Part shown: positions 1 to 64,000 of the stretch, one piece after another
Layout: each line of letters opens with the position of its first letter
How positions within the stretch are numbered: position 1 is the first letter of the stretch
Origin: a virus
Lineage: Duplodnaviria; Caudoviricetes
Strand: one strand, 5' to 3'
DNA: 64,000 nt
IMG/VR virus record: IMGVR_UViG_3300023105_001349
Coordinates: 15,518 to 79,517 of that record
Notes under the pieces: model-generated
What the model saw: only the letters and a program-made list of their open reading frames with translations
Database searches by the model: none
Told to the model about the DNA's origin: nothing
Position numbers and translations under genes: made by a program

Positions 1-3000
1 GAATTTGATACTGAAGGATTTGATAGACTTCCGTATTCACAGGCTATTGGTTATCCTGCTAAAAAAGATTATATTACAATTAGTAGAACAAGTCAAGACG
101 GTAACTTATGGTCAAAGTATAATAGATGGTTCCATAAATCAGTTATTGAACAATCCGCGTCGATTAACAATCAGCCATCAGAACTTGATCAATCTCAACG
201 TGCAACAAGACCAATTATTGAATTTGAAGCAAACTTAAAACTGTTTGACTTTGGTACTAGAGTTAAATTAAATGTAGATCTAGTTGACGACTTTACTACA
301 GATGTGTTTAGTACAATTGAAGGATCTAAAGGTTATAATGTAGACGGCGTTGATCTTACAAATGGTATGCGAGTACTGTTTACAGCAGATCCTGACAGTT
401 TAGTAAACGGTAAGATTTACGAAGTTAAGTTTATTACAATTTTAAATGATAGACAAATAACACTACAAGAAACTGAAGATTCAGCTCCACAGCAATTTGA
501 AACTGTGTTATGTAAAGACGGTGATACCTATAAAGGTAAAATGTTATTTTACACAGGAACAAAGTGGAAACTAGCACAAGATAAAACAGATGTTAACCAA
601 GCACCGCTATTTGATTTGTTTGATAAAGACGGTTATAGTTTAAGCGACGAAACTGTTTATGATTCAAGTTCTTTTAAAGGAACTAAATTATTCTCGTATA
701 AAACAGGTACAGGAACAAACGATACTGAATTAGGATTTCCTTTATCATATAGAAGTATTGAGAACGTTGGTGACGTTACATTTAATTTTAATTTAATAAC
801 TGATTCTGTAGATTATGTTTTAGATACCGAAGAAACATCAATTTCAACATCTGTAGCATACTTAAGAAAGTATAATAGTTTAACAGATTTTAATCCAGTT
901 AACGGTTGGATCAAATCAGATAATCTTAGTAGTCAAGTTATAATTAGACAATTTGTTGTTGATAATACAAGAACAGTATATCCTATTGATGTATATAATC
1001 GCAGTGGTCTTTTAAATGACTTATGGGTTAAAGTTTTTGTAAACAATAAAGTATTATTTGAGGGTGTTGATTATACACTTTCTTCAAATAATGAAGATAT
1101 TTTAGAAATAACATTTACTACTGATCTAGAGTTAGATGATGTTATTCTTATAAAAACAAGATCAACAGCATTAAAAAATGACAACGGTTTTTATGAAATT
1201 GCAAATAGTTTAGAAAGAAACCCATTAAACAAGGACATGCAAGACTTTACCTTAGGTGAAGTTAATGATCATGTAGGAACAATTATTGATGAAATTGATA
1301 TGTTTAGTGGTGTATACCCTGGCATAAGCAACTTAAGAGATGCAGGTCCTATATCTCAGTTTGGTAAAAGATTTGTAAAACATAGCAGTCCAATTAACCT
1401 TGCTATGTATCATTTATTAAACAAGGAATCAAATCTTGTAAAATCATTAAAATATTCTCGCAGAGAATACGGTAAGTTTAAAAGAACTTTCTTGCAAACA
1501 GCACATGATTTAGGATTTAGTGGATCTGTTAAAAAACATGTTGATGCAATAATAAAAGAAATTAATAAAAACAAAACTTCTAAGATGCCATTCTATTTTA
1601 GTGATATGGTACCTGCAGGAGCATCAGTTGTTAATTCTGTAACAGTTGAAGACGTTGATAATCAATTTTTTGCATTGAGCAAAGTTTTTACACTTGAAAC
1701 ATTAAGTGATGCAGCAGTACAAGTTTATCAAAATGAAGTACAACTAATACACGGTAAGGATTACACTTTTAATGATCAAGGTTTTGTAATTATTACTACT
1801 ACAAAACAACGTGGTGATACAATTACAATTTACGAATACGAAACCACAAATGGAAGTTTTGTACCACCTACACCTACTAAATTAGGTTTATATCCAAAAT
1901 ACGAACCTACAATGTATGTAGATGACACGTACCTTGAACCACAAACAGTTATACAAGGACACGACGGAAGCATAATGATTGCTTTTGGAGATTTCCGTGA
2001 TGATTTAATTTTAGAATTAGAGAAGAGAATATTTAACAACATTAAAGTTCGCTACGATACAGATTTGTTTAACTTGTTTGATTTTATTCCTAGCGAAGGA
2101 AGAAATACAGTTTTAACTAAAGAGCAAATTGACGAAACAATGCTTAGTGATTTTGCTCAGTGGCTACAATTAGTAGATGAAGATTACACTGCTAATCCTG
2201 CATATGAAAGAACAAATACATTTACATTCAACCATCAAGGAATGTCAGATCCTAGCGGAAACAATGTAACTGGATATTGGAGAGCAGTTTACAAATGGGC
2301 ATACGACACTGATCGTCCTCATACACATCCATGGGAAATGTTAGGTTTTACAATTAAACCAACTTGGTGGGATGAGCAGTACGGCGAAGCACCGTACACT
2401 AGCAACAACTTGTTAATGTGGGAAGATATTGAAAGTGGTATTATTAGAATTCCTGATCAACCTGTAACAGTTAACGAGCAGTTTTTAAGACCATTTTTAA
2501 CAAGTCATTTACCAGTGGACGAAAGCGGTAATCTTGTAAGTCCTGTAATTAGTGGTTATATTAGAAATTACGATACTACTGAACTTGATTTTAATTTTGT
2601 CTACGGTGATCATGGTCCTGTCGAGAATGCTTGGAGACGTAGTTCAGAATATCCATTTGCATTACTTACTTCGCTGTTTATTAATCAGCCTAATTATGTA
2701 TTAGGTACAGCCTGGGATAGATCAAGACAGTCTAGAAATATTGCTGGGCAGTTAGTGTATAATGATCAAACGCAATTAAGATTAGATAACTTAGTATTTC
2801 CAAATAATGTTACAGATAAATCTAGAACATATACTAGCGGTCTAGTAAATTACATTTATGATTATATGGCATCTAGTGTATCAACTAGTTATAATTTATA
2901 TGTTGATTCTGTAAAATCTATTAATAACCAAATGGCATTTAAGATTGCAGGATTTACTAATAAAGATAAATTTAAATTAATTCTTGACAGTAGAACTCCA

Positions 3001-6000
3001 ACTAACCAAGGCAATGTTTTTGTTCCTGAAGAGAACTATCAGATATTCTTAAACACAAGTACACCTGTAACAACTATTGATTATAGTGGTGTTATTGTAG
3101 AGAAACAAGAATACGGTTTTGTTGTTAGAGGTTATAACGGACAACGTCCATATTTTTACTATCATAAACCATATGAAATTACAAACGACCCTTATATAAA
3201 CGTTGGCGGAATATCAGCAAACTTTTTATTATGGGATTCAAGAAAGGCATATACCCAAGATAGTATTGTTGAATATCAAAACAGTTATTACAGAGTTACA
3301 GAAGCACATACTAGCGGAACAGACTTTGATTCAACAAAATTTGCAAAGATTCCTAGCGTACCATTAACTGGTGGTAGAGATGCATTTTTTAGAACTTCAT
3401 TTGATAAGACACCTGTAAAAGTTCCTTACGGAACAGTGTATGAAACTATTCAAGAAGTAGTTGATTTTATTTTAGGTTATAGCGATTATCTTGTTGATCA
3501 AGGATTTGTTTTTGACTATTATGATACAAATGAACAATACGTTAGCGATTGGAAGACCAGTGCAAAAGAATTTATGTTCTGGACCACACAAAACTGGGGC
3601 GCCGGCGCAGTTATTACACTAAGTCCAGCAGCATCACAATTAAAATTTATTAGCGAATATGCTGTTGTAGATGATGTATTTGATACATTCTATGGCTACA
3701 GTTTGTTTAAAGCAGACGGTAAAAAATTAGAATCAGAGTTTGCAAGTTTAACTAGAGAGAATCCAGCAGAATTTATTTTAAGACCTAAGAATACTGAAGA
3801 CGGAATCTTTGCTGTACGTTTGGCATTAGTACAAAAAGAACATGCTGTATTAATTGATAATAAGACAGTGTTTAACGATATTATATTTGACCAAGAGCCT
3901 GGTTATAGACAAGAAAGAATTAAAGTATTAGGTTATAGAACAGGTGATTGGGACGGAAGTTTAAATATTCCAGGATTTATTTTTGATAATGCAAAAATAA
4001 CTGAATGGGAATCTTGGAAAGATTATGCAATTGGCGATCTTGTAAAATATAAAGAGTTTTATTATAGTGCAAGAAACAAAGTTCCAGGTGTAGAAGTATT
4101 TAATGATTCAGATTGGGTTAGACTAGACGAGAAGCCTTCAATGGGGTTAATACCTAACTTTGAATATAAGACTAATCAGTTTGCTGACTTTTACGATTTA
4201 GACACAGACAATTTTGATTTAGAACAACAAAAATTTGCACAGCATTTAATTGGTTATCAAAACCGCGACTATCTTGCTAACATTATTAATGACGATGTAA
4301 GTCAGTATAAGTTCTACCAAGGTATGATTCAAGACAAAGGTACTAAAAATGCATTAAGCAAATTGTTTGATGTATTAAGTAGTAGCGATAAAGATAGTTT
4401 AGAATTTTTTGAAGAATGGGCAGTTAAAGCAGGACAATATGGTGCTTCTGAAGGATTTGAAGAAGTTGAATATTTAATTGACGAAGCAAACATGCGTTTG
4501 TCGCCACAAACAATTGAACTTGTTAATAATACTACCGGTCAAGAAACAGATTTAGTTTATAGAATTAAACCTTTTGAGACTTATTTAAAACCAGCAGGAT
4601 ACAATCATGCTCCGTGGCCATCAAAGTATGTAGAAGATACGTATACAAAGAATAGTGGATTTGTAAATAGAGATGATGTAGATTTTGTTGTATCAACTTA
4701 TGACAGTATTTTAAATATTGATTATTCTACATGTAATTTTAACGATACTATTTGGGTAGGTAATGACGGATTAACTTGGAATGTTTACAGTCATATAAGA
4801 ACTGATTACATTGTTGAAGATGTAGAAGAAGGCGGCAAGTTAAATCTTAATACTACAGATATTGATATTTCTGTAGGCGACATTATTGGTGTTACTGAAA
4901 CTAACTTTGCAGAAGGATTTTATAAAGTTACAGAAATTTTAGGTAACACTGTTACTATTGATCGTACTACAGAAGCAACTGATACATCAATTAGTGGTAG
5001 AATTACTAAACTTGTTAATGTAAGAGTTTCAGATCTTGAAAGTGCAAACACATTAGTACAATCTATTCCAGAAGGAATTACTAAATTATGGGTTGACAAG
5101 TCTGTAAATGATAGATGGGCAGTAATTGAACAAGTTTCTTCTTTTGCAGAACACGATGTTGTTTCAAATGAAATTGGCGAGCAAGCCGCAAGTTATGGTA
5201 TTGCTGTTGCATCTAATAGTGCTAATAACGTTTTAGTAGTAGGTGCACCAGATGACGAAGATGGCAAAGTATATGTTTATACTAGAGCCGGTGGCGCAGG
5301 CAAGTTTAAATTATCAAATGTTATAGAACCTGATGATAATCAAGCAGACGACTTTGAAGGTTTTGGATCTTCGCTTGCATTAAGTGCTGACGGAAGATAT
5401 CTTGCAGTAGGATCTCCTAATGCATCAAATGTTAGAACTACTTTCTTAGGTGACTATGTATCTACACAAGATTATGCACAAGGTAGTATTGTAAAATATC
5501 AAAACAATCTTTGGAAAGCCTTAGTTGCAATTGAAGGGGCAGAAGCAAACATTCAATTTGGTAGCAACGATAGTGTTCCTGAGATTTTAACTTCTTTAGG
5601 ATTAACAGAATCTTTTGATGAGAAGATTCCTGTATTACTAACTGGTAATTATCCATTTACAAATATTAACAACGTTGATCATATTGTAGTTAAAGCACCT
5701 GCAGACATGTACGAAGGTTCGGGTGTAGGTGATACATTAAGACTAAAATGGAATCTAATAACAAATGCAAACCAAGATGTTGCAAAATATACAGAAGTAC
5801 AACCATTTGCGGGAGATATTGGTTTAATTAATAACAATTATCTAACTGGCAATTTTACTATTGCTGCAAAAATTGACAGCATACTTTATGTTCCAAGTTC
5901 AACTACAGTGCCCCTTGTAGGACAAGTTGTTGAAGTAGTTGGCGGATTTGGTAATGTTGAGTATGTATATGAGGACGAAGTTGAAGGCTCTGCAACAATT

Positions 6001-9000
6001 TATGTCTCAGGACAAAACGGTACATTTGGATTAAGCGGATCTTTAACAACTAGCATTGGTGAGTTTGTTGGTGAATACACAACTGTTGCTCCTGCAGAAA
6101 CTGTTAACAATTCAGAAGCATTCTGGGGTGGTTACTGGAAATTAGATTTAGGAACCACTTACAATGTAGGAACAATTAACTCTGACGAAGGCCGCGGTTT
6201 AGCATATGTTGACATTGTTCCTAATGGAACAGCAGATCCTAATAGAGATTGGTATTCAATTTTTGATACTAAACCGTCTGAGGCAATCGCAACAAACGCA
6301 GTTTACAGTAATAACAAATTGTTTAGTGAACTTACAAAATTATCATATGACGGCCAACCTGGACCAGGTGGCGTCATTGGAGAACAACTATCAAATCAGT
6401 TTGTACTAAGAGTTCCAAAAGGATTAAGCGATGTATTAAATGTAGTTGCTGCTGGTAATACTAATAATTCAACTGTTAATGTATTTTACAATCCAATGCC
6501 ACAGTGGGAATTATCTGAATGGGAACCAAACACTGTTTATAGAGCAGGTGACATTGTAAGATATGTTACTGCTGAATATGATAACATTTATTGGGAAGTA
6601 ACAGCAAGACATCAAAGTGCAACATCATTCTTGCAATTTGATACTTCTACAGAAGATCCAACTGATTTAATTTACGATATTGATTTTTACAGACCACTTG
6701 ATCAATTGCCATTTGACAATCCTGAAGATATTGGTCTAAACCTAAATGACATTAACAAAAAACATACTATCTATGATGTATGGGACGGCTACATTGATTT
6801 TGACATTACTAAAACGCTTAATGATGTACCAATTGAACCTAAAGCAGGTATTGAAGTTAGAGATGTAACTAACAGAGGTACTGCATTAGTTACACACTAT
6901 CAACGAACTGGTATTAGTAGTGGTAGAATTTACGTTAAGAATGTATCAGGCACATGGGCTGCTGGTGCGTTGTTTGGCGAGAACAGGGAAATTGAATTTT
7001 TAGCAGACGGCAGTGGAGATACGTTATACGATCCAGGTTCCGGAAGTCGTATTTTTGGTCAAATACAGTCACGAGCATTTGAATTACCAGCAGCTGGCAT
7101 TGGTAAAATGATTGTATTAACAAGATCTGCTGATATTCCTGTTACAGATGAACAAACAATTTTAGAAGGCGAATACTTTGTATACCAAGAAGAATTAGTT
7201 GATGGTATTGCTCGTCCTGCAAATATTCCATCTGAAGCCAATAATGATTGGCAAACAATGTTTAATTTACCAGTTACTGCTGGAACAACTGAAAGCGGTC
7301 TTACAAATGAAGGTTATTATACTGTTTATCAAAGAACAGGAGTAGGACAGTTTGCAAAATTAGGAGCATTTAGTTCTGCAGATAGACAAGACAATGCAAA
7401 ACTAGGTGCAGAATTATCTTTTGCAAAAATTAATGATTTATACAAACTATTCATTAAAGAAGAAGGCAATGGCACATTAACAAATAACGGTAGACTTTAT
7501 ATTGTAAACAACGGTACTGAAGGTGACTATCAGTATGGTTGGGAATTAAGTACTGACAAGAAATACAAAGGTGCTTATGATAATACAAGAAGTTATAGCG
7601 AAGATGATGTTGTATTTTTTAACAACAGATTGTATCAAGCAATTACTAATATGAGTGCTGGAGTATTTAATTCTAATAACTGGACAGAGATTGAAGACCC
7701 AAGAGATTATACAGGCTATATTCCTAATGATACAGGTTTAGCGTTATCAGGAAACACTTTACTTGATCAAACTGATATGCTTGAATTTGCTAAGAGCTTT
7801 GATATAAGTGCTAACGGCGAAGTGATTGTTGCAAGTGTAGTTAACGATACACAACCAAATTTAGTAGTTGTATATAGAAACTTAAACGGACTTTATTATA
7901 AGTCGCAAGAAATACAAGCACCTGATAATATAAATGGTTTTGGAGATAAAGTAAGTATTAGTCCAGACGGTACTCTTATTGCTGTATCAGAACCGTACAA
8001 TGATGCCTTAGGTACAGACACAGGTAAAGTTTATATTTACAAACAAGTTAGCGGATCATTTACGCTATCACAAGAATTACGTAGTCCCGACACTCAACGT
8101 GCAGAAATGTTTGGTATTGACATTGACTTTGATGGTAATACGTTAGTAGTGGGTTGTCGTCAAGGTGATGCGTTTGTTGAAACAACATTTGATCAGTTTG
8201 GCGACGGAACTACATTTGATAGTGAGTTTACTAAATTTAGAACTGTTAACGAAGATTCTGGTAATGTAAGAATTTTTGAAAGACTTGGTGATACACTAGT
8301 TTATGGACAAACTATTGATTTTGACGATAGTGGTGTAAGATTCTTTGGTAGAAATATTACATTAAATAATGGACACATTTATGCAGGCCTACCGTCATTA
8401 CAATATAGCGGTGCTAGACAAGGTACTGTTGTAGACTTCCGTAGAACTGAAGGCAGTATTTGGAATGAACTACGTGTTGGTAAAGAAACTGTTGATGTTG
8501 ATAAAATTAAACGTGTTATTATGTATGACACAAAAACTAATGAACTATTACAGTACTTAGATTATGTTGATGTATTACAAGGAAAAGTCCCTGGACCAGC
8601 AGAACAAGAACTTTCGTTTAAAACATATTACGATCCAGCAACATATTCATTTGCATCTAGCGGACAAAATTTAGATGTAACAAATGCCTGGGCGTCAGAG
8701 CAAGTTGGTAAACTATGGTGGGATTTAACAAATGCTAAATTTATTAATCCTTATCAAGATTCTGTAATTTACAGTGCAAATAACTGGAATAAATTATTCT
8801 CAACTACTAATTCAATTGATATTTACGAGTGGGTAGAGTCAAAATATTTGCCAAGTGAATGGGATGAAAAGTCTGGTACAGATAAAGGACTTGCCCAAGG
8901 CATTACTGGAACATCATTATACGGTGACGATGCATATTCTACTAAACGTGTTTATGACGAAGCAACAAGAACATTTAGTGTTTACTATTATTTCTGGGTT

Positions 9001-12000
9001 GCAAACAAATCAACTGTTCCTAGCATTGAAGGAAGAAGTTTAAGTGCAGTAAACATTAGAGATCTTATTGCAGATCCAGCAGCACAAGGATATCGATTTG
9101 TATCATTTATTAGTCCTACACAGTTTGCATTATATAACTGTGATAGTTTAGTTAAAGGAAACGACATTGCATTTAGTGTGCAGTATTGGACAATTGATAA
9201 TCAAACACAGAATATTCATAATCAATATCAAATTCTTAGTGAAGGACTTGCTTCGAGCAGACCAAGTACAGACATTGAAAGAAAATGGTTTGATAGTTTA
9301 ATTGGTTTTGACACACAAAATAGAAGTGTGCCTGCACCAGAACTTAGTGCAAAGGAAAAATACGGTATTTTAAACAAGCCACGTCAAGGTTGGTTTGTTA
9401 ATAGAATTGAAGCATTTAAACAAGTTGTAGATAGAATTAATAATGTTTTAGCAACTGAACTAATTGTTGACGAAAAGGATATATCAAATCTAACAAAGAA
9501 AGAGGCACAGCCATTACTAACATCAAATGTATACGATAGAACTGTTGATAGGTATAGTGATTTACAATTTGTTGGTGTTGCAAAAGCAAGACAAGCAGTT
9601 TTAACTCCAGTTATTACTGACGGTGTAATTACTCGAGTTGATATTACTGATACTGGTAGAGGTTATTTAAGACCTCCTACAGTTGAAATTTTTGGTGCAG
9701 GTAAAGATGCAGAAGTTAAAACAGAAATAGATGCACAAGGTAGAATTACTAATGTAACTGTTACTAAAGGCGGCAAGTATTATGATAGTAATACAAGACT
9801 AACAGTAAGAAAATATACTGTTCTTGTAATAGCAGACGAAACTATTGCTGACAGATGGTCGCTATATGAAAGAGATGTTGTAAACAGCACTTGGGTAAGA
9901 GTTGGAAGCCAAAGTTATAATGTAAACAATTATTGGTATTATCAAGATTGGTGGGAAGAAGGTTACAGTCAATTTACACAAATTGATCAAGTAATTGATT
10001 ATTCATACGAACTTGAAGGACTTGATAATGCATACGGTGACGTTGTAAAAATCAATAACGTTGGTTCTGGCGGTTGGCTATTACTAGAAAAAATTGATAC
10101 ACAAACTGGTGTTGATTATACTGTAAATTACAAAACTATTGGTAGACAAAATGGTACAATACAAATTGCAGAAGCATTGTACGATCCTACAAAAAATCTT
10201 GTAGGTTACGATACTACAAGTTTTGATATTAAACAGTTTGACGGTATTCCTAGCACTGAATCACGAATTGTATTAGAAACAATTAGAGATAAGTTATTTA
10301 CAGATGACTTAGCAGTTGAATATAATAAGTTGTTCTTTGCAAGTTTACGTTATGTGTTTGCAGAACAAAGTTATGTAGACTGGGCATTTAAAACATCGTT
10401 TATAAAAGCAAAACACAATGTTGGCGAATTAACACAGAAACTTAATTTCCAAAATGATAACTTACCGTCATATGAGGAATATATTAAAGAAGTTAAACCT
10501 TACAAGTCTAAAATTAGAGAATATTTAAGTAGTTATGAAAATACTGATAATTCTCAGTCAATGATTTCGGACTTTGATTTACCTCCTAGATATATTGAAA
10601 ACTCAGACGAAATAACTCCGCAACGTATTAAAGTAATTGATAGTCAGTTAGTTAATACTGATGCAAATATTGATGTTTATCCTTATAAAAACTGGGCAGA
10701 CAATGCAGGGTTTGAAGTTTCTCATATTAACATCGCAGACGCCGGTTCAGGATACACTAATGCACCTCAAGTAATTATTAGCGGTGGCGGTGGATCAGGT
10801 GCTAAAGCAGTAGCATCTATTGGTACAGGCGGTAAAGTTACTAGTATAACAGTAACTAATCCAGGGTCAGGATATTTGTCGGCACCGAGAATTAGTTTTA
10901 ACGGCAGTATCACTGCTGGAGGATCTGAAGTAAAGGCAAATGCAGTTATTAACAATACTGTTGTTAGAACATTAACAACTGCAATTAAGTTTGACAGAGT
11001 ATCTGGAACATACGAATTTATTGATCTTGCAACGACTGAAGAATTTGCAGGCACCGGTAATAAAAACGTGTTTAATTTGTTATGGCCAATGAACTTAAGA
11101 ACTGACAAAGTTACAGTTTATGTTGACGGTGATGAAGTACTTGGCGGAAACTACACATACGAAAATGTTCTTGATCAAACAAAGGGATATGATAGATATT
11201 ATGGTAGAATTACATTTACTGATTCTCCAATAAGCGGAACTAACATTGTTGTAGAATATTCAAAAGATATTGCATTATTAAATGCACAGGATAGAATTAA
11301 TCTTGCGTATGCACCTACAACAGAGCAGTTTGGTAAAACACTAGGTCAGTTAATGGATGGTGTTGACTATGGCGGCGTACAAGTTAGAGGATTTGAGTTT
11401 GGTGGACAAAATGGTTGGGACACTGGAAACTGGATGGACGATGCCTGGGACGTATTTGATACAACATATGAAGATTATGTTGTAACACTTGACGGATCAA
11501 CTAATGAATTTAACTTAATAGATAGTTTAGGAGAACCTAAGCCATTAGAAGATGGAATCACTTATAACGTTTATAAAAACGGAGTACGAATTGACGATCC
11601 TAATTACGGAACACCGGATCAAACAAACGACAATGCATTAATGTTACCTATTGTAGGCGATGGCGTACAAACAACTATTAACATTAATGACTATGATATT
11701 ACTGGTAATGATGGCGACACATTTATTATTAGAAAAATTACTTCAGACGGTGCATTCCTTCCTGATCCTGATGTATATGATACTGCACTAGAAGGCGGCA
11801 ATTTACAATATCAAACTGCTACAGGTTTAAGATCAGAAGATATTACTGTAGACGGTGACGGATTTGTAACACATACTACATCAAAAGGTCCAGAAGAAGT
11901 TGTACCAGGACAAGTCCTTGACACTCTTGATATTACAGTTTACGAAAGACCTACTGTAGGATCTTCACAAATAGAATCAAGAAACTATATTGGCAATGGT

Positions 12001-14775
12001 GCAACAAGAACTTATAGTATTGGTGCTTCTCCAATTAAGAAAGAAAACTTATTTGTTAAAGTGGGATCAACTATTTTAACAAGTGATGATTATGTAATTG
12101 ACTATAACAGTGAAACAGTTACATTTGATACCGCACCAACCTTAGGACAAAGAATAAACATTATTTCAGTAGGGATGAGTGCTTCAAATATATTAGATAT
12201 TGACACATATACTGGCGACGGCACTACAGTTGAATTCCTTTCAAATGCAAGATACCAAGATAGTGCAGAAGCATTTGTTACAGTGAACGGTAAGGTAGTA
12301 AATGTATCTTTACTAGAAGCAGACGAAACGTATGCATATCCAGGTAACTTTATTGTTAAATTACCGTCACCTCCGTTTACAGATGCAAACATTAAAGTTC
12401 TTATTGCAGAAGAAGGACTAACAAATGTAGGATATAGTCAAGTTACTATTGATTCTATTGTAGCAGATGGTAGTACTACAAACTTTGCACTAAGTCAAGC
12501 ACCTTTTGAGCAAGAACCATTAAGAACAAATATGCTTGTTAAAGTTAATGACAAAGTATTACATGCTGGTTACAATGAAACATTTGATGTAACATCTACT
12601 AGACAATATCAGTTAGACTTAACTCAGGTACCTATTGCAAGTGTTAACGCATATGATGTTGAAGTTTATCTGAATGGAAGAAGATTAACTTACTTGCAAG
12701 AATGGACATTTGAAGGTGCAAGTGCATATGATAGCACATTGCCGCCATCGGGTCAAGCAGGTAGTACAGTTACACTTGAATTAGGTATTGGCGAAGCGGG
12801 TGATAAACTTGAAGTTTACATCATTAGTGATGCAGAATACAATTTAGGTTACTATGATAATAATAATGATTTCCAAAGAACACCTGGAACAATATATCTA
12901 ACTTCTGCTTACAATGATAACGATATTATTACAGTGTATCAGTTTAGTAATCATGATAGTCAGGGCATTGAACGTCAAAAAATACAAGTTACTGAAAAAA
13001 CAGAATTAGAAGTAGGCACCGAAGATTACTATGCATTTAGAAGATGGCAGCGTGGACTGTTTGATTTAAGATCACCTGCGTTATCTGCAGAGTTTGTTTG
13101 GGTAATACAAAATGGACAACTGTTAATGCCTAGTGTTGATTACTCGTTAACAACCAACAAACTAACTGTGAAATTACTTCAACAACCTGCTGAAGATGAT
13201 GTAATTGAACTTATACATTTTGCAAACGGTGTTGTTGTAGATCAGTTTGGTTGGAGACAATTTAAAGACATTCTAAACAGAACACATTACAAGCGTCTAG
13301 AAGAAAGTTATGAACTTGCTGAAGAATTATTGTATTACGATAAAATTATTAAAGTTGTAGATGCAACTAATTTGCCTAGCCCAGCATTTGATGCAAAATA
13401 TCCAGGTGTTATATTCATCAACGGAGAACGTATTGAATACTTTGTTAAAGACGGCAATGAATTAAAACAACTCCGCAGAGGAACATTAGGAACTAGTATT
13501 AAAACCTCATACGAAGCAGGAACAACTTTTGTTTCTGGTAATGTTGATACAACTGTTCCGTACAAAGACGAAGAAGAAACTGTCACGGTTACAAGTAGTG
13601 GTTACAGTATAGCATCAACTATATATGAGGATAGCGCAGGCGTTACAGTAGATAAGTTTACATACGACTTTAACAATAACACTGCTTTCCCATTAGGCGG
13701 ACAGTTGACAACTATTATTGGTACAGAATTTGAAACTAATGTTAACGTTCTTGTAGGAGATACCGAACCAACAGTAACTTTACCAGCAAATGATATTTTA
13801 ACAAGTTCTTATATTAGAGTAAAACCACCGTTTTACTTCCAACCAAATAGTTGGAACAAAACTCTAATTGATGGCAAAGTTATAAGATTTACAGGAACTC
13901 CATTTGGTGGATTACTACCTGATACAGATTACTATGTAGTTGATGTAGTAAAAGCATCAACACTCGATAGTAGTGCAGCAGCAAACGAAGTTGCTATTGC
14001 AGTAAGTACAACACAAGGCGGAACAGCAGAAGTATTAACACCAGGTAACGGCATAATGAATGTTGTTTATAACAGCAGTACATACGTAAGTGATACAGAA
14101 GTATTGTTTATTACTCCGTTGTTGCCTGTAGGTGCTTATGACCTAGTAGTTGTAAATCCTGCAACATCAGTACCAATTGATAGAGCGCAAACTAGTGTTG
14201 TTGTACCAGGCGCAGTGATTTATGTACAAATTTTATTACCGTATGCTCCAATACCAAACCCAAGAACTGCAACAGGATGGTATAAAGAGCAAGCAGAGAT
14301 ACCAGTAAGTGAAATTGTTCCGGGTAGAGGCTATGTTATTGCTTCTCAGGGCACAACAACATTTACAAATTATGGTTCACCAAACAATGCTATTGGAACA
14401 GAGTTTATTGCTACAAGCATTCCAGCAGGAACGGGCACAGTATTAGACTTTACAAGTATTCCATTAGAGTATTGGGAAGCACAAGACATTGAAGTATTTG
14501 TTGCAGGACGTAGATTGCGTAAATCACCAATAAGTGTTTACAATTACGATGCGCAAGATAGTCCAGAAGGCGACATTACAGTAGAAGCAGAGTTTGCAGT
14601 AAACAAAAACGTGGGTGCGTATGTACGTTTAACATCGCCTCCACCGGCTGGAACACAGGTAACAATCGTTAAAAGGATTGGTACTTTATGGTCAGAACCG
14701 GGCATTGCGTTATCTAAATCAGAAAATGACATTGCTAAGTTCTTACAAGCGAAGACAACTGAGTTACCACGATAA
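1..14775 (+). CDS. Giant virion structural protein (baseplate/tail-associated), 5'-truncated, at least 4,924 aa
   Basis: Frame 1 is open from base 1 (EFDTEGFDRLPYSQ...) through the GTG at 304 to TAA at 14773-14775, so the ORF-track start is not the real start. It contains FG-GAP/beta-propeller-like repeats (FGSSLALSADGRYLAVGSP; FGDKVSISPDGTLIAVSEP), CBM5/12-like W/Y-x4-Y-x2-G/D repeats, GSGY..AP.V repeats and repeated GDG.T..F.L beta domains. It is followed by structural genes. Confidence 0.85.
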   Translation, partial: EFDTEGFDRLPYSQAIGYPAKKDYITISRTSQDGNLWSKYNRWFHKSVIEQSASINNQPSELDQSQRATRPIIEFEANLKLFDFGTRVKLNVDLVDDFTTDVFSTIEGSKGYNVDGVDLTNGMRVLFTADPDSLVNGKIYEVKFITILNDRQITLQETEDSAPQQFETVLCKDGDTYKGKMLFYTGTKWKLAQDKTDVNQAPLFDLFDKDGYSLSDETVYDSSSFKGTKLFSYKTGTGTNDTELGFPLSYRSIENVGDVTFNFNLITDSVDYVLDTEETSISTSVAYLRKYNSLTDFNPVNGWIKSDNLSSQVIIRQFVVDNTRTVYPIDVYNRSGLLNDLWVKVFVNNKVLFEGVDYTLSSNNEDILEITFTTDLELDDVILIKTRSTALKNDNGFYEIANSLERNPLNKDMQDFTLGEVNDHVGTIIDEIDMFSGVYPGISNLRDAGPISQFGKRFVKHSSPINLAMYHLLNKESNLVKSLKYSRREYGKFKRTFLQTAHDLGFSGSVKKHVDAIIKEINKNKTSKMPFYFSDMVPAGASVVNSVTVEDVDNQFFALSKVFTLETLSDAAVQVYQNEVQLIHGKDYTFNDQGFVIITTTKQRGDTITIYEYETTNGSFVPPTPTKLGLYPKYEPTMYVDDTYLEPQTVIQGHDGSIMIAFGDFRDDLILELEKRIFNNIKVRYDTDLFNLFDFIPSEGRNTVLTKEQIDETMLSDFAQWLQLVDEDYTANPAYERTNTFTFNHQGMSDPSGNNVTGYWRAVYKWAYDTDRPHTHPWEMLGFTIKPTWWDEQYGEAPYTSNNLLMWEDIESGIIRIPDQPVTVNEQFLRPFLTSHLPVDESGNLVSPVISGYIRNYDTTELDFNFVYGDHGPVENAWRRSSEYPFALLTSLFINQPNYVLGTAWDRSRQSRNIAGQLVYNDQTQLRLDNLVFPNNVTDKSRTYTSGLVNYIYDYMASSVSTSYNLYVDSVKSINNQMAFKIAGFTNKDKFKLILDSRTPTNQGNVFVPEENYQIFLNTSTPVTTIDYSGVIVEKQEYGFVVRGYNGQRPYFYYHKPYEITNDPYINVGGISANFLLWDSRKAYTQDSIVEYQNSYYRVTEAHTSGTDFDSTKFAKIPSVPLTGGRDAFFRTSFDKTPVKVPYGTVYETIQEVVDFILGYSDYLVDQGFVFDYYDTNEQYVSDWKTSAKEFMFWTTQNWGAGAVITLSPAASQLKFISEYAVVDDVFDTFYGYSLFKADGKKLESEFASLTRENPAEFILRPKNTEDGIFAVRLALVQKEHAVLIDNKTVFNDIIFDQEPGYRQERIKVLGYRTGDWDGSLNIPGFIFDNAKITEWESWKDYAIGDLVKYKEFYYSARNKVPGVEVFNDSDWVRLDEKPSMGLIPNFEYKTNQFADFYDLDTDNFDLEQQKFAQHLIGYQNRDYLANIINDDVSQYKFYQGMIQDKGTKNALSKLFDVLSSSDKDSLEFFEEWAVKAGQYGASEGFEEVEYLIDEANMRLSPQTIELVNNTTGQETDLVYRIKPFETYLKPAGYNHAPWPSKYVEDTYTKNSGFVNRDDVDFVVSTYDSILNIDYSTCNFNDTIWVGNDGLTWNVYSHIRTDYIVEDVEEGGKLNLNTTDIDISVGDIIGVTETNFAEGFYKVTEILGNTVTIDRTTEATDTSISGRITKLVNVRVSDLESANTLVQSIPEGITKLWVDKSVNDRWAVIEQVSSFAEHDVVSNEIGEQAASYGIAVASNSANNVLVVGAPDDEDGKVYVYTRAGGAGKFKLSNVIEPDDNQADDFEGFGSSLALSADGRYLAVGSPNASNVRTTFLGDYVSTQDYAQGSIVKYQNNLWKALVAIEGAEANIQFGSNDSVPEILTSLGLTESFDEKIPVLLTGNYPFTNINNVDHIVVKAPADMYEGSGVGDTLRLKWNLITNANQDVAKYTEVQPFAGDIGLINNNYLTGNFTIAAKIDSILYVPSSTTVPLVGQVVEVVGGFGNVEYVYEDEVEGSATIYVSGQNGTFGLSGSLTTSIGEFVGEYTTVAPAETVNNSEAFWGGYWKLDLGTTYNVGTINSDEGRGLAYVDIVPNGTADPNRDWYSIFDTKPSEAIATNAVYSNNKLFSELTKLSYDGQPGPGGVIGEQLSNQFVLRVPKGLSDVLNVVAAGNTNNSTVNVFYNPMPQWELSEWEPNTVYRAGDIVRYVTAEYDNIYWEVTARHQSATSFLQFDTSTEDPTDLIYDIDFYRPLDQLPFDNPEDIGLNLNDINKKHTIYDVWDGYIDFDITKTLNDVPIEPKAGIEVRDVTNRGTALVTHYQRTGISSGRIYVKNVSGTWAAGALFGENREIEFLADGSGDTLYDPGSGSRIFGQIQSRAFELPAAGIGKMIVLTRSADIPVTDEQTILEGEYFVYQEELVDGIARPANIPSEANNDWQTMFNLPVTAGTTESGLTNEGYYTVYQRTGVGQFAKLGAFSSADRQDNAKLGAELSFAKINDLYKLFIKEEGNGTLTNNGRLYIVNNGTEGDYQYGWELSTDKKYKGAYDNTRSYSEDDVVFFNNRLYQAITNMSAGVFNSNNWTEIEDPRDYTGYIPNDTGLALSGNTLLDQTDMLEFAKSFDISANGEVIVASVVNDTQPNLVVVYRNLNGLYYKSQEIQAPDNINGFGDKVSISPDGTLIAVSEPYNDALGTDTGKVYIYKQVSGSFTLSQELRSPDTQRAEMFGIDIDFDGNTLVVGCRQGDAFVETTFDQFGDGTTFDSEFTKFRTVNEDSGNVRIFERLGDTLVYGQTIDFDDSGVRFFGRNITLNNGHIYAGLPSLQYSGARQGTVVDFRRTEGSIWNELRVGKETVDVDKIKRVIMYDTKTNELLQYLDYVDVLQGKVPGPAEQELSFKTYYDPATYSFASSGQNLDVTNAWASEQVGKLWWDLTNAKFINPYQDSVIYSANNWNKLFSTTNSIDIYEWVESKYLPSEWDEKSGTDKGLAQGITGTSLYGDDAYSTKRVYDEATRTFSVYYYFWVANKSTVPSIEGRSLSAVNIRDLIADPAAQGYRFVSFISPTQFALYNCDSLVKGNDIAFSVQYWTIDNQTQNIHNQYQILSEGLASSRPSTDIERKWFDSLIGFDTQNRSVPAPELSAKEKYGILNKPRQGWFVNRIEAFKQVVDRINNVLATELIVDEKDISNLTKKEAQPLLTSNVYDRTVDRYSDLQFVGVAKARQAVLTPVITDGVITRVDITDTGRGYLRPPTVEIFGAGKDAEVKTEIDAQGRITNVTVTKGGKYYDSNTRLTVRKYTVLVIADETIADRWSLYERDVVNSTWVRVGSQSYNVNNYWYYQDWWEEGYSQFTQIDQVIDYSYELEGLDNAYGDVVKINNVGSGGWLLLEKIDTQTGVDYTVNYKTIGRQNGTIQIAEALYDPTKNLVGYDTTSFDIKQFDGIPSTESRIVLETIRDKLFTDDLAVEYNKLFFASLRYVFAEQSYVDWAFKTSFIKAKHNVGELTQKLNFQNDNLPSYEEYIKEVKPYKSKIREYLSSYENTDNSQSMISDFDLPPRYIENSDEITPQRIKVIDSQLVNTDANIDVYPYKNWADNAGFEVSHINIADAGSGYTNAPQVIISGGGGSGAKAVASIGTGGKVTSITVTNPGSGYLSAPRISFNGSITAGGSEVKANAVINNTVVRTLTTAIKFDRVSGTYEFIDLATTEEFAGTGNKNVFNLLWPMNLRTDKVTVYVDGDEVLGGNYTYENVLDQTKGYDRYYGRITFTDSPISGTNIVVEYSKDIALLNAQDRINLAYAPTTEQFGKTLGQLMDGVDYGGVQVRGFEFGGQNGWDTGNWMDDAWDVFDTTYEDYVVTLDGSTNEFNLIDSLGEPKPLEDGITYNVYKNGVRIDDPNYGTPDQTNDNALMLPIVGDGVQTTININDYDITGNDGDTFIIRKITSDGAFLPDPDVYDTALEGGNLQYQTATGLRSEDITVDGDGFVTHTTSKGPEEVVPGQVLDTLDITVYERPTVGSSQIESRNYIGNGATRTYSIGASPIKKENLFVKVGSTILTSDDYVIDYNSETVTFDTAPTLGQRINIISVGMSASNILDIDTYTGDGTTVEFLSNARYQDSAEAFVTVNGKVVNVSLLEADETYAYPGNFIVKLPSPPFTDANIKVLIAEEGLTNVGYSQVTIDSIVADGSTTNFALSQAPFEQEPLRTNMLVKVNDKVLHAGYNETFDVTSTRQYQLDLTQVPIASVNAYDVEVYLNGRRLTYLQEWTFEGASAYDSTLPPSGQAGSTVTLELGIGEAGDKLEVYIISDAEYNLGYYDNNNDFQRTPGTIYLTSAYNDNDIITVYQFSNHDSQGIERQKIQVTEKTELEVGTEDYYAFRRWQRGLFDLRSPALSAEFVWVIQNGQLLMPSVDYSLTTNKLTVKLLQQPAEDDVIELIHFANGVVVDQFGWRQFKDILNRTHYKRLEESYELAEELLYYDKIIKVVDATNLPSPAFDAKYPGVIFINGERIEYFVKDGNELKQLRRGTLGTSIKTSYEAGTTFVSGNVDTTVPYKDEEETVTVTSSGYSIASTIYEDSAGVTVDKFTYDFNNNTAFPLGGQLTTIIGTEFETNVNVLVGDTEPTVTLPANDILTSSYIRVKPPFYFQPNSWNKTLIDGKVIRFTGTPFGGLLPDTDYYVVDVVKASTLDSSAAANEVAIAVSTTQGGTAEVLTPGNGIMNVVYNSSTYVSDTEVLFITPLLPVGAYDLVVVNPATSVPIDRAQTSVVVPGAVIYVQILLPYAPIPNPRTATGWYKEQAEIPVSEIVPGRGYVIASQGTTTFTNYGSPNNAIGTEFIATSIPAGTGTVLDFTSIPLEYWEAQDIEVFVAGRRLRKSPISVYNYDAQDSPEGDITVEAEFAVNKNVGAYVRLTSPPPAGTQVTIVKRIGTLWSEPGIALSKSENDIAKFLQAKTTELPR

Positions 14776-14778
14776 ATA
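14771..14778 (+). promoter_or_regulatory. T4-late-like promoter box GATAAATA
   Basis: Overlaps the stop of the giant ORF and lies 19 nt before the ATG at 14798, with an AGGA SD in between. Confidence 0.55.
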
Positions 14779-14797
14779 GTGTATAGGAAACAAAAAA

Positions 14798-15412
14798 ATG
14801 GCAGATAACTTAAAAGATCAAAGCGGTGTATTGTTGCAAGGGCATATTAAAATACATAACCCTGAAACTGGGGAAGTGTTAGTTAATAAGCGCAATGCAA
14901 TACACTACGAAAATATGAGTATTTCATTAGCTGAAAGTATCGGTAATGGCGGCACTGGATGGATATATGAAATGAGCCTAGGCAACGGCGGTACGTCAGT
15001 TGATCCTACTGGTATCATTACATATTTGACGCCAAACAGTACAGGTACTAATGCAAGTTTGTACAATCAAACTTACAGCAAAGTGATTGACGATAGAAGT
15101 GTTAATAACGTAGATCCAGTACGTAACAAAATTGAAACAAGACACGTAAGTGGTACTAATTATACAGACATATTAGTTACTTGTTTACTAGATTACGGAG
15201 AACCAAACGGACAAGATGCATTTGATACTGCCACAGATGAAAATAGTTCGTATATCTTCGACGAGTTAGGATTAAGAGCTTATTCAGCTACTGGTACAGG
15301 ACGTTTACTTACACATGTTATCTTCCATCCTGTACAAAAGAGTTTAAACAGACTGATACAAATTGATTATACTGTGCGAGTGCAATCACTTTCAGGCTTT
15401 AACGAGGTGTAA
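14798..15412 (+). CDS. Conserved virion structural protein (204 aa)
   Basis: Clean ORF with SD, located between the giant structural gene and the fibre genes. No catalytic motif recognised. Confidence 0.6.
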   Translation: MADNLKDQSGVLLQGHIKIHNPETGEVLVNKRNAIHYENMSISLAESIGNGGTGWIYEMSLGNGGTSVDPTGIITYLTPNSTGTNASLYNQTYSKVIDDRSVNNVDPVRNKIETRHVSGTNYTDILVTCLLDYGEPNGQDAFDTATDENSSYIFDELGLRAYSATGTGRLLTHVIFHPVQKSLNRLIQIDYTVRVQSLSGFNEV

Positions 15413-15415
15413 TAA

Positions 15416-17446
15416 ATGGCATATACTATTCCTTACACAGACCAAGCAAACAACGGTACAATTACTGTTGAAGATAATACAATTAATACGGAAACTACAC
15501 TACAGTTTCCAGGAAGAAATACTACTTCATACGGTAAAATTGTAGCAACTAACCTTTTACACTTATTAGAAAACTTTGCAAGTGCTACAGAGCCAGCAAG
15601 ACCTACTGAAGGTCAGCTTTGGTACGATACTACACCAAGTGGAGAGCAACTTAAAGTATATGACGGTACTCAATGGGTGCCAGCAGGTGGACTTAATAAG
15701 GGAGCATCAGAACCAAATGTAACAAGTTCTCAACGAGGCGACCTTTGGGTTGACACAGACAACCAACAACTTTACTTAAACTCAGGTTCAGGTTGGGTAT
15801 TAGTTGGACCTACGTTTAGCGATGGTCTTTCAACAGGTGTTACACCATTAAATGTTACTGGTACAGACAATGCAGAATACACTGTAGTACAAGTTGAAGT
15901 AAATGCTCAACCAGTTGCACTAATTAGCACAAGTGCATTTAGTCCTAAAACTACTATTCCTGGTTTTGAAGCTGGCTTAAAACCTGGCTTTAATCTAAGT
16001 ACAAGAAATATTACTGGCAACGGCGTTGCAAAATATTACGGTACTGCTGAAAAAGCAGAAAATCTTGTAGTAAACAATGCAACAGTTCCAGCAGGTAACT
16101 TCTTAAGAAGTGATGTCACTAGTACAACACTATTTCCTTTAAACGTACAAAACAATACAGGTGTTACTATTGGTACTGACGCTGCACTAAACGTTGCAGT
16201 TGAAGGTCAGGCAGGTATTATTCAACAAAACATTGAAGGTTCAAACATTGACTTAAGAACTAGAAGCCAAGGTAGAACTAGAACAGTATTAAGAGTTGAT
16301 GCTTCACAACGTATTGGTGTAAACACGCAAGCACCAGACGAAGCATTAGATGTTGTAGGTAATATACAAACTAATTCTTCATTGTTTATTAATGGTACTA
16401 CAGAAAGCTCTACAATTAGCACAGGTAGTTTAATAACTAAAGGCGGCGTTGGCGTTGCAAAAAGTGTTAATATTGGCGGAGAGTTACAAGTAAATGACGT
16501 TACTACACTAGCAAACACTATTCCAGATGGTAACAACACAAGAGATTTAGGTGCAGCAGCATCTAAATGGCAAAACATTTATGCTACTACGTTTGTCGGT
16601 AACTTGACTGGTAACGTAAACGGTACAGTTTCGGGCGTTGCTGGTAGTGCTAACAAACTAACATCAGGTAGTACATTTAGAATTAGTGGTGACGTAACAG
16701 CAGATGACGTTGTATTTGACGGACAAACTGGCGGCACACTAAAAATATTTAATACAGAAATTAGTAACGCAATTATTTCTTCAAAAGAACTTACAAACGT
16801 TACACAAATTGATGATGAAATTTTAATTAACAGAACTACAGGTAACCAAGGACTATACAGAACTTCAAGAAGAACGTTGTTAAGTGCTGTTCCGGTAAAC
16901 CCACCAGGTGTGTTACTTCCATATGCAGGTACTTCTGCACCAACTGGTTGGTTGTTATGTGATGGTTCAGAATACAGAATTTCAGAATACACAGTTTTAT
17001 TCCAAGCAATTGGTTACGCATTTGGTGCAAGAACTACAGTAACAAGTGGATTCTTTAAAGTACCTGATATGAGAGGCAGATTGCCACTAGGTGCAGATAA
17101 CATTGGCGGCCTAAGTGCAAATACTGTAACAGCAGACTACGCAGACGGTATTGGACAAATTGGCGGTTCGGAAACAAAAACTATTAATGTAGAAAATTTA
17201 CCAGAGCACAAGCACAATTTAAGTGGTGACTCCGGTGACCAGTACTTTGCAATACGTGACGTTAGTGGTACACCTAGAGATAACGAAGCGATTGTATATG
17301 ATGCTCCAACAGGGTTAGGTAACGGACAAGCACTTCCAAATAGTGGTGCTATTATTAGTGAAGACGATGTAGGACAACCTATTAATGCAATGAACCCAAC
17401 ACTAACACTTAATTACATTATCTATACTGGGAGGACGATAACCTAA
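15416..17446 (+). CDS. Tail fibre/baseplate-anchored protein 1 with C-terminal phage tail-collar domain
   Basis: N-terminal module shared with three downstream paralogues (LLENFA...P..GQLWYDT). C-terminal collar motif PPGVLLPYAGTSAPTGWLLCDG...FKVPDMRGRLPLG. Confidence 0.8.
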   Translation: MAYTIPYTDQANNGTITVEDNTINTETTLQFPGRNTTSYGKIVATNLLHLLENFASATEPARPTEGQLWYDTTPSGEQLKVYDGTQWVPAGGLNKGASEPNVTSSQRGDLWVDTDNQQLYLNSGSGWVLVGPTFSDGLSTGVTPLNVTGTDNAEYTVVQVEVNAQPVALISTSAFSPKTTIPGFEAGLKPGFNLSTRNITGNGVAKYYGTAEKAENLVVNNATVPAGNFLRSDVTSTTLFPLNVQNNTGVTIGTDAALNVAVEGQAGIIQQNIEGSNIDLRTRSQGRTRTVLRVDASQRIGVNTQAPDEALDVVGNIQTNSSLFINGTTESSTISTGSLITKGGVGVAKSVNIGGELQVNDVTTLANTIPDGNNTRDLGAAASKWQNIYATTFVGNLTGNVNGTVSGVAGSANKLTSGSTFRISGDVTADDVVFDGQTGGTLKIFNTEISNAIISSKELTNVTQIDDEILINRTTGNQGLYRTSRRTLLSAVPVNPPGVLLPYAGTSAPTGWLLCDGSEYRISEYTVLFQAIGYAFGARTTVTSGFFKVPDMRGRLPLGADNIGGLSANTVTADYADGIGQIGGSETKTINVENLPEHKHNLSGDSGDQYFAIRDVSGTPRDNEAIVYDAPTGLGNGQALPNSGAIISEDDVGQPINAMNPTLTLNYIIYTGRTIT

Positions 17447-19305
17447 TGAGTTACAAGTTAAACAAAACTGACGGCGAACTACTAGTCGAATTAGCAGACG
17501 GCCAGATAGATACTACTACAACCGATATTACGTTAGTTGGAAGAAACTACAAGGGCTTTGGCGAAAGTGTCAACGAAAACTTTATTAAGATGGTTGAGAA
17601 CTTTGCTAATACCGCTGCCCCAGGTAATCCTCTAGTTGGACAACTTTGGTATGATACTAGCGATCAAAGATTAAAATTATATGACGGCAATTCATTTAGA
17701 ACCGCCGGCGGACCTATTGTAAGTAATTCACAACCAAGTATGGTTGCTGGTGATATTTGGATTGATAACGAAAATAACAAAATGTACTTCTTTGATGGTA
17801 CAGATTTAGTATTAGTTGGTCCAGACTACGATGCAGGGCAAGGACAAACAGGTTTTGAAGTTGCATCAGTAATTGATATTTCAGCACGTGAGCGTGTTAT
17901 TCTTAAGATATGGATGGGCGGAACATTATTTGGTATTATTACTAAAGAAGAATTTCGTTTAAGCGGCGACAATAAAATTCCAGGTTATCCAGATGATCCA
18001 AATGATGTTGTATTTCCAGCAAGACAATTAATCAAAAAAGGTTTTAATTTTGTAGATGATGCTTTTTGGTATCAAGGAACAGCAGCAGATGCAAGATCTC
18101 TTGTAGACGCCGACGGCAACTCATTTACTAGTGCAGACTTTTTACCAACTGGCGCTAATGGTGTTACTACAGGTAGCATAAGAATTAAGAACAGCGCAGG
18201 TTTAAGTGTAGGTATTGGCGATACTGAGTACGGTGTTTTAAAAATTGTAGGTAGTACTACAACATTAGAAACACAACAAAGTAATACTAATATACAACTT
18301 AGAACAAGAACTGGTAACCAGTTTACTACACCTTTATTTGTTAATGCTCAGTACAGTAGATTAGGTATATATCAAACAAATCCTCAGTATACGCTTGACA
18401 TTACTGGAACATTACACGCTACAGGAAGTGCTGTTATTGATGGTGATTTAACTGTTAACGGTAATGCTACATATGTTAATGTTGCAAATATTCAAGTTGA
18501 AGATAAAAACATTGAATTAAACATATCGGGCGGTGTAACAGCAAGCGACGATGCAGGGCTTGATGGCGCAGGACTTATTTTAAAGTCAACCGATAGCGAT
18601 AAATCAATTATTTGGGATAATACACAATCGTCACTAGACATTAGCGAAAATGTTAATTTACCACTTGGTAAAGAATTTAGAATTAATGATCAGCTAGTTT
18701 TAAGCAGAACAGAATTAGGTCCAACAGTTGCTACAGCAAATGGACTAAGCAGTATTGGTACACTTGTACAGTTAAACGTAGACAATGTAAGCATTGATGG
18801 CAACACTATTTCAACTGTAGGAACAGGTTTAATTATTAACCCTGCAGGTAATATTACAGTTAGTAATAGTAGAATTACAGACGTTACTGATCCAGTTAAT
18901 CCGCAAGATGCAGCAACAAAAGAATACGTTGATATACAACTAAGTTCAGAGCCTGTTGTATTAACAATGGATGCTACTGGATTTGTATTACCGTCGGCTG
19001 GTAACCCGTATGATGATGTTAAGGCAGTACTAGAAAGTATTTCGCCAGCAGCAGCAAAACAAAACGGAACACTAGCAAAAATTGCAACAGTGTCATATAG
19101 TAACGTATCTGTTACAGGAATTGACGTACAAGGAGCAATGAACAAGAGTTATTTAAGTGTAATTGCAGAAGATTCAAGTGCAGAATCAGTAGTTCAAGAC
19201 GTGAACTTTGATCCAGTAAGTGGTACTGCAAACTTTACACCGACACGAACAGTTATGACATTTGAAGTACAAGGCGGGGCTTGGGCTTGGGTAAGTACAG
19301 TGTAA
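17446..19305 (+). CDS. Tail fibre/baseplate-anchored protein 2
   Basis: Same N-terminal module (VGRNYKGFGESVNENFIKMVENFA...GQLWYDT). G/T/N-rich beta-strand body. Start overlaps the upstream stop (TAATG). Confidence 0.75.
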   Translation: MSYKLNKTDGELLVELADGQIDTTTTDITLVGRNYKGFGESVNENFIKMVENFANTAAPGNPLVGQLWYDTSDQRLKLYDGNSFRTAGGPIVSNSQPSMVAGDIWIDNENNKMYFFDGTDLVLVGPDYDAGQGQTGFEVASVIDISARERVILKIWMGGTLFGIITKEEFRLSGDNKIPGYPDDPNDVVFPARQLIKKGFNFVDDAFWYQGTAADARSLVDADGNSFTSADFLPTGANGVTTGSIRIKNSAGLSVGIGDTEYGVLKIVGSTTTLETQQSNTNIQLRTRTGNQFTTPLFVNAQYSRLGIYQTNPQYTLDITGTLHATGSAVIDGDLTVNGNATYVNVANIQVEDKNIELNISGGVTASDDAGLDGAGLILKSTDSDKSIIWDNTQSSLDISENVNLPLGKEFRINDQLVLSRTELGPTVATANGLSSIGTLVQLNVDNVSIDGNTISTVGTGLIINPAGNITVSNSRITDVTDPVNPQDAATKEYVDIQLSSEPVVLTMDATGFVLPSAGNPYDDVKAVLESISPAAAKQNGTLAKIATVSYSNVSVTGIDVQGAMNKSYLSVIAEDSSAESVVQDVNFDPVSGTANFTPTRTVMTFEVQGGAWAWVSTV

Positions 19306-19317
19306 TGTCAAAATTGC

Positions 19318-19325
19318 GATAAATA
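19318..19325 (+). promoter_or_regulatory. T4-late-like promoter box GATAAATA
   Basis: Intergenic, 24 nt before the ATG at 19350. Confidence 0.55.
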
Positions 19326-19349
19326 CCATATAGGACACAAGGTTAGCAC

Positions 19350-21248
19350 ATGGCATATACTATAAACAGATACGATAGATCGATTTTAACAACTGTAGAA
19401 GAGGGCACAGTTGATAGAACTACTGACATACAGTTGGTGGGAAAAAACTATGCCGGCTATGGTGAAATACAAAACGAAAACTTCCTTTATTTGCTTGAAA
19501 ATTTTAGTGGCGGAAACGCACCAACTAAAGCACTAAGCGGACAACTTTGGTACGATACTACATCTAAAAAAATTAGAGTATTTGACGGAACTACATGGAG
19601 AAAGTTAGGAGTAACAACTACTAACACAACTGAGCCGTCAGGTCAAGTTTTAGGCGATTTTTGGTGGGATACTGACAAAGGACAGTTATATGCTTACAAC
19701 GGTACATCTCATGAATTAATTGGTCCTGAAAAAGCTGGCACAGGCATTACAAAAATGGTTAGTGCTGAAGTTGTTGATACTGTAGGAAATACACATTCTA
19801 TTATTCAAGCATACAGTAACAACGATGTAATTTTTATTATTAGTACAGATACGTTTACTCTTGATAATGCTATTAATCCTATAACAGGATATTCAGATAT
19901 ACGTTCAGGAACAACACTAATAAACAGTGCAAGTGCATCGGGCGTAACAAGTTCTGCTCATAGATACTGGGGTACAGCATCTAATGCAGAAAAATTAGAT
20001 GATTTAGATAGTACACAGTTTTTACGCAGTGATGTAAGCACAGCGTTAACAGGCGAATTTACATTTAATAACGAAGCAACAGGCGTTAATTGGGTCGGTG
20101 GTGACCAAACAATTAAAGGTTTTGATGCTGACGCCAAGTTAGAAATTAAAACTAGATCAACTGACGAAACAGTTTTTAAAGCAGGAACCGCAACAACATT
20201 AAAAATTAATCCAGGTGCAGTACAACTAGGATTAACTTACTTAGGTAACACAGTTTGGCATGCAGGAAATCAAGGACCTGGAAGCGGCCTAGATGCAGAT
20301 AAACTTGATGGCTACCAGCACGGTGACTTCTTAAAAGTAAATGCTAAAGCAGTTGACTCAGAGTTATTAGACGGATTAGATAGTACAGCATTCTTACAAC
20401 GTTCCGGCGGAACAATGACCGGTAATGTTACTTTTAGTGATAACGGTGAAGGATTAGTATTTGCACCAAATACAGATAATGCAACTATCAAATATCATAA
20501 TGCAGGTGTTGGTGACACAGATGCACGTTTAGAGTTTCAAACTTTAAATAATGACTATAACGCATTCCGTTGGACACATAATTCAACAGGTAGTAGTGTT
20601 GTTGAGTTAATGAAACTTGTAAACAATGACGTTGCTAATGGATTAACATATAGAGGAAACACTGTATGGCACGAAGGTAATCAGGGTGCTGGCACAGGAC
20701 TAGATGCTGATACACTAGATGGGTTACAAGCAACAGACTTTTTACTTGTTAATGGTAAAGCAGTTGATTCTGCACTAGCAGATTATGCTACAAATTCAGG
20801 TCAACTAGATGGATTAGATTCAACAGACTTTTTACGTGTTAACGGAAAGGCTGTTACTGCTGGTAGAGCAGACAGTGCATTTCAAGCAGATAATGCAGAT
20901 AAATTAGATGGGTTCCATCATGATTCGTTTTTAAAAATAGCAGGCGGAACACTAAGTGGGTACTTAACACTACATGCTTCTCCAACTCAAATTAACCATG
21001 CAGCAACAAAAGGTTATGTAGATGCTATTTTTGCACAAAGTGATATTTACTGGGCAGGTGCAACAACTCTTGCAAATGTTCAGTCAACTTATTCATCGTT
21101 CCCAACAGGAACAAAAGTTGCGTTTTGGAATGAACGTGTTTACAATGCACCAAGAAACGGTAACGGTGGTAATGCAACAGTTTATGACAGATATAAGCAA
21201 ACAGTACAAAAACAAAGTAATGGCAGTTGGCTAACGATTGGGGATTAA
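19350..21248 (+). CDS. Tail fibre protein 3 with internal GLDADxLDG repeats
   Basis: Shared N-terminal module. Two copies of GNTVWHxGNQGxGxGLDADxLDG and several LDGLDSTxFL units, typical of fibre shafts. Confidence 0.8.
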   Translation: MAYTINRYDRSILTTVEEGTVDRTTDIQLVGKNYAGYGEIQNENFLYLLENFSGGNAPTKALSGQLWYDTTSKKIRVFDGTTWRKLGVTTTNTTEPSGQVLGDFWWDTDKGQLYAYNGTSHELIGPEKAGTGITKMVSAEVVDTVGNTHSIIQAYSNNDVIFIISTDTFTLDNAINPITGYSDIRSGTTLINSASASGVTSSAHRYWGTASNAEKLDDLDSTQFLRSDVSTALTGEFTFNNEATGVNWVGGDQTIKGFDADAKLEIKTRSTDETVFKAGTATTLKINPGAVQLGLTYLGNTVWHAGNQGPGSGLDADKLDGYQHGDFLKVNAKAVDSELLDGLDSTAFLQRSGGTMTGNVTFSDNGEGLVFAPNTDNATIKYHNAGVGDTDARLEFQTLNNDYNAFRWTHNSTGSSVVELMKLVNNDVANGLTYRGNTVWHEGNQGAGTGLDADTLDGLQATDFLLVNGKAVDSALADYATNSGQLDGLDSTDFLRVNGKAVTAGRADSAFQADNADKLDGFHHDSFLKIAGGTLSGYLTLHASPTQINHAATKGYVDAIFAQSDIYWAGATTLANVQSTYSSFPTGTKVAFWNERVYNAPRNGNGGNATVYDRYKQTVQKQSNGSWLTIGD

Positions 21249-21251
21249 ACA

Positions 21252-21767
21252 ATGACAGAATTAAACAGACAACCGGCACTAGCACAATTTAACAAACTTA
21301 ATAATAAGTTTACTACAGTGTTGGGTATGGTTGAAGATCAATCGTTACTAAATCACGATTTATATCTTTACAGAGAAATTGAAATAGACTTTGATAACGA
21401 AGATGTTGACGGAACATATGACAATTATACAATTTATAATGTTTATGATAATCCTTTAATTACAGAAGATAGTCTAAATGAAATGGCTCGTGTTAGAATA
21501 ACAGATGAATATCCGTTAGAAATACAATTATCTATTTTAGGTAATGTATTAGAAAAAGTTGCTGACGCAAATGCTATTGAATGTGAAGATTTAAAAGAAA
21601 TGAATGACTTTATTGCAGAAGCACGTAGAGTTAACAAATTAAGAAAACAGTTTTATGCAGACAATCCTGAATTCCGTTATATGACAACTGAAGAAGCGGA
21701 TGCTGCAATTAATGAGAAATACGAAGGCGCAATTCAAGAATATGGAACAGACACTAGAGATATCTAA
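21252..21767 (+). CDS. Hypothetical protein (171 aa), fibre-associated
   Basis: ORF directly after fibre 3. Acidic/helical, with no recognised motif. Confidence 0.5.
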   Translation: MTELNRQPALAQFNKLNNKFTTVLGMVEDQSLLNHDLYLYREIEIDFDNEDVDGTYDNYTIYNVYDNPLITEDSLNEMARVRITDEYPLEIQLSILGNVLEKVADANAIECEDLKEMNDFIAEARRVNKLRKQFYADNPEFRYMTTEEADAAINEKYEGAIQEYGTDTRDI

Positions 21768-22221
21768 AATATTAGAAAAGGATATAGCACTACAAGTGCG
21801 TTCTCTAGCAGAATCTATAGAAGAACCTAGGTGGTTTCATAGAGATAGAATGGCACCGGGAAGAGCAATCGACGGTGCTAGTTGTAAATATGATTTTTGT
21901 GGGCATAAGCAAATGTCTAAAGAAACTAAAGAGTTTCTAAAAGATATTGCTCCTAAATTTGAAAACTATAGACTTGCTGAAATAGCAATAAATAGGTATA
22001 AGCAAGGAGATTATTTAGGAAAGCACAAGGATAGAGATTATTACAGAAAAAACCTTGTAATATCTCTACAAGAACAAGGCGATGGTTTGTACATCGACGA
22101 TGAAGATAAATTTGTTGAAGATGTTACAGGACAGGGAGTATGTATTAACGGAATAGGACCTACACATTCAGTGCCGGAAGTAAAGAAGTTAAGATATACT
22201 TTAATATATTTGTATGAGTGA
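21742..22221 (+). CDS. 2OG-Fe(II) oxygenase-like protein
   Basis: INRYKQGDYLGKHKD (HxD), later GPTHSVPEV and RYTL, matching the facial-triad and 2OG-binding Arg pattern. Start moved to the ATG at 21742. Confidence 0.65.
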   Translation: MEQTLEISKILEKDIALQVRSLAESIEEPRWFHRDRMAPGRAIDGASCKYDFCGHKQMSKETKEFLKDIAPKFENYRLAEIAINRYKQGDYLGKHKDRDYYRKNLVISLQEQGDGLYIDDEDKFVEDVTGQGVCINGIGPTHSVPEVKKLRYTLIYLYE

Positions 22222-22688
22222 AAGACATGATTGAAAGAATAGGAAATCTAGAAGCAGATAAAATTGCTACATTAAAAAACTTACAAAGTAACATAGATTT
22301 TGTAAGCAATAGAATACGACTTGGCACTAATGGTGCTAACAAGTTGAGCGTCTATTCGTTCTCTAAATGGAAAACTTGGGATAGAGCAACACGTAATTCT
22401 TTCAAAGAATGCTTTAATCAAGATGATATTGATAAAGCACTTATAGGATGGTTTTTACACTTACCTGCAAATACAGGATTTTTAGATGAACAAAACGCAT
22501 GGGTTGATGCACCAGTTGCAGGAACTGTAATTGCATACAGTTTATCTGATAGTAATAATATTTGGGTAGCTGGAAATGAGGCTAGAATTTCAACCGGCGA
22601 AGGGATCAAATTTAGTTTAAAAAACTTACATGAGATTAAAACGTCAACTACCGATAAAAATTGGGCATGTTTGATGCTACTGCAATAA
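22218..22688 (+). CDS. Cupin/oxygenase-like hypothetical protein (156 aa)
   Basis: Beta-rich C-terminal half (GEGIKFSLKNLHEIK) resembles a double-stranded beta-helix, but the metal ligands are incomplete. Confidence 0.35.
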   Translation: MKDMIERIGNLEADKIATLKNLQSNIDFVSNRIRLGTNGANKLSVYSFSKWKTWDRATRNSFKECFNQDDIDKALIGWFLHLPANTGFLDEQNAWVDAPVAGTVIAYSLSDSNNIWVAGNEARISTGEGIKFSLKNLHEIKTSTTDKNWACLMLLQ

Positions 22689-22689
22689 T

Positions 22690-22697
22690 GCTAAATA
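22690..22697 (+). promoter_or_regulatory. T4-late-like promoter box GCTAAATA
   Basis: Intergenic, 18 nt before the ATG at 22716, followed by AAGGA/AGGA SD-like sequences. Confidence 0.5.
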
Positions 22698-22715
22698 CAT
22701 TAAGGAATAGGAAAA

Positions 22716-24245
22716 ATGTCATATCAAATAGATAGATACAACAAAACACTCTTAACAGTAGTTGAAGACGGTACAATCGATCAGTCAACTGATCTAAACT
22801 TTGTTGGTAAAAACTACGCAGGATACGGAGAAATACACAACGAGAACTTTTTGTTCTTGTTAGAAAATTTTGCGGGTGCAAACCCTCCACCAAGAGCAAT
22901 TAGCGGTCAAGTATGGTTTGATTCAAACGAAAGCAAACTAAAATTTTACGATGGCAGCAGATGGCGTACAACAGGCGGTGCTGAAACTACAGGTAGCACT
23001 CCGACAGGTTTAACAGAAGGCGACTTTTGGTGGGATACAGCAAACGAACAACTTTACGCATATAACGGAACTGACTTTATTCTAATTGGTCCGCAAGATG
23101 CAGGTGAAGGTGTTACGCAGATGCAATCACGTTCTGTTAGAGATACAAACGGTTTTGTACATCCTGTAATTACTTCTGTTGTAAACGATGTTGTTGTACA
23201 CATTATTTCTAATGACACATTTACTATTGATACTACTGATGCAGAAAACGTTATTCCTGGCTTTGATGTTGTTAAGAAAGGTGTTACAATGGTTAACACT
23301 CAAGCAGCAACAGGCGGAGTTACATCAAGTGAACATATATTTTGGGGAACAGCATCTGGGTCTTTATCACTAGTTGACTCTGCAGGTAATAGAATTTCAG
23401 TTGATGATGTTGTTGTTTCCAATCCAGGCGCACCAACAGTGTTTACTGAAATTGCAGAATTTGCAGATGCTGGTGTTGCTATTGGTGATTCAAACGATTT
23501 TAAAATTTATGTACCAAACAATACAGATAATAAAATAGCACTATCAAACGAAATTGGTAATACTATATTTTTAATGGCTAAGCCAGTTGATGCACAAGCA
23601 AAGAACTCTATTAGAATTACTCCTACTGCAATGTTACCAGGTGTAACAGATGTAGAAGAATCAGATGAGAACAATTATGTTTTAGAAACAGTTAGTATTG
23701 GATCATCAACAGCACCGTTTAGTGAAGTGTTTGCAGATAACTTTACAGGATTAGCAGAAAAAGCAACTGCACTTGTAGTTGATGGAAATAATAGACTTGG
23801 TGCTACTTTAGCAACAGCAAACACTGTTGCAGTTAGAGATGGTAGCGGCGATTTAAGAGCAAATTTATTTAGAGGTACAGCACTAACAGCTCGTTATGCA
23901 GACCTTGCAGAAAAATATACTACAGACAATCATTATGCAGTTGGAACTGCTATGGCAGTTGGTGGAAACGAAGAAACAAGAGCTGCAAAAACAAGCGATC
24001 TTTGTATTGGAGTTATTTCCGAAGCACCGGCATTGCTAATGAATGAAGAAAGTGAAGGCCAGGCCATTGCACTTAAAGGGCGTGTTCCTGTAAGAGTAAA
24101 AGGTCCAGTATCAAAAGGTCAAGCAGTATATGCATGGGAAGGCGGAGTTTGTACAACTATTGCATCGATGGCATTAGTTGGAGTGGCTTTAGAATCTAGC
24201 ACCGACGATGAAGAAAAATTAATCGAGTGCGTACTAAAGGTATAA
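22716..24245 (+). CDS. Tail fibre protein 4 with C-terminal YADLAE (intramolecular chaperone-like) domain
   Basis: Shared N-terminal module. The C-terminus ARYADLAEKY...GVIS..PALLMN...ALKGRVPVRV is the type seen at the ends of phage fibres. Confidence 0.75.
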   Translation: MSYQIDRYNKTLLTVVEDGTIDQSTDLNFVGKNYAGYGEIHNENFLFLLENFAGANPPPRAISGQVWFDSNESKLKFYDGSRWRTTGGAETTGSTPTGLTEGDFWWDTANEQLYAYNGTDFILIGPQDAGEGVTQMQSRSVRDTNGFVHPVITSVVNDVVVHIISNDTFTIDTTDAENVIPGFDVVKKGVTMVNTQAATGGVTSSEHIFWGTASGSLSLVDSAGNRISVDDVVVSNPGAPTVFTEIAEFADAGVAIGDSNDFKIYVPNNTDNKIALSNEIGNTIFLMAKPVDAQAKNSIRITPTAMLPGVTDVEESDENNYVLETVSIGSSTAPFSEVFADNFTGLAEKATALVVDGNNRLGATLATANTVAVRDGSGDLRANLFRGTALTARYADLAEKYTTDNHYAVGTAMAVGGNEETRAAKTSDLCIGVISEAPALLMNEESEGQAIALKGRVPVRVKGPVSKGQAVYAWEGGVCTTIASMALVGVALESSTDDEEKLIECVLKV

Positions 24246-24248
24246 ATA
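24241..24248 (+). promoter_or_regulatory. T4 late promoter consensus TATAAATA
   Basis: Exact T4 gp55 consensus. Overlaps the upstream stop codon and lies 26 nt before the ATG at 24275. Confidence 0.65.
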
Positions 24249-24274
24249 TACGTAGTTAATAAGGAACAGACATT

Positions 24275-25339
24275 ATGCCATCTGTGGGTGATACAATACA
24301 AGCAACGGACTATAACAATTTACAAAGTAAAATCTCTCAAATTTTAGGTAATGGTCAAGTTACAGACAATTTTGGATATGGTCAATCAGTAGGAAGCAGC
24401 CAAGTTTCAGGTCCGGGTGCAAGTACACCAGGAGATACTGTAACCCATACACAACTTAGAGCGTTGTATGATGACATGGAAACAGCTTGGATACACCAAA
24501 ACGGAACATCTGGTGCTGCACTAGACACACTTTTAGCATATATCGATGCAACTGATGTAATTGGAGCAGATGCTACTGGTTCTGGTGTTACATATGCAAC
24601 AGACGGTTCGTATACTATTGACAATTTAGATAATAAAGGTGGCATTAACGACTTCTCAACTGTAATGGCACTATTAGAAGCAGGACGTACTACAGTTGGC
24701 GCTGGTCAAACTGATACTGATTTAGCCGCAGAAACAGATTTTAGAGATACATCCTTTAATGGTGATGTTGATTCTGAATTTACAGTAACATTTGCAAACG
24801 CAAATGAAAGACGTTACTTTTTTAATTCAGGCGGACAAATAACAATACAAGGAGCCGTTGATGCTGCAACTCTTGGTGTTGTTGGTGATGCTAGTTATGA
24901 AAGAAACTTAGGCTGGCAAAGCATGATTACCACTCCGGGTGTAATTAGAATGGGATTTAACTATACTACTTACGACGGACAAAGCACAAACCTTGATAAA
25001 CCAGATGGCGAAATTGGCAACGATACATTAAGTTCTGTATATCAAACAATTATTAGAAGAACAGCCGCTGCTGGTGACTACTCAGATAGTTATTGGTCGG
25101 TACAGGCTAGAGTTCAAGACGCTGGTAGTAACACTGATCCGGCTATTTTAAGATTTAAAGTCCTTTTACATGACGATGGTCCAGAAACAGATGCAGACTT
25201 TGGAGCAAAAGGCGGTGTAGACGGCGGTGTTGTAGAACCAGTAACAATTGATATTGACTTTAATTTTGGATATAGACGCTCAATTAATTCAGTAGATGTT
25301 ACTGCACCATCAATTCTTCGTGTAAATACGTTCGAATAA
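24275..25339 (+). CDS. Virion structural protein (354 aa)
   Basis: G/D/T-rich ORF closing the structural block, preceded by a late box and an AAGGA SD. Confidence 0.55.
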   Translation: MPSVGDTIQATDYNNLQSKISQILGNGQVTDNFGYGQSVGSSQVSGPGASTPGDTVTHTQLRALYDDMETAWIHQNGTSGAALDTLLAYIDATDVIGADATGSGVTYATDGSYTIDNLDNKGGINDFSTVMALLEAGRTTVGAGQTDTDLAAETDFRDTSFNGDVDSEFTVTFANANERRYFFNSGGQITIQGAVDAATLGVVGDASYERNLGWQSMITTPGVIRMGFNYTTYDGQSTNLDKPDGEIGNDTLSSVYQTIIRRTAAAGDYSDSYWSVQARVQDAGSNTDPAILRFKVLLHDDGPETDADFGAKGGVDGGVVEPVTIDIDFNFGYRRSINSVDVTAPSILRVNTFE

Positions 25340-25342
25340 CAC

Positions 25343-25371
25343 TTGACAAACCATTAAATTTGTTATATAAT
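25343..25371 (+). promoter_or_regulatory. Perfect sigma70 promoter TTGACA-N17-TATAAT
   Basis: TTGACA at 25343-25348, 17-nt spacer, TATAAT at 25366-25371. AGGAG SD at 25381, ATG at 25392. Confidence 0.9.
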
Positions 25372-25391
25372 ATACAAACTAGGAGTTTTGT

Positions 25392-25742
25392 ATGGATAAC
25401 AGATTAAAAATGGCGTTGCATTTCTCAAACTACATGGCAACGTTAAACAACCAACGTAGAATTTTAAAAGAAAAATTTAAAAACGACACCACTTACTACT
25501 TTAATGGTGGGCAGTTTACTATTGATAGATCTCTTATTGTGTATGTTAAAGATCTTTGCGATCAAAGCACTGTAGAAACTATTTTAATAGACGATAATCA
25601 AAATCCTATACAAGTATCTCCGTTATCAAATTTCCTAGAAGTTATTACTGACAAGTACAATAATGCAACTGCAACATATTTTACAGAATATGATGCTCTA
25701 AGGAAAAATAGATCTGTGGAGAAACTTGTAGAGCATGAGTAA
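25392..25742 (+). CDS. Hypothetical protein (116 aa), first gene of the glycosyltransferase block
   Basis: Strong promoter and SD. Overlaps the next gene. Confidence 0.65.
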   Translation: MDNRLKMALHFSNYMATLNNQRRILKEKFKNDTTYYFNGGQFTIDRSLIVYVKDLCDQSTVETILIDDNQNPIQVSPLSNFLEVITDKYNNATATYFTEYDALRKNRSVEKLVEHE

Positions 25743-26580
25743 GGGTATCTTAACACTTGCATCAAACAATAGTGAATTTGATTATTTGTTACAGGCACAG
25801 CAATTAGCAGAACGTGCATTAAAATACTTAGATTTACCTACTACTGTTGTTACAGATAAGTCATCTGTTGCAAATACTTCATGTAATCTATCTGTATTTG
25901 AAAATATAATTTATACAGACGAAGAATCTTTTGGAATTAGCAATCAACGAGAAATGTATGACGGCGATTACGGATTTAAAAAAGCACATTGGAAGAATGA
26001 AGCAAGACCTCTTGCTTACGATCTAACGCCATACGATGAAACTATACTAGTTGATACTGATATTGTAATTTGTAATAGTGATTGGAATATATGTTTTGAC
26101 CAACCACACAATTTTATGATATACAAAGACTGTATAAATCTATCAGAGAATCATTGGCCTTATCAATATGAAAAATTAGGAGAAATAGGTCCAGACTTTT
26201 ACTGGGCAAGTGTTGTATTTTTTAGAAAGACTGATGAAAATAAAATTTATTTTGATTTGTTAAAGCATATAAAAGAAGAATGGATACATTATACTCATGT
26301 GTATTCTTTGCCATCTAAAAAATATAGAAGCGATTACGCTTTTAGTATTGCAATACACATTGTTAACGGATTTAAGAAAGGCGACTTTGCTAAAAATATG
26401 CCAGGACAACTGTATTATATAACAGACAAAGGTATATTAAAAGAAATAGATAACGAGAATATGTTACTTTTAATTAATGATCCTACATACCCAAGAAAAT
26501 TTACTGCTTGTAGAACTAAAAAAATGAATGTTCATGTTATGAATAAGTTTAGTTTGGAGAGGTGCTTATGCGAGGAATAG
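25735..26580 (+). CDS. GT-A-fold glycosyltransferase-like protein
   Basis: N-terminal KGILTLA...DYLLQA strand-helix and a DxD motif in ETILVDTDIV. Confidence 0.65.
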   Translation: MSKGILTLASNNSEFDYLLQAQQLAERALKYLDLPTTVVTDKSSVANTSCNLSVFENIIYTDEESFGISNQREMYDGDYGFKKAHWKNEARPLAYDLTPYDETILVDTDIVICNSDWNICFDQPHNFMIYKDCINLSENHWPYQYEKLGEIGPDFYWASVVFFRKTDENKIYFDLLKHIKEEWIHYTHVYSLPSKKYRSDYAFSIAIHIVNGFKKGDFAKNMPGQLYYITDKGILKEIDNENMLLLINDPTYPRKFTACRTKKMNVHVMNKFSLERCLCEE

Positions 26581-27314
26581 TATTGTATGCATCTGGCGAA
26601 AAGTACGAAGAACAAGCAGAGCTTTGTGCATCTAGCATTCGTAAACACAATAAAGAAATTAGTATTACTACAGTTATAGAAACGGACACTGGTAGATTTG
26701 CAACTGATGGTAGATGTAACATATATCAAGAATCAATATATGATGAAACTATTGTTTTAGATACTGACACATTAGTATTAGATAACTTAGATTATGTTTG
26801 GGAGTGTTTATCGCAGCAAGACATTTACTATACTACAAAAGCATTTACCTTTAGAGGCGATGTTATTAACGACACGTTTTATAGAAAAACATTTATTAAA
26901 AATAATTTACCTAATGTGTACAATGCATTTTACTATTTTAAAAAATCTAAAGCAGCAGATGAGTTTTATAAAGTACAAAAAGAAGTAAACGATAACTGGA
27001 AAGATGTGTATGCAGAGTTTTGTCCGTTTCACACTCCTACTAAACCTAGTATGGATGTTAACACTGCTATTACTAGTTTAATTACAGGAACAAATTTTTA
27101 TAAAAGCAATATTCCACATCTAGTACACATGAAACCTAGAATACAAGGATGGGAAAATAATCCAGAGCACTGGCAAGATAAGGTTGGTGTTTATTTAACA
27201 GACGATTGTGAATTGTTTATTGGTAATAATAAACAACACGGTATATTTCATTATACAGAAAATGATTTTGTAACCAAAGAAAAGGTAAGGAAGTATCAAT
27301 GTCAGAACAGTTAA
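26568..27314 (+). CDS. GT-A-fold glycosyltransferase-like protein, paralogue of the preceding gene
   Basis: RGIVLYASGEKY..QA and ETIVLDTDTLV (DxD). Shares FY/FF.KS-type and HMK/HVMNK motifs with 25735..26580. Start placed at the ATG after the GGAG SD. Confidence 0.65.
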   Translation: MRGIVLYASGEKYEEQAELCASSIRKHNKEISITTVIETDTGRFATDGRCNIYQESIYDETIVLDTDTLVLDNLDYVWECLSQQDIYYTTKAFTFRGDVINDTFYRKTFIKNNLPNVYNAFYYFKKSKAADEFYKVQKEVNDNWKDVYAEFCPFHTPTKPSMDVNTAITSLITGTNFYKSNIPHLVHMKPRIQGWENNPEHWQDKVGVYLTDDCELFIGNNKQHGIFHYTENDFVTKEKVRKYQCQNS

Positions 27315-27835
27315 TGTACTTGTGTTGGAACGACAAAGGTTCTATTACAAGAATGTCCGGACAAGAAATTCCTAATTCTATTGCAGTGCCTATTAAAGCA
27401 ATAGAAGATGTTGTATTAGGTAAAGAAAATATTTCAAAATATAAAATTAAATTTAATACAGAAGAAAAGAAGTATGAACTAGTAGACGATGAAAATTTTG
27501 AATTAATGACTTTTAGAATAAAAGACAGTATTCATAAAATTAATCCAAATACAGTTAGCGATTACGATTTTAAAATTGTACAAGATACAAAAAATAAAAC
27601 GTGGACATTTAAATTAGTACAAGAATTAAATGTTGTACTTGATAAAGATCTTTGGTTTGCGTGTACACAAAAAGACAACCCTAATATTGTGTTAAGAACG
27701 TTTTTTGTTAATCTAAAAGAACTTACTGAAAACGAAATAACAGTAGGTTTCATTAATGACAAAGAAGAGTCTAATAAAGATGTAAGTATCTTTACAGCCA
27801 AGGCATTTGATAGATATAGTTACATACAGGTATAA
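27299..27835 (+). CDS. Hypothetical protein (178 aa)
   Basis: ORF overlapping the upstream gene and ending 1 nt before the next start. No motif recognised. Confidence 0.55.
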   Translation: MSEQLMYLCWNDKGSITRMSGQEIPNSIAVPIKAIEDVVLGKENISKYKIKFNTEEKKYELVDDENFELMTFRIKDSIHKINPNTVSDYDFKIVQDTKNKTWTFKLVQELNVVLDKDLWFACTQKDNPNIVLRTFFVNLKELTENEITVGFINDKEESNKDVSIFTAKAFDRYSYIQV

Positions 27836-27836
27836 A

Positions 27837-29441
27837 ATGAAAGTAGTAGATTACGATATAATTTATTTAAGTTACGATGAACCTAATGCAGAGAAGAATT
27901 ATGCAGATCTTCTTACTAAAGTTCCGTGGGCAAAACGTGTACACGGTGTAGAAGGCTCAGATGCTGCACATAAGGCTTGTGCTGATTTAAGCGAAACAGA
28001 TAGACTAATTGTAATAGACGGCGATAATGTTATTAATCAAGAATTTGTTAATCAAGAGTTTGAAGTAGATCCTAATGTAGATCTAAGTAGAAGTGTACTC
28101 AGTTGGACGGCTAAAAATATTATTAACGGCTTAGAATACGGCAACGGCGGTATTAAAAGTTGGCCAAAAGATGTACTGCTAAACATGCGTACACACGAAA
28201 ATGCTCCACCTGATAATATACAAGCTCAAGTAGAATTTTGTTGGGATATTAATTATTATCATATGGAAGGCTGTTATAGTACAGTACTTAATAATGAAAC
28301 ACCGCAGCAAGCATGGAGAGCAGGTTTCCGTGAAGGTGTCAAAATGGCATTAAAAGAAGGCAGAAAAGTTTCACCTTTAGATTTTAAAAAATTACATCAA
28401 GGCAATTTAGATAGACTGTATATTTGGACAATGGTAGGCTCAGATGTTGATAATGGACTATGGGCAATCTACGGAGCAAGACAAGGCTTGTATATGACAA
28501 TGTGTACAGACTGGGATTATGTTAATGTTCGTGATTTTACATATCTAAATAATATGTGGGAAAACGAAAGAATTAAAGAAGATGAATTGCTAATACATAT
28601 ACAAGCACTAGGTAATGATTTAATTAGTCAGTTAGATATTCCTATTGATCCTAACCCTTTGCTGCCAGGACAAAGTAAGTTCTTTAAGCAAGTATATACT
28701 AACCCAGCAAGAGCAAAAATGAAGCAAGCATCATTATCTGCTAGAAGTATTAGTAACTATGATATTGTGTTTATCAGTTATAATGAACCTAACGCTGAAA
28801 AGAATTGGGAATTATTAAAACATAGATTTCCAAGAGCGCAACGTGTACACGGTGTAAAAGGTATTCACCAAGCACACATTGAAGCAGCAAAATTATCTAA
28901 AACGCCAATGACTTGGATTGTTGATGGTGATGCAGTAATTAAGGATAATTTTAATTTTGATTACTATGTAGACATAAAAGATTATGATGTTGTTCATGTT
29001 TGGAGAAGCGAGAATAAAGTTAAAGGATTAGAATACGGCTATGGCGGTGTAAAATTATTCCCTACAGAATTAACTTTGAATATGGATATTAGTAAGCCAG
29101 ACATGACTACTAGCATCAGCAGAAAATTTAAACCTGTAAAAGAAGTAGCAAACATAACAGAATTTAATACAGATCCGTTCAACGCCTGGAAGAGTGCGTT
29201 TAGAGAATGTGCAAAATTATCTTCTAAAATTATTGATAGACAGAAAGATGATGAAACAGATATTCGCTTAGATGTATGGACAAGTGATACTGGCAATAAT
29301 GAACCTTTTGGTGATTATGTTACTCAAGGTGCAAGAGCCGGTAGAGAGTACGGTACTGCTAATCGCGGTAATGTAGACGCACTAAAAATGATAAACAACT
29401 TTGATTGGTTAAAGGAAAAATTTAATGCTAGAACCATTTGA
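27837..29441 (+). CDS. Tandem two-domain glycosyltransferase-like protein
   Basis: Two homologous halves: YDIIYLSYDEPNAEKN...RVHGV.G...AH...VIDGDN and YDIVFISYNEPNAEKN...RVHGV.G...AH...IVDGDA. Each has a DxD motif, G.GG.K and AWR/K.xFRE. Confidence 0.7.
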   Translation: MKVVDYDIIYLSYDEPNAEKNYADLLTKVPWAKRVHGVEGSDAAHKACADLSETDRLIVIDGDNVINQEFVNQEFEVDPNVDLSRSVLSWTAKNIINGLEYGNGGIKSWPKDVLLNMRTHENAPPDNIQAQVEFCWDINYYHMEGCYSTVLNNETPQQAWRAGFREGVKMALKEGRKVSPLDFKKLHQGNLDRLYIWTMVGSDVDNGLWAIYGARQGLYMTMCTDWDYVNVRDFTYLNNMWENERIKEDELLIHIQALGNDLISQLDIPIDPNPLLPGQSKFFKQVYTNPARAKMKQASLSARSISNYDIVFISYNEPNAEKNWELLKHRFPRAQRVHGVKGIHQAHIEAAKLSKTPMTWIVDGDAVIKDNFNFDYYVDIKDYDVVHVWRSENKVKGLEYGYGGVKLFPTELTLNMDISKPDMTTSISRKFKPVKEVANITEFNTDPFNAWKSAFRECAKLSSKIIDRQKDDETDIRLDVWTSDTGNNEPFGDYVTQGARAGREYGTANRGNVDALKMINNFDWLKEKFNARTI

Positions 29442-30468
29442 GTTATTAGATAGATTTGAATTGCTATACAACAATAATGTTGCTTTAGCTGATCTACGAC
29501 GAGCATATATTGATAAAGATATTAGTTCAATAATGCGTTTAGCTCATGCAGACGAAGATGTAAGAAAAGCAGTAGTTGATAAAAATAAGCACAGTATTTT
29601 TAGATTACTTGGCAGTGGGTCGTTTGTTGGCGACATAGAAGATTTAAGAAAGTTTACACTAACAGATAATTTACATTCTTTGTTCAGACTTGTTAAAAAT
29701 GACGAGTTGCGTAAAGCAGTAATTGAAGAAAATTTATATAGCATATTTAAATTTGCACCAGATGAAGATTTACGAAAATTAGTAATACAAGATAATAGAT
29801 GGAAACTTTGGCCAGTATTGTCTAGGTACACAGATACACAATTTGTTGAAGCATTTAAAAATTTATTTGCTAACGAAATAGAATACGATAAAGATTGTTT
29901 TAGTAGAGGACAGTTAAAAAGTAAACTGTGGTTGGTTGAAGAACTATCTAAACTAAATCAAAGTTTAGGAACAGTATATCTTTGTGCAGGTTGGTATTCT
30001 ACATTAGCAACTATGTTATTTGAATCTAAAATAAATGTTGACAAAATTAGAAGTTTTGATATAGATGAATCGTGTGTTTCAATTGCAGAAGTTATGAACA
30101 AGCCTTGGGTTTTAGACAAATGGAAGTTTAAAGCAACAACTAAAGATATTCATAATATTAATTTTAATATGCACTCTTATGTTACAAAAAATTCTAAAGG
30201 TGAAGAAACAAAAGTTGTAGAATCACCTGATACTATTATTAACACAAGTTGTGAGCATATTGAAAACTTTGCAGAATGGTATAATAAAATTCCTAAAAAT
30301 AAATTAGTTATATTACAAAGTAACAATTACTTTGAAATTGAGGATCACATTAACTGTTCTAAATCACTAGAAGAATTTAGTGAAACTGCTCCTATGTCAA
30401 ATGTTTTATATGAAGGACGTCTAGACTTAGGACAATACATAAGGTATATGAAAATTGGAATTAGATAA
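29425..30468 (+). CDS. Class I SAM-dependent methyltransferase-like protein with N-terminal helical repeats
   Basis: Motif I-like VYLCAGWYSTL, motif II IRSFDID, and DTIINTSCEH. Four E/D-L/V-RK...N..S.F.L repeats at the N-terminus. Confidence 0.6.
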   Translation: MLEPFELLDRFELLYNNNVALADLRRAYIDKDISSIMRLAHADEDVRKAVVDKNKHSIFRLLGSGSFVGDIEDLRKFTLTDNLHSLFRLVKNDELRKAVIEENLYSIFKFAPDEDLRKLVIQDNRWKLWPVLSRYTDTQFVEAFKNLFANEIEYDKDCFSRGQLKSKLWLVEELSKLNQSLGTVYLCAGWYSTLATMLFESKINVDKIRSFDIDESCVSIAEVMNKPWVLDKWKFKATTKDIHNINFNMHSYVTKNSKGEETKVVESPDTIINTSCEHIENFAEWYNKIPKNKLVILQSNNYFEIEDHINCSKSLEEFSETAPMSNVLYEGRLDLGQYIRYMKIGIR

Positions 30469-30679
30469 TTTAACATTGCGCGAGTTACAAACAGAGAGTG
30501 CAAGAGCTCTGAGTACCATGCAGGCTACAAATAATAATATATTTCAATTTAATAAACAAGCACACCATAATAGTCATAATTGGTATAAGGCTGTAATTAC
30601 ATGGTATGTAGAACAATACGGAGATTTGCCTAGCAAAGCAGGTCCGGGCAAAGATGTAGAATTGGTTTATAATGTATAG
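30455..30679 (+). CDS. Small hypothetical protein (74 aa)
   Basis: Overlaps both neighbours, consistent with translational coupling. Confidence 0.55.
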   Translation: MELDNLTLRELQTESARALSTMQATNNNIFQFNKQAHHNSHNWYKAVITWYVEQYGDLPSKAGPGKDVELVYNV

Positions 30680-31757
30680 ATATCAAGACATAAAAGAAGT
30701 ACATTTAGAAATTACGCAACGCTGTCAAGCGGCTTGTCCTATGTGCGATAGAAATTGTAATGGTGGCCCTGATAATCCGCATATTACAAATGCAGAACTT
30801 ACTCTTGAAGATTGTAAGCGTATCTTCAAACCAGACTTTATTAAACAACTTAAAACAATGTATATGTGTGGTAACTTAGGTGATCCTATTGTTGCTAAAG
30901 ATACACTAGAAGTATTTGAATATTTTAGAGAACACAATCCTACAATGTGGTTGAGTATGAATACAAATGCAGGAGCACGAGATGAAGATTGGTGGAGATC
31001 ACTTGCGAGAGTTTTTGGCAGATATGGTGCTGTTATTTTTAGCGTGGACGGGTTGGCTGATACTAATCACATATATCGTCAAGGTGTTAATTGGAGCATA
31101 GTAGAGCGCAGTGCGAAAGCATTTATAGATGCTGGCGGCAGAGCTCGCTGGGATTTTATTGTGTTTGAACATAACGAACATCAAGTTGAAAGAGCAGAAG
31201 AATTATCAAAGCAATACGGCTTTGAAAGATTTGTAGCAAAAAAGACAGGACGTTTTTATAGTACAGCACAACTTACAGGCAAGGAAACACATCAAGCAAT
31301 TAATCGCAAAGGTGAAGAAACAGCAGAACTTGCAAAACCTAAAAAACAAGAATATATCAATCTTGCTCTTTTAAAAGAAGAAGAAATAACTAAAACTTAT
31401 GGTAGCATGGAACAATACTATAACAAGTGTAGCATTGATTGTAAAGTTGCCAAACAGGGTAGTATTTTTATTACAGCAGAAGGACTATTAATGCCTTGCT
31501 GTTGGACTGCTGGACGTATGTATAAATGGTGGCATCCTGATTATCGTGTAGAACAAATTTGGGATCACATTGACAACGCTGGAGGTAAAGAAGGTATTGA
31601 TGTAATTAATAAAGATCTTGAAACTGTAATGAATGGTACACTATTAAAAGGTATACAAGACAGTTGGAATATTGACGGAATTAAAAACGGTAAACTAGGT
31701 GTATGTGCAATGAAGTGCGGAACAGAGTTTGACCCATATACGGAACAGTTTAAATGA
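30672..31757 (+). CDS. Radical SAM protein with C-terminal SPASM/twitch domain (subfamily A)
   Basis: CQAACPMC (Cx3Cx2C), CGNLGDP, and C-terminal CK...FITAEGLLMPCC...CAMKCG. Confidence 0.85.
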   Translation: MYRYQDIKEVHLEITQRCQAACPMCDRNCNGGPDNPHITNAELTLEDCKRIFKPDFIKQLKTMYMCGNLGDPIVAKDTLEVFEYFREHNPTMWLSMNTNAGARDEDWWRSLARVFGRYGAVIFSVDGLADTNHIYRQGVNWSIVERSAKAFIDAGGRARWDFIVFEHNEHQVERAEELSKQYGFERFVAKKTGRFYSTAQLTGKETHQAINRKGEETAELAKPKKQEYINLALLKEEEITKTYGSMEQYYNKCSIDCKVAKQGSIFITAEGLLMPCCWTAGRMYKWWHPDYRVEQIWDHIDNAGGKEGIDVINKDLETVMNGTLLKGIQDSWNIDGIKNGKLGVCAMKCGTEFDPYTEQFK

Positions 31758-32806
31758 TTAATAAGATTGAATTAGAAATTACTAGTGATTGTAATGCAGC
31801 CTGCCCAGGATGTGCTAGAACACTTAATCCTGATAAGTTAAAAATACAAAGTTTTACATATCATGATATTTTAAGATTATTCCCTACTGAAGCAGATATT
31901 CGCGGTAAAGAATTTAAATTTTGCGGAGTATTAGGAGATCCTGCTCTTAATGTTGAATGTGTTAAGATGGTAGATTACCTAGTTACTAACGGAGCATATT
32001 GTGAACTAAGCACAAATGGCGGTTATCAAACTGCTGACTGGTGGCGTAGTTTAGGCAACATCGCAGCAGAATATCCTGGTAGAGTGTATATACATTTTTG
32101 TGTTGACGGACATAAAGAAACTAATCATATCTATCGTGTTAATACAAAGTTTAATATTATTGAACGTAATATGAAAGCGTTCTCTGATGCTGCACCTAAA
32201 AATAGTGCATCTTGGATCTATATTGTATTTGATCACAATGAGCATGAATTAGAAGCAGCAAAAGAACATGCAGCCAAGTTAAATTTTGAATTTGCTACAC
32301 GAACAGGTATGCGTAACAGTTACCATGATTGGGTAGCACAATTAGGTAAAAAGAACAATAAACAGGAAAAGGTTATTACAACTACAGGTGCTAAAGAACA
32401 TAGTAAAAAAGAAGTTGTAAAAGAACTTGATAAGTTTATTGAAGAATACAAAACAACACAAGTTGATGAAGATAAAATTAAAGCAGTTACTGATAGTATT
32501 GTTTGCAAATATATTCACGAAGGTGAAATCTTTATTGCAAGCGATCTTACTATGTGGCCTTGCTGTTTCCTTTGGGATAGTGCTTTTAAAAATAAAGAAG
32601 ACATTGTAAACAAGTTAGCACAATTTGAACCAAATTGGAATAGTTTAAAACACCATTCTATACAAGAAGTTATGCAACATGAGTGGTATAGCAAGTTATT
32701 AGGTGCAAGTTGGCACCCTTATCATAGTATGCATTTTGCTAGATGTATTAAGACATGTGCAAAAAATAAAGCATATCACAACGAAATAAACTACACAGTT
32801 AATTAG
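31754..32806 (+). CDS. Radical SAM protein with C-terminal SPASM/twitch domain (subfamily A)
   Basis: CNAACPGC, CGVLGDP, and C-terminal CKY...FIASDLTMWPCC...CIKTC. Confidence 0.85.
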   Translation: MINKIELEITSDCNAACPGCARTLNPDKLKIQSFTYHDILRLFPTEADIRGKEFKFCGVLGDPALNVECVKMVDYLVTNGAYCELSTNGGYQTADWWRSLGNIAAEYPGRVYIHFCVDGHKETNHIYRVNTKFNIIERNMKAFSDAAPKNSASWIYIVFDHNEHELEAAKEHAAKLNFEFATRTGMRNSYHDWVAQLGKKNNKQEKVITTTGAKEHSKKEVVKELDKFIEEYKTTQVDEDKIKAVTDSIVCKYIHEGEIFIASDLTMWPCCFLWDSAFKNKEDIVNKLAQFEPNWNSLKHHSIQEVMQHEWYSKLLGASWHPYHSMHFARCIKTCAKNKAYHNEINYTVN

Positions 32807-32813
32807 GTAAGTA
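32806..32813 (+). promoter_or_regulatory. Late-like box GGTAAGTA, 5 nt before ATG (candidate leaderless start)
   Basis: TAAGTA-ttaat-ATG(32819). No SD upstream. Confidence 0.45.
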
Positions 32814-32818
32814 TTAAT

Positions 32819-34219
32819 ATGACAAAGAAAGTATCAGATACCTGGTGTATCCTTCCTTGGGTGCATCTTAGCACAAGACCAGATGGAAGTATGCGTGTAT
32901 GTTGTACTGCAAATGCAAGCAGTGTAGGACCTACAAATGATAAAGTACACGGAGGTCAAGTTGGTATTCTTAAAACTGAAGATGGTAAACCTAACAATTT
33001 AAATGTAAGTGATTTTGAAACTGCATGGAATAGCACTTATATGAAGAATGTAAGGTTACAAATGCTAAACGGAGAAATACCTCCTAGTTGCGTTAAATGT
33101 TTTAAAGAAGAAGCAGCAGGACATAATTCAAAACGTATGTGGGAAACTGCATATTGGAGTGAGCGTGTAGATGTAGATAATCTTATTGCTAGTACAAAAG
33201 AGGACGGCAGTGTGCCTCCACAATTAGCATATATCGATTTACGTTTTGGAACCAAGTGTCAACTTGCTTGTGTCATGTGTTCACCGCACGATAGCTCAGG
33301 CTGGGTTAAAGATTGGAAAGCAATATTTCCAGCAGTTGAAAATGCTAGTCTTAAAGAAACTATGCAATGGAAGGATAAAGGCAGTTATAACGGTAGTAGT
33401 TATAATTGGCATAAACAAAATCCTACTTTTTGGAAACAGTTCTATGAGCAAATGCCAAATATGCAACAGATATATTTTGCCGGCGGAGAAAGTTTAATTA
33501 TAGAGGAACATTATGAAATACTTGAAGAAGCGATCCGTCAAGGTGTTGCAAAGGACTTGGAACTTCGATATAACAGTAACGGGGTTGAATGGAGAGACGA
33601 TTTATTTGATCTGTGGAAAGAGTTTAAACTTGTAAGATTTCATTATAGTGTTGATAGCATACACGAAATGAATGATTATATTCGTTATCCGAGCAAATGG
33701 AAACGTACTGAAGAAGTATTCCACATACTTGATAATGAAACACCTAGCAATACAGAAGTTACAGTTGCTTGTGCAGTACAAGCATTAAACATCTATTATA
33801 TTCCAGACTTTATCAAATGGAAACTTACACAAAATTTTAAAAAGATTAATATGTGGCCGTTTGGAGCAGGAGGTGTAAACTATCATTTTGTTTATCATCC
33901 ACCGCATTTGAACGTAAAGGTATTGCCAGATTGGTTTAAAGCAGAAGTGCGTAAAAAGTACGAAGAATTTTATCCATGGTGGGAAGAGAACTGGGAGTTA
34001 GGTGTTCCTAGTTGGCATAAAGGCAAGGTTACTAAAGAACAATTTATGGAAGCAGGTTATGGTATTAAACGTTTAAAAGGTATGTTATCATTTATGGAAA
34101 GTGAAGACTGGAGTAGACGCTTGCCTGAAATGCAAGAATTTTTAAATCGTTGCGATGCACAGCGTGGTATTAGTTTTACAGAAGTATTTCCTGAAATGAA
34201 GGAGATATTTACAAAATGA
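32819..34219 (+). CDS. Radical SAM protein with N-terminal twitch domain (subfamily B)
   Basis: N-terminal WCILPW...PDGSMRVCC...CVKC, then CQLACVMC and FAGGE. Confidence 0.85.
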   Translation: MTKKVSDTWCILPWVHLSTRPDGSMRVCCTANASSVGPTNDKVHGGQVGILKTEDGKPNNLNVSDFETAWNSTYMKNVRLQMLNGEIPPSCVKCFKEEAAGHNSKRMWETAYWSERVDVDNLIASTKEDGSVPPQLAYIDLRFGTKCQLACVMCSPHDSSGWVKDWKAIFPAVENASLKETMQWKDKGSYNGSSYNWHKQNPTFWKQFYEQMPNMQQIYFAGGESLIIEEHYEILEEAIRQGVAKDLELRYNSNGVEWRDDLFDLWKEFKLVRFHYSVDSIHEMNDYIRYPSKWKRTEEVFHILDNETPSNTEVTVACAVQALNIYYIPDFIKWKLTQNFKKINMWPFGAGGVNYHFVYHPPHLNVKVLPDWFKAEVRKKYEEFYPWWEENWELGVPSWHKGKVTKEQFMEAGYGIKRLKGMLSFMESEDWSRRLPEMQEFLNRCDAQRGISFTEVFPEMKEIFTK

Positions 34220-35523
34220 GTCTACCATGTTACTATGCACTAGGTGGCGTAAACTTTAAAAACGGGTTTGTTACTAGTTGTCCACAGCAAAGTGATCAAT
34301 TACAAATCCTTTCTGACGATTACTTGCCTAGTAAGTTTTTTAATAACGAAAACTTTAAAAAGCATAGATTAGACTTATTAAATGGTAAATGGCCTAAAGG
34401 ATGCGACATTTGTCAACACGTTGAAGAACGTAAAGCAGGCAAGAGTATGCGTCAAGAAGAACCTGTAACATTAGATAATGTAAATGTTACTACTGGAGAA
34501 GTAGACTTTGCAGGACTAAAAACTGCGGAAATACGTTTTAGTCATAGTTGTAATATGAGTTGTTTGCATTGTAGTCAAGTATATAGCAGTGGATGGATGC
34601 AAAAACTAAAAAAGTATATACCTGATCAGGAAGATAAAGAACTTAAACTAATACAGTTAACAGGTGAAATGCATCGTGCATCGGAAGATGATGATTTAAC
34701 AATGCAAATTCCTACTAAACAAGCATTAGAAATTGTAGACGATTTAAATAAAAACTTTCCTAATTTAGAGCGTGTAGACTTTGCAGGCGGCGAAGTATTG
34801 TATCAAAAACAATTCTTTCCTACATTAGAAAAGTTAGCAGAACATCCTAATGCAAGTAATATGCTTATCATGTTTCATAGTAACTTTAATGCAGATTTTA
34901 ATCCAGTAACACTATCAGACTTGCTTATTAAGTTTAAAAAATCTGTTATTCATGTTAGTGTTGACAGCGGTCCTACATTATATCCGTATTTTAGACAAGG
35001 TGATTGGAACAAACTAAAAAGTAATATTGCTAAATTTAGAGAAGTAAACAAAAATAAAAGCGAATTAAATTTAGTTTGTACTACAGGAACATATCAAATA
35101 ATGGAAATTAAAGATGTGTTTGAAGGCTTTTTAAGTTTAGATTGTAATTATATTGATAGTAGTATTATCTACACACCTACATATCTAAACCCTGCACTAA
35201 TGATGCAACACTTTGGAACCAAAGTTTTAGAAGATATTGCTGAAACTGAAAATATGATTTTTAGAGTAAACAAACAACGACTTGATAATATTGACGAAGC
35301 AAGACATCTGCATAGTTTCAATAGAGGAACTTGGACAGATATAGAAGGTGCCCATAGGGCATTAAAGAACATTAAGGACTATATTACAAATAACAAAACA
35401 AGTTCTAAAGATTGGAATGCTTTTAAAGCATATATTAGAAAAACTGATAATATATGGAATCAAGATTTTAATAGTCATGTAACAAACTATAAGTTTGACG
35501 GAGAGAACATTGTACGAAACTAA
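34216..35523 (+). CDS. Radical SAM protein with N-terminal twitch-like domain (subfamily B, divergent)
   Basis: N-terminal LPC...VTSCP...CDIC, then CNMSCLHC and FAGGE. Confidence 0.8.
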   Translation: MSLPCYYALGGVNFKNGFVTSCPQQSDQLQILSDDYLPSKFFNNENFKKHRLDLLNGKWPKGCDICQHVEERKAGKSMRQEEPVTLDNVNVTTGEVDFAGLKTAEIRFSHSCNMSCLHCSQVYSSGWMQKLKKYIPDQEDKELKLIQLTGEMHRASEDDDLTMQIPTKQALEIVDDLNKNFPNLERVDFAGGEVLYQKQFFPTLEKLAEHPNASNMLIMFHSNFNADFNPVTLSDLLIKFKKSVIHVSVDSGPTLYPYFRQGDWNKLKSNIAKFREVNKNKSELNLVCTTGTYQIMEIKDVFEGFLSLDCNYIDSSIIYTPTYLNPALMMQHFGTKVLEDIAETENMIFRVNKQRLDNIDEARHLHSFNRGTWTDIEGAHRALKNIKDYITNNKTSSKDWNAFKAYIRKTDNIWNQDFNSHVTNYKFDGENIVRN

Positions 35524-36328
35524 TAACAAACTTTATAAGACATTAGATGAGTCTTTAATAACAGAAACGTTTAGTCACTTAGACATTGTGTTTGATCCTA
35601 AATGGAAACGTATAGGAGTAAATTTAAGCGGCGGAGCAGATAGTGCATTACTTACATATTTGCTTTGTACTATTATTACCAAACATTCATTAGATACTAA
35701 GATTGATGTTATAACTTATCAACGTTGTTGGGAAACAAGACCGTGGCAAGGATATATAAGCATACAAGTTTTTAATAAAATCAAAGACATGTTTCCTAAT
35801 ATTATTAGTAATAGAATTACTACATTTATTCCTCCTGAACTTGAACACGGAGTAATTGGTCCTATTGTTAATGGTCGTAGCGGAGATCAAATTATAGTTG
35901 GTAGTTTTAATAAATTTGCATTATGGCATTATAATTTAGATGCAGTGTTTAATGCTACTAGTAAAAATCCTGATAGTAGTCGCAGCGATAGAATGACTAA
36001 TAGAGATAAAGATGCAGAAGATGGAACACAGGAAGATTTATGGGTAGAACGTAAAGGACGAGTGCAAGCACACCCTTTCCGTTTTGTAAAAAAAGATTGG
36101 ATTGTGGCACAATACTTTCTTTACAATATTGAAGATTTATATTATACTACACGTAGTTGTGAAGGTGATATTTCACAACATAACATTATTCATGAAGTTT
36201 GCGATCATTATACAAAGTATACAGACGGAATGGACATTCCAGAGTGTGGTCAGTGCTGGTGGTGCGAAGAACGTAAATGGGCAGAATCAAGACTAGACGA
36301 AATGAAACAGGAAATTAACAATGGCTGA
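35495..36328 (+). CDS. QueC-like PP-loop ATP pyrophosphatase family protein 1
   Basis: IGVNLSGGADSALL (PP-loop) and C-terminal RSC...CGQCWWC..R zinc motif. The real start may be the TTG at 35510 after GGAG. Confidence 0.65.
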   Translation: MTERTLYETNNKLYKTLDESLITETFSHLDIVFDPKWKRIGVNLSGGADSALLTYLLCTIITKHSLDTKIDVITYQRCWETRPWQGYISIQVFNKIKDMFPNIISNRITTFIPPELEHGVIGPIVNGRSGDQIIVGSFNKFALWHYNLDAVFNATSKNPDSSRSDRMTNRDKDAEDGTQEDLWVERKGRVQAHPFRFVKKDWIVAQYFLYNIEDLYYTTRSCEGDISQHNIIHEVCDHYTKYTDGMDIPECGQCWWCEERKWAESRLDEMKQEINNG

Positions 36329-37640
36329 TACTTATTGCCCTATACCTTGGATATTTCAAGCAGCAAGAGCAAACGGAGATATGCGTGTTTGTTGTCAAGC
36401 CAACGTGACTAAAAACAGAGGTGTAATTAGACATAAAGACGGAACAGCATATAATGCCGGAGTTGACAATTTAGACAAAGCACGTAATGCTAAACTAATG
36501 ACTGACATGCGTCTTAATATGCTTAATGGTGTATGGAACGAGGAGTGCGGACGTTGTCGCAACGAAGAAGCCGCAGGATTAAACAGTAGACGACAATACG
36601 AGCAACAGCAGTGGAGTTACACTATAGACAATGCTCGTAACGATACTAACTTAGATGGCACAATAGATGTTGAACAAGTTCCTGTAAAATATTTTGATTT
36701 AAGATTTGGAAATTTTTGTAATTTAAAATGTCGTATGTGTGGACCAACAGATAGCAATGCATGGTATGACGACTGGATTAAATTGACAGGAAGTAATGCG
36801 TTTAAAGAAACAAGTGGTGATATTATTATTAAAGAAGTGGGTGGCAAATTATGCACTAGCGAGTATGATTGGCCTAATCACGAACCTTTCTGGGAATACT
36901 TAGAAAAGAATGCTAATAGTATTCAGCATGTTTATTTTGCAGGCGGCGAGCCAATGTTAATAGATCGTCATTATGACTTTTTAGAACGTTGTATTGAAAA
37001 CGGTAGTGCAAAACACATGATTGTAGAATATAATACAAACATGAGTACACTTCCTCCTAGGGTTGCAAAACTTTGGGAACAGTTTAAACAAGTGCGAGTA
37101 GGAGCAAGTATTGACGGTTATGGTAAAGTATTAGAATATCAACGTCATCCTGCCAAGTGGGATAAACTATTGCGTAACTTAACAACATTAGATTCAATGC
37201 CTAAAAACATTGCTGCTTGGTTAGCATTTACTGTAACAGCATACAACGTAAATCATATGATTGATTTTATGAAATGGAAATTAACAGAAAGCGGATTTAA
37301 AAAGATCAATAGCACAATACGTAGGCCAATTATTACACACCATGTAGCACACCATCCGCAACATTTAAATATAAGAGTACTGCCAGTTAAAATGAAAGAG
37401 GAAATTACTAAAAAGTTCCAAGATTTTATTTTATGGACAGAAAAACAAGAGTTTGATTTACACGTAATTAATAATGCTAGAGATATTGCTACTGGAGTTT
37501 GTAAGTATATGAACAGTGAGAGTTATTATGATACTCACTGGGAAGAATTTAAAAATTATACAAAAAAATTAGACTTAATTCGATCTGAGAATTTATTAGA
37601 TGTAGAACCAATGTTTAAGGATTATATAGATGAGCTTTGA
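36321..37640 (+). CDS. Radical SAM protein with N-terminal twitch domain (subfamily B)
   Basis: YCPIPW...NGDMRVCC...CGRC, then CNLKCRMC and FAGGEP. Confidence 0.85.
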   Translation: MADTYCPIPWIFQAARANGDMRVCCQANVTKNRGVIRHKDGTAYNAGVDNLDKARNAKLMTDMRLNMLNGVWNEECGRCRNEEAAGLNSRRQYEQQQWSYTIDNARNDTNLDGTIDVEQVPVKYFDLRFGNFCNLKCRMCGPTDSNAWYDDWIKLTGSNAFKETSGDIIIKEVGGKLCTSEYDWPNHEPFWEYLEKNANSIQHVYFAGGEPMLIDRHYDFLERCIENGSAKHMIVEYNTNMSTLPPRVAKLWEQFKQVRVGASIDGYGKVLEYQRHPAKWDKLLRNLTTLDSMPKNIAAWLAFTVTAYNVNHMIDFMKWKLTESGFKKINSTIRRPIITHHVAHHPQHLNIRVLPVKMKEEITKKFQDFILWTEKQEFDLHVINNARDIATGVCKYMNSESYYDTHWEEFKNYTKKLDLIRSENLLDVEPMFKDYIDEL

Positions 37641-38796
37641 TACTATTGATTTATTAACCGGTAAAGTATTTCAAGTTACTTGGGATACTGGTAGACGTTG
37701 TAATTATGACTGTTCATACTGTCCTGCACATAGACATGACAATTTTAGTAAACATGCTACATTAGATGAATTAAAAGCAAATACAGATTTCTTATTTGAA
37801 TATATTGATACGTATATGCAGTATAGAGATTTTAAGGTTGCTAATATAGGATTTACAGGCGGTGAGCCTACAGTAAACCCAAATTTTATTCCTTTTATAC
37901 AATATTTAAAAAGTCAGTATGAAGGAAAGTATGCCAATAAATGGCAGGCAGGATTTGCTCTTACAACTAACGGTGCAATGGGTCAAAAGATGGCACAAGC
38001 AGTTATGGAGAACTTTGGTCATGCTACTGTAAGTTACCATGCTGAAAGTGATGACAAATTAAAACAACAAGTGCGAGATAGAATTAAACAGTTTTATACA
38101 GAAGGTCCTAAGCATAACTTTACAGTAAGTGTTAATGTAATGTTCCATGCAGGTTATTTTGACGAATGTAAAGACTTGTGTGATTACCTAGACGAAATAG
38201 GTGTTAGTTATGTTCCCCGTGTTATTGGTGAAGAACCTAATAGTCGAAGTAATTTTGCTCATACATATACTGACGAACAATTAGATTATATTAAAAATTA
38301 TTGGACATATAAAAACGAAAAGTTAAATGACTCAAAAGAAGAAACTGCTGTATTAAGTGCTGCTGGCGAAAAAACAACTGAGAAGAAAAAATTAGGATTA
38401 ACATTAGGACGTCCTTGTTGTGGAAGTCGCGAAATGTGTCTAAGCAACAATGGAGAAAGTCGTAAAGCAACGTTTGTTGATATGAGAGAATTTAAAGGTT
38501 GGCATTGTAGTGTTAACTGGTTCTTCCTACATTTAGAACAGCAAACAGACAGTGTATTTCATCACCAAACTTGTCAAGCAAAGTTTGATCAAACAAGAGG
38601 ACCTATTGGTAAAATTAGTGAAGGTAAGAAATTAATTGCCGACTTAAAACAAAAATTAGAAAGCGGCACAATGCCTACAGTAATTTGTCCTAAGCAAACA
38701 TGTGGCTGCGGATTATGTGCTCCTAAGAGTTTGTTTAAAGAAAATTATAAAAGTGTATTAGAGAATCATATAGACATTAAGGTGTTGGCTGAATGA
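37630..38796 (+). CDS. Radical SAM protein (subfamily C)
   Basis: VTWDTGRRCNYDCSYC, FTGGEP, and Cys-rich C-terminus (PCC, GWHC, CPKQTCGCGLC). Confidence 0.85.
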   Translation: MSFDTIDLLTGKVFQVTWDTGRRCNYDCSYCPAHRHDNFSKHATLDELKANTDFLFEYIDTYMQYRDFKVANIGFTGGEPTVNPNFIPFIQYLKSQYEGKYANKWQAGFALTTNGAMGQKMAQAVMENFGHATVSYHAESDDKLKQQVRDRIKQFYTEGPKHNFTVSVNVMFHAGYFDECKDLCDYLDEIGVSYVPRVIGEEPNSRSNFAHTYTDEQLDYIKNYWTYKNEKLNDSKEETAVLSAAGEKTTEKKKLGLTLGRPCCGSREMCLSNNGESRKATFVDMREFKGWHCSVNWFFLHLEQQTDSVFHHQTCQAKFDQTRGPIGKISEGKKLIADLKQKLESGTMPTVICPKQTCGCGLCAPKSLFKENYKSVLENHIDIKVLAE

Positions 38797-39464
38797 TAAT
38801 AGACTTTAATATTACTAACTATTGTAATGCAAAATGTCCTACTTGTAAAAGATTTGATGCAGTAAACTATTTAGAAGTTGATAAAAATCTAGATGTTAGT
38901 CATATGGAATATAAAAAATTTGAAGAAGTTGTTAAGAAAAATAAAAAATTCTTTGAATATAAAACTTGTTATTTTTGTGGCGAGTTTGGCGATCCATTAA
39001 TGCATCCTCAGATAAAAGATTTTGCAGAACTTGCTGCTGATCATTTTGCTTCGCTTACTGTGTATACAAACGGCGGGTTAAAACGAGATGAATTTTTTAA
39101 GTATGTAGCAGAAACAAAAAATAAAATTAGTGTTAGGTTTGGTATTGACGGATTAACACACGAAATTAATAATTTATATAGAATAAATGTTAAAACTGAT
39201 CTGGCATATGAAAACATGTTTATGTTAGCCAAGCATGGTAAAGCAAGATGGGACTATACAATTTTTGAACATAATAAACATGAAGTAGAAGATGTAGTAA
39301 AACTTGCATTAGAAAAAAATATAAAACTTATGATACGTTGTAATCTTCGTCCTAGTAAGTTTGGTATTAATAGAATTACTAAAGACGATTATGAAAAATT
39401 TATACAAATAGCAAAAAAATACGAAAAAGAAGATATTGAATTTGATAAGTTTTGGATAAACTAA
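38793..39464 (+). CDS. Radical SAM core-only protein (subfamily A, lacks SPASM)
   Basis: CNAKCPTC, CGEFGDP, FGIDG..N..YR.NV. Ends before the auxiliary domain. Confidence 0.8.
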   Translation: MIIDFNITNYCNAKCPTCKRFDAVNYLEVDKNLDVSHMEYKKFEEVVKKNKKFFEYKTCYFCGEFGDPLMHPQIKDFAELAADHFASLTVYTNGGLKRDEFFKYVAETKNKISVRFGIDGLTHEINNLYRINVKTDLAYENMFMLAKHGKARWDYTIFEHNKHEVEDVVKLALEKNIKLMIRCNLRPSKFGINRITKDDYEKFIQIAKKYEKEDIEFDKFWIN

Positions 39465-39465
39465 A

Positions 39466-39789
39466 ATGCAAAAAGTAAGATGTGCAGCATATGATTATAA
39501 TTTAAAAAAGTGGGACGAGCTTGATGTGTCTGCTCATCTTAAAGTATATCCGTGTTGTGCATATCAAGGATATTATGAACTAAATGAATGGGATGACAAG
39601 CGTTTTAAAAAACTTCCTGTACACTGGAATGATCTAACACAACATAGCATGGAAGAAATTAAGGCCACTATGGAAACTATTCTAAATGTTAAAAACTTTG
39701 AGTCAGGTAAAGCGCCAAACAGATGTAAACTTATTTGCGGCATTGGAAATGATGAAAGACATACTCCGGGAAGGGATCATAAATTATAA
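39466..39789 (+). CDS. Stand-alone SPASM/twitch-like domain protein
   Basis: RC...DVSAHLKVYPCC...RCKLICG matches the C-terminal domains of 30672..31757 and 31754..32806. Confidence 0.65.
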   Translation: MQKVRCAAYDYNLKKWDELDVSAHLKVYPCCAYQGYYELNEWDDKRFKKLPVHWNDLTQHSMEEIKATMETILNVKNFESGKAPNRCKLICGIGNDERHTPGRDHKL

Positions 39790-40904
39790 TGACTAAACGA
39801 AAACACAGTTGCGATCTTCCATTTCATCATATAGCAACACGACCAGACGGTCGTGTGTTTCCGTGTTGTTATTTTAGATGGGAAGAAACTCCTACAGACT
39901 TAACTGTTGATCACAAAGATCCTTTTAATCATCCGTTTTTAGTTGACTTAAGAAATAAAATGCTTAATGACGAATATATTGAAGGTTGTAGTAGATGTTA
40001 TAAAGACGAAGAAACAAGCGGACATAGTATGCGCCTTGATATGAATAGCGTAAAACACTTTGGATTTCCTGAAGACAGTCGCGGCAAAGTTCCTAAACTA
40101 ACTAACATAGACTTAACATTTAGTAACGTTTGTAATAATAAGTGTAGAATGTGCGGACCAGAGCTTAGTACTAGTTGGTATAGTGATGCTAAAAAGTTAG
40201 GTATTAAGCATAGTGGTATTATTGCCAAAAATACAATATTAGATGATTATGATTTAAGTGAATTAAGATTTATAAAACTGTTAGGTGGCGAGCCACTAAT
40301 GGAAGAAGCTAAATTAATTGACTTACTTAAAAAATGTAATCGCAAAGAACTTACACTGCTTTTAATAACAAACACTACAATACGTCCAAAAGGAGAACTA
40401 TACGAACTGTTAAAAGAAGTTAAAAATCTTAAAGTAGAACTTAGTATAGATAGTTACGGCCGGTTGAATGATTTCTTACGTAAAGGTAGTGATTGGGACG
40501 AAGTATGGGAGAATGTCTTTTGGTTTAAAGAACAAGGGGTTGAACCTAGTGTACATAGTGTTGCAAGTATATACAATGTTAACAAAGTTCACGAACTAAT
40601 TAGTTTTTGTAAAACTTTAGAACTAGATCACAAATATGTTATGTTAGATGGTCCTGATTGGATGATGCCAAGAAACTTACCTAACTTTGCTAAAAAAGAA
40701 TTAATCGAAGAATACAAAGATAAGAAAGCACCTATATACAAGTTAATTGTAGAAGAATTAAAACAAGAAGGTAATTTTAGAAAGTTTTTAGACATGGATA
40801 ATAAACTTAATGAAATACGGAAAGAACATTGGGCGCCTCATAACGAATGGTTGCTTAAAGTCTTGACAACATACAATGAAGATGTTATTATAAAATATGA
40901 ATGA
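39789..40904 (+). CDS. Radical SAM protein with N-terminal twitch domain (subfamily B)
   Basis: SCDLPF...PDGRVFPCC...CSRC, then CNNKCRMC and LLGGEP. Confidence 0.85.
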   Translation: MTKRKHSCDLPFHHIATRPDGRVFPCCYFRWEETPTDLTVDHKDPFNHPFLVDLRNKMLNDEYIEGCSRCYKDEETSGHSMRLDMNSVKHFGFPEDSRGKVPKLTNIDLTFSNVCNNKCRMCGPELSTSWYSDAKKLGIKHSGIIAKNTILDDYDLSELRFIKLLGGEPLMEEAKLIDLLKKCNRKELTLLLITNTTIRPKGELYELLKEVKNLKVELSIDSYGRLNDFLRKGSDWDEVWENVFWFKEQGVEPSVHSVASIYNVNKVHELISFCKTLELDHKYVMLDGPDWMMPRNLPNFAKKELIEEYKDKKAPIYKLIVEELKQEGNFRKFLDMDNKLNEIRKEHWAPHNEWLLKVLTTYNEDVIIKYE

Positions 40905-42021
40905 AGATTTAAAATGGAGCGAGTATGACTTCTCTAAAATACCATTTGACGACATTGTTGGTGTTGGTCAACGTACTTTGCTTTATCGTGATATATTTAC
41001 TGTTAGTTGGTTACTGGGAAGATTCTGTAACTACAGATGCTCCTACTGCTGGCCTTACGCCCGATCCGATCGTAAAGACCACCGTCCTACCGAGCTCTGC
41101 TTGCTTACAGTGGATGAAATTAAACGTCAAGCCCGAGACAATGGCTTCAATTCTTTCCACTTCTCCTTGTCAGGAGGAGAGCCTACTTTCCATCCTGGAT
41201 ACTTGGACATACTAAAGCATCTAGCAGACGATGTAGCAAACACAAACTATACTAGCGTACATATGACTAGTAATTGTAGTAGGAATATGGACTGGTTTAA
41301 ACAATATGTTGAAGCAGTAAAACCGTTTCATCGAGCCAGCATAACAGCAAGTTTACACACAGAACATGTAAATACTACTGAAAGGATGGAGGAGTTTGCT
41401 AACAAACTCATCCTATGTCAAGAAAATGATGTCCAAGTTACGATCAATATGGTCATGGTTCCAGAACAGTTTGAACGAGACTGGAGCAATGCCTTATTCT
41501 TCCATTCCAGAGGCATTAATGTCACTCTCAAGCCTCAGTCTGATCCAACAGCATCAAGAGTTGTTGAGGGATATACAGAAGAAATGCTCCAAAGACTCCA
41601 CAACGGAATGCCCCAAAGAGCATACACAGAAGTAAAGAGAATCTGGAATGATAGACCAAAACCACAATTTGCACTACCTAGTTATATAGACGGTATTAAT
41701 GATGCCAGTGTACCGTGGCATATGCAAGTTGAATTAAGAGATAAAAACGGTAAAAAATGGTATATGGATCAAGCAGAAAGATTTAATGCCTTTAATTTTA
41801 ATAAGTTTAAAGGATGGCATTGCTCTGCTGGATACAGTGGAATCATTATACGAGAGCCTGATGGCAGTGTAAAACGTAGTTATAGTTGCCACGATGTACC
41901 ATTAGGAAATATAGAAACAGGTTTTAAATTATTTGATAGCCCTAAACCCTGTATTACAGAAAGTTGCGTAAGTAGCGCAGACTCAAAGATCCCTAAACGA
42001 TTAATAGCATCAAGTAAATAA
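40897..42021 (+). CDS. Radical SAM protein (subfamily C)
   Basis: VSWLLGRFCNYRCSYC, LSGGEP, and C-terminal GWHC...SCH...PC...CVSSAD. Confidence 0.85.
   Translation: MNEDLKWSEYDFSKIPFDDIVGVGQRTLLYRDIFTVSWLLGRFCNYRCSYCWPYARSDRKDHRPTELCLLTVDEIKRQARDNGFNSFHFSLSGGEPTFHPGYLDILKHLADDVANTNYTSVHMTSNCSRNMDWFKQYVEAVKPFHRASITASLHTEHVNTTERMEEFANKLILCQENDVQVTINMVMVPEQFERDWSNALFFHSRGINVTLKPQSDPTASRVVEGYTEEMLQRLHNGMPQRAYTEVKRIWNDRPKPQFALPSYIDGINDASVPWHMQVELRDKNGKKWYMDQAERFNAFNFNKFKGWHCSAGYSGIIIREPDGSVKRSYSCHDVPLGNIETGFKLFDSPKPCITESCVSSADSKIPKRLIASSK
42013..42020 (+). promoter_or_regulatory. Late-like box AGTAAATA, 5 nt before ATG (candidate leaderless start)
   Basis: TAAATA-atact-ATG(42026). No SD upstream. 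Confidence 0.5.
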
Positions 42022-42025
42022 TACT

Positions 42026-43510
42026 ATGCCTACATTTGACGCAATATTATTCACAGATACAGCCGCATATCCACATTGGACTAGAGGATATGGCGCTCAC
42101 CGTCTTGCATCTCATTTAAGGACTCACGGATATAGCGTATTAGTAATAGATTTTAGTTTAGCACTACAGTTTGAAACTTGGAAAGAAATTTGCAAATATG
42201 CAATAGGTAGCAATACTTTATTCTTAGGATTCTCTACTACATGGTGGCCGTATAGAAATCCAGATCAAGATAATCCGTTTATTAATCCTAGTGTAAATAT
42301 GGCAGACACACTTATAGATAACTTCAAAAAAGAAATGCCTGAAGATCGTACACTTACTTACGATGCTGCAAATGGAACAGTTAATCGATGGATTGACGAA
42401 GCAAAGAATTATAATGAGAATATTAAAGTTTTAATTGGTGGAGCCAAAATTGATTGGTACAGAGATTTCCCAGCAGATTATTTTTTTAGTGGATTAAGCG
42501 AAACACAAATAGTAGATTTTTTAACAGAAGAACTTCGAATTTGGCCAAGATATATTAAACACGATACACATGCAGATCATCATAGATGGGATTGGTTGCA
42601 TAGTAGCACACGATATACAGATTTAGATTTTATAGTTCCGGGAGAAGTTCTTACATTGGAAACAGCCCGTGGATGTAAATTTAAATGTTCATTTTGTTCT
42701 TTCCCTTTGATAGGGCAAAAAAAGATTGCAGATTATACAAAAACAGAAGAAACACTTTATCAAGAACTTTTAGAGAACTGGGAGAAGTGGGGAATAACTG
42801 ATTACTGGATTGCAGATGACACATTCAACGATAATACTGAGAAGTTAAGAATGTTTCATAAAATTACAAAAAAACTACCGTTTGATCTTAACTATAGAGC
42901 ATATTTAAGATTAGACGTAATGGCAATGCATCCTGAACAAATAGGATTGCTTTACGAATCAGGAATTAAAAACTGTTGGTTTGGAATTGAAACTTTCCAT
43001 CCTGAGGCAGCAAAAGCAATAGGCAAAGGCATGCCCGAAGAGAAACGTAAACAAGCATTATATGATATGCAAAAAGTATGGGGCAATGATGTAGCAGTTG
43101 CTAGTGGATATATTGTAGGATTGCCTCATGAGCCAGTAGATCATATATACAAACAAGCAGAGTGGTTTATGGAAGATAATAATCCAGTAAATCATAATCC
43201 TAACTTTATGCCTTTAATTATTAATCCTCCCGGAGCGTATGAATATCATCCAATGAGTGCAATTGACAGAAATCCTGAGAAGTACGGATATAATATTCCT
43301 GATATGAAACGTTTTAATTTTTGGACTAAAGACGACGGCACCGGCATTGAATCTTTTGAGAAAGCCTGGCAAATAAGCGGAGATATTACTCAAAAGATTG
43401 CTAGTAGGGGTAATAAAATAATTAATGAATTAGACTATCAACACGGTATTAAAGATCCACAAGAAGAATACTTTAAGCCGTTAGTGGAGAAATTAAAAAA
43501 TGGAAGATGA
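42026..43510 (+). CDS. Radical SAM protein with N-terminal B12-binding-like domain
   Basis: RGYGAHRLASHLR.HGYSVLVID, LIGG, then LETARGCKFKCSFC and GIETFHP. This is the architecture of cobalamin-type radical SAM methylases. Confidence 0.75.
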   Translation: MPTFDAILFTDTAAYPHWTRGYGAHRLASHLRTHGYSVLVIDFSLALQFETWKEICKYAIGSNTLFLGFSTTWWPYRNPDQDNPFINPSVNMADTLIDNFKKEMPEDRTLTYDAANGTVNRWIDEAKNYNENIKVLIGGAKIDWYRDFPADYFFSGLSETQIVDFLTEELRIWPRYIKHDTHADHHRWDWLHSSTRYTDLDFIVPGEVLTLETARGCKFKCSFCSFPLIGQKKIADYTKTEETLYQELLENWEKWGITDYWIADDTFNDNTEKLRMFHKITKKLPFDLNYRAYLRLDVMAMHPEQIGLLYESGIKNCWFGIETFHPEAAKAIGKGMPEEKRKQALYDMQKVWGNDVAVASGYIVGLPHEPVDHIYKQAEWFMEDNNPVNHNPNFMPLIINPPGAYEYHPMSAIDRNPEKYGYNIPDMKRFNFWTKDDGTGIESFEKAWQISGDITQKIASRGNKIINELDYQHGIKDPQEEYFKPLVEKLKNGR

Positions 43511-44360
43511 TTACCTATTAGGTCCAGATAAAATGCTGTATCAAATACCAGTAAACTTTCCTACACTTCCGGAAGGATCAAGAGTAGGAATATTCTTCTC
43601 GGGTGGCATGGAATCAAGTTTAATTGCTGCTATAGCAATGCATCAATATGGCAAAGATAATGTATTTTTATTTTATAGTGATTCTATGTTCTCTGGAAAC
43701 AACAAAGTTATAGATAGAAATATACGAGCTAATGTAGAACGTAGTGCTGTTTTATTTGATAAAGAACCTATATACGTTGAAACTGATTTAGAACTATTAG
43801 CAAACGATCGTAAAGAATTTGTAATTTCGTATACTCAACAAGTTATAGACGAATACAAATTATCTGGTATGTTATTTGGGTTTACTAGATTGTTTTTTGA
43901 AGTAGAACCGTTTAAGGATGAAAGTTTAACATTAGAACAAATTGTAGATATGGCATACGAAACTCCAATGTTATATAAAGATACAATTAGAGAATTTCAC
44001 TTAGACACCAAAGAATATGCAGATCATTTACAAGATATAGATATTCCGTCTGAAGTATATCCTATACTTAGAGGAGCTCCTGGAATAAGAAGTCCGTTTG
44101 CTGAATTAAACAAAAAAGAAATTGTTGATTTATATGCACAATTAGGTATTTTAGAAATATCATATGCAACTAGTTCTTGTATCATGGACGAGTTATACGA
44201 TACAGGCAAACATTGTGGCAAATGTTTTAATTGTCAACAACGATATGATGCTTATCAAATGGCAGGATATCCTGATAATACTCCGTACTTAAATACAGAT
44301 ATAGTAGACCGATACAATGAGTTACAGAAAGTAAGACATGAACTTTATAACAAAGACTGA
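43500..44360 (+). CDS. QueC-like PP-loop ATP pyrophosphatase family protein 2
   Basis: VGIFFSGGMESSL and C-terminal SSC...HCGKCFNCQQRYDAY..AG.PD.T.Y, which resembles the QueC zinc-binding tail. Confidence 0.65.
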   Translation: MEDDYLLGPDKMLYQIPVNFPTLPEGSRVGIFFSGGMESSLIAAIAMHQYGKDNVFLFYSDSMFSGNNKVIDRNIRANVERSAVLFDKEPIYVETDLELLANDRKEFVISYTQQVIDEYKLSGMLFGFTRLFFEVEPFKDESLTLEQIVDMAYETPMLYKDTIREFHLDTKEYADHLQDIDIPSEVYPILRGAPGIRSPFAELNKKEIVDLYAQLGILEISYATSSCIMDELYDTGKHCGKCFNCQQRYDAYQMAGYPDNTPYLNTDIVDRYNELQKVRHELYNKD

Positions 44361-44901
44361 TTTTAAAGTAGACCTAGAACAAATGCGTTCTGACTTAGAT
44401 GCATTATTAAATGTGCATGACGGTTGGCCTAAAGAAGATTTTGTACGCAAAATGTCGGGTAATCAACTTAGTGCTAAACACCGTCTAAACGAAGACATTT
44501 GGTTAGATGGTCAAGGTAATTTATGGGATCCTGTTAAAGAAGAATTTATAGCAACAGAAGCAGACTTTACAGAGTATAATCCTCATTTAGGATCGTATAC
44601 TGTACAAGCATTAAAAGATTTAGAAACGCACGAAGGTGTTAAATTTGGTCGTATACGTTATATGCGATTAGAGCCTAAAAAAGGTCTAAGTATACATAAA
44701 GACTTTGATGCTAGATATCATTTTGTATTACATACAAATGACAATGCTCTATTTGGAGAAGTAACAAATAGTAATGTCAAAGCCGTTTGTTATCATTTAC
44801 CTGCTGATGGGCATGCCTATAAAGTAGATACTACTAGAGAACATTTTGTTTATAACGGCGGTTGGGAAGATAGAATACACTTAGTAATTAATATTGCTTA
44901 G
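44338..44901 (+). CDS. Cupin/2OG-Fe(II) dioxygenase (Asp/Asn beta-hydroxylase-like)
   Basis: RYMRLEPKKGLSIHKD (HxD), RYHFVL, and DTTREHFVYNGG..RIHLV. Confidence 0.7.
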   Translation: MNFITKTDFKVDLEQMRSDLDALLNVHDGWPKEDFVRKMSGNQLSAKHRLNEDIWLDGQGNLWDPVKEEFIATEADFTEYNPHLGSYTVQALKDLETHEGVKFGRIRYMRLEPKKGLSIHKDFDARYHFVLHTNDNALFGEVTNSNVKAVCYHLPADGHAYKVDTTREHFVYNGGWEDRIHLVINIA

Positions 44902-45670
44902 GTTTATCTTCAACAGTGTCTATTGCTAAAAATCTTTTAATAATCCAAGCAGGCGGATCAATTTGCCACTTACCAATACCTTGTGTTAACTTCCACGGCA
45001 TTGCATGATGATTGTTATGCCATCCTTCACCTAAACTTGTAATATTAGCAATCCAGCTATTACGTGCTTCGTCTGCACCTAAATCGTGTGTTTTGTATCC
45101 ATGTCTGTGTGCAATTACAATAATGCTACTAGAAGCGTGTAATGTTAAACAACTAGGTATTGCATAACCAAAGATAACTAACCATGGGCTAATAAGTGCT
45201 AGTAGTATACAATAAGTTACTATAATAGTAACATAGTGTTTATGTAAAAACTTTTGAAACGAATCTTTACGTAAATCTTTTACTAAACGTAAATCTAATT
45301 TTGGTATATCCCAAAATCCAAACCATGCTCTTAAATTACCTAGTAGATAAGGACTATGAGGATCTTCATCTGTTTCTGTATGTTTATGGTGCTGTCTATG
45401 TACAGCAGTCCATGCAAGTGGACTTCCAATAGTAGTTAAACTTCCAATTAAAGACAATGCTTTCTCTATAAAGGGATAAGTTGTAAAACTTCTATGGCTA
45501 AGTAATCTATGAAATCCTATATTAATGCCTAATATAGTTGTTACTACAAAAAATGCAAGCGCAATAGCAAGCCAATGATATTGTCCTGTAGCAAATACAA
45601 ATCCTAAACCAACTAGGCCTAGAACGTGATTAATTACTTGCAAACCTCTTGTTTTTTGATTGTGTGTCAC
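44888..45670 (-). CDS. Membrane fatty-acid desaturase (delta-9/DesC-OLE1 type)
   Basis: Three His boxes (HRLLSH, HRQHH, HNNHH), hydrophobic TM segments and a DPHSP motif. Likely start is the GTG at 45670, overlapping the upstream stop. Confidence 0.9.
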   Translation of the reverse strand: MTHNQKTRGLQVINHVLGLVGLGFVFATGQYHWLAIALAFFVVTTILGINIGFHRLLSHRSFTTYPFIEKALSLIGSLTTIGSPLAWTAVHRQHHKHTETDEDPHSPYLLGNLRAWFGFWDIPKLDLRLVKDLRKDSFQKFLHKHYVTIIVTYCILLALISPWLVIFGYAIPSCLTLHASSSIIVIAHRHGYKTHDLGADEARNSWIANITSLGEGWHNNHHAMPWKLTQGIGKWQIDPPAWIIKRFLAIDTVEDKPKQY

Positions 45671-46287
45671 TAGTCTGTTCCTTCTGGCAAAGTATTCCAC
45701 TCTGCTGTATCTATGATGTTTGGCTTCCAATCTTCGAAAGCATTATTTTTTAAATTCAAATAAACATAGTACTGATAGCAATTTTTTACACTAGAAGGAC
45801 AAGTTTGTAAAAATCCATCTCCCTTAATCCATCTAGGATCTGCTCTTTGTAAACCTCTAACCCATATGTCAAAATATCCAGTTGTTGGTTTACGGCGATC
45901 CTGCATTGCCATAAAGTACCCGTCAAAATTATTTATTTCAATTAACGGTTTAATACCATGCTCTACGGCTACTTCCCAAAGTTTACTAAACCCTTTAAAT
46001 GACGTAGTTCTATATTTAGGAAACCAGTATGTTCTATTAATCATTCTAGCCATGTTCTTTGGCATTAACCGCTCATCACGATATACACCACCAAATGATG
46101 CTGGTTCGTCTGTCCTCTTATCATAGATAACAATAAAGCCGTTATGTTTAGAAACACTTAAACGTTCTTTTGTGTAAATGTGTCTTAACCAATTATCTTC
46201 TTCTAAACAAAGATCTCTTACATCTTCAAATTCTAAACAATCTTGATAATATATTTTATGATAAAATTGATCGATATCGTGCAACAT
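45670..46287 (-). CDS. Hypothetical protein, possible GNAT-fold acyltransferase
   Basis: Strand pattern FIVIYD...ASFGGVY...ARMINRTYWFPKYR resembles GNAT beta2-beta4. Weak call. Confidence 0.35.
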   Translation of the reverse strand: MLHDIDQFYHKIYYQDCLEFEDVRDLCLEEDNWLRHIYTKERLSVSKHNGFIVIYDKRTDEPASFGGVYRDERLMPKNMARMINRTYWFPKYRTTSFKGFSKLWEVAVEHGIKPLIEINNFDGYFMAMQDRRKPTTGYFDIWVRGLQRADPRWIKGDGFLQTCPSSVKNCYQYYVYLNLKNNAFEDWKPNIIDTAEWNTLPEGTD

Positions 46288-46292
46288 ATAGT

Positions 46293-46300
46293 TACTTAGC
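46293..46300 (-). promoter_or_regulatory. Late-like box GCTAAGTA, 5 nt before ATG (candidate leaderless start)
   Basis: Minus strand TAAGTA-actat-ATG(46287). No SD. Confidence 0.45.
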
Positions 46301-46329
46301 CACTATTATATGCGCAGTTAATAAAAGCG

Positions 46330-46337
46330 AATAAGTA
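46330..46337 (+). promoter_or_regulatory. Late-like box AATAAGTA
   Basis: Divergent intergenic region, 20 nt before the ATG at 46358, with a GAGG SD. Confidence 0.4.
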
Positions 46338-46357
46338 TATTATAGAAAGAGGTTCAC

Positions 46358-46897
46358 ATGAATTTACAAGATAAAAAAGATTTAATACAAAGAATTATTG
46401 ACAGTCAAGATATTATTGAAGAAGAATATCTAAACTTTAATCGCCGTCGTGTTCCTCTACCTGATTATGATGATGGCGATATTGTACCTGGCTGGACAGG
46501 TACAGCATTATGGTGGGATTATAAAGCATGGCCTAGTTCTCAAAGACGCTGTCCTAGAGTAACTGAATTAGTACGCAATGGTCCTGACCATAGAGCAACT
46601 GGATGGTTAGTATTAGATCCAAAAAGTAAAACACCAGAACATAATCATAAAGACTGGGGACATAAAATCATTTGTCATTTGCCAACTGTACTTCCAAAAG
46701 GTGATAGTGGATTTGTAGTTGAAGGCGAAACATATAATTGGAAGATGGGCGAATTCTTTGCGTTCGATGCTTCAAAAAATCATTATGGATATAACGATAC
46801 TAATTTTGAAAGATCGCTATTTGTATTAGATTTTGATTATAAAGAATGGATTGATGTACTAGAACCGTACATGCATCTAGATAATAAGGCGTCTTAG
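46358..46897 (+). CDS. Aspartyl/asparaginyl beta-hydroxylase family dioxygenase
   Basis: LDPKSKTPEH...ICHL..VLP...F.V.GETYNWK.GE.FAFDAS..H.GYN....R..FVLDF, the characteristic Asp/Asn hydroxylase (LpxO-like) pattern. Confidence 0.75.
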   Translation: MNLQDKKDLIQRIIDSQDIIEEEYLNFNRRRVPLPDYDDGDIVPGWTGTALWWDYKAWPSSQRRCPRVTELVRNGPDHRATGWLVLDPKSKTPEHNHKDWGHKIICHLPTVLPKGDSGFVVEGETYNWKMGEFFAFDASKNHYGYNDTNFERSLFVLDFDYKEWIDVLEPYMHLDNKAS

Positions 46898-47593
46898 ACG
46901 CCCATACAAGCCCGTAGAGCAGCTTAAAAAGAACTGATATCCACTTGCATCCTCGCATATTGCATCGTGTACTATAGACGTATCTATTAGGTATAAACGC
47001 CCTGGTTCTACTTCAGTAGTGTCTACTAATTCGTCGTTTACAGCGTATCTTAATTTAATACCATCTGTAGTAGTACCCCAAAGTCTAATCCAAGGACTAG
47101 GTACAGCAGTATCGATGTGTGGTTTAAAATGAGCACCGGGCTTCCAATAAAGTATATTTGAACGCAACCAATGGTTACTAAATTGTTTTAATGGTTGTAA
47201 CGATGGTAAATCCATAACTTCTGTTTCTTGTGTAAAGTCAGTTTCTAGTAATGGATTATCTGGATTCTTTAAATTGTATTCGTATAATGAACCATTTACG
47301 GGATCGTTATGATGTAGTTCGCCTGTTTGATTTACAAGTGCTAACCCGTATCTTGGTAAATGTAAGTGTTCATTCCCCCATTGTTCAAAAAAATCATTGT
47401 ATGCTACAATTTCTTTATTAAATTGTTCAACATCAATTTTTATATCAATAGGAGTTAAAAAGAAAGGATGGAGTCGAGTATAATCTTCCTCGTGAATCCA
47501 TCCTACTAAAGAGTTGTATTTTTGTTTTTGAATGTCAGAAGTTAAAAAAACTTCTTTTGATAATCTAATTATTTCTTCGGAGTTTACCCGCAT
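46877..47593 (-). CDS. Cupin/2OG-Fe(II) dioxygenase-like protein
   Basis: ILYWKPGAHFKPHID (HxD), IRLW, and VEPGRLYLIDTSIVHDA. Confidence 0.65.
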   Translation of the reverse strand: MRVNSEEIIRLSKEVFLTSDIQKQKYNSLVGWIHEEDYTRLHPFFLTPIDIKIDVEQFNKEIVAYNDFFEQWGNEHLHLPRYGLALVNQTGELHHNDPVNGSLYEYNLKNPDNPLLETDFTQETEVMDLPSLQPLKQFSNHWLRSNILYWKPGAHFKPHIDTAVPSPWIRLWGTTTDGIKLRYAVNDELVDTTEVEPGRLYLIDTSIVHDAICEDASGYQFFLSCSTGLYGRLRRLII

Positions 47594-47603
47594 CAATTAC
47601 CTA

Positions 47604-48656
47604 TTAGTGGAAGTTTACCCAGGCAGATCCATCCCAACCTTTAAATTTGCTAGTAGTAGTATCAAAGATAATTTCACCAGCAGTTGGACTACCTGGCTCA
47701 GCACCACCTGCATAACTACCAACTGTTAAACTTGGTACCTTTGCTCTACCTGATGATGGAATTTCTAAATAGTTACCGTTCGCTGTTAATACATTTGAAG
47801 CAGCACCTAATCTGATAGTTGTAGGAACTTCAACGTCTGCAGGTCCAATAGCACCTTCAGTAATTGCACCAATAGTTCCTGCAACAACATAGTCTTGTCC
47901 TGTATATGCTTGGAAACTAAATCCGCCAACAGCATCACCTGCTTGTGGAGCAGTTGGAGCAGAGAAAGAACCTCTATGTGCTTGAGTTACAATAGTTGGA
48001 AATTCAAAAGGACTTACACCAGTTGCACCGTTAAGTACAACACCATTATTAGTAGTGTTTGCTACAACTTTAAAGTTTGCATTTGTAACAGCGTTACCAA
48101 CTTGTACATAATCTGCATCAGCAGTAATTGGCTTTGTTCCAGATACATATAAAGCACCTGTTGCGCCGTCTACTGCTACTGAACTGTCATCTAATTGTAC
48201 AGTACCAATGTGTGTTCCATAAGTATTTGCTTCAATAGATTGAGCAACAACAAGATCTGATCTTACAGTTTTAATAAAGCCTTCTGCCCATCTTGCAGTA
48301 GCGCCGCCTAAATCATAACTATTATCACCATCTGGAGTTAAAGAACTTGCAATCTGGCCTCCAACGATTACGTTATCTTCTGCTCCATCGCCTAAGTTAA
48401 TATTACCTGAGGCTGTAATAGTACCAGTAATGTTTATATTACCTGTACCAACAATGTTATTTCCGTTAAGATCTAAGTTTGTTCCTAGTTGCGGTGTGTT
48501 CTCGTTAACTAGTGTTCCTGAAACTAAAATACCACCTTGTGTGGTACCGTCACCAATAAAAAATTCTCCAGTATCGACTGCAAAGACTGGTTCGCCAATT
48601 TTTGGCGTAATAGATAAACGCTCTGCGTCAGTACCGCGTCTAATTTGTAAGGCCAT
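47604..48656 (-). CDS. Tail fibre-like protein with Mtd/hyaluronidase-type N-terminal motif
   Basis: MALQIRRGT.AER....P..GEP.F..DT...FIGDG.T.GG N-terminus and C-terminal P..GEIIFDTT...FKGWDGSAW. Confidence 0.7.
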   Translation of the reverse strand: MALQIRRGTDAERLSITPKIGEPVFAVDTGEFFIGDGTTQGGILVSGTLVNENTPQLGTNLDLNGNNIVGTGNINITGTITASGNINLGDGAEDNVIVGGQIASSLTPDGDNSYDLGGATARWAEGFIKTVRSDLVVAQSIEANTYGTHIGTVQLDDSSVAVDGATGALYVSGTKPITADADYVQVGNAVTNANFKVVANTTNNGVVLNGATGVSPFEFPTIVTQAHRGSFSAPTAPQAGDAVGGFSFQAYTGQDYVVAGTIGAITEGAIGPADVEVPTTIRLGAASNVLTANGNYLEIPSSGRAKVPSLTVGSYAGGAEPGSPTAGEIIFDTTTSKFKGWDGSAWVNFH

Positions 48657-48689
48657 GTAAATACTCCATCATAATGAATTTGCTACTAG

Positions 48690-48697
48690 TATTTATC
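48690..48697 (-). promoter_or_regulatory. T4-late-like promoter box GATAAATA
   Basis: Intergenic, 33 nt upstream of the fibre-like gene, which has a GGAG SD. Confidence 0.55.
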
Positions 48698-49002
48698 TAT
48701 TTCTTCTTCTTTAAGAACCGCTTGGTCCTTTGTGAAATGTCATTTTTAAGTCGCTGCGTATTAAGCCTAAAGTCAACATTTACTATAGCATCTTCATATT
48801 CTAACATTAGACTTTCTAATGCTTCTTCCATGTTGACTCCATGTGGGTTTTTAGTAAGATCAATGTCCCAAATCTTTCCGTCTGAGAAAGAAATTAATAC
48901 ACTATCAAGATACTCTAGGGGTAATACTTCGATATTAATATCTTTTAGTATTTCGGGCCAATGATCTATTACTTCGCTTGGTAACTTTTTATTCTCAGAC
49001 AC
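48697..49002 (-). CDS. Conserved hypothetical protein (101 aa)
   Basis: Coupled ORF, no motif. Confidence 0.6.
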   Translation of the reverse strand: MSENKKLPSEVIDHWPEILKDINIEVLPLEYLDSVLISFSDGKIWDIDLTKNPHGVNMEEALESLMLEYEDAIVNVDFRLNTQRLKNDISQRTKRFLKKKK

Positions 49003-49627
49003 TTTCAGCAGTCTTCGACTTCTTCTTAGTAGGAACTAGTTCCTCTGCTTGTTCTCGTAGCGCCTTTGCTTCTTTAAATAAGCGATCTGCGTCACTACGG
49101 TATTTAGCGGCTAGTTCTTCGTCAGTCAAGACTTGCTCTTGTGCTTGTTGTGCTGCCTGTACAACATCTGCTGGAGCATCTAAATCAAATTCTTCTACAA
49201 TTAAATCTTCTTTAGGTGCTTTTTTTGCTTCTGGTGCTTCTCTTGGTTTATCTTGTAGAGCTAGATCTGCAACAGTTACACCTTTATTAGTAGCGATTGC
49301 TTCATTAAGTTCATCAAGACTAATAGAAGTTTTAGAGTCCGGAATCATTTCGATTTCAGAAGTTTTAACCTTAGTCATTTTGCCTGTAGTGTGTAATCCT
49401 GCAAGCATATTACGTCCGTCTGGTAAACGGTTACGAGCCATTGCTTCGCCAAACTCGTATGCACTTTGACCTGCATCTGATTCAACTGCTTTAATAAGAG
49501 CATCATGCTCTTCAGCCATTAGATTCTCTGTAGGTACAATAATAGCATACTCGGGTTCGTTTGGAACCACACGATAGGCTACAATTACCTTCCTTTTTGT
49601 AGTTTTAACTCTTCCTACATGTTTCAT
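48995..49627 (-). CDS. Hypothetical protein (210 aa) with charged coiled-coil C-terminus
   Basis: Coupled ORF (TAATG overlap). No catalytic motif. Confidence 0.65.
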   Translation of the reverse strand: MKHVGRVKTTKRKVIVAYRVVPNEPEYAIIVPTENLMAEEHDALIKAVESDAGQSAYEFGEAMARNRLPDGRNMLAGLHTTGKMTKVKTSEIEMIPDSKTSISLDELNEAIATNKGVTVADLALQDKPREAPEAKKAPKEDLIVEEFDLDAPADVVQAAQQAQEQVLTDEELAAKYRSDADRLFKEAKALREQAEELVPTKKKSKTAESV

Positions 49628-49914
49628 TATTTCTCTCCTTCAGGCGCCTCTGCTGGTTTTTGCTGAGCAGCGATTGCCTGTAAAAATGCCTCTAGTTTGG
49701 CATAAGTTTGTCCTACAGTAACCATTTCATTTGGTTTAAATGAACCACGTGAACTAGCAACATCAATAATTGATTTGATTGCAGCTAGGTCTTGTACAGT
49801 AAGATCTGCACCATTTTGTGCAGGGGCTGCACCATTTTGTGCAGATTCTACTTCTGCTTCTGGCGCAGTAGTAGGAGCCTCTGGGGCTGTATTTGCTTTA
49901 ACATTGTCTGTCAT
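49627..49914 (-). CDS. Hypothetical protein (95 aa), A/P/E-rich N-terminus plus helical core
   Basis: AAGGAG SD and a late-like box upstream. Confidence 0.65.
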   Translation of the reverse strand: MTDNVKANTAPEAPTTAPEAEVESAQNGAAPAQNGADLTVQDLAAIKSIIDVASSRGSFKPNEMVTVGQTYAKLEAFLQAIAAQQKPAEAPEGEK

Positions 49915-49942
49915 GTATTACTCCTTTATTAAGTGCTATGTT

Positions 49943-49950
49943 TATTTACT
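49943..49950 (-). promoter_or_regulatory. Late-like box AGTAAATA
   Basis: Overlaps the stop of 49946..50233 and lies 28 nt upstream of the ATG at 49914. Confidence 0.45.
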
Positions 49951-50233
49951 TGTATTTCAAATGTGGACACGCCAAACTGAAATAAGACAATTCTTTTGGA
50001 TCTTCAAAACCTATTTGTAGTGTTTGTACATATTGATTATTTGAATCAAGTGCTGTAATCTTTCCTACATAAAATCGACTTTTTAAGTTTCTATTAATCC
50101 ATTTGATTATTGATTCTTCAAGATTATACATATTCATTTGTATATTCATAATCTCAAAGTGAGGCGGAGGAACCCGTAATTGACGGATTCCAAAAAAGTT
50201 TAACGGGTTAGGATTATCTAGTTTATGCTTCAT
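49946..50233 (-). CDS. Hypothetical protein (95 aa)
   Basis: Coupled to the VWA gene. No motif. Confidence 0.6.
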   Translation of the reverse strand: MKHKLDNPNPLNFFGIRQLRVPPPHFEIMNIQMNMYNLEESIIKWINRNLKSRFYVGKITALDSNNQYVQTLQIGFEDPKELSYFSLACPHLKYK

Positions 50234-51527
50234 AGTGTGCAGTTATTCCAAATGGAGCCTGCAATGATTTATCTCTGTTGCTGTGAATAACAAATACTGT
50301 ATCGCAGTAATCTTCTTCACCCCAACTGTCCCAAGCATATCCATCTGTAAACATTAAGAACTTTTTAGGTTGAATATCGTTGTCGTGCATATAACGCCAG
50401 TTAGCCATAAAGTCAGTGCCACCGCCTCCGTAGATTTCATAATCAATTAGATCTTCACCGCAGTCGGCTGTATAGTCTTGTTCGTTATATACTTCTGTAT
50501 CAAAGCACCAAATTTTAATATTATAGTCCTTGTATTCCTCCATAATACCTTTAACTTCGCCTAAGAAGTCCTGTGCTTGTTCATTGCCAATTGAACCTGA
50601 CATATCAAGTGCAATAGCAATATCAATTGTTTCGTCAAAGTTTTGCCCTGGAAGAATTGCACCAGTGTGCCAACCCTTACGTCCAGGACGTTGGAAAGTA
50701 AAATCGCTTTTAATTGTGCTTTGGATTTGTTGACGTAGTAGTTCACGCCAATTCATCTTAGGTTCAGTAAGTTCTTTAATCATACGTGCAACACCTGCTG
50801 GAACATTACCTGCACCTGCACTTTGTGCTGCCGCTAACATTGCTTCTTTAATTTCGTCTTTAATTTCTTTAAGTTGTTCTTTAGAATACTTAGGACGTTT
50901 CTTACTTACTTTATTACCGTTGCTATCAGTTGTTTCTTCGCCTTCGTTGCCTTCTTGATCACCTTCGTCACCATCTAAGTGTTCGTCTAACATTTCGCCA
51001 AGTTCTTCTAAAAACTCTTTACCTCGTTCTTCTGCTTCTTTAAATAGTTCTTCATATACTTCTTCTGAAGTCCAACCGTCATATTTAAAATCTTGGAAAC
51101 AATCTACAATGCTAGGTTTAGTACCAATACGATCACGTACTAGTGTATTGTTTACAATATAATCTGCGGCAATATTAAACAACATTGGATTTCGGTCATC
51201 TCTACGTCCAATGTGATCAAATACCATGTGTAAAATTTCGTGTGCAACAACAAATTCAATTTCCTTATTTGTCATTGCATTAAAGAATTGAGTGTTATAG
51301 TATAAGTTGCGTCCATCTACTGCGGCAGTAGGAAGCCATTCGTCTGCTGCCAAAATGCGCAAACGAGTAGCCATATTACCAAAGAAAGGATGACGTAGTA
51401 GTAAGCCTACTCGTGCAACAACAATGCGGTCATATACTTCAACACGCATTTCTTCTAATTGTTCTGGAGTAATATTGGGATCAGGTGCCCAATTTTTAAG
51501 TTTACTTGCAGTTTCTTTCGTAGACAT
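50223..51527 (-). CDS. Putative metallopeptidase + VWA domain protein (DUF2201-type)
   Basis: HExxH in FVVAHEILH, acidic linker, and VWA MIDAS IALDMSGS...GGGTDF...FTDGY. Confidence 0.85.
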   Translation of the reverse strand: MSTKETASKLKNWAPDPNITPEQLEEMRVEVYDRIVVARVGLLLRHPFFGNMATRLRILAADEWLPTAAVDGRNLYYNTQFFNAMTNKEIEFVVAHEILHMVFDHIGRRDDRNPMLFNIAADYIVNNTLVRDRIGTKPSIVDCFQDFKYDGWTSEEVYEELFKEAEERGKEFLEELGEMLDEHLDGDEGDQEGNEGEETTDSNGNKVSKKRPKYSKEQLKEIKDEIKEAMLAAAQSAGAGNVPAGVARMIKELTEPKMNWRELLRQQIQSTIKSDFTFQRPGRKGWHTGAILPGQNFDETIDIAIALDMSGSIGNEQAQDFLGEVKGIMEEYKDYNIKIWCFDTEVYNEQDYTADCGEDLIDYEIYGGGGTDFMANWRYMHDNDIQPKKFLMFTDGYAWDSWGEEDYCDTVFVIHSNRDKSLQAPFGITAHYEA

Positions 51528-51556
51528 TACCTAACCCTTTTTAAGTTTATGTGTAT

Positions 51557-51585
51557 ATTATAGCAATATTTAATCAGTTTGTCAA
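51557..51585 (-). promoter_or_regulatory. Perfect extended sigma70 promoter TTGACA-N17-(TGn)TATAAT
   Basis: Minus strand TTGACA at 51585-51580 and TATAAT at 51562-51557, upstream of the VWA gene. Confidence 0.9.
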
Positions 51586-51588
51586 CCT

Positions 51589-51622
51589 TAAAAAGAAAGA
51601 ATGGGCCCAAAAGAGCCCATTC
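51589..51622 (-). terminator. Rho-independent terminator after the MoxR ATPase gene
   Basis: Minus strand stem GAATGGGCTC-TTTT-GGGCCCATTC (with one G.U pair) followed by TTTCTTTTT. Confidence 0.8.
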
Positions 51623-51630
51623 CTGTATTG

Positions 51631-52719
51631 TTATGCCGCTTGCGCCGCATTAATATACTTGCCGTATCGTTCGTGGAATTCATCGAAGCACTCGATTTCA
51701 TCCGGGTCAATGGGCAATGAATACTGAGTGATTGCGAGTTTAATACCCATAACAACCAACTCAGTATCAAAGTTATCCATTGCAAAACGCATGAAGTTAT
51801 TAACTTTATCGTCAAACTTCTTGTCGTTTTTATCAGATGCTTCCTTCAGCTCATAACAGAGCGAGACCGTTAAGGAATACATTGCACTAATTTCTTTAGT
51901 CTGTAGCTCTTTTACCTTACCATTAAGAATGTCTGTTGGGTTAGGCATCTGTGACGCACTATTACGGTGCGCCATAAACTTGACTGCAAGACCTTCGCCT
52001 ACTGAACCCGATACAAGATCGGTAAGCGTGTTTTTGTCCAAGTTGTCATCTAACAGCTCAGATACAAACGACCAACTACGTGGTGTTGCAAATGAACGGC
52101 TTGGTGACTTAGGATCAAAATCATACAAGTCCTTTTTGCTAAAAGTCAAGTAGCCAACAACGTCCTTGTGGATGTTATTAGCAACTGCCCACTGGAACCA
52201 ATCGTCAAAGCCGACAGTAAGTTCCAAGTGAACAAAACGGTTTGCCAACGGAGCAGGCATACGATATGTAACACCTTTATCTGCTTCGCGGTTACCTGCC
52301 GCAACAATCATTACATTGTCTGGCAGTTTATATTGTCCTACACGACGATTTAGAATGAGCTGGTATGCTGCCGCTTGTACGCTTGGCGCTGCCGAGTTCA
52401 TCTCGTCTAAGAACAAAACAATAGTGTCATATTGAGCTGCCATTTCTTCATCTGGCAGTTCTGCTGGTGCGCCCCACACCATTTTGTTATCGTTTGCAGA
52501 GTAGTATGGAATACCTTTAATGTCTGTAGGTTCCCATAGTGATAAACGAATATCAATAAGATGTGAGTTTGTAAAACTTTCTGTAATCTGTTTTACGATA
52601 TCAGACTTACCAATACCTGGAGGTCCCCACAAAAAGATAGGACGTTTTTTGGTAAGTGCGTGAGTAATCGATGCTTTCGCGTTATTCGGTGTCACTTGAC
52701 GTGTGCTTGTTGCTTCCAT
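51631..52719 (-). CDS. MoxR-like AAA+ ATPase
   Basis: Walker A GPPGIGKS, Walker B VLFLDEMN, sensor AAGN, LANRF Arg finger, ATPRSW. Adjacent to a VWA gene. Confidence 0.9.
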   Translation of the reverse strand: MEATSTRQVTPNNAKASITHALTKKRPIFLWGPPGIGKSDIVKQITESFTNSHLIDIRLSLWEPTDIKGIPYYSANDNKMVWGAPAELPDEEMAAQYDTIVLFLDEMNSAAPSVQAAAYQLILNRRVGQYKLPDNVMIVAAGNREADKGVTYRMPAPLANRFVHLELTVGFDDWFQWAVANNIHKDVVGYLTFSKKDLYDFDPKSPSRSFATPRSWSFVSELLDDNLDKNTLTDLVSGSVGEGLAVKFMAHRNSASQMPNPTDILNGKVKELQTKEISAMYSLTVSLCYELKEASDKNDKKFDDKVNNFMRFAMDNFDTELVVMGIKLAITQYSLPIDPDEIECFDEFHERYGKYINAAQAA

Positions 52720-52761
52720 TTTGTATTCCTCTTAAGTGCATTAGTGCTTTAATGTATGTAT

Positions 52762-52790
52762 ATAATAACAAAATAAGGGGGTGTTGTCAA
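52762..52790 (-). promoter_or_regulatory. sigma70 promoter TTGACA-N17-(TGn)TATTAT
   Basis: Upstream of the MoxR gene, which has an AGAGGA SD. Confidence 0.8.
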
Positions 52791-52808
52791 GAACTTTTTT
52801 ACCAAAAA

Positions 52809-53195
52809 CTAGTCTTTTTGCTGTCTTTTGAGTGCTTTGTTTAGTCCGTACTTGCGTATATCTCCGCTAAACAAGTGTAATTCCATTGCTTTCTTCTCGT
52901 CAGTAACGGTAATACTGCGCCTGCCCATATAATACGGGCAGGTAATAAATTTATCTAAAAAGATAACTGTTTGTGTTGTAAGCTCGAAGTCTTTTGGATA
53001 TGGAACATCATATGTTGCTAAATCCAATTCTTCTTTAAGAAATCGAAATCCTTCATCTGTTAATCTTAGTCCGCCTTGATCCTTTACTCTAGTGTTTTGC
53101 CACCAGATAGGCATATACTCTTTCATTGTAGCCTCTGTGACTGCAATGTCAGATTGCTTTAAAAAAATTTTAGTATATGTTTCTTTCCAGTTCAT
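52809..53195 (-). CDS. Conserved hypothetical protein (128 aa)
   Basis: Clean ORF in the minus-strand run. Confidence 0.6.
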   Translation of the reverse strand: MNWKETYTKIFLKQSDIAVTEATMKEYMPIWWQNTRVKDQGGLRLTDEGFRFLKEELDLATYDVPYPKDFELTTQTVIFLDKFITCPYYMGRRSITVTDEKKAMELHLFSGDIRKYGLNKALKRQQKD

Positions 53196-53196
53196 T

Positions 53197-53487
53197 TTAG
53201 TCTAAGGGGATTTCGTCACCCTTATTTAGTTTAACTACTGTAAAGTCATTACAACTAAACAGTTCGTTTAACTTCTTTGCTAAATTGATTGCATGTCCTG
53301 GATTTGAGAAAGATACCTTTTTATATTTAGGTCCTGGATAGTTAGTTAGCATATTAGCAGACTTAAGATTAAATGGCTGCGATTTAAAAAATACAGCCCA
53401 GATGGCTTCGGCCTCTAGAATTTGCTCACTCTTGTATGTTTTTTTATCTATATGTTCTAATAGAACGTTTGGCTTTGGCCTACTCAT
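53197..53487 (-). CDS. Conserved hypothetical protein (96 aa)
   Basis: AAGGAA SD. The start codon lies in a hairpin (see findings). Confidence 0.65.
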   Translation of the reverse strand: MSRPKPNVLLEHIDKKTYKSEQILEAEAIWAVFFKSQPFNLKSANMLTNYPGPKYKKVSFSNPGHAINLAKKLNELFSCNDFTVVKLNKGDEIPLD

Positions 53488-53524
53488 ATGCGTAATTCCT
53501 TTATTAACTACGCATATATTTATC
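53486..53524 (-). promoter_or_regulatory. Late-like box GATAAATA plus a start-codon-sequestering hairpin
   Basis: 9-bp perfect inverted repeat ATATGCGTA (53486-53494) / TACGCATAT (53509-53517) with the SD in the 14-nt loop. The box occupies 53517-53524. Confidence 0.65.
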
Positions 53525-53548
53525 TCTTTTTGAGGTTATCTTAGCAGT

Positions 53549-53797
53549 TTATTTCCAGCCTGTTCCGCCGTCCATACGCACTTCGATAATTTCGTCTGTG
53601 CCTTCTGCTTTGCGAATAATAATTTCTTCGAGATTGCCGTTAAGTCTTGCCATTACTTCGCCTAGTGTAAATGCAAGACGTTTTGCGTTTTGAATATCTA
53701 GTTTAACTTCTTTAGCATTGCCCATATCAGCACTTTTAACTTGAGATATAAATTGTTGTATAGGTGCTGTATTTAAAGGTTCATTTTGCGTTGACAC
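53549..53797 (-). CDS. Hypothetical protein (82 aa)
   Basis: Overlaps the upstream gene, GGAG SD. Confidence 0.55.
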   Translation of the reverse strand: MSTQNEPLNTAPIQQFISQVKSADMGNAKEVKLDIQNAKRLAFTLGEVMARLNGNLEEIIIRKAEGTDEIIEVRMDGGTGWK

Positions 53798-54248
53798 GAC
53801 TTAACTCCTGACGCATTTCAATATCTGTTTTAAATGGACCTTTTACTTCGTATCTTTCACAAGTAATTAGTTTAGGACAAAAACTTTTAACCCAACCTTT
53901 TTCAAATCTAACAACATAATATCCTGCACAATATAAACTCTTAGATTTTTTACTTTTTGTAAACAATGGAAGTTTACGTTGTACATCATACATTGGGTTA
54001 TGTGGTACACAACTTGTAGGAAACCCGTGTACTTCTTTGTCAGGAACTGTTTCTGTAATAGCAAGTTTAGTCCATTCTAAATTCTTGCCTAACTTTCTTT
54101 GTAATTGCTTCTCTGTAAGAAATCGTGTTCCACTAGAATCGCTTAACATATATTGATCATCAGATAGTGATAGTGTTCCAATACGTACACCTTCATCTTC
54201 CATAATCCAAAACTTACCGTTTAAAACTTCTTTCGCTTTTACTGTCAT
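53781..54248 (-). CDS. Hypothetical protein (155 aa)
   Basis: Coupled to the exonuclease gene (ATGA overlap). Confidence 0.6.
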   Translation of the reverse strand: MTVKAKEVLNGKFWIMEDEGVRIGTLSLSDDQYMLSDSSGTRFLTEKQLQRKLGKNLEWTKLAITETVPDKEVHGFPTSCVPHNPMYDVQRKLPLFTKSKKSKSLYCAGYYVVRFEKGWVKSFCPKLITCERYEVKGPFKTDIEMRQELSRVNAK

Positions 54249-55231
54249 TTAGGATACCTCGCTTGTAATGGTTCTGAATAAGATGCTGCCTGGTCTGCAA
54301 TACGTTGCATATCCCACTTAGCACAAAACTTCATAAGACGCATACCAACCTGTGTAATGTCTTTAGGTTCAACTTCTGCAATAGTAGTATTAATTATCTC
54401 TCGTATCTCAGGCGGCTGTGCTGTTAAGTCACATAATGTAACATTGCGATTGTAATCATCTAGTACGCGATGTTCATCACCATTATGATCAACCCAACGC
54501 TGTAGCATAAGATTGTTCCAATTATAACCTTTCGCGGATTTATCGTCATATGCTTCGAGTAAACCAACTTTGTTTTTTGTACCTTTCTTTCTAACGCCTG
54601 GATAGGCTGAGAAGACATTGTCACTTGTATCACCTCGCATACATTTTTCAAATAGTAACCATTGTGGATCAGGAGCGCCTTTAGGCTCCTTAGTTTTTTT
54701 ATCTATAATAGGTTGCTTTTTCTTATCATCAAAGTAACCTTCGTGTGTAATAATTGTGTTACTAACGCCGTTGTACTGTTTAACGTTAGGAGCAATTAAT
54801 TGTGCAAAGTCACCATCGGTACTAATTATGACATGATCATCATTAGGATGACTTTGCACCCATCCTGCAATTAGGTCATCTGCCTCTAATTGCGGATGTC
54901 TGATCATTGTACAGTTAGTCTTTGTACCGATAAAATCTTTAAACTCATCAAAGATCTCCCAGAACACTTTATCTTCTTCTGCTTGTGCAGGAGTAAGTGC
55001 ATCTCGAGCATCTTGTCTATTGCGTTTGTAAGGCTCGTAGTAGTCTTTACGCCACGAACGTCCTTCTAAACAAAATACAACATGGTCTGCATTAAAGTCT
55101 TGCCATGCTTTCTTAACACTGTTAAGTGTAATGTGTAGTGCCATACCTACTTTAGTATCTAAGTCGCCACGTACTACATGACGAGCTCTAAAGAAAGTGT
55201 TTGCAGTGTCTACTAAAATATATGTACTCAT
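54245..55231 (-). CDS. 5'-3' exonuclease / T4 RNase H-like flap nuclease
   Basis: YILVDTANTFFR, SWRK..Y..YK.NR, LEADD, STDGDFAQL and GDTSDNV acidic motifs of the FEN family. Confidence 0.9.
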   Translation of the reverse strand: MSTYILVDTANTFFRARHVVRGDLDTKVGMALHITLNSVKKAWQDFNADHVVFCLEGRSWRKDYYEPYKRNRQDARDALTPAQAEEDKVFWEIFDEFKDFIGTKTNCTMIRHPQLEADDLIAGWVQSHPNDDHVIISTDGDFAQLIAPNVKQYNGVSNTIITHEGYFDDKKKQPIIDKKTKEPKGAPDPQWLLFEKCMRGDTSDNVFSAYPGVRKKGTKNKVGLLEAYDDKSAKGYNWNNLMLQRWVDHNGDEHRVLDDYNRNVTLCDLTAQPPEIREIINTTIAEVEPKDITQVGMRLMKFCAKWDMQRIADQAASYSEPLQARYPK

Positions 55232-55419
55232 TATACCAGTTCTTCTACTATTCCTAATACTTCTGCTAGTATAAACAATATTCCGGCAAAAGTCAAGTTT
55301 CCTGTTACCAAAAATCCGCCTGCACCAATACGTAAGACACTTTTAACTAGACTTACATAAAAATGACCTAATCCAGGATCTTTACTTGCAGGAACAATAA
55401 CTCTTTCTGGTATAGGCAT
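55231..55419 (-). CDS. Small membrane protein (62 aa)
   Basis: Two hydrophobic segments. Coupled at both ends. Confidence 0.6.
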   Translation of the reverse strand: MPIPERVIVPASKDPGLGHFYVSLVKSVLRIGAGGFLVTGNLTFAGILFILAEVLGIVEELV

Positions 55420-55814
55420 TAACTTACTTCCGATTTATCTTTATCAATAGGAACTACGTTAATGTAACCCATTTCTCTATCTGTACTTTGTCCTTCTTCT
55501 TCCAGCATTTGAGTTACAATAGTACGGAACCAGGCGTCTACAATCTGTTCGTTTGTTTCGCCTTTATAGCCTGCATCAAGCAGTTGTTCAATAAACTCAT
55601 TATTCCAATCGAGCTCAAAGAACCCGTTTCGAATGTTGTCTGGATTTACTTGTGTATCTAGTACAGCAACCCACGGTTTGCCTGCTTTAGTTGCGGCTTC
55701 TTTTTCTTGTTCTAAAGCATCTCTTCGAACTTCTTCTGTAGTAGGTTCTACTGCTTCTGCTTCATCAATGATTTTAGGTGTAACACCTAAACTCTTTTTT
55801 AGTTTTTCCCACAT
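55419..55814 (-). CDS. Conserved hypothetical protein (131 aa)
   Basis: GGGAGG SD, coupled ORF. Confidence 0.65.
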   Translation of the reverse strand: MWEKLKKSLGVTPKIIDEAEAVEPTTEEVRRDALEQEKEAATKAGKPWVAVLDTQVNPDNIRNGFFELDWNNEFIEQLLDAGYKGETNEQIVDAWFRTIVTQMLEEEGQSTDREMGYINVVPIDKDKSEVS

Positions 55815-55913
55815 TATATACCTGCCTCCCTAACTCTATCCTCTAGAGTTTTTGATTTGTTTTTTCTTTTCTTTTGTTCATCTGCTTTAAACTCATCTGC
55901 ATCAAAAGCATTC

Positions 55914-56807
55914 TCAAGTCCCCCAGGCGTTTCCAAAGAGTGAGATGTGGAGTCTTGGGGTAAATCTCCATCCTCTTTCCATACACGCTTCGGCAACTTC
56001 TTTAACGTTGAGATTGTATTCTTCACTGCGTCCGCCCAGCGGCATAAGATATACTGGACATTGAACCCCGGCGTCTCTGTAAGCCTCCACAGCCCTAGTA
56101 ACTTCATCAAAATCATCTTGAGTAGCGACAACAAACTTGAGATAAATGTCACTACCGTCAACAAGGCTATACTCACGAGCGACAGCAGGCAATATAGCAG
56201 TATCCCAAGGTTCTCCGCTAACACTAAGTTTTGGGGAACAAGACCACGTGACTGTAAATCTATCTTGATCTGTAAGATAGTTGAAGAAATCATCGTGTAA
56301 CTGTTGTGTAGTATTTGTTTCAAATGTAACATTTTTTAAGTCCTTCATCCGCGGATGTTCAAATAAATCGATGTACAACTTTTGCCAAGCAAGCAAAGGT
56401 TCACCGCCTGTTAATATTAAATGGATGTCTTGTCCATTGTCCATTGTCCACTTACCTTCTGGAGTAAGTGAAAGCAGATGTTCAACAACTTCGTCCACCT
56501 CGGCTAATTTATTGAAGTCTTTGAACTCTGGATAGATACTTGCGTATGTATCACAACCTGTGTGAATAATAGGCAAGTCTTCAAACTTTTCTGTAGTCTT
56601 ATGTACACCTGCATCAATTAATGCTTTTACTTCTGCATTATAACGATTGCCTTCTTTGTGCTGTTGCCAACGATCTTTGTCAGTCTTAACACCAAAATTC
56701 ATACAACGAAAGTTACAACCAAAAGTACGCAGGAATACACTAGGTACACCTACAAATTTACCTTCGCCTTGAACGCTATAAAATGCTTCTGAATATCTTA
56801 ATTTCAT
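55914..56807 (-). CDS. queE: 7-carboxy-7-deazaguanine synthase (radical SAM)
   Basis: EAFYSVQGEG...GVPSVFLRTFGCN..C...CDT, LTGGEP, FETN, SPKL, and terminal RLHISLFG. Confidence 0.9.
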   Translation of the reverse strand: MKLRYSEAFYSVQGEGKFVGVPSVFLRTFGCNFRCMNFGVKTDKDRWQQHKEGNRYNAEVKALIDAGVHKTTEKFEDLPIIHTGCDTYASIYPEFKDFNKLAEVDEVVEHLLSLTPEGKWTMDNGQDIHLILTGGEPLLAWQKLYIDLFEHPRMKDLKNVTFETNTTQQLHDDFFNYLTDQDRFTVTWSCSPKLSVSGEPWDTAILPAVAREYSLVDGSDIYLKFVVATQDDFDEVTRAVEAYRDAGVQCPVYLMPLGGRSEEYNLNVKEVAEACMERGWRFTPRLHISLFGNAWGT

Positions 56808-56935
56808 TTCTTTTTCTTTCTCAATCTTCTCATTTTATCGTAGTAGTGAAATGTACGTTCGATAATAATCTCTTTTACAGTTTTTCTACGTTTACGTGCC
56901 GCATCACTGCGAGACATGCGTTCTGCTTTATTCAT
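56804..56935 (-). CDS. Small highly basic protein (43 aa), absent from the ORF track
   Basis: MNKAERMSRSDAARKRRKTVKEIIIERTFHYYDKMRRLRKKKK. ATGA overlaps with both neighbours. Confidence 0.6.
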   Translation of the reverse strand: MNKAERMSRSDAARKRRKTVKEIIIERTFHYYDKMRRLRKKKK

Positions 56936-57192
56936 TCGTCCTCGCTTTCGAATTCCTCATCATACATCTCAGGATCATCAAGTTGCATCATTAGATTACT
57001 AAATCCAACTTGCATTACACTGTATTCACTTAAATCATTATGACGAAAGTTTTCGATTTCGTTAACTTGATCTTCTTCTAAGTCGAAGATACTTTCTACT
57101 TCAAAAAACTCACAAACATAATCAATTACATCATCTGTAATATCACGTTCGTAGTTTTCTTCCCACTTGTGAATTCTATCCCAATTAAACAT
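56932..57192 (-). CDS. Small acidic hypothetical protein (86 aa)
   Basis: D/E-rich, GGAGG SD, coupled. Confidence 0.6.
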   Translation of the reverse strand: MFNWDRIHKWEENYERDITDDVIDYVCEFFEVESIFDLEEDQVNEIENFRHNDLSEYSVMQVGFSNLMMQLDDPEMYDEEFESEDE

Positions 57193-57371
57193 TACTTAAC
57201 CTCCACTAAAGGTTCTACTGTTGATGTATCGTGATAGTCACTTTGTTTGTGACTTCTAGTATGAGTTTCTCTTACTAGCATACCATTTCGAACTTTATAT
57301 ATTGTATATTCTTCTTTGAGAATACCTAGTTTTTCTGCTTCTACTGCTGATTTAAAAGGTCCTTCTAACAT
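57192..57371 (-). CDS. Small hypothetical protein (59 aa), absent from the ORF track
   Basis: MLEGPFKSAVEAEKLG...VEPLVEVK. The start overlaps the folE 3' end and the stop overlaps the next ATG. Confidence 0.6.
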   Translation of the reverse strand: MLEGPFKSAVEAEKLGILKEEYTIYKVRNGMLVRETHTRSHKQSDYHDTSTVEPLVEVK

Positions 57372-58066
57372 GCGAACTCCTGTTGTAGTTTAATGTTATC
57401 AAAAAATTCTTTCTTAGTACCTGCATCATCTTTAAATGAACCTTTTAGTACTGTAGTTTGTGTAAGGCTACTATGTGCCTTAATGCCTCTATTCTCACAA
57501 CAACCGTGTGTTGCTTGAATATAAACACCTAAGTGTTCTGCACCTGTTGCTTTTTGAATCTCACGTGCAATATCATTTGCAAGTTCTTCTTGTAGTGTGC
57601 CGCGTGTTGCACACCATTGTGCTATACGTGTATACTTGCTCAAGCCAATTAGTTTTTCCGCGGCAATAATACCAATGTATGCTGTACCAGTAACTGGCTG
57701 ATGGTGATGTGAACACATACTTTTAAGTTCACTTCGTACTACTAGCATACCTTCATAACGGTCTTCGCTATCATTTGGAAATGCTGTTGCATTTGGAATA
57801 GGATCATAACGTCCTGCCATAATTTCATTAAAGTACATTTTAGCAAGTCGATGTGCTGTACCTTTTGAATTAGGATCATTATGTCGATCAATTAGTAAAG
57901 TATCTAAAACAGTTTCAAATGCTTCAGTTGCTTCATTAATAAGAATATCTTTATCGTTAGGTGTAACATATTCTGAAATGTTATCACCTGCCCAAAAGCG
58001 TTTGCCTTCTGCAATCATTTTATCTCGAATTGCAGTTGAGTATGTTACTTGTTTTACTTCTGTCAT
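57365..58066 (-). CDS. folE: GTP cyclohydrolase I
   Basis: TAHRLAKMY, SMCSHHHQP, IGLSKYTRI, LQEEL and HGCCENRG zinc/GTP-binding motifs. Confidence 0.95.
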   Translation of the reverse strand: MTEVKQVTYSTAIRDKMIAEGKRFWAGDNISEYVTPNDKDILINEATEAFETVLDTLLIDRHNDPNSKGTAHRLAKMYFNEIMAGRYDPIPNATAFPNDSEDRYEGMLVVRSELKSMCSHHHQPVTGTAYIGIIAAEKLIGLSKYTRIAQWCATRGTLQEELANDIAREIQKATGAEHLGVYIQATHGCCENRGIKAHSSLTQTTVLKGSFKDDAGTKKEFFDNIKLQQEFAC

Positions 58067-58126
58067 TTATTATATCTCCGATGTTAAGGCAGAGGATTGC
58101 CGTGTATACTACATAACATTATACAT

Positions 58127-58155
58127 AGTATACACTTATTTAGGTTCTTTGTCAA
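58127..58155 (-). promoter_or_regulatory. sigma70 promoter TTGACA-N17-TATACT upstream of folE
   Basis: Minus strand TTGACA at 58155-58150 and TATACT at 58132-58127. The -10 box lies in one arm of a 10-bp inverted repeat. Confidence 0.8.
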
Positions 58156-58157
58156 GT

Positions 58158-58373
58158 TTATTCTGCAAAATAACCATCTAAAATATCAAGAACATCCTGA
58201 TATTTTGCCATTTCCATAATTTCTTTTTCAATCTCGTCACCAATATTTCCGTGCTCTCCAATTCCTACAGGATTGTTTAATAGCACTTCTACATTAATGC
58301 GATGCTTTTCAATATGCCCTAAAGCATGATCTCTAGCAGCCTTCAGTAAATGCGATCTCAAGTTGGTCATCAT
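58158..58373 (-). CDS. Small conserved hypothetical protein (~71 aa)
   Basis: AAAGGA SD. Sequence HIEKHRINVEVLLNNPVGIGEH. Confidence 0.6.
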   Translation of the reverse strand: MMTNLRSHLLKAARDHALGHIEKHRINVEVLLNNPVGIGEHGNIGDEIEKEIMEMAKYQDVLDILDGYFAE

Positions 58374-58752
58374 TTTTCCTTTCATATTTCTGTTGTGACG
58401 GAATGACGCCTCTGACGCCGCCTCTTGGATCTTCCATATCTCCGTCTCTACGGAAGATCAAATGTACATGGGGGTACATGCAAGTTTGCCCTGCACTTTC
58501 TCCCATGTTAATTCCTACATTATAACCTGTAATATTGTTTGCTAAACTTTGGACATTTTGATTGCCCATTTCTACAGCAAACTTAAAACATCTCATTATG
58601 CAATCAACAGTATTGTCTTTAGGTACTACAAGTGTATGTCCTTCTGTTACAGGATAGATATCATTATAAACAACAAAGTCTCTAGTATCAATTTCAACTT
58701 CTGTCCACGGAGCTCTTCCGTCTTTTTGTGCCTGTTCTAATGTATCACTCAT
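58333..58752 (-). CDS. HIT-family nucleotide hydrolase
   Basis: DIYPVTEGHTLVVPK, GYNVGIN.G..AGQT..YPHVHLI.R. Start at the ATG overlapping the upstream gene. Confidence 0.9.
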   Translation of the reverse strand: MSDTLEQAQKDGRAPWTEVEIDTRDFVVYNDIYPVTEGHTLVVPKDNTVDCIMRCFKFAVEMGNQNVQSLANNITGYNVGINMGESAGQTCMYPHVHLIFRRDGDMEDPRGGVRGVIPSQQKYERKNDDQLEIAFTEGC

Positions 58753-59035
58753 CGTCACCCCACCATGCTTTAAACTCTTGTGCCATATCGCTTTTAGGCT
58801 GAGTTCTTTCATAATGCAAAATTGCCTTCTGAGTTTCTTCGTCTAAAGTTTGAAATGCTTCTCTAAACTCTGCTGCCTGTTGATGACTTGCTTCTTCACG
58901 TGCTTCTTCAGCTAAGTCTTCGTCTTCGATTTCATCAGCTTCTTCCCACATATCGTAAGTTGCTGAATGTGCTTCTTCATTAAGATCGCGGATAATATCC
59001 CAGCAATCATTGTAACTTAGTATTGGATCAATCAT
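58745..59035 (-). CDS. Acidic hypothetical protein (96 aa)
   Basis: E/D-rich helical ORF, ATGA-coupled. Confidence 0.55.
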   Translation of the reverse strand: MIDPILSYNDCWDIIRDLNEEAHSATYDMWEEADEIEDEDLAEEAREEASHQQAAEFREAFQTLDEETQKAILHYERTQPKSDMAQEFKAWWGDDE

Positions 59036-59589
59036 TGTCCTACATTCTCCCATGGATAAACTAACCATACATCTTCTTCTGCTTTATTAATTTCATGTAC
59101 AGTATAGTCTACTTTATTGTTAAATTTGCTTGCTAGATTATCTGTAATCGTAGCAAACTTTACATTATTGTGCCATACTCGTTCCCAAGCCGTTGTTTCT
59201 TTTGGTAAACAAGTACTTTGCCAATCTTCTTTAATCCAGTTAAATGTAGCACCAGTATCATTAATATCATCTACAATAAGAATCTTTTTGCGTTTAGCAA
59301 GATCCCAGCGAGTTTTGTAAATCTCACGATCTTCTTCGTTTACATAACCAAAAGCATCTTCGCTCATCCAGCAGTTACTTTCTGGACCTTGTTCATCGTC
59401 ACGTAAACTAACTTTTAGTGCTTCACAACGAATGTTTAGCATATTACTAAGAATAGTAGCAGGTACGTTGCCACCTCTTGTAATGCCTACAATATAATCA
59501 GGCATCCATCCGTCTTTGTACATTTGTAATGCAATGTTAACACATGCTGCTTCTACATCTTCCCAACTGTAATAATGTTTCTTAATCAT
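59032..59589 (-). CDS. Type I phosphoribosyltransferase (purine/xanthine-guanine PRT-like)
   Basis: IVGITRGG, PRPP loop ILIVDDINDTGATF, and terminal WLVYPWE. Confidence 0.9.
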   Translation of the reverse strand: MIKKHYYSWEDVEAACVNIALQMYKDGWMPDYIVGITRGGNVPATILSNMLNIRCEALKVSLRDDEQGPESNCWMSEDAFGYVNEEDREIYKTRWDLAKRKKILIVDDINDTGATFNWIKEDWQSTCLPKETTAWERVWHNNVKFATITDNLASKFNNKVDYTVHEINKAEEDVWLVYPWENVGQ

Positions 59590-60077
59590 TCTTCTTTTGC
59601 ACCTCTTGCAAGATAATCTTCGTTATTAATCCAACGGTAACCTTCGTACTGTACAAATCGTACAAAGCCCCATTCTTTTTGTTTACGTCCCATAAAGAAC
59701 AAACTCCAACAAGGGATTTCATTGCCTTCCGCATCTTTCTTTAACTCCAACCAATGTAGGTCATCTGGTTTACGGAAACGGAAATGACCAGGGCCACGCC
59801 AAACTCTTGTTGCACCTACAACAAACCCTTCATTAGATATAATAGGAATGTGTTCCCAGTAACCACCTTTAAGAATAAATGTAGCATAACTCCAAGGGTG
59901 ATCGTGTAGTGTAGGTTCGTCACTCTTTAAAACTTTGTGTAGTGTAATGTTAAACGGAAAGTTCTTTCTGTTCTTTAAAAACAGATAAAACCTTATTAGA
60001 TAAGGCTCTCCGTTATCTCTATCTCTAATAACTCGACGTCGGCCGAGCTTGTCCATAATTTTAGAAAGGAATGTCAT
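59586..60077 (-). CDS. Cupin-like protein
   Basis: LHKVLKSD...LHDHPW..ATFILKGGYWE...LHWLEL...WSLF..G. Confidence 0.65.
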   Translation of the reverse strand: MTFLSKIMDKLGRRRVIRDRDNGEPYLIRFYLFLKNRKNFPFNITLHKVLKSDEPTLHDHPWSYATFILKGGYWEHIPIISNEGFVVGATRVWRGPGHFRFRKPDDLHWLELKKDAEGNEIPCWSLFFMGRKQKEWGFVRFVQYEGYRWINNEDYLARGAKEE

Positions 60078-60474
60078 CGTCAATTTCTCCTGCCTTTAAT
60101 TTGCCTTCGTAGTCTTGTTTACACATATCGTATACGCTTTTAAAGTTGCGCCAAACTTTTTCTAAACCTGGATAATGCTTACACATTTGTTCAACAGTTG
60201 TTGGATTAATATTACCAATAGCACCAAAGTCGCCTGACAAGTTCCAATCACCAATATTGATAGTGTCTTCACTGTTTATGTCAATAGTAAATGTACCGTC
60301 ATTAGATCCGCTATAAACAACGTCTGTTACACTATCACCTGCCCAATACGTTGTAGTTGCACCGTATGTATTACTTAGATCGATTGTAATTTGATTGTCA
60401 ATATCGTCTGCTATTCCTTTAGCAAGCTCGTCTAAGACAATTGTATATTCATCACTTTTCTTTGATTGCGTCAT
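60061..60474 (-). CDS. Hypothetical protein (~137 aa)
   Basis: Overlapping ORF with a D/T-rich N-terminal half and a helical C-terminus. Confidence 0.55.
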   Translation of the reverse strand: MTQSKKSDEYTIVLDELAKGIADDIDNQITIDLSNTYGATTTYWAGDSVTDVVYSGSNDGTFTIDINSEDTINIGDWNLSGDFGAIGNINPTTVEQMCKHYPGLEKVWRNFKSVYDMCKQDYEGKLKAGEIDDDIPF

Positions 60475-61555
60475 ATAATGCTGCTCCACTAAAGAAGTGT
60501 TTATTTAATACTGTTCGTTGTTTATCTAAACTGACGAGATAGTCATCATAGTTTTCCATGTAATTGCGTATTTTATCTACAAGTAAACCTCTGTACTTTC
60601 TATAAGCAAAGAAGTCTTCAGTCCATTCACTTGGATATAAAAACTCTGGAACAGACATTTCTGAATAACTTAGTCTATCTGGTACCATAGGAATAGTATC
60701 TACTAGTGCGCCTTCGTACCAACTAATACCTAGTGTTTCTTGTAAGTTAGCAGAGAACACCATCTTTGCTTCGCCTAGCAAGTTGTGATATTCGTTCTTA
60801 GTAAGTTGACGTTCTTGACATACAACAAACTCGTATTCAGGAAGTTGTTCTTTTAAATCTCTAAAAATATCAATTTGTTTTTCAGGAGCAATACGATGTG
60901 GAAAGAGTATAATATCTTTCTTCTCCATATGTTTATAACTATCTAAACTATTCTTTAGATATTCCATAGGCCAACCAACACGTTTAATACTAGTATCACT
61001 ATTACGGATTTCTTCTAGTTCTTCATCGTACCACGGATTCTCTAAAGGTATACCATTGTTAAGTAATTCTCTATGGAATAATTCAATATGGAAATCTGTA
61101 GCAAAGAAGTTGTGGTCGTATGTGTAATACATACTTTTTTCAGCATGTCTTACCCATGGAGCATCTCCAATGAGTCTGCCTAAGAAATCTTGTGGATCAT
61201 ATGAACCGGCGTGCCATAAGCCGCCTATTTTAATTTTAACGCCAAGAAGCTCAGCCATATAACGAAGTTGAATAACAGTAGGGTTCCAAGCGTCTGTGTA
61301 TAAGAAGTAGTCACCATCTTGTACCACGCCGTTACAGAACATTTCACCAATCTGTTCCAACTGTTTTGATTTGTAGACATTGGTACCTCCAAAGTTAAGA
61401 AATGCCCCAGGCGTGGTAGCCTGAGGCGTCTCTCCTCCACTGATAACTTCTACATTTGTGTTTGTAGCTCGTTGCAGTTGCTTAGGAAGATGCTCTTTCC
61501 ATTGCTTAGTATAACGTGTATCTACTGCTTCGATATCTACAATGTAGATTGTCAT
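60452..61555 (-). CDS. GT-B (GT4-like) glycosyltransferase
   Basis: ILFPHRIAPEKQ, YHNLLGEAKMVFSANLQETLGISWYEG (Ex7E motif), and VPDRLSYSE. Confidence 0.8.
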   Translation of the reverse strand: MTIYIVDIEAVDTRYTKQWKEHLPKQLQRATNTNVEVISGGETPQATTPGAFLNFGGTNVYKSKQLEQIGEMFCNGVVQDGDYFLYTDAWNPTVIQLRYMAELLGVKIKIGGLWHAGSYDPQDFLGRLIGDAPWVRHAEKSMYYTYDHNFFATDFHIELFHRELLNNGIPLENPWYDEELEEIRNSDTSIKRVGWPMEYLKNSLDSYKHMEKKDIILFPHRIAPEKQIDIFRDLKEQLPEYEFVVCQERQLTKNEYHNLLGEAKMVFSANLQETLGISWYEGALVDTIPMVPDRLSYSEMSVPEFLYPSEWTEDFFAYRKYRGLLVDKIRNYMENYDDYLVSLDKQRTVLNKHFFSGAALYDAIKEK

Positions 61556-61762
61556 TTAGTTTCTCCGTTGATTAATATTACGTCCTGCGTTGCGAGCCTT
61601 TGCACGAAGGTAGTTTTGATACTTCTGATACTGTTGCCAGACAGGAGCATCTTTTTTGTAAAGGTCTGCTTCATTAAAGACCTTACCTTCGAAGCGACAG
61701 TAGTCGCGAAACTTATCCAAGTCGTCAAAGATCTTAGTGACTGGCGGAAAGTTCTGTGCCAT
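61556..61762 (-). CDS. Small conserved hypothetical protein (68 aa)
   Basis: AGAGGA SD. Abuts the glycosyltransferase start. Confidence 0.6.
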   Translation of the reverse strand: MAQNFPPVTKIFDDLDKFRDYCRFEGKVFNEADLYKKDAPVWQQYQKYQNYLRAKARNAGRNINQRRN

Positions 61763-61774
61763 TTCATAATCCTC

Positions 61775-62230
61775 TTATTGTAATGGTTTGGGGTAAAAAA
61801 TTGAACAGCCATTTTCGTTATCTTCAGCTACGCTGATCTCTACAAAGCGGCCGGGGAACTTTGTAGCGATTTCTTGATACAAGTCGTCTGCAATCATTTC
61901 ACATGACTTGTGATCTAATTCTAATACACCTTCAACATCATATAGTCGTTGCATCCAACGTTTAAATTGGATAAACTCAATATCGCGATCGTTATGAAAT
62001 ACTTCAATACGAACACGGAAGTGAAATATATGACGATGTGGAATGCCTAAGAAACTTACATCATCCCAGTCTCCTGTTGCAAGTTTAGGGTCTGTGTCAG
62101 CACCTGGGTACATATGTACACCTTCTTTTTGAAAGGTTACCCAAATACTACGTTCTGCATTTTGCATTGACATTTTTTTATCTTCTTCTTTCATTCTACG
62201 TAACATGTAATCATGATATCGTTCTTGCAT
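61775..62230 (-). CDS. queD: QueD/PTPS-like T-fold protein (phage-type)
   Basis: PHRHIFH (zinc HxH), KSCEMIA, and ISVAEDNENG. Lies in the folE/queE neighbourhood. Confidence 0.6.
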   Translation of the reverse strand: MQERYHDYMLRRMKEEDKKMSMQNAERSIWVTFQKEGVHMYPGADTDPKLATGDWDDVSFLGIPHRHIFHFRVRIEVFHNDRDIEFIQFKRWMQRLYDVEGVLELDHKSCEMIADDLYQEIATKFPGRFVEISVAEDNENGCSIFYPKPLQ

Positions 62231-62237
62231 TGTTTAT

Positions 62238-62266
62238 ATAATACTTTCATTCTAGAGGTTTGTCAA
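62238..62266 (-). promoter_or_regulatory. sigma70 promoter TTGACA-N17-TATTAT
   Basis: Embedded in the 3' end of the upstream gene. The -10 box ends 7 nt before the queD-like ATG. Confidence 0.7.
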
Positions 62267-62774
62267 GTCCATATTTGTCCCAAGATGTAAATTTGGTAGA
62301 ATCCATTAGATCGTGCAATCTATGACACCAAACACCTGGGTTGGTTGCTTTAAAATCCTTATCATCAATCTTAATCATTGTATTATAATTGTATTGTTTG
62401 ATGTAAGGCATTGGGATACGCAGTTGCGGAATAAAGTTGTCACGTTCGATCATGCCACTTTCTAATAATGCTTCTGCGTGATCCATAGGAACATCAAGTG
62501 TTACAAGATAGCCTTCATCTAAGAAAGGCATCATCATTGCTTCATAACGCTCCCAATTTCCTGCGTCCTGTGGAAAGTTTATTCCTGGGCAGAAACTGTG
62601 ATTGGCTCCAAAAAAGATATGCTTAATGTTGCCTAAATGTTTTTTAATAGTATCTACTTTGTGCATACCATCTACAAACAATGTTTCCATACCGTATGCT
62701 GGAGTATGTTCTACTTCAATGCCTGTAAAGAAGCGTACATCTTCTGCTACACCTGTTTTATAATCTCTTTTCAT
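62247..62774 (-). CDS. Conserved hypothetical protein (175 aa)
   Basis: Start MKRDYK overlaps the upstream stop (ATGA). Lies inside the deazaguanine locus. Confidence 0.65.
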   Translation of the reverse strand: MKRDYKTGVAEDVRFFTGIEVEHTPAYGMETLFVDGMHKVDTIKKHLGNIKHIFFGANHSFCPGINFPQDAGNWERYEAMMMPFLDEGYLVTLDVPMDHAEALLESGMIERDNFIPQLRIPMPYIKQYNYNTMIKIDDKDFKATNPGVWCHRLHDLMDSTKFTSWDKYGLDKPLE

Positions 62775-62944
62775 CTTAATGCCGATTGATTTTGTAATAG
62801 CCAAATACATTCACCAATATCATTTGGATCTGTAAATCCTTTGTCTACAGTGCATCTTTCATATGGGTGTATTTGATAAGCAAATTCTATGCCTGCACCA
62901 AATGCTGCTGCCATAAACAAAAGAATTAGTAAAAACTGTTTCAT
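62771..62944 (-). CDS. Small signal-peptide/membrane-anchored protein (57 aa), absent from the ORF track
   Basis: MKQFLLILLFMAAAFGAG... with two Cys. ATGA-coupled at both ends. Confidence 0.55.
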   Translation of the reverse strand: MKQFLLILLFMAAAFGAGIEFAYQIHPYERCTVDKGFTDPNDIGECIWLLQNQSALR

Positions 62945-63105
62945 CCTTGAACAGCCTTGTGCATTGCTTCATGTTTTGCTGTTTCAACAATCTTTACTAG
63001 TTCTGCAAAACGATCTGCTACTTCGCGATAAAATGTATTACCGGTTATACGTCCTTGATCGTGCAACCAAATTACCATTTCGCCATCTGTTTTTGGTACT
63101 GACAT
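62941..63105 (-). CDS. Small hypothetical protein (54 aa), absent from the ORF track
   Basis: MSVPKTDGEMVIWLHDQG...KAVQG. Coupled at both ends. Confidence 0.55.
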   Translation of the reverse strand: MSVPKTDGEMVIWLHDQGRITGNTFYREVADRFAELVKIVETAKHEAMHKAVQG

Positions 63106-63314
63106 TAGTCTAATCCTCTTTGTATTAGGTATGCATTAATACGATGCATTTCATCTTTAAGATACAGTTTCATAGTTTTCATTCTACGAACTTCTTCTGT
63201 TACTGTCATATTATTATACTTGTTTTCAAGCTCAATGTCAAGCTCTCGATGTTTCCGTTTTAACTCATCGTAGTGAGCTCGAAGTTTATCTTCTTCAGAC
63301 TCGTAATTGCTCAT
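63105..63314 (-). CDS. DUF465/YdcH-like coiled-coil protein
   Basis: L...H.ELD.EL...MK..KL.LKDE pattern, GAGGA SD. Confidence 0.6.
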   Translation of the reverse strand: MSNYESEEDKLRAHYDELKRKHRELDIELENKYNNMTVTEEVRRMKTMKLYLKDEMHRINAYLIQRGLD

Positions 63315-64000
63315 CTTCAAGTTCCTCTAACTTATGTTCCTCAGCTTCAGTAAAGCAACCATCTTCGTGTTCTTCTTCGACCTCTGGTTCTTCTACATCA
63401 AACAAGGCGTTAAAATGTGTACTAGCATTTACAGTCTTTTTACCAACTGCACCTCTAGTACCCGGAATAGCCATCCAAAATTTAGAATACTCATCTATTT
63501 TTTGTAAGGCTTCGTCTCTGTCTGTAATCGCAAATATTTCTTCCACAACATCTCTAAATAGAATCCTGTCAAACTGCTCTTGGACAAGCATTCTCGGAAT
63601 AACTCCATTGTCGTATTGTCTGTTCGCTTCTTGCACTGCATTAATGTGGCTCCACACGTTATGGCCCATTTGTATAGCGTAACTAAATGAGTCCCAGCTA
63701 GTCTTCCCTTCTTTACCTATTTTATTTAGGTCACCGGGAGCATATGTACAAACGTCCGATACTTTGAGTTCTGCTGTAATTGGGGAGTCTTCAAAGTTTT
63801 TAAATATCCCATCTGATAGAGTAGCGTCTCTAAACAAGCGGTTGTCTGTAGCATATTTCTTATCGTCAACTGACGGCACCATTCGATATGTCCATTTCGA
63901 ACGGTCCTCTGTTTCATTCTGTATGTAAATCTGTCCGTTTGCGGTTGCAAGGAAAGGACTAGCACAGTCAAAAGTGATAGTGAAGTTTTCATTGTAGTTC
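63295..64000 (-). CDS. TGT/DpdA-like guanine transglycosylase, C-terminal part (truncated at the window end)
   Basis: Frame stays open to the window edge (…NYNENFTITFDCASPFLATANG…). The TFDCASP segment resembles the TGT-family FD(S/C) motif, and MGHNVW resembles the TGT zinc-site HN. Adjacent to queD/folE/queE. Confidence 0.6.
   Translation of the reverse strand, partial: NYNENFTITFDCASPFLATANGQIYIQNETEDRSKWTYRMVPSVDDKKYATDNRLFRDATLSDGIFKNFEDSPITAELKVSDVCTYAPGDLNKIGKEGKTSWDSFSYAIQMGHNVWSHINAVQEANRQYDNGVIPRMLVQEQFDRILFRDVVEEIFAITDRDEALQKIDEYSKFWMAIPGTRGAVGKKTVNASTHFNALFDVEEPEVEEEHEDGCFTEAEEHKLEELEDEQLRV

Follow-up and report, generated by a model that had tools for sequence, protein, structure and literature searches.

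The plus-strand operon at 25392-44901 of the window (the 64,000-nucleotide stretch of phage DNA analyzed here) on balance probably encodes a pathway that builds and edits a glycan or glycoconjugate, as judged from gene content, profile matches and predicted structures. The operon spans 19.5 kb, contains 21 ORFs and lies between the tail-fiber genes of an uncultured T4-like marine jumbo phage, whose relatives encode T4 Gp23 and whose lineage has an implied genome of about 350 kb (CheckV). Successive ORFs are separated by gaps of 12 nt or less throughout (the 74-aa ORF counted) and fiber genes precede the operon, in agreement with the translational coupling and the position directly after the fiber module that the original prediction had described. 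The 22-kb island of that prediction consists of two parts (Table 1). The core (25392-42021) is syntenic in relatives and comprises two GT8-like genes, a tandem GT-A protein, a methyltransferase-fold protein, a 74-aa protein and radical SAM (rSAM) enzymes of three subfamilies, but the variable tail (42026-47596) has mixed strands, and its genes from 44888 onward are mostly on the minus strand, outside the operon.

Table 1. Features of the operon and its flanks (window coordinates)
Feature	Position	Strand	Basis or remark
Perfect sigma-70 consensus promoter	25343..25371	+	TTGACA-N17-TATAAT; ends 20 nt before 25392
116-aa conserved protein, first cassette gene	25392..25742	+	without known family
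GT8-like (glycogenin-like) glycosyltransferase candidate	25735..26580	+	profile match, DxD
Second GT8-like glycosyltransferase candidate	26562..27314	+	paralog of 25735
178-aa protein	27299..27835	+	no Pfam, NCBIfam or PHROG match
Tandem GT-A-fold glycosyltransferase-like protein, two domains	27807..29441	+	predicted structure, DGD
Helical-repeat N-terminal domain and class I SAM-methyltransferase-fold domain	29425..30468	+	structural model
74-aa protein	30455..30679	+	overlaps genes on both sides
Radical SAM A, C-terminal Cys-rich auxiliary domain	30672..31757	+	core gene
Radical SAM A paralog	31754..32806	+	below Pfam cut-off, intact CxxxCxxC
N-terminal-twitch radical SAM	32819..34219	+	NF033640, 417 bits; most conserved gene of the locus
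N-terminal-twitch radical SAM	34216..35523	+	NF033640, 196 bits
PP-loop ATPase, QueC-like	35495..36328	+	SGGADS and C-terminal CxxCxxC
N-terminal-twitch radical SAM	36321..37640	+	NF033640, 371 bits
Radical SAM C	37630..38796	+	weak viperin- and MoaA-like matches
Split radical SAM A	38793..39789	+	core domain 38793-39464; C-terminal Cys domain ORF 39466-39789
N-terminal-twitch radical SAM	39789..40904	+	NF033640, 242 bits
Sigma-70-like promoter	40863..40891	+	11/12 with TG; ends 5 nt before ATG of 40897
Radical SAM C, core gene	40897..42021	+	sequence family
B12-rSAM-like radical SAM D, variable accessory gene	42026..43510	+	remote NCBIfam matches
Second PP-loop QueC-like ATPase, accessory	43500..44360	+	Pfam QueC, 43 bits
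Asp/Asn beta-hydroxylase-family cupin, last operon gene	44338..44901	+	PF05118, 40 bits
Delta-9-type fatty-acid desaturase	44888..45730	-	PF00487, 72 bits
205-aa protein	45670..46287	-	no family match
Asp/Asn beta-hydroxylase-family cupin, own transcription unit	46358..46897	+	PF05118, 70 bits
239-aa protein, candidate Fe(II) oxygenase	46877..47596	-	HxD...H motif only; no family match

All ten rSAM ORFs predicted within 30672-43510 match Pfam Radical_SAM and keep one CxxxCxxC motif each; nine exceed the gathering score, and 31754-32806 reaches 24.8 against 29.5. One of the ten is divided between two ORFs, 38793 and 39466, which form a single split rSAM: in hhalign, 39466 aligns with positions 263-356 of the 30672 family, the PCC and CxxxCG motifs included (probability 81%, E 1.3e-5). 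Subfamily A (30672, 31754 and 38793) has as its best solved relative BlsE, a sugar-nucleoside decarboxylase (E 1e-5, core region). Subfamily B, with an N-terminal twitch (32819, 34216, 36321 and 39789), scores 196-417 bits against NF033640 (N_Twi_rSAM; cut-off 170 bits), with an N-terminal Cys-rich domain followed by CxxxCxxC. To our knowledge, NF033640 has no characterized member or reaction, and membership gives no function because the family name denotes architecture only. Subfamily C contains 37630 and 40897, and the B12-rSAM-like subfamily D contains 42026, which matches the NCBIfam families PhpK, HpnJ and TIGR04072 (B12/rSAM, ladderane-type lipid biosynthesis) at scores well short of the cut-offs. 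No orthology of the phage rSAMs to a characterized enzyme was found. Two QueC-like PP-loop genes (35495 and 43500) accompany the rSAMs, as predicted.

The three glycosyltransferase-like genes with four domains in the original prediction hold at the level of remote homology, with 0/3 giving a Pfam match above cut-off. A joint profile of 25735 and 26562 (A8) matched glycogenin (GT8) with E 1.6e-5, over the N-terminal 100 residues only, and both proteins share an invariant DxD; 25735 had no direct Pfam match, and 26562 had a weak NCBIfam match to Npun_R2821/2 and a match to phrog_1903. The true start of 27807 is likely the ATG at 27837. The sequence itself shows an internal duplication, the DGD motif is invariant, and the model (pLDDT 91) adopts a GT-A fold for which Foldseek found RmlT, PBCV-1 A64R and SunS at TM scores of about 0.4. 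SunS, ppGalNAc-T and A64R, all GT-A fold matches, and glycogenin are protein or peptide glycosyltransferases; such matches fit a protein acceptor and do not discriminate among acceptors. The expected SAM methyltransferase is represented by 29425, for which a class I fold was predicted (pLDDT 92) with Z 17 to NodS (Foldseek, VIA), and RebM and BioC close behind. Of the smaller genes, 25392 had no match in Pfam, NCBIfam or PHROG and has homologs in 16 viral loci (the RsoM2USA copy being 34% identical), and homologs of 27299 occur in 10 viral loci.

A close homolog of 32819 is present in 291 viral contigs, from which 80 loci were compared for synteny. The gene order 27807-29425-30672-31754-32819-...-40897 is common to the viral relatives, which belong to a large lineage of T4-like jumbo phages, and dN/dS against the closest relative, L010, is 0.03-0.30, indicating purifying selection. 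The core is thus co-inherited and ordered, not a collection of shuffled singletons or decayed copies, and the number of rSAM paralogs differs among relatives. The 32819 protein (dN/dS about 0.03) is 83-93% identical in the best 80 of the 291 contigs and 60-64% identical in Bdellovibrionota; for 40897 the values are 75-89% in phages and 63-68% in Bdellovibrionota. A core of five genes (one methyltransferase-like, one GT-A and one rSAM from each of subfamilies A, B and C) is found at nine loci on Bdellovibrionota chromosomes, with a median span of about 5.7 kb; in it the counterpart of 27807 is a single-domain gene, 29425 is retained, and 30672 is 47% identical; homologs of 35495 also adjoin rSAMs there. 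The cultured Ralstonia phage RsoM2USA has a reduced cassette beside structural genes, in the order fiber-like gene, homologs of 25392, 25735 and 26562, GT-A domain 1, N-twitch rSAM, GT-A domain 2 and methyltransferase. This cassette, RsoM2USA_347-354, adjoins the genes of ORF356 and ORF359, which were identified as virion proteins in PMC8504454. Vibrio phage K566 likewise carries rSAMs of the cassette.

The cellular neighbors of the N-twitch rSAM homologs include NDP-sugar enzymes and glycosyltransferases. In Poseidonocella sedimentorum and Sphingomonas sp. 37zxx, an NDP-hexose 2,3-dehydratase (396 bits), an EryCIII-like GT1, B12-rSAMs and a type I PKS are nearby. In Bdellovibrio sp. HCB2-146, the rSAM and a UDP-glucose/GDP-mannose dehydrogenase overlap by 4 nt, with genes for an epimerase/dehydratase and a DegT aminotransferase downstream. 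GT4 and GINT1_N occur in the Vicinamibacterales context, GT2 genes and a QueC-like gene in the Bacteriovoracaceae context, and one cellular protein is an N-twitch rSAM fused to AT and DH domains. Given such neighbors, tailoring of a sugar or glycoconjugate is the best reading, although function may have diverged, as identity between the phage rSAMs and the homologs in sugar contexts is only 27-37%. Of the modified glycan or lipid predicted originally, the biosynthetic character is supported, most strongly for a glycan or glycoconjugate. No nucleotide-sugar synthesis enzyme was recognizable in the 64-kb window.

We propose that the GT-fold proteins would transfer sugars onto an acceptor, and that the methyltransferase-fold protein and the rSAMs would then edit the transferred sugars or NDP-sugar precursors, with radical chemistry possibly including oxidation, epimerization, deoxygenation, decarboxylation or C-methylation. 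A role for the QueC-like PP-loop ATPases may be to activate carboxyl or carbonyl groups so that these can undergo amidation or a related exchange, and the varying number of rSAM paralogs could diversify the product. Decoration of the virion or fibers is slightly favored over remodeling of the host envelope, because the cassette is constantly found beside fiber genes.

The same enzymes could instead modify proteins or peptides, with RiPP-maturase-like rSAMs introducing cross-links, epimerizations or other post-translational changes into fiber or virion proteins or a small precursor, and glycosyltransferases and hydroxylases adding further groups. Most characterized SPASM/twitch rSAMs act on peptides, and subfamilies A and B have SPASM- or twitch-type auxiliary Cys domains typical of peptide maturases; many RiPP maturases are among the sub-threshold NCBIfam matches. 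The flanking fiber genes, the peptide/protein glycosyltransferases among the GT-A fold matches, the likeness of the GT8-like profile to self-glucosylating glycogenin and the adjoining Asp/Asn hydroxylase-family genes also agree with this alternative, as does a conserved 74-aa protein (30455-30679) that had been overlooked in the gene list. It is encoded in 71/80 viral loci with best matches 78-86% identical, and differences per codon position are 0.22, 0.11 and 0.47; homologs form 2908 database clusters, and among those listed, almost all are 74 aa and none has a functional name. However, this protein is conserved over most of its length and lacks both Cys and a hypervariable core, in contrast to RiPP precursors. 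Domain searches of the operon found no RRE, PqqD, leader protease or exporter, and the cellular homologs lie in NDP-sugar, GT and PKS contexts rather than RiPP contexts. We therefore regard peptide modification as rather unlikely.

Perfect TTGACA-N17-TATAAT sites occur 3 times in the window versus 0.12 expected. One such site heads the operon, and in 5 relatives the 25392 homolog is preceded by the same site at a distance of 19-23 nt (8 nt in a sixth). This points to early-type expression by the host RNA polymerase. The second promoter, 40863..40891, possibly yields a leaderless mRNA of 40897; its perfect-consensus version is 6-8 nt before the 40897 homolog in 9 relatives and 32 nt in a tenth. 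The late-type boxes proposed before 32819, 42026, 46287 and 46358 were not borne out: a single copy of TATAAATA is present in the window (at 24241), against 7 copies of ATAAATA (37 expected), of which 4 shortly precede structural genes (14798, 19350, 24275 and the minus-strand fiber gene starting at 48656) and none falls on the operon's plus strand.

Judged by synteny, 42026-47596 is a lineage-specific add-on that is not co-inherited with the core: it is absent in L010, and other relatives have 42026 paralogs that are only 30-39% identical and arranged differently. The predicted delta-9 desaturase at 44888 on the minus strand matches FA_desaturase and has three His boxes (HRLLSH, HRQHH and HNNHH), and 2 of the 5 long relatives searched hold merely a 30% identical homolog. 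Two of the three predicted dioxygenases (44338 and 46358) match Asp_Arg_Hydrox, and the third, 46877 on the minus strand, retains the motif only. The desaturase, on the minus strand, and the hydroxylase with its own transcription unit probably represent independent auxiliary genes.

In another alternative, the product would be no decoration but a small molecule, diffusible or in the membrane, that acts on the host or competitors during infection; a modified nucleotide, a glycolipid or a glycosylated polyketide-like lipid are candidates. The type I PKS modules near the Poseidonocella, Sphingomonas and Vicinamibacterales homologs, the rSAM-AT-DH fusion, the weak subfamily C matches to viperin and MoaA, which act on nucleotides, the early-type promoters and the nearby desaturase would all suit such a product. 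Nevertheless, no PKS, ACP or lipid-carrier gene is encoded within the 64-kb window, the desaturase, which lies on the opposite strand, is not co-inherited, and the fiber-gene linkage is constant even in the distant RsoM2USA, making a small molecule unlikely. Hypermodification of phage DNA, for example via the QueC-like ATPases or base glycosylation, an activity known from phage glycosyltransferases, is very improbable and gained no positive support beyond the two PP-loop genes themselves: both proteins score far under the QueC equivalog cut-off (TIGR00364, 33.5 vs 150 bits, with the Pfam QueC match of 43500 over the C-terminus only), PP-loop homologs also lie among rSAMs on Bdellovibrionota chromosomes, and the operon sits in the fiber module away from DNA-metabolism genes, with no DNA-binding or base-exchange domain found in domain searches.

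The glycan editing proposed for the operon has partial parallels. The natural-product enzymes BtrN, DesII, BlsE and GenK-type B12 methylases tailor sugars, and distant homologs of the phage rSAMs occur in deoxysugar/GT1/PKS clusters with B12-rSAMs, but the similarity does not go beyond the superfamily level (E 1e-5, core region). Glycosylation of the PBCV-1 capsid by A64R, one of the top fold matches for a 27807 domain, and of Mimivirus fibrils likewise places viral GT-A enzymes with structural genes. Those viruses use conventional sugar-nucleotide enzymes without an rSAM array, whereas the phage has the array and lacks a recognizable nucleotide-sugar synthesis gene in the window. The occurrence of rSAM cassettes in such phages is already noted in the literature: "radical SAM gene cassettes" in the pelagimyophage "host recognition cluster" and a marine T4-like genome carrying 12 rSAM genes have been described, with the cassette genes mentioned merely as Fe-S-related or LPS-related auxiliary genes (PMC7029224, PMC5332604). 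The "host recognition cluster" has a matching layout, with a giant VrlC-like structural protein, tail fibers, glycosyltransferases and rSAM cassettes (Zaragoza-Solas 2020; Nishimura 2017); the core, the subfamilies, the Bdellovibrionota and RsoM2USA counterparts and the promoters are defined here and not there. The pelagimyophages described are smaller than the lineage studied here.

The ten radical SAM ORFs claimed in the original prediction were confirmed at 30672-43510 by Pfam and NCBIfam searches (ORFs are named here by their start positions), and one CxxxCxxC motif was intact in all ten. Nine of the ten scored above the PF04055 gathering threshold of 29.5 bits, and 31754 scored 24.8. All-against-all BLAST of the ten ORFs divided them into four subfamilies, A to D. 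Membership of the N-twitch radical SAM family NF033640 (N_Twi_rSAM) requires 170 bits or more over the whole protein, which was exceeded by 32819 (417), 36321 (371), 39789 (242) and 34216 (196); the six remaining ORFs fell outside the family at 30-43 bits, with 42026 having no listed match. In the alignment of the NF033640 members, C29, C91 and C94 are invariant and N-terminal to C147, C151 and C154, and would belong to a putative twitch domain. We know of no reaction for this family. ORF 42026 had no match to the B12-binding domain PF02310 in the Pfam scan, and its NCBIfam matches to PhpK, the ladderane-type lipid B12/radical SAM family (TIGR04072) and HpnJ (62-45 bits) were far under the cut-offs and chiefly over the core. 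ORF 38793 lacks the auxiliary domain typical of subfamily A, and an ORF at 39466-39789, which begins 1 nt past the 38793 stop codon, aligns to exactly this domain. Thus, one of the ten genes is split, a detail missed by the original prediction; the two pieces may make up one enzyme, or the gene may have broken recently.

The glycosyltransferase-like, methyltransferase-fold, PP-loop, hydroxylase and desaturase genes also lie where they had been placed. Proteins 25735 and 26562 are paralogues without any Pfam match of their own; their family profile matches glycogenin (GT8) with an E value of 1.6e-5 over 100 residues and has an invariant DxD, and one of 20 homologues matched PF01501 weakly (E 0.005). 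ORF 27807 is a tandem duplication of one domain, which was modelled as a GT-A fold (pLDDT 91), retrieved RmlT, A64R, SunS and WrtF by Foldseek at probability 1.0 (TM about 0.4), and carries a DGD invariant in 13 sequences. With both the GT-A fold and a DxD metal site in its domains, 27807 is a predicted glycosyltransferase. In ORF 29425, helical repeats are followed by a class I SAM-dependent methyltransferase fold that superimposes on NodS, BioC and RebM (Z 15-17, with NodS at 17; rmsd 2.5 A over 160 residues). The acidic residue after strand 2 is present in its SFDID motif, where D214 is invariant and D212 almost invariant, and the Gly-rich loop is atypical (GW). Profile searches of PDB sequences with the GT-A domain and the methyltransferase-like family returned nothing useful, and an atlas fold search with the GT-A domain returned just unnamed viral clusters.

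As predicted, ORFs 35495 and 43500 encode QueC-like proteins with a PP-loop, but neither is a QueC equivalog: against TIGR00364 (cut-off at least 150 bits) 43500 scored 33.5 bits over its C-terminus only, and 35495 had no match. The two proteins share with QueC only the PP-loop and a Zn-type Cys motif, and a PP-loop profile search of PDB sequences gave weak superfamily matches only. The Asp/Asn hydroxylase family is represented by 44338 and 46358. The ORF at 44888-45730 (minus strand) is a desaturase (PF00487, 72 bits against a cut-off of 29.7) with the boxes HRLLSH, HRQHH and HNNHH, and its delta-9 regiospecificity is suggested by the box pattern only. Genes for Asp/Asn hydroxylases and for desaturases have been described as common in pelagimyophages (PMC7029224).

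Homologues of 32819 were found on 291 viral contigs, the best 80 of which have 83-93% protein identity. These 80 loci share the order GT-A gene, methyltransferase-like gene, a 74-aa gene, 30672, 31754, 32819, a variable stretch and 40897, and the variable stretch is made up of 34216-, 35495-, 37630-, 39789- and 36321-type genes. Between lineages, cassette paralogues have been gained or lost. In the closest relative all orthologues are intact, with dN/dS of 0.03-0.30 (rough ratios, as dS is saturated). Since the order is shared and the orthologues are intact, the core genes are syntenic and are neither the shuffled singletons nor the decayed copies by which the original prediction could have been refuted.

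The proposal of a single 22-kb island holds for its first part only. The gaps between the 21 ORFs of 25392-44901 are 12 nt or less, and the minus strand carries most of the genes from 44888 on. In the closest relative an Mtd_N fibre gene directly follows 40897; homologues of 42026 in other relatives are 30-39% identical and in other orientations, and for the desaturase 44888, two of five long records gave relatives of just 30% identity. Given the strands and these differences at the 3' end, we read 25392-44901 as one plus-strand operon with three lineage-specific genes at its end, and 44888-47596 as separate auxiliary genes; the 3' part is not co-inherited.

An apparent 203-nt gap at 30469-30671 contains the 74-aa ORF, which was overlooked in the original prediction and overlaps both adjoining genes. 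This conserved coding ORF rules out a non-coding gap or a regulatory RNA. The ORF is present in 71 of the 80 related loci, the best matches being 78-86% identical, and its differences fall chiefly on third codon positions, with per-site values of 0.22, 0.11 and 0.47 for positions 1, 2 and 3. Its protein has no Cys, is conserved over most of its length, and falls into 2908 database clusters at 90% identity; those listed are nearly all of 74 aa and bear no functional name. An ESM Atlas look-up of 32819 and the 74-aa protein returned just unnamed viral clusters or sub-threshold matches. Predicting a complex between 29425 and the 74-aa protein yielded a score of 0.00, which is no verdict and counts neither for nor against binding. 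A fusion of the 74-aa protein to the Bdellovibrionota homologue of 29425 was ruled out, because the added length there is N-terminal.

The late-type boxes of the original prediction were searched for and not found. In 64 kb the canonical T4 late motif TATAAATA was seen a single time where 11 were expected, right before the fibre gene 24275. On the other hand, a perfect TTGACA-N17-TATAAT ends 20 nt 5' of 25392, one of three perfect sigma-70 sites in the window against 0.12 expected, and the promoter arrangement before the 25392 homologue is kept in six relatives. The scarcity of late motifs and the sigma-70 promoter at the operon head argue for host-polymerase, early-type transcription of the operon rather than late expression. 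A sigma-70-like promoter matching 11 of 12 positions lies at 40863-40891 and ends 5 nt before the 40897 ATG; the 40897 homologue has a perfect consensus promoter 6-8 nt upstream in nine relatives and 32 nt upstream in a tenth, which suggests a conserved internal promoter giving a leaderless mRNA. The T4-late-like motif ATAAATA was observed seven times in the window against 37 expected, with none on the operon plus strand, and four of the seven sites are just 5' of genes for structural proteins (14798, 19350 and 24275, plus the fibre gene that starts at 48656 on the minus strand). This distribution fits late-promoter use and avoidance elsewhere.

Coordinates of the radical SAM subfamilies, promoter-type motifs and flanking genes (a single number for an ORF is its start)
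Feature	Position	Strand	Remark
Radical SAM subfamily A	30672, 31754, 38793		First two with C-terminal Cys-rich domain
Radical SAM subfamily B	32819, 34216, 36321, 39789		Putative N-terminal twitch domain; above NF033640 cut-off
Radical SAM subfamily C	37630, 40897		
Radical SAM subfamily D	42026		B12-radical-SAM-like
ATAAATA sites	14772, 19319, 21988, 24242	+	
ATAAATA sites	45930, 48690, 53517	-	
Other two perfect promoters, TTGACA-N16-18-TATAAT	51557-51585, 63213-63241	-	Outside 25392-47593
Giant ORF	1-14775	+	>4,900 aa, 5' end open; matches phrog_10938 (giant virion structural proteins), E 3.5e-275
Fibre-like gene	47604-48656	-	N-terminal Mtd_N (major tropism determinant) domain; 3' of 25392-47593

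Several tail-fibre proteins are encoded 5' of the cassette alongside the giant ORF, which resembles the VrlC-like protein that opens the host recognition clusters of pelagimyophages. The source record (79.5 kb), bases 15518-79517 of which make up the window, is 22% complete by CheckV and related records of 102-182 kb are 28-51% complete, from which the genome would be about 350 kb. Gp23, the T4-type major capsid protein, is encoded in three of these relatives (E 1e-84 to 1e-99). With structural and fibre genes on its flanks and Gp23 in relatives, the cassette lies inside the module of a T4-like jumbo phage that holds the fibre or "host recognition" genes. An Fe-S A-type carrier has been reported for such phages (Nishimura 2017, PMC5332604); none (PF01521) was found in the fragment G000 and four related fragments, but all are incomplete sequences, which makes the absence uninformative. 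The 64-kb window has no tRNA genes. Within the fibre-gene module, an ORF at 21700-22221 (plus strand) belongs to a DNA-endonuclease family (phrog_2297, E 2e-27) and may be a homing endonuclease.

No GenBank phage matched 30000-44000 (megablast) or 42026 and 40897 (tblastn). Among prokaryotes, searched with one genome per species, 32819 orthologues of 60-64% identity are on large contigs and complete chromosomes of Bdellovibrionota. Nine such loci hold homologues of 29425, 27807, 32819, 30672 and 40897 together within a median of about 5.7 kb, surrounded by more radical SAM paralogues, QueC-like genes and GT2 genes; a Pfam scan of the genes adjoining this core in one of the fetched loci (L104) was nearly blank, with only a TSP_3 repeat protein. 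More distant cellular radical SAM homologues (27-37% identity to the phage proteins) lie among B12-radical SAM, NDP-hexose 2,3-dehydratase, EryCIII-type glycosyltransferase and type I PKS genes in cultured Poseidonocella sedimentorum and Sphingomonas sp. 37zxx. In Bdellovibrio sp. HCB2-146 the radical SAM gene has a 4-nt overlap with a UDP-glucose/GDP-mannose dehydrogenase gene, and genes for an epimerase/dehydratase and a DegT aminotransferase come next; in Vicinamibacterales the homologues adjoin GT4 and GINT1_N genes. These contexts are mutually independent, and all are related to sugar nucleotides or glycosyl transfer. In one Vicinamibacterales MAG a 1271-aa ORF (L152, 11346-15161) is an apparent fusion of an N-twitch radical SAM, a PKS acyltransferase and a dehydratase.

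Two cultured phages carry smaller forms. In the Ralstonia phage RsoM2USA (344 kb), a fibre-like gene is followed by homologues of 25392, 25735 and 26562, GT-A domain 1, a single N-twitch radical SAM, GT-A domain 2 and the methyltransferase domain. This mini-cassette adjoins proteins detected in virions, and its ORFs are unannotated in the phage's description (PMC8504454). The Vibrio phage K566 (255 kb; OZ196521.1, 161548-168284, fetched as L163) has four N-twitch-like radical SAM paralogues in a row, 21-25% identical to those of the window; tblastn picked up neither a GT-A nor a methyltransferase homologue in it.

The feature is real and abundant and is probably of a virus-encoded glycosylation or sugar-tailoring kind with a putative chemistry. 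No cassette gene has a characterised orthologue, and it is the cellular contexts, the forms in RsoM2USA and K566 and the gene identities taken together that make a pathway for building and editing a glycan or glycoconjugate the best reading. Sugars would be transferred by the GT-fold proteins and then edited by the radical SAM proteins, the methyltransferase-fold protein and the PP-loop ATPases, and paralogue turnover would diversify the product. Viral glycosylation clusters of the PBCV-1 or Mimivirus type combine NDP-sugar synthesis enzymes with glycosyltransferases, whereas the cassette has only the GT-fold genes of these: searches of 25392-47596 detected none of the epimerase, dehydratase, dehydrogenase and aminotransferase families. 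Among virion or fibre, host envelope and lipid as acceptors, the constant linkage of the cassette to fibre genes, even in RsoM2USA, tilts us slightly to the virion.

Direct modification of a protein or peptide is a less likely reading. In its favour, radical SAM proteins with auxiliary clusters are usually peptide enzymes and some of the glycosyltransferase matches (GT-A fold, glycogenin) are protein glycosyltransferases. However, the sole small conserved ORF, that of 74 aa, has neither the variable core nor the Cys of a RiPP precursor, family searches detected no PqqD/RRE, protease or transporter and hence none of the accessory genes of RiPP clusters, and the radical SAM homologues of cellular genomes do not lie in RiPP-like contexts. 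The PKS contexts of the cellular homologues suggest instead a small molecule or glycolipid, but the window encodes no lipid machinery. Hypermodification of DNA, the alternative in the original prediction, has no positive support, as the QueC-like proteins fall below the QueC cut-off and their homologues belong to bacterial radical SAM arrays too.

A 183-kb T4-like marine genome with 12 radical SAM genes (Nishimura 2017, PMC5332604) and "radical SAM cassettes" with glycosyltransferases in the pelagimyophage host recognition cluster (Zaragoza-Solas 2020, PMC7029224) have been described. From the 291 contigs and 2908 clusters, it appears that a very abundant ocean phage group spends 15-20 kb on one pathway, with up to a dozen oxygen-sensitive Fe-S enzymes in it. 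If the product is a fibre or virion glycan, our understanding of adsorption, host range and decoy avoidance in marine jumbo phages would be altered, and the four N-twitch ORFs and two unnamed radical SAM subfamilies would also gain their first substrates. Since Bdellovibrionota have the core too, two kinds of predator on bacteria that are unrelated to each other may have a surface chemistry in common. We consider it rather unlikely, on present evidence, that the five-gene core of a GT-A gene, a methyltransferase-fold gene and one radical SAM gene from each of three uncharacterised subfamilies, with the 74-aa protein and the QueC-like ATPases, carries out radical carbohydrate editing of an undescribed kind and makes a new sugar class on the fibres or virions of T4-like jumbo phages and in predatory Bdellovibrionota, the expanding radical SAM array being a generator of surface-chemistry diversity at the predator-prey interface. 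The mini-cassette of RsoM2USA and the four-gene array of K566 make the question of what the cassette does testable at the bench.
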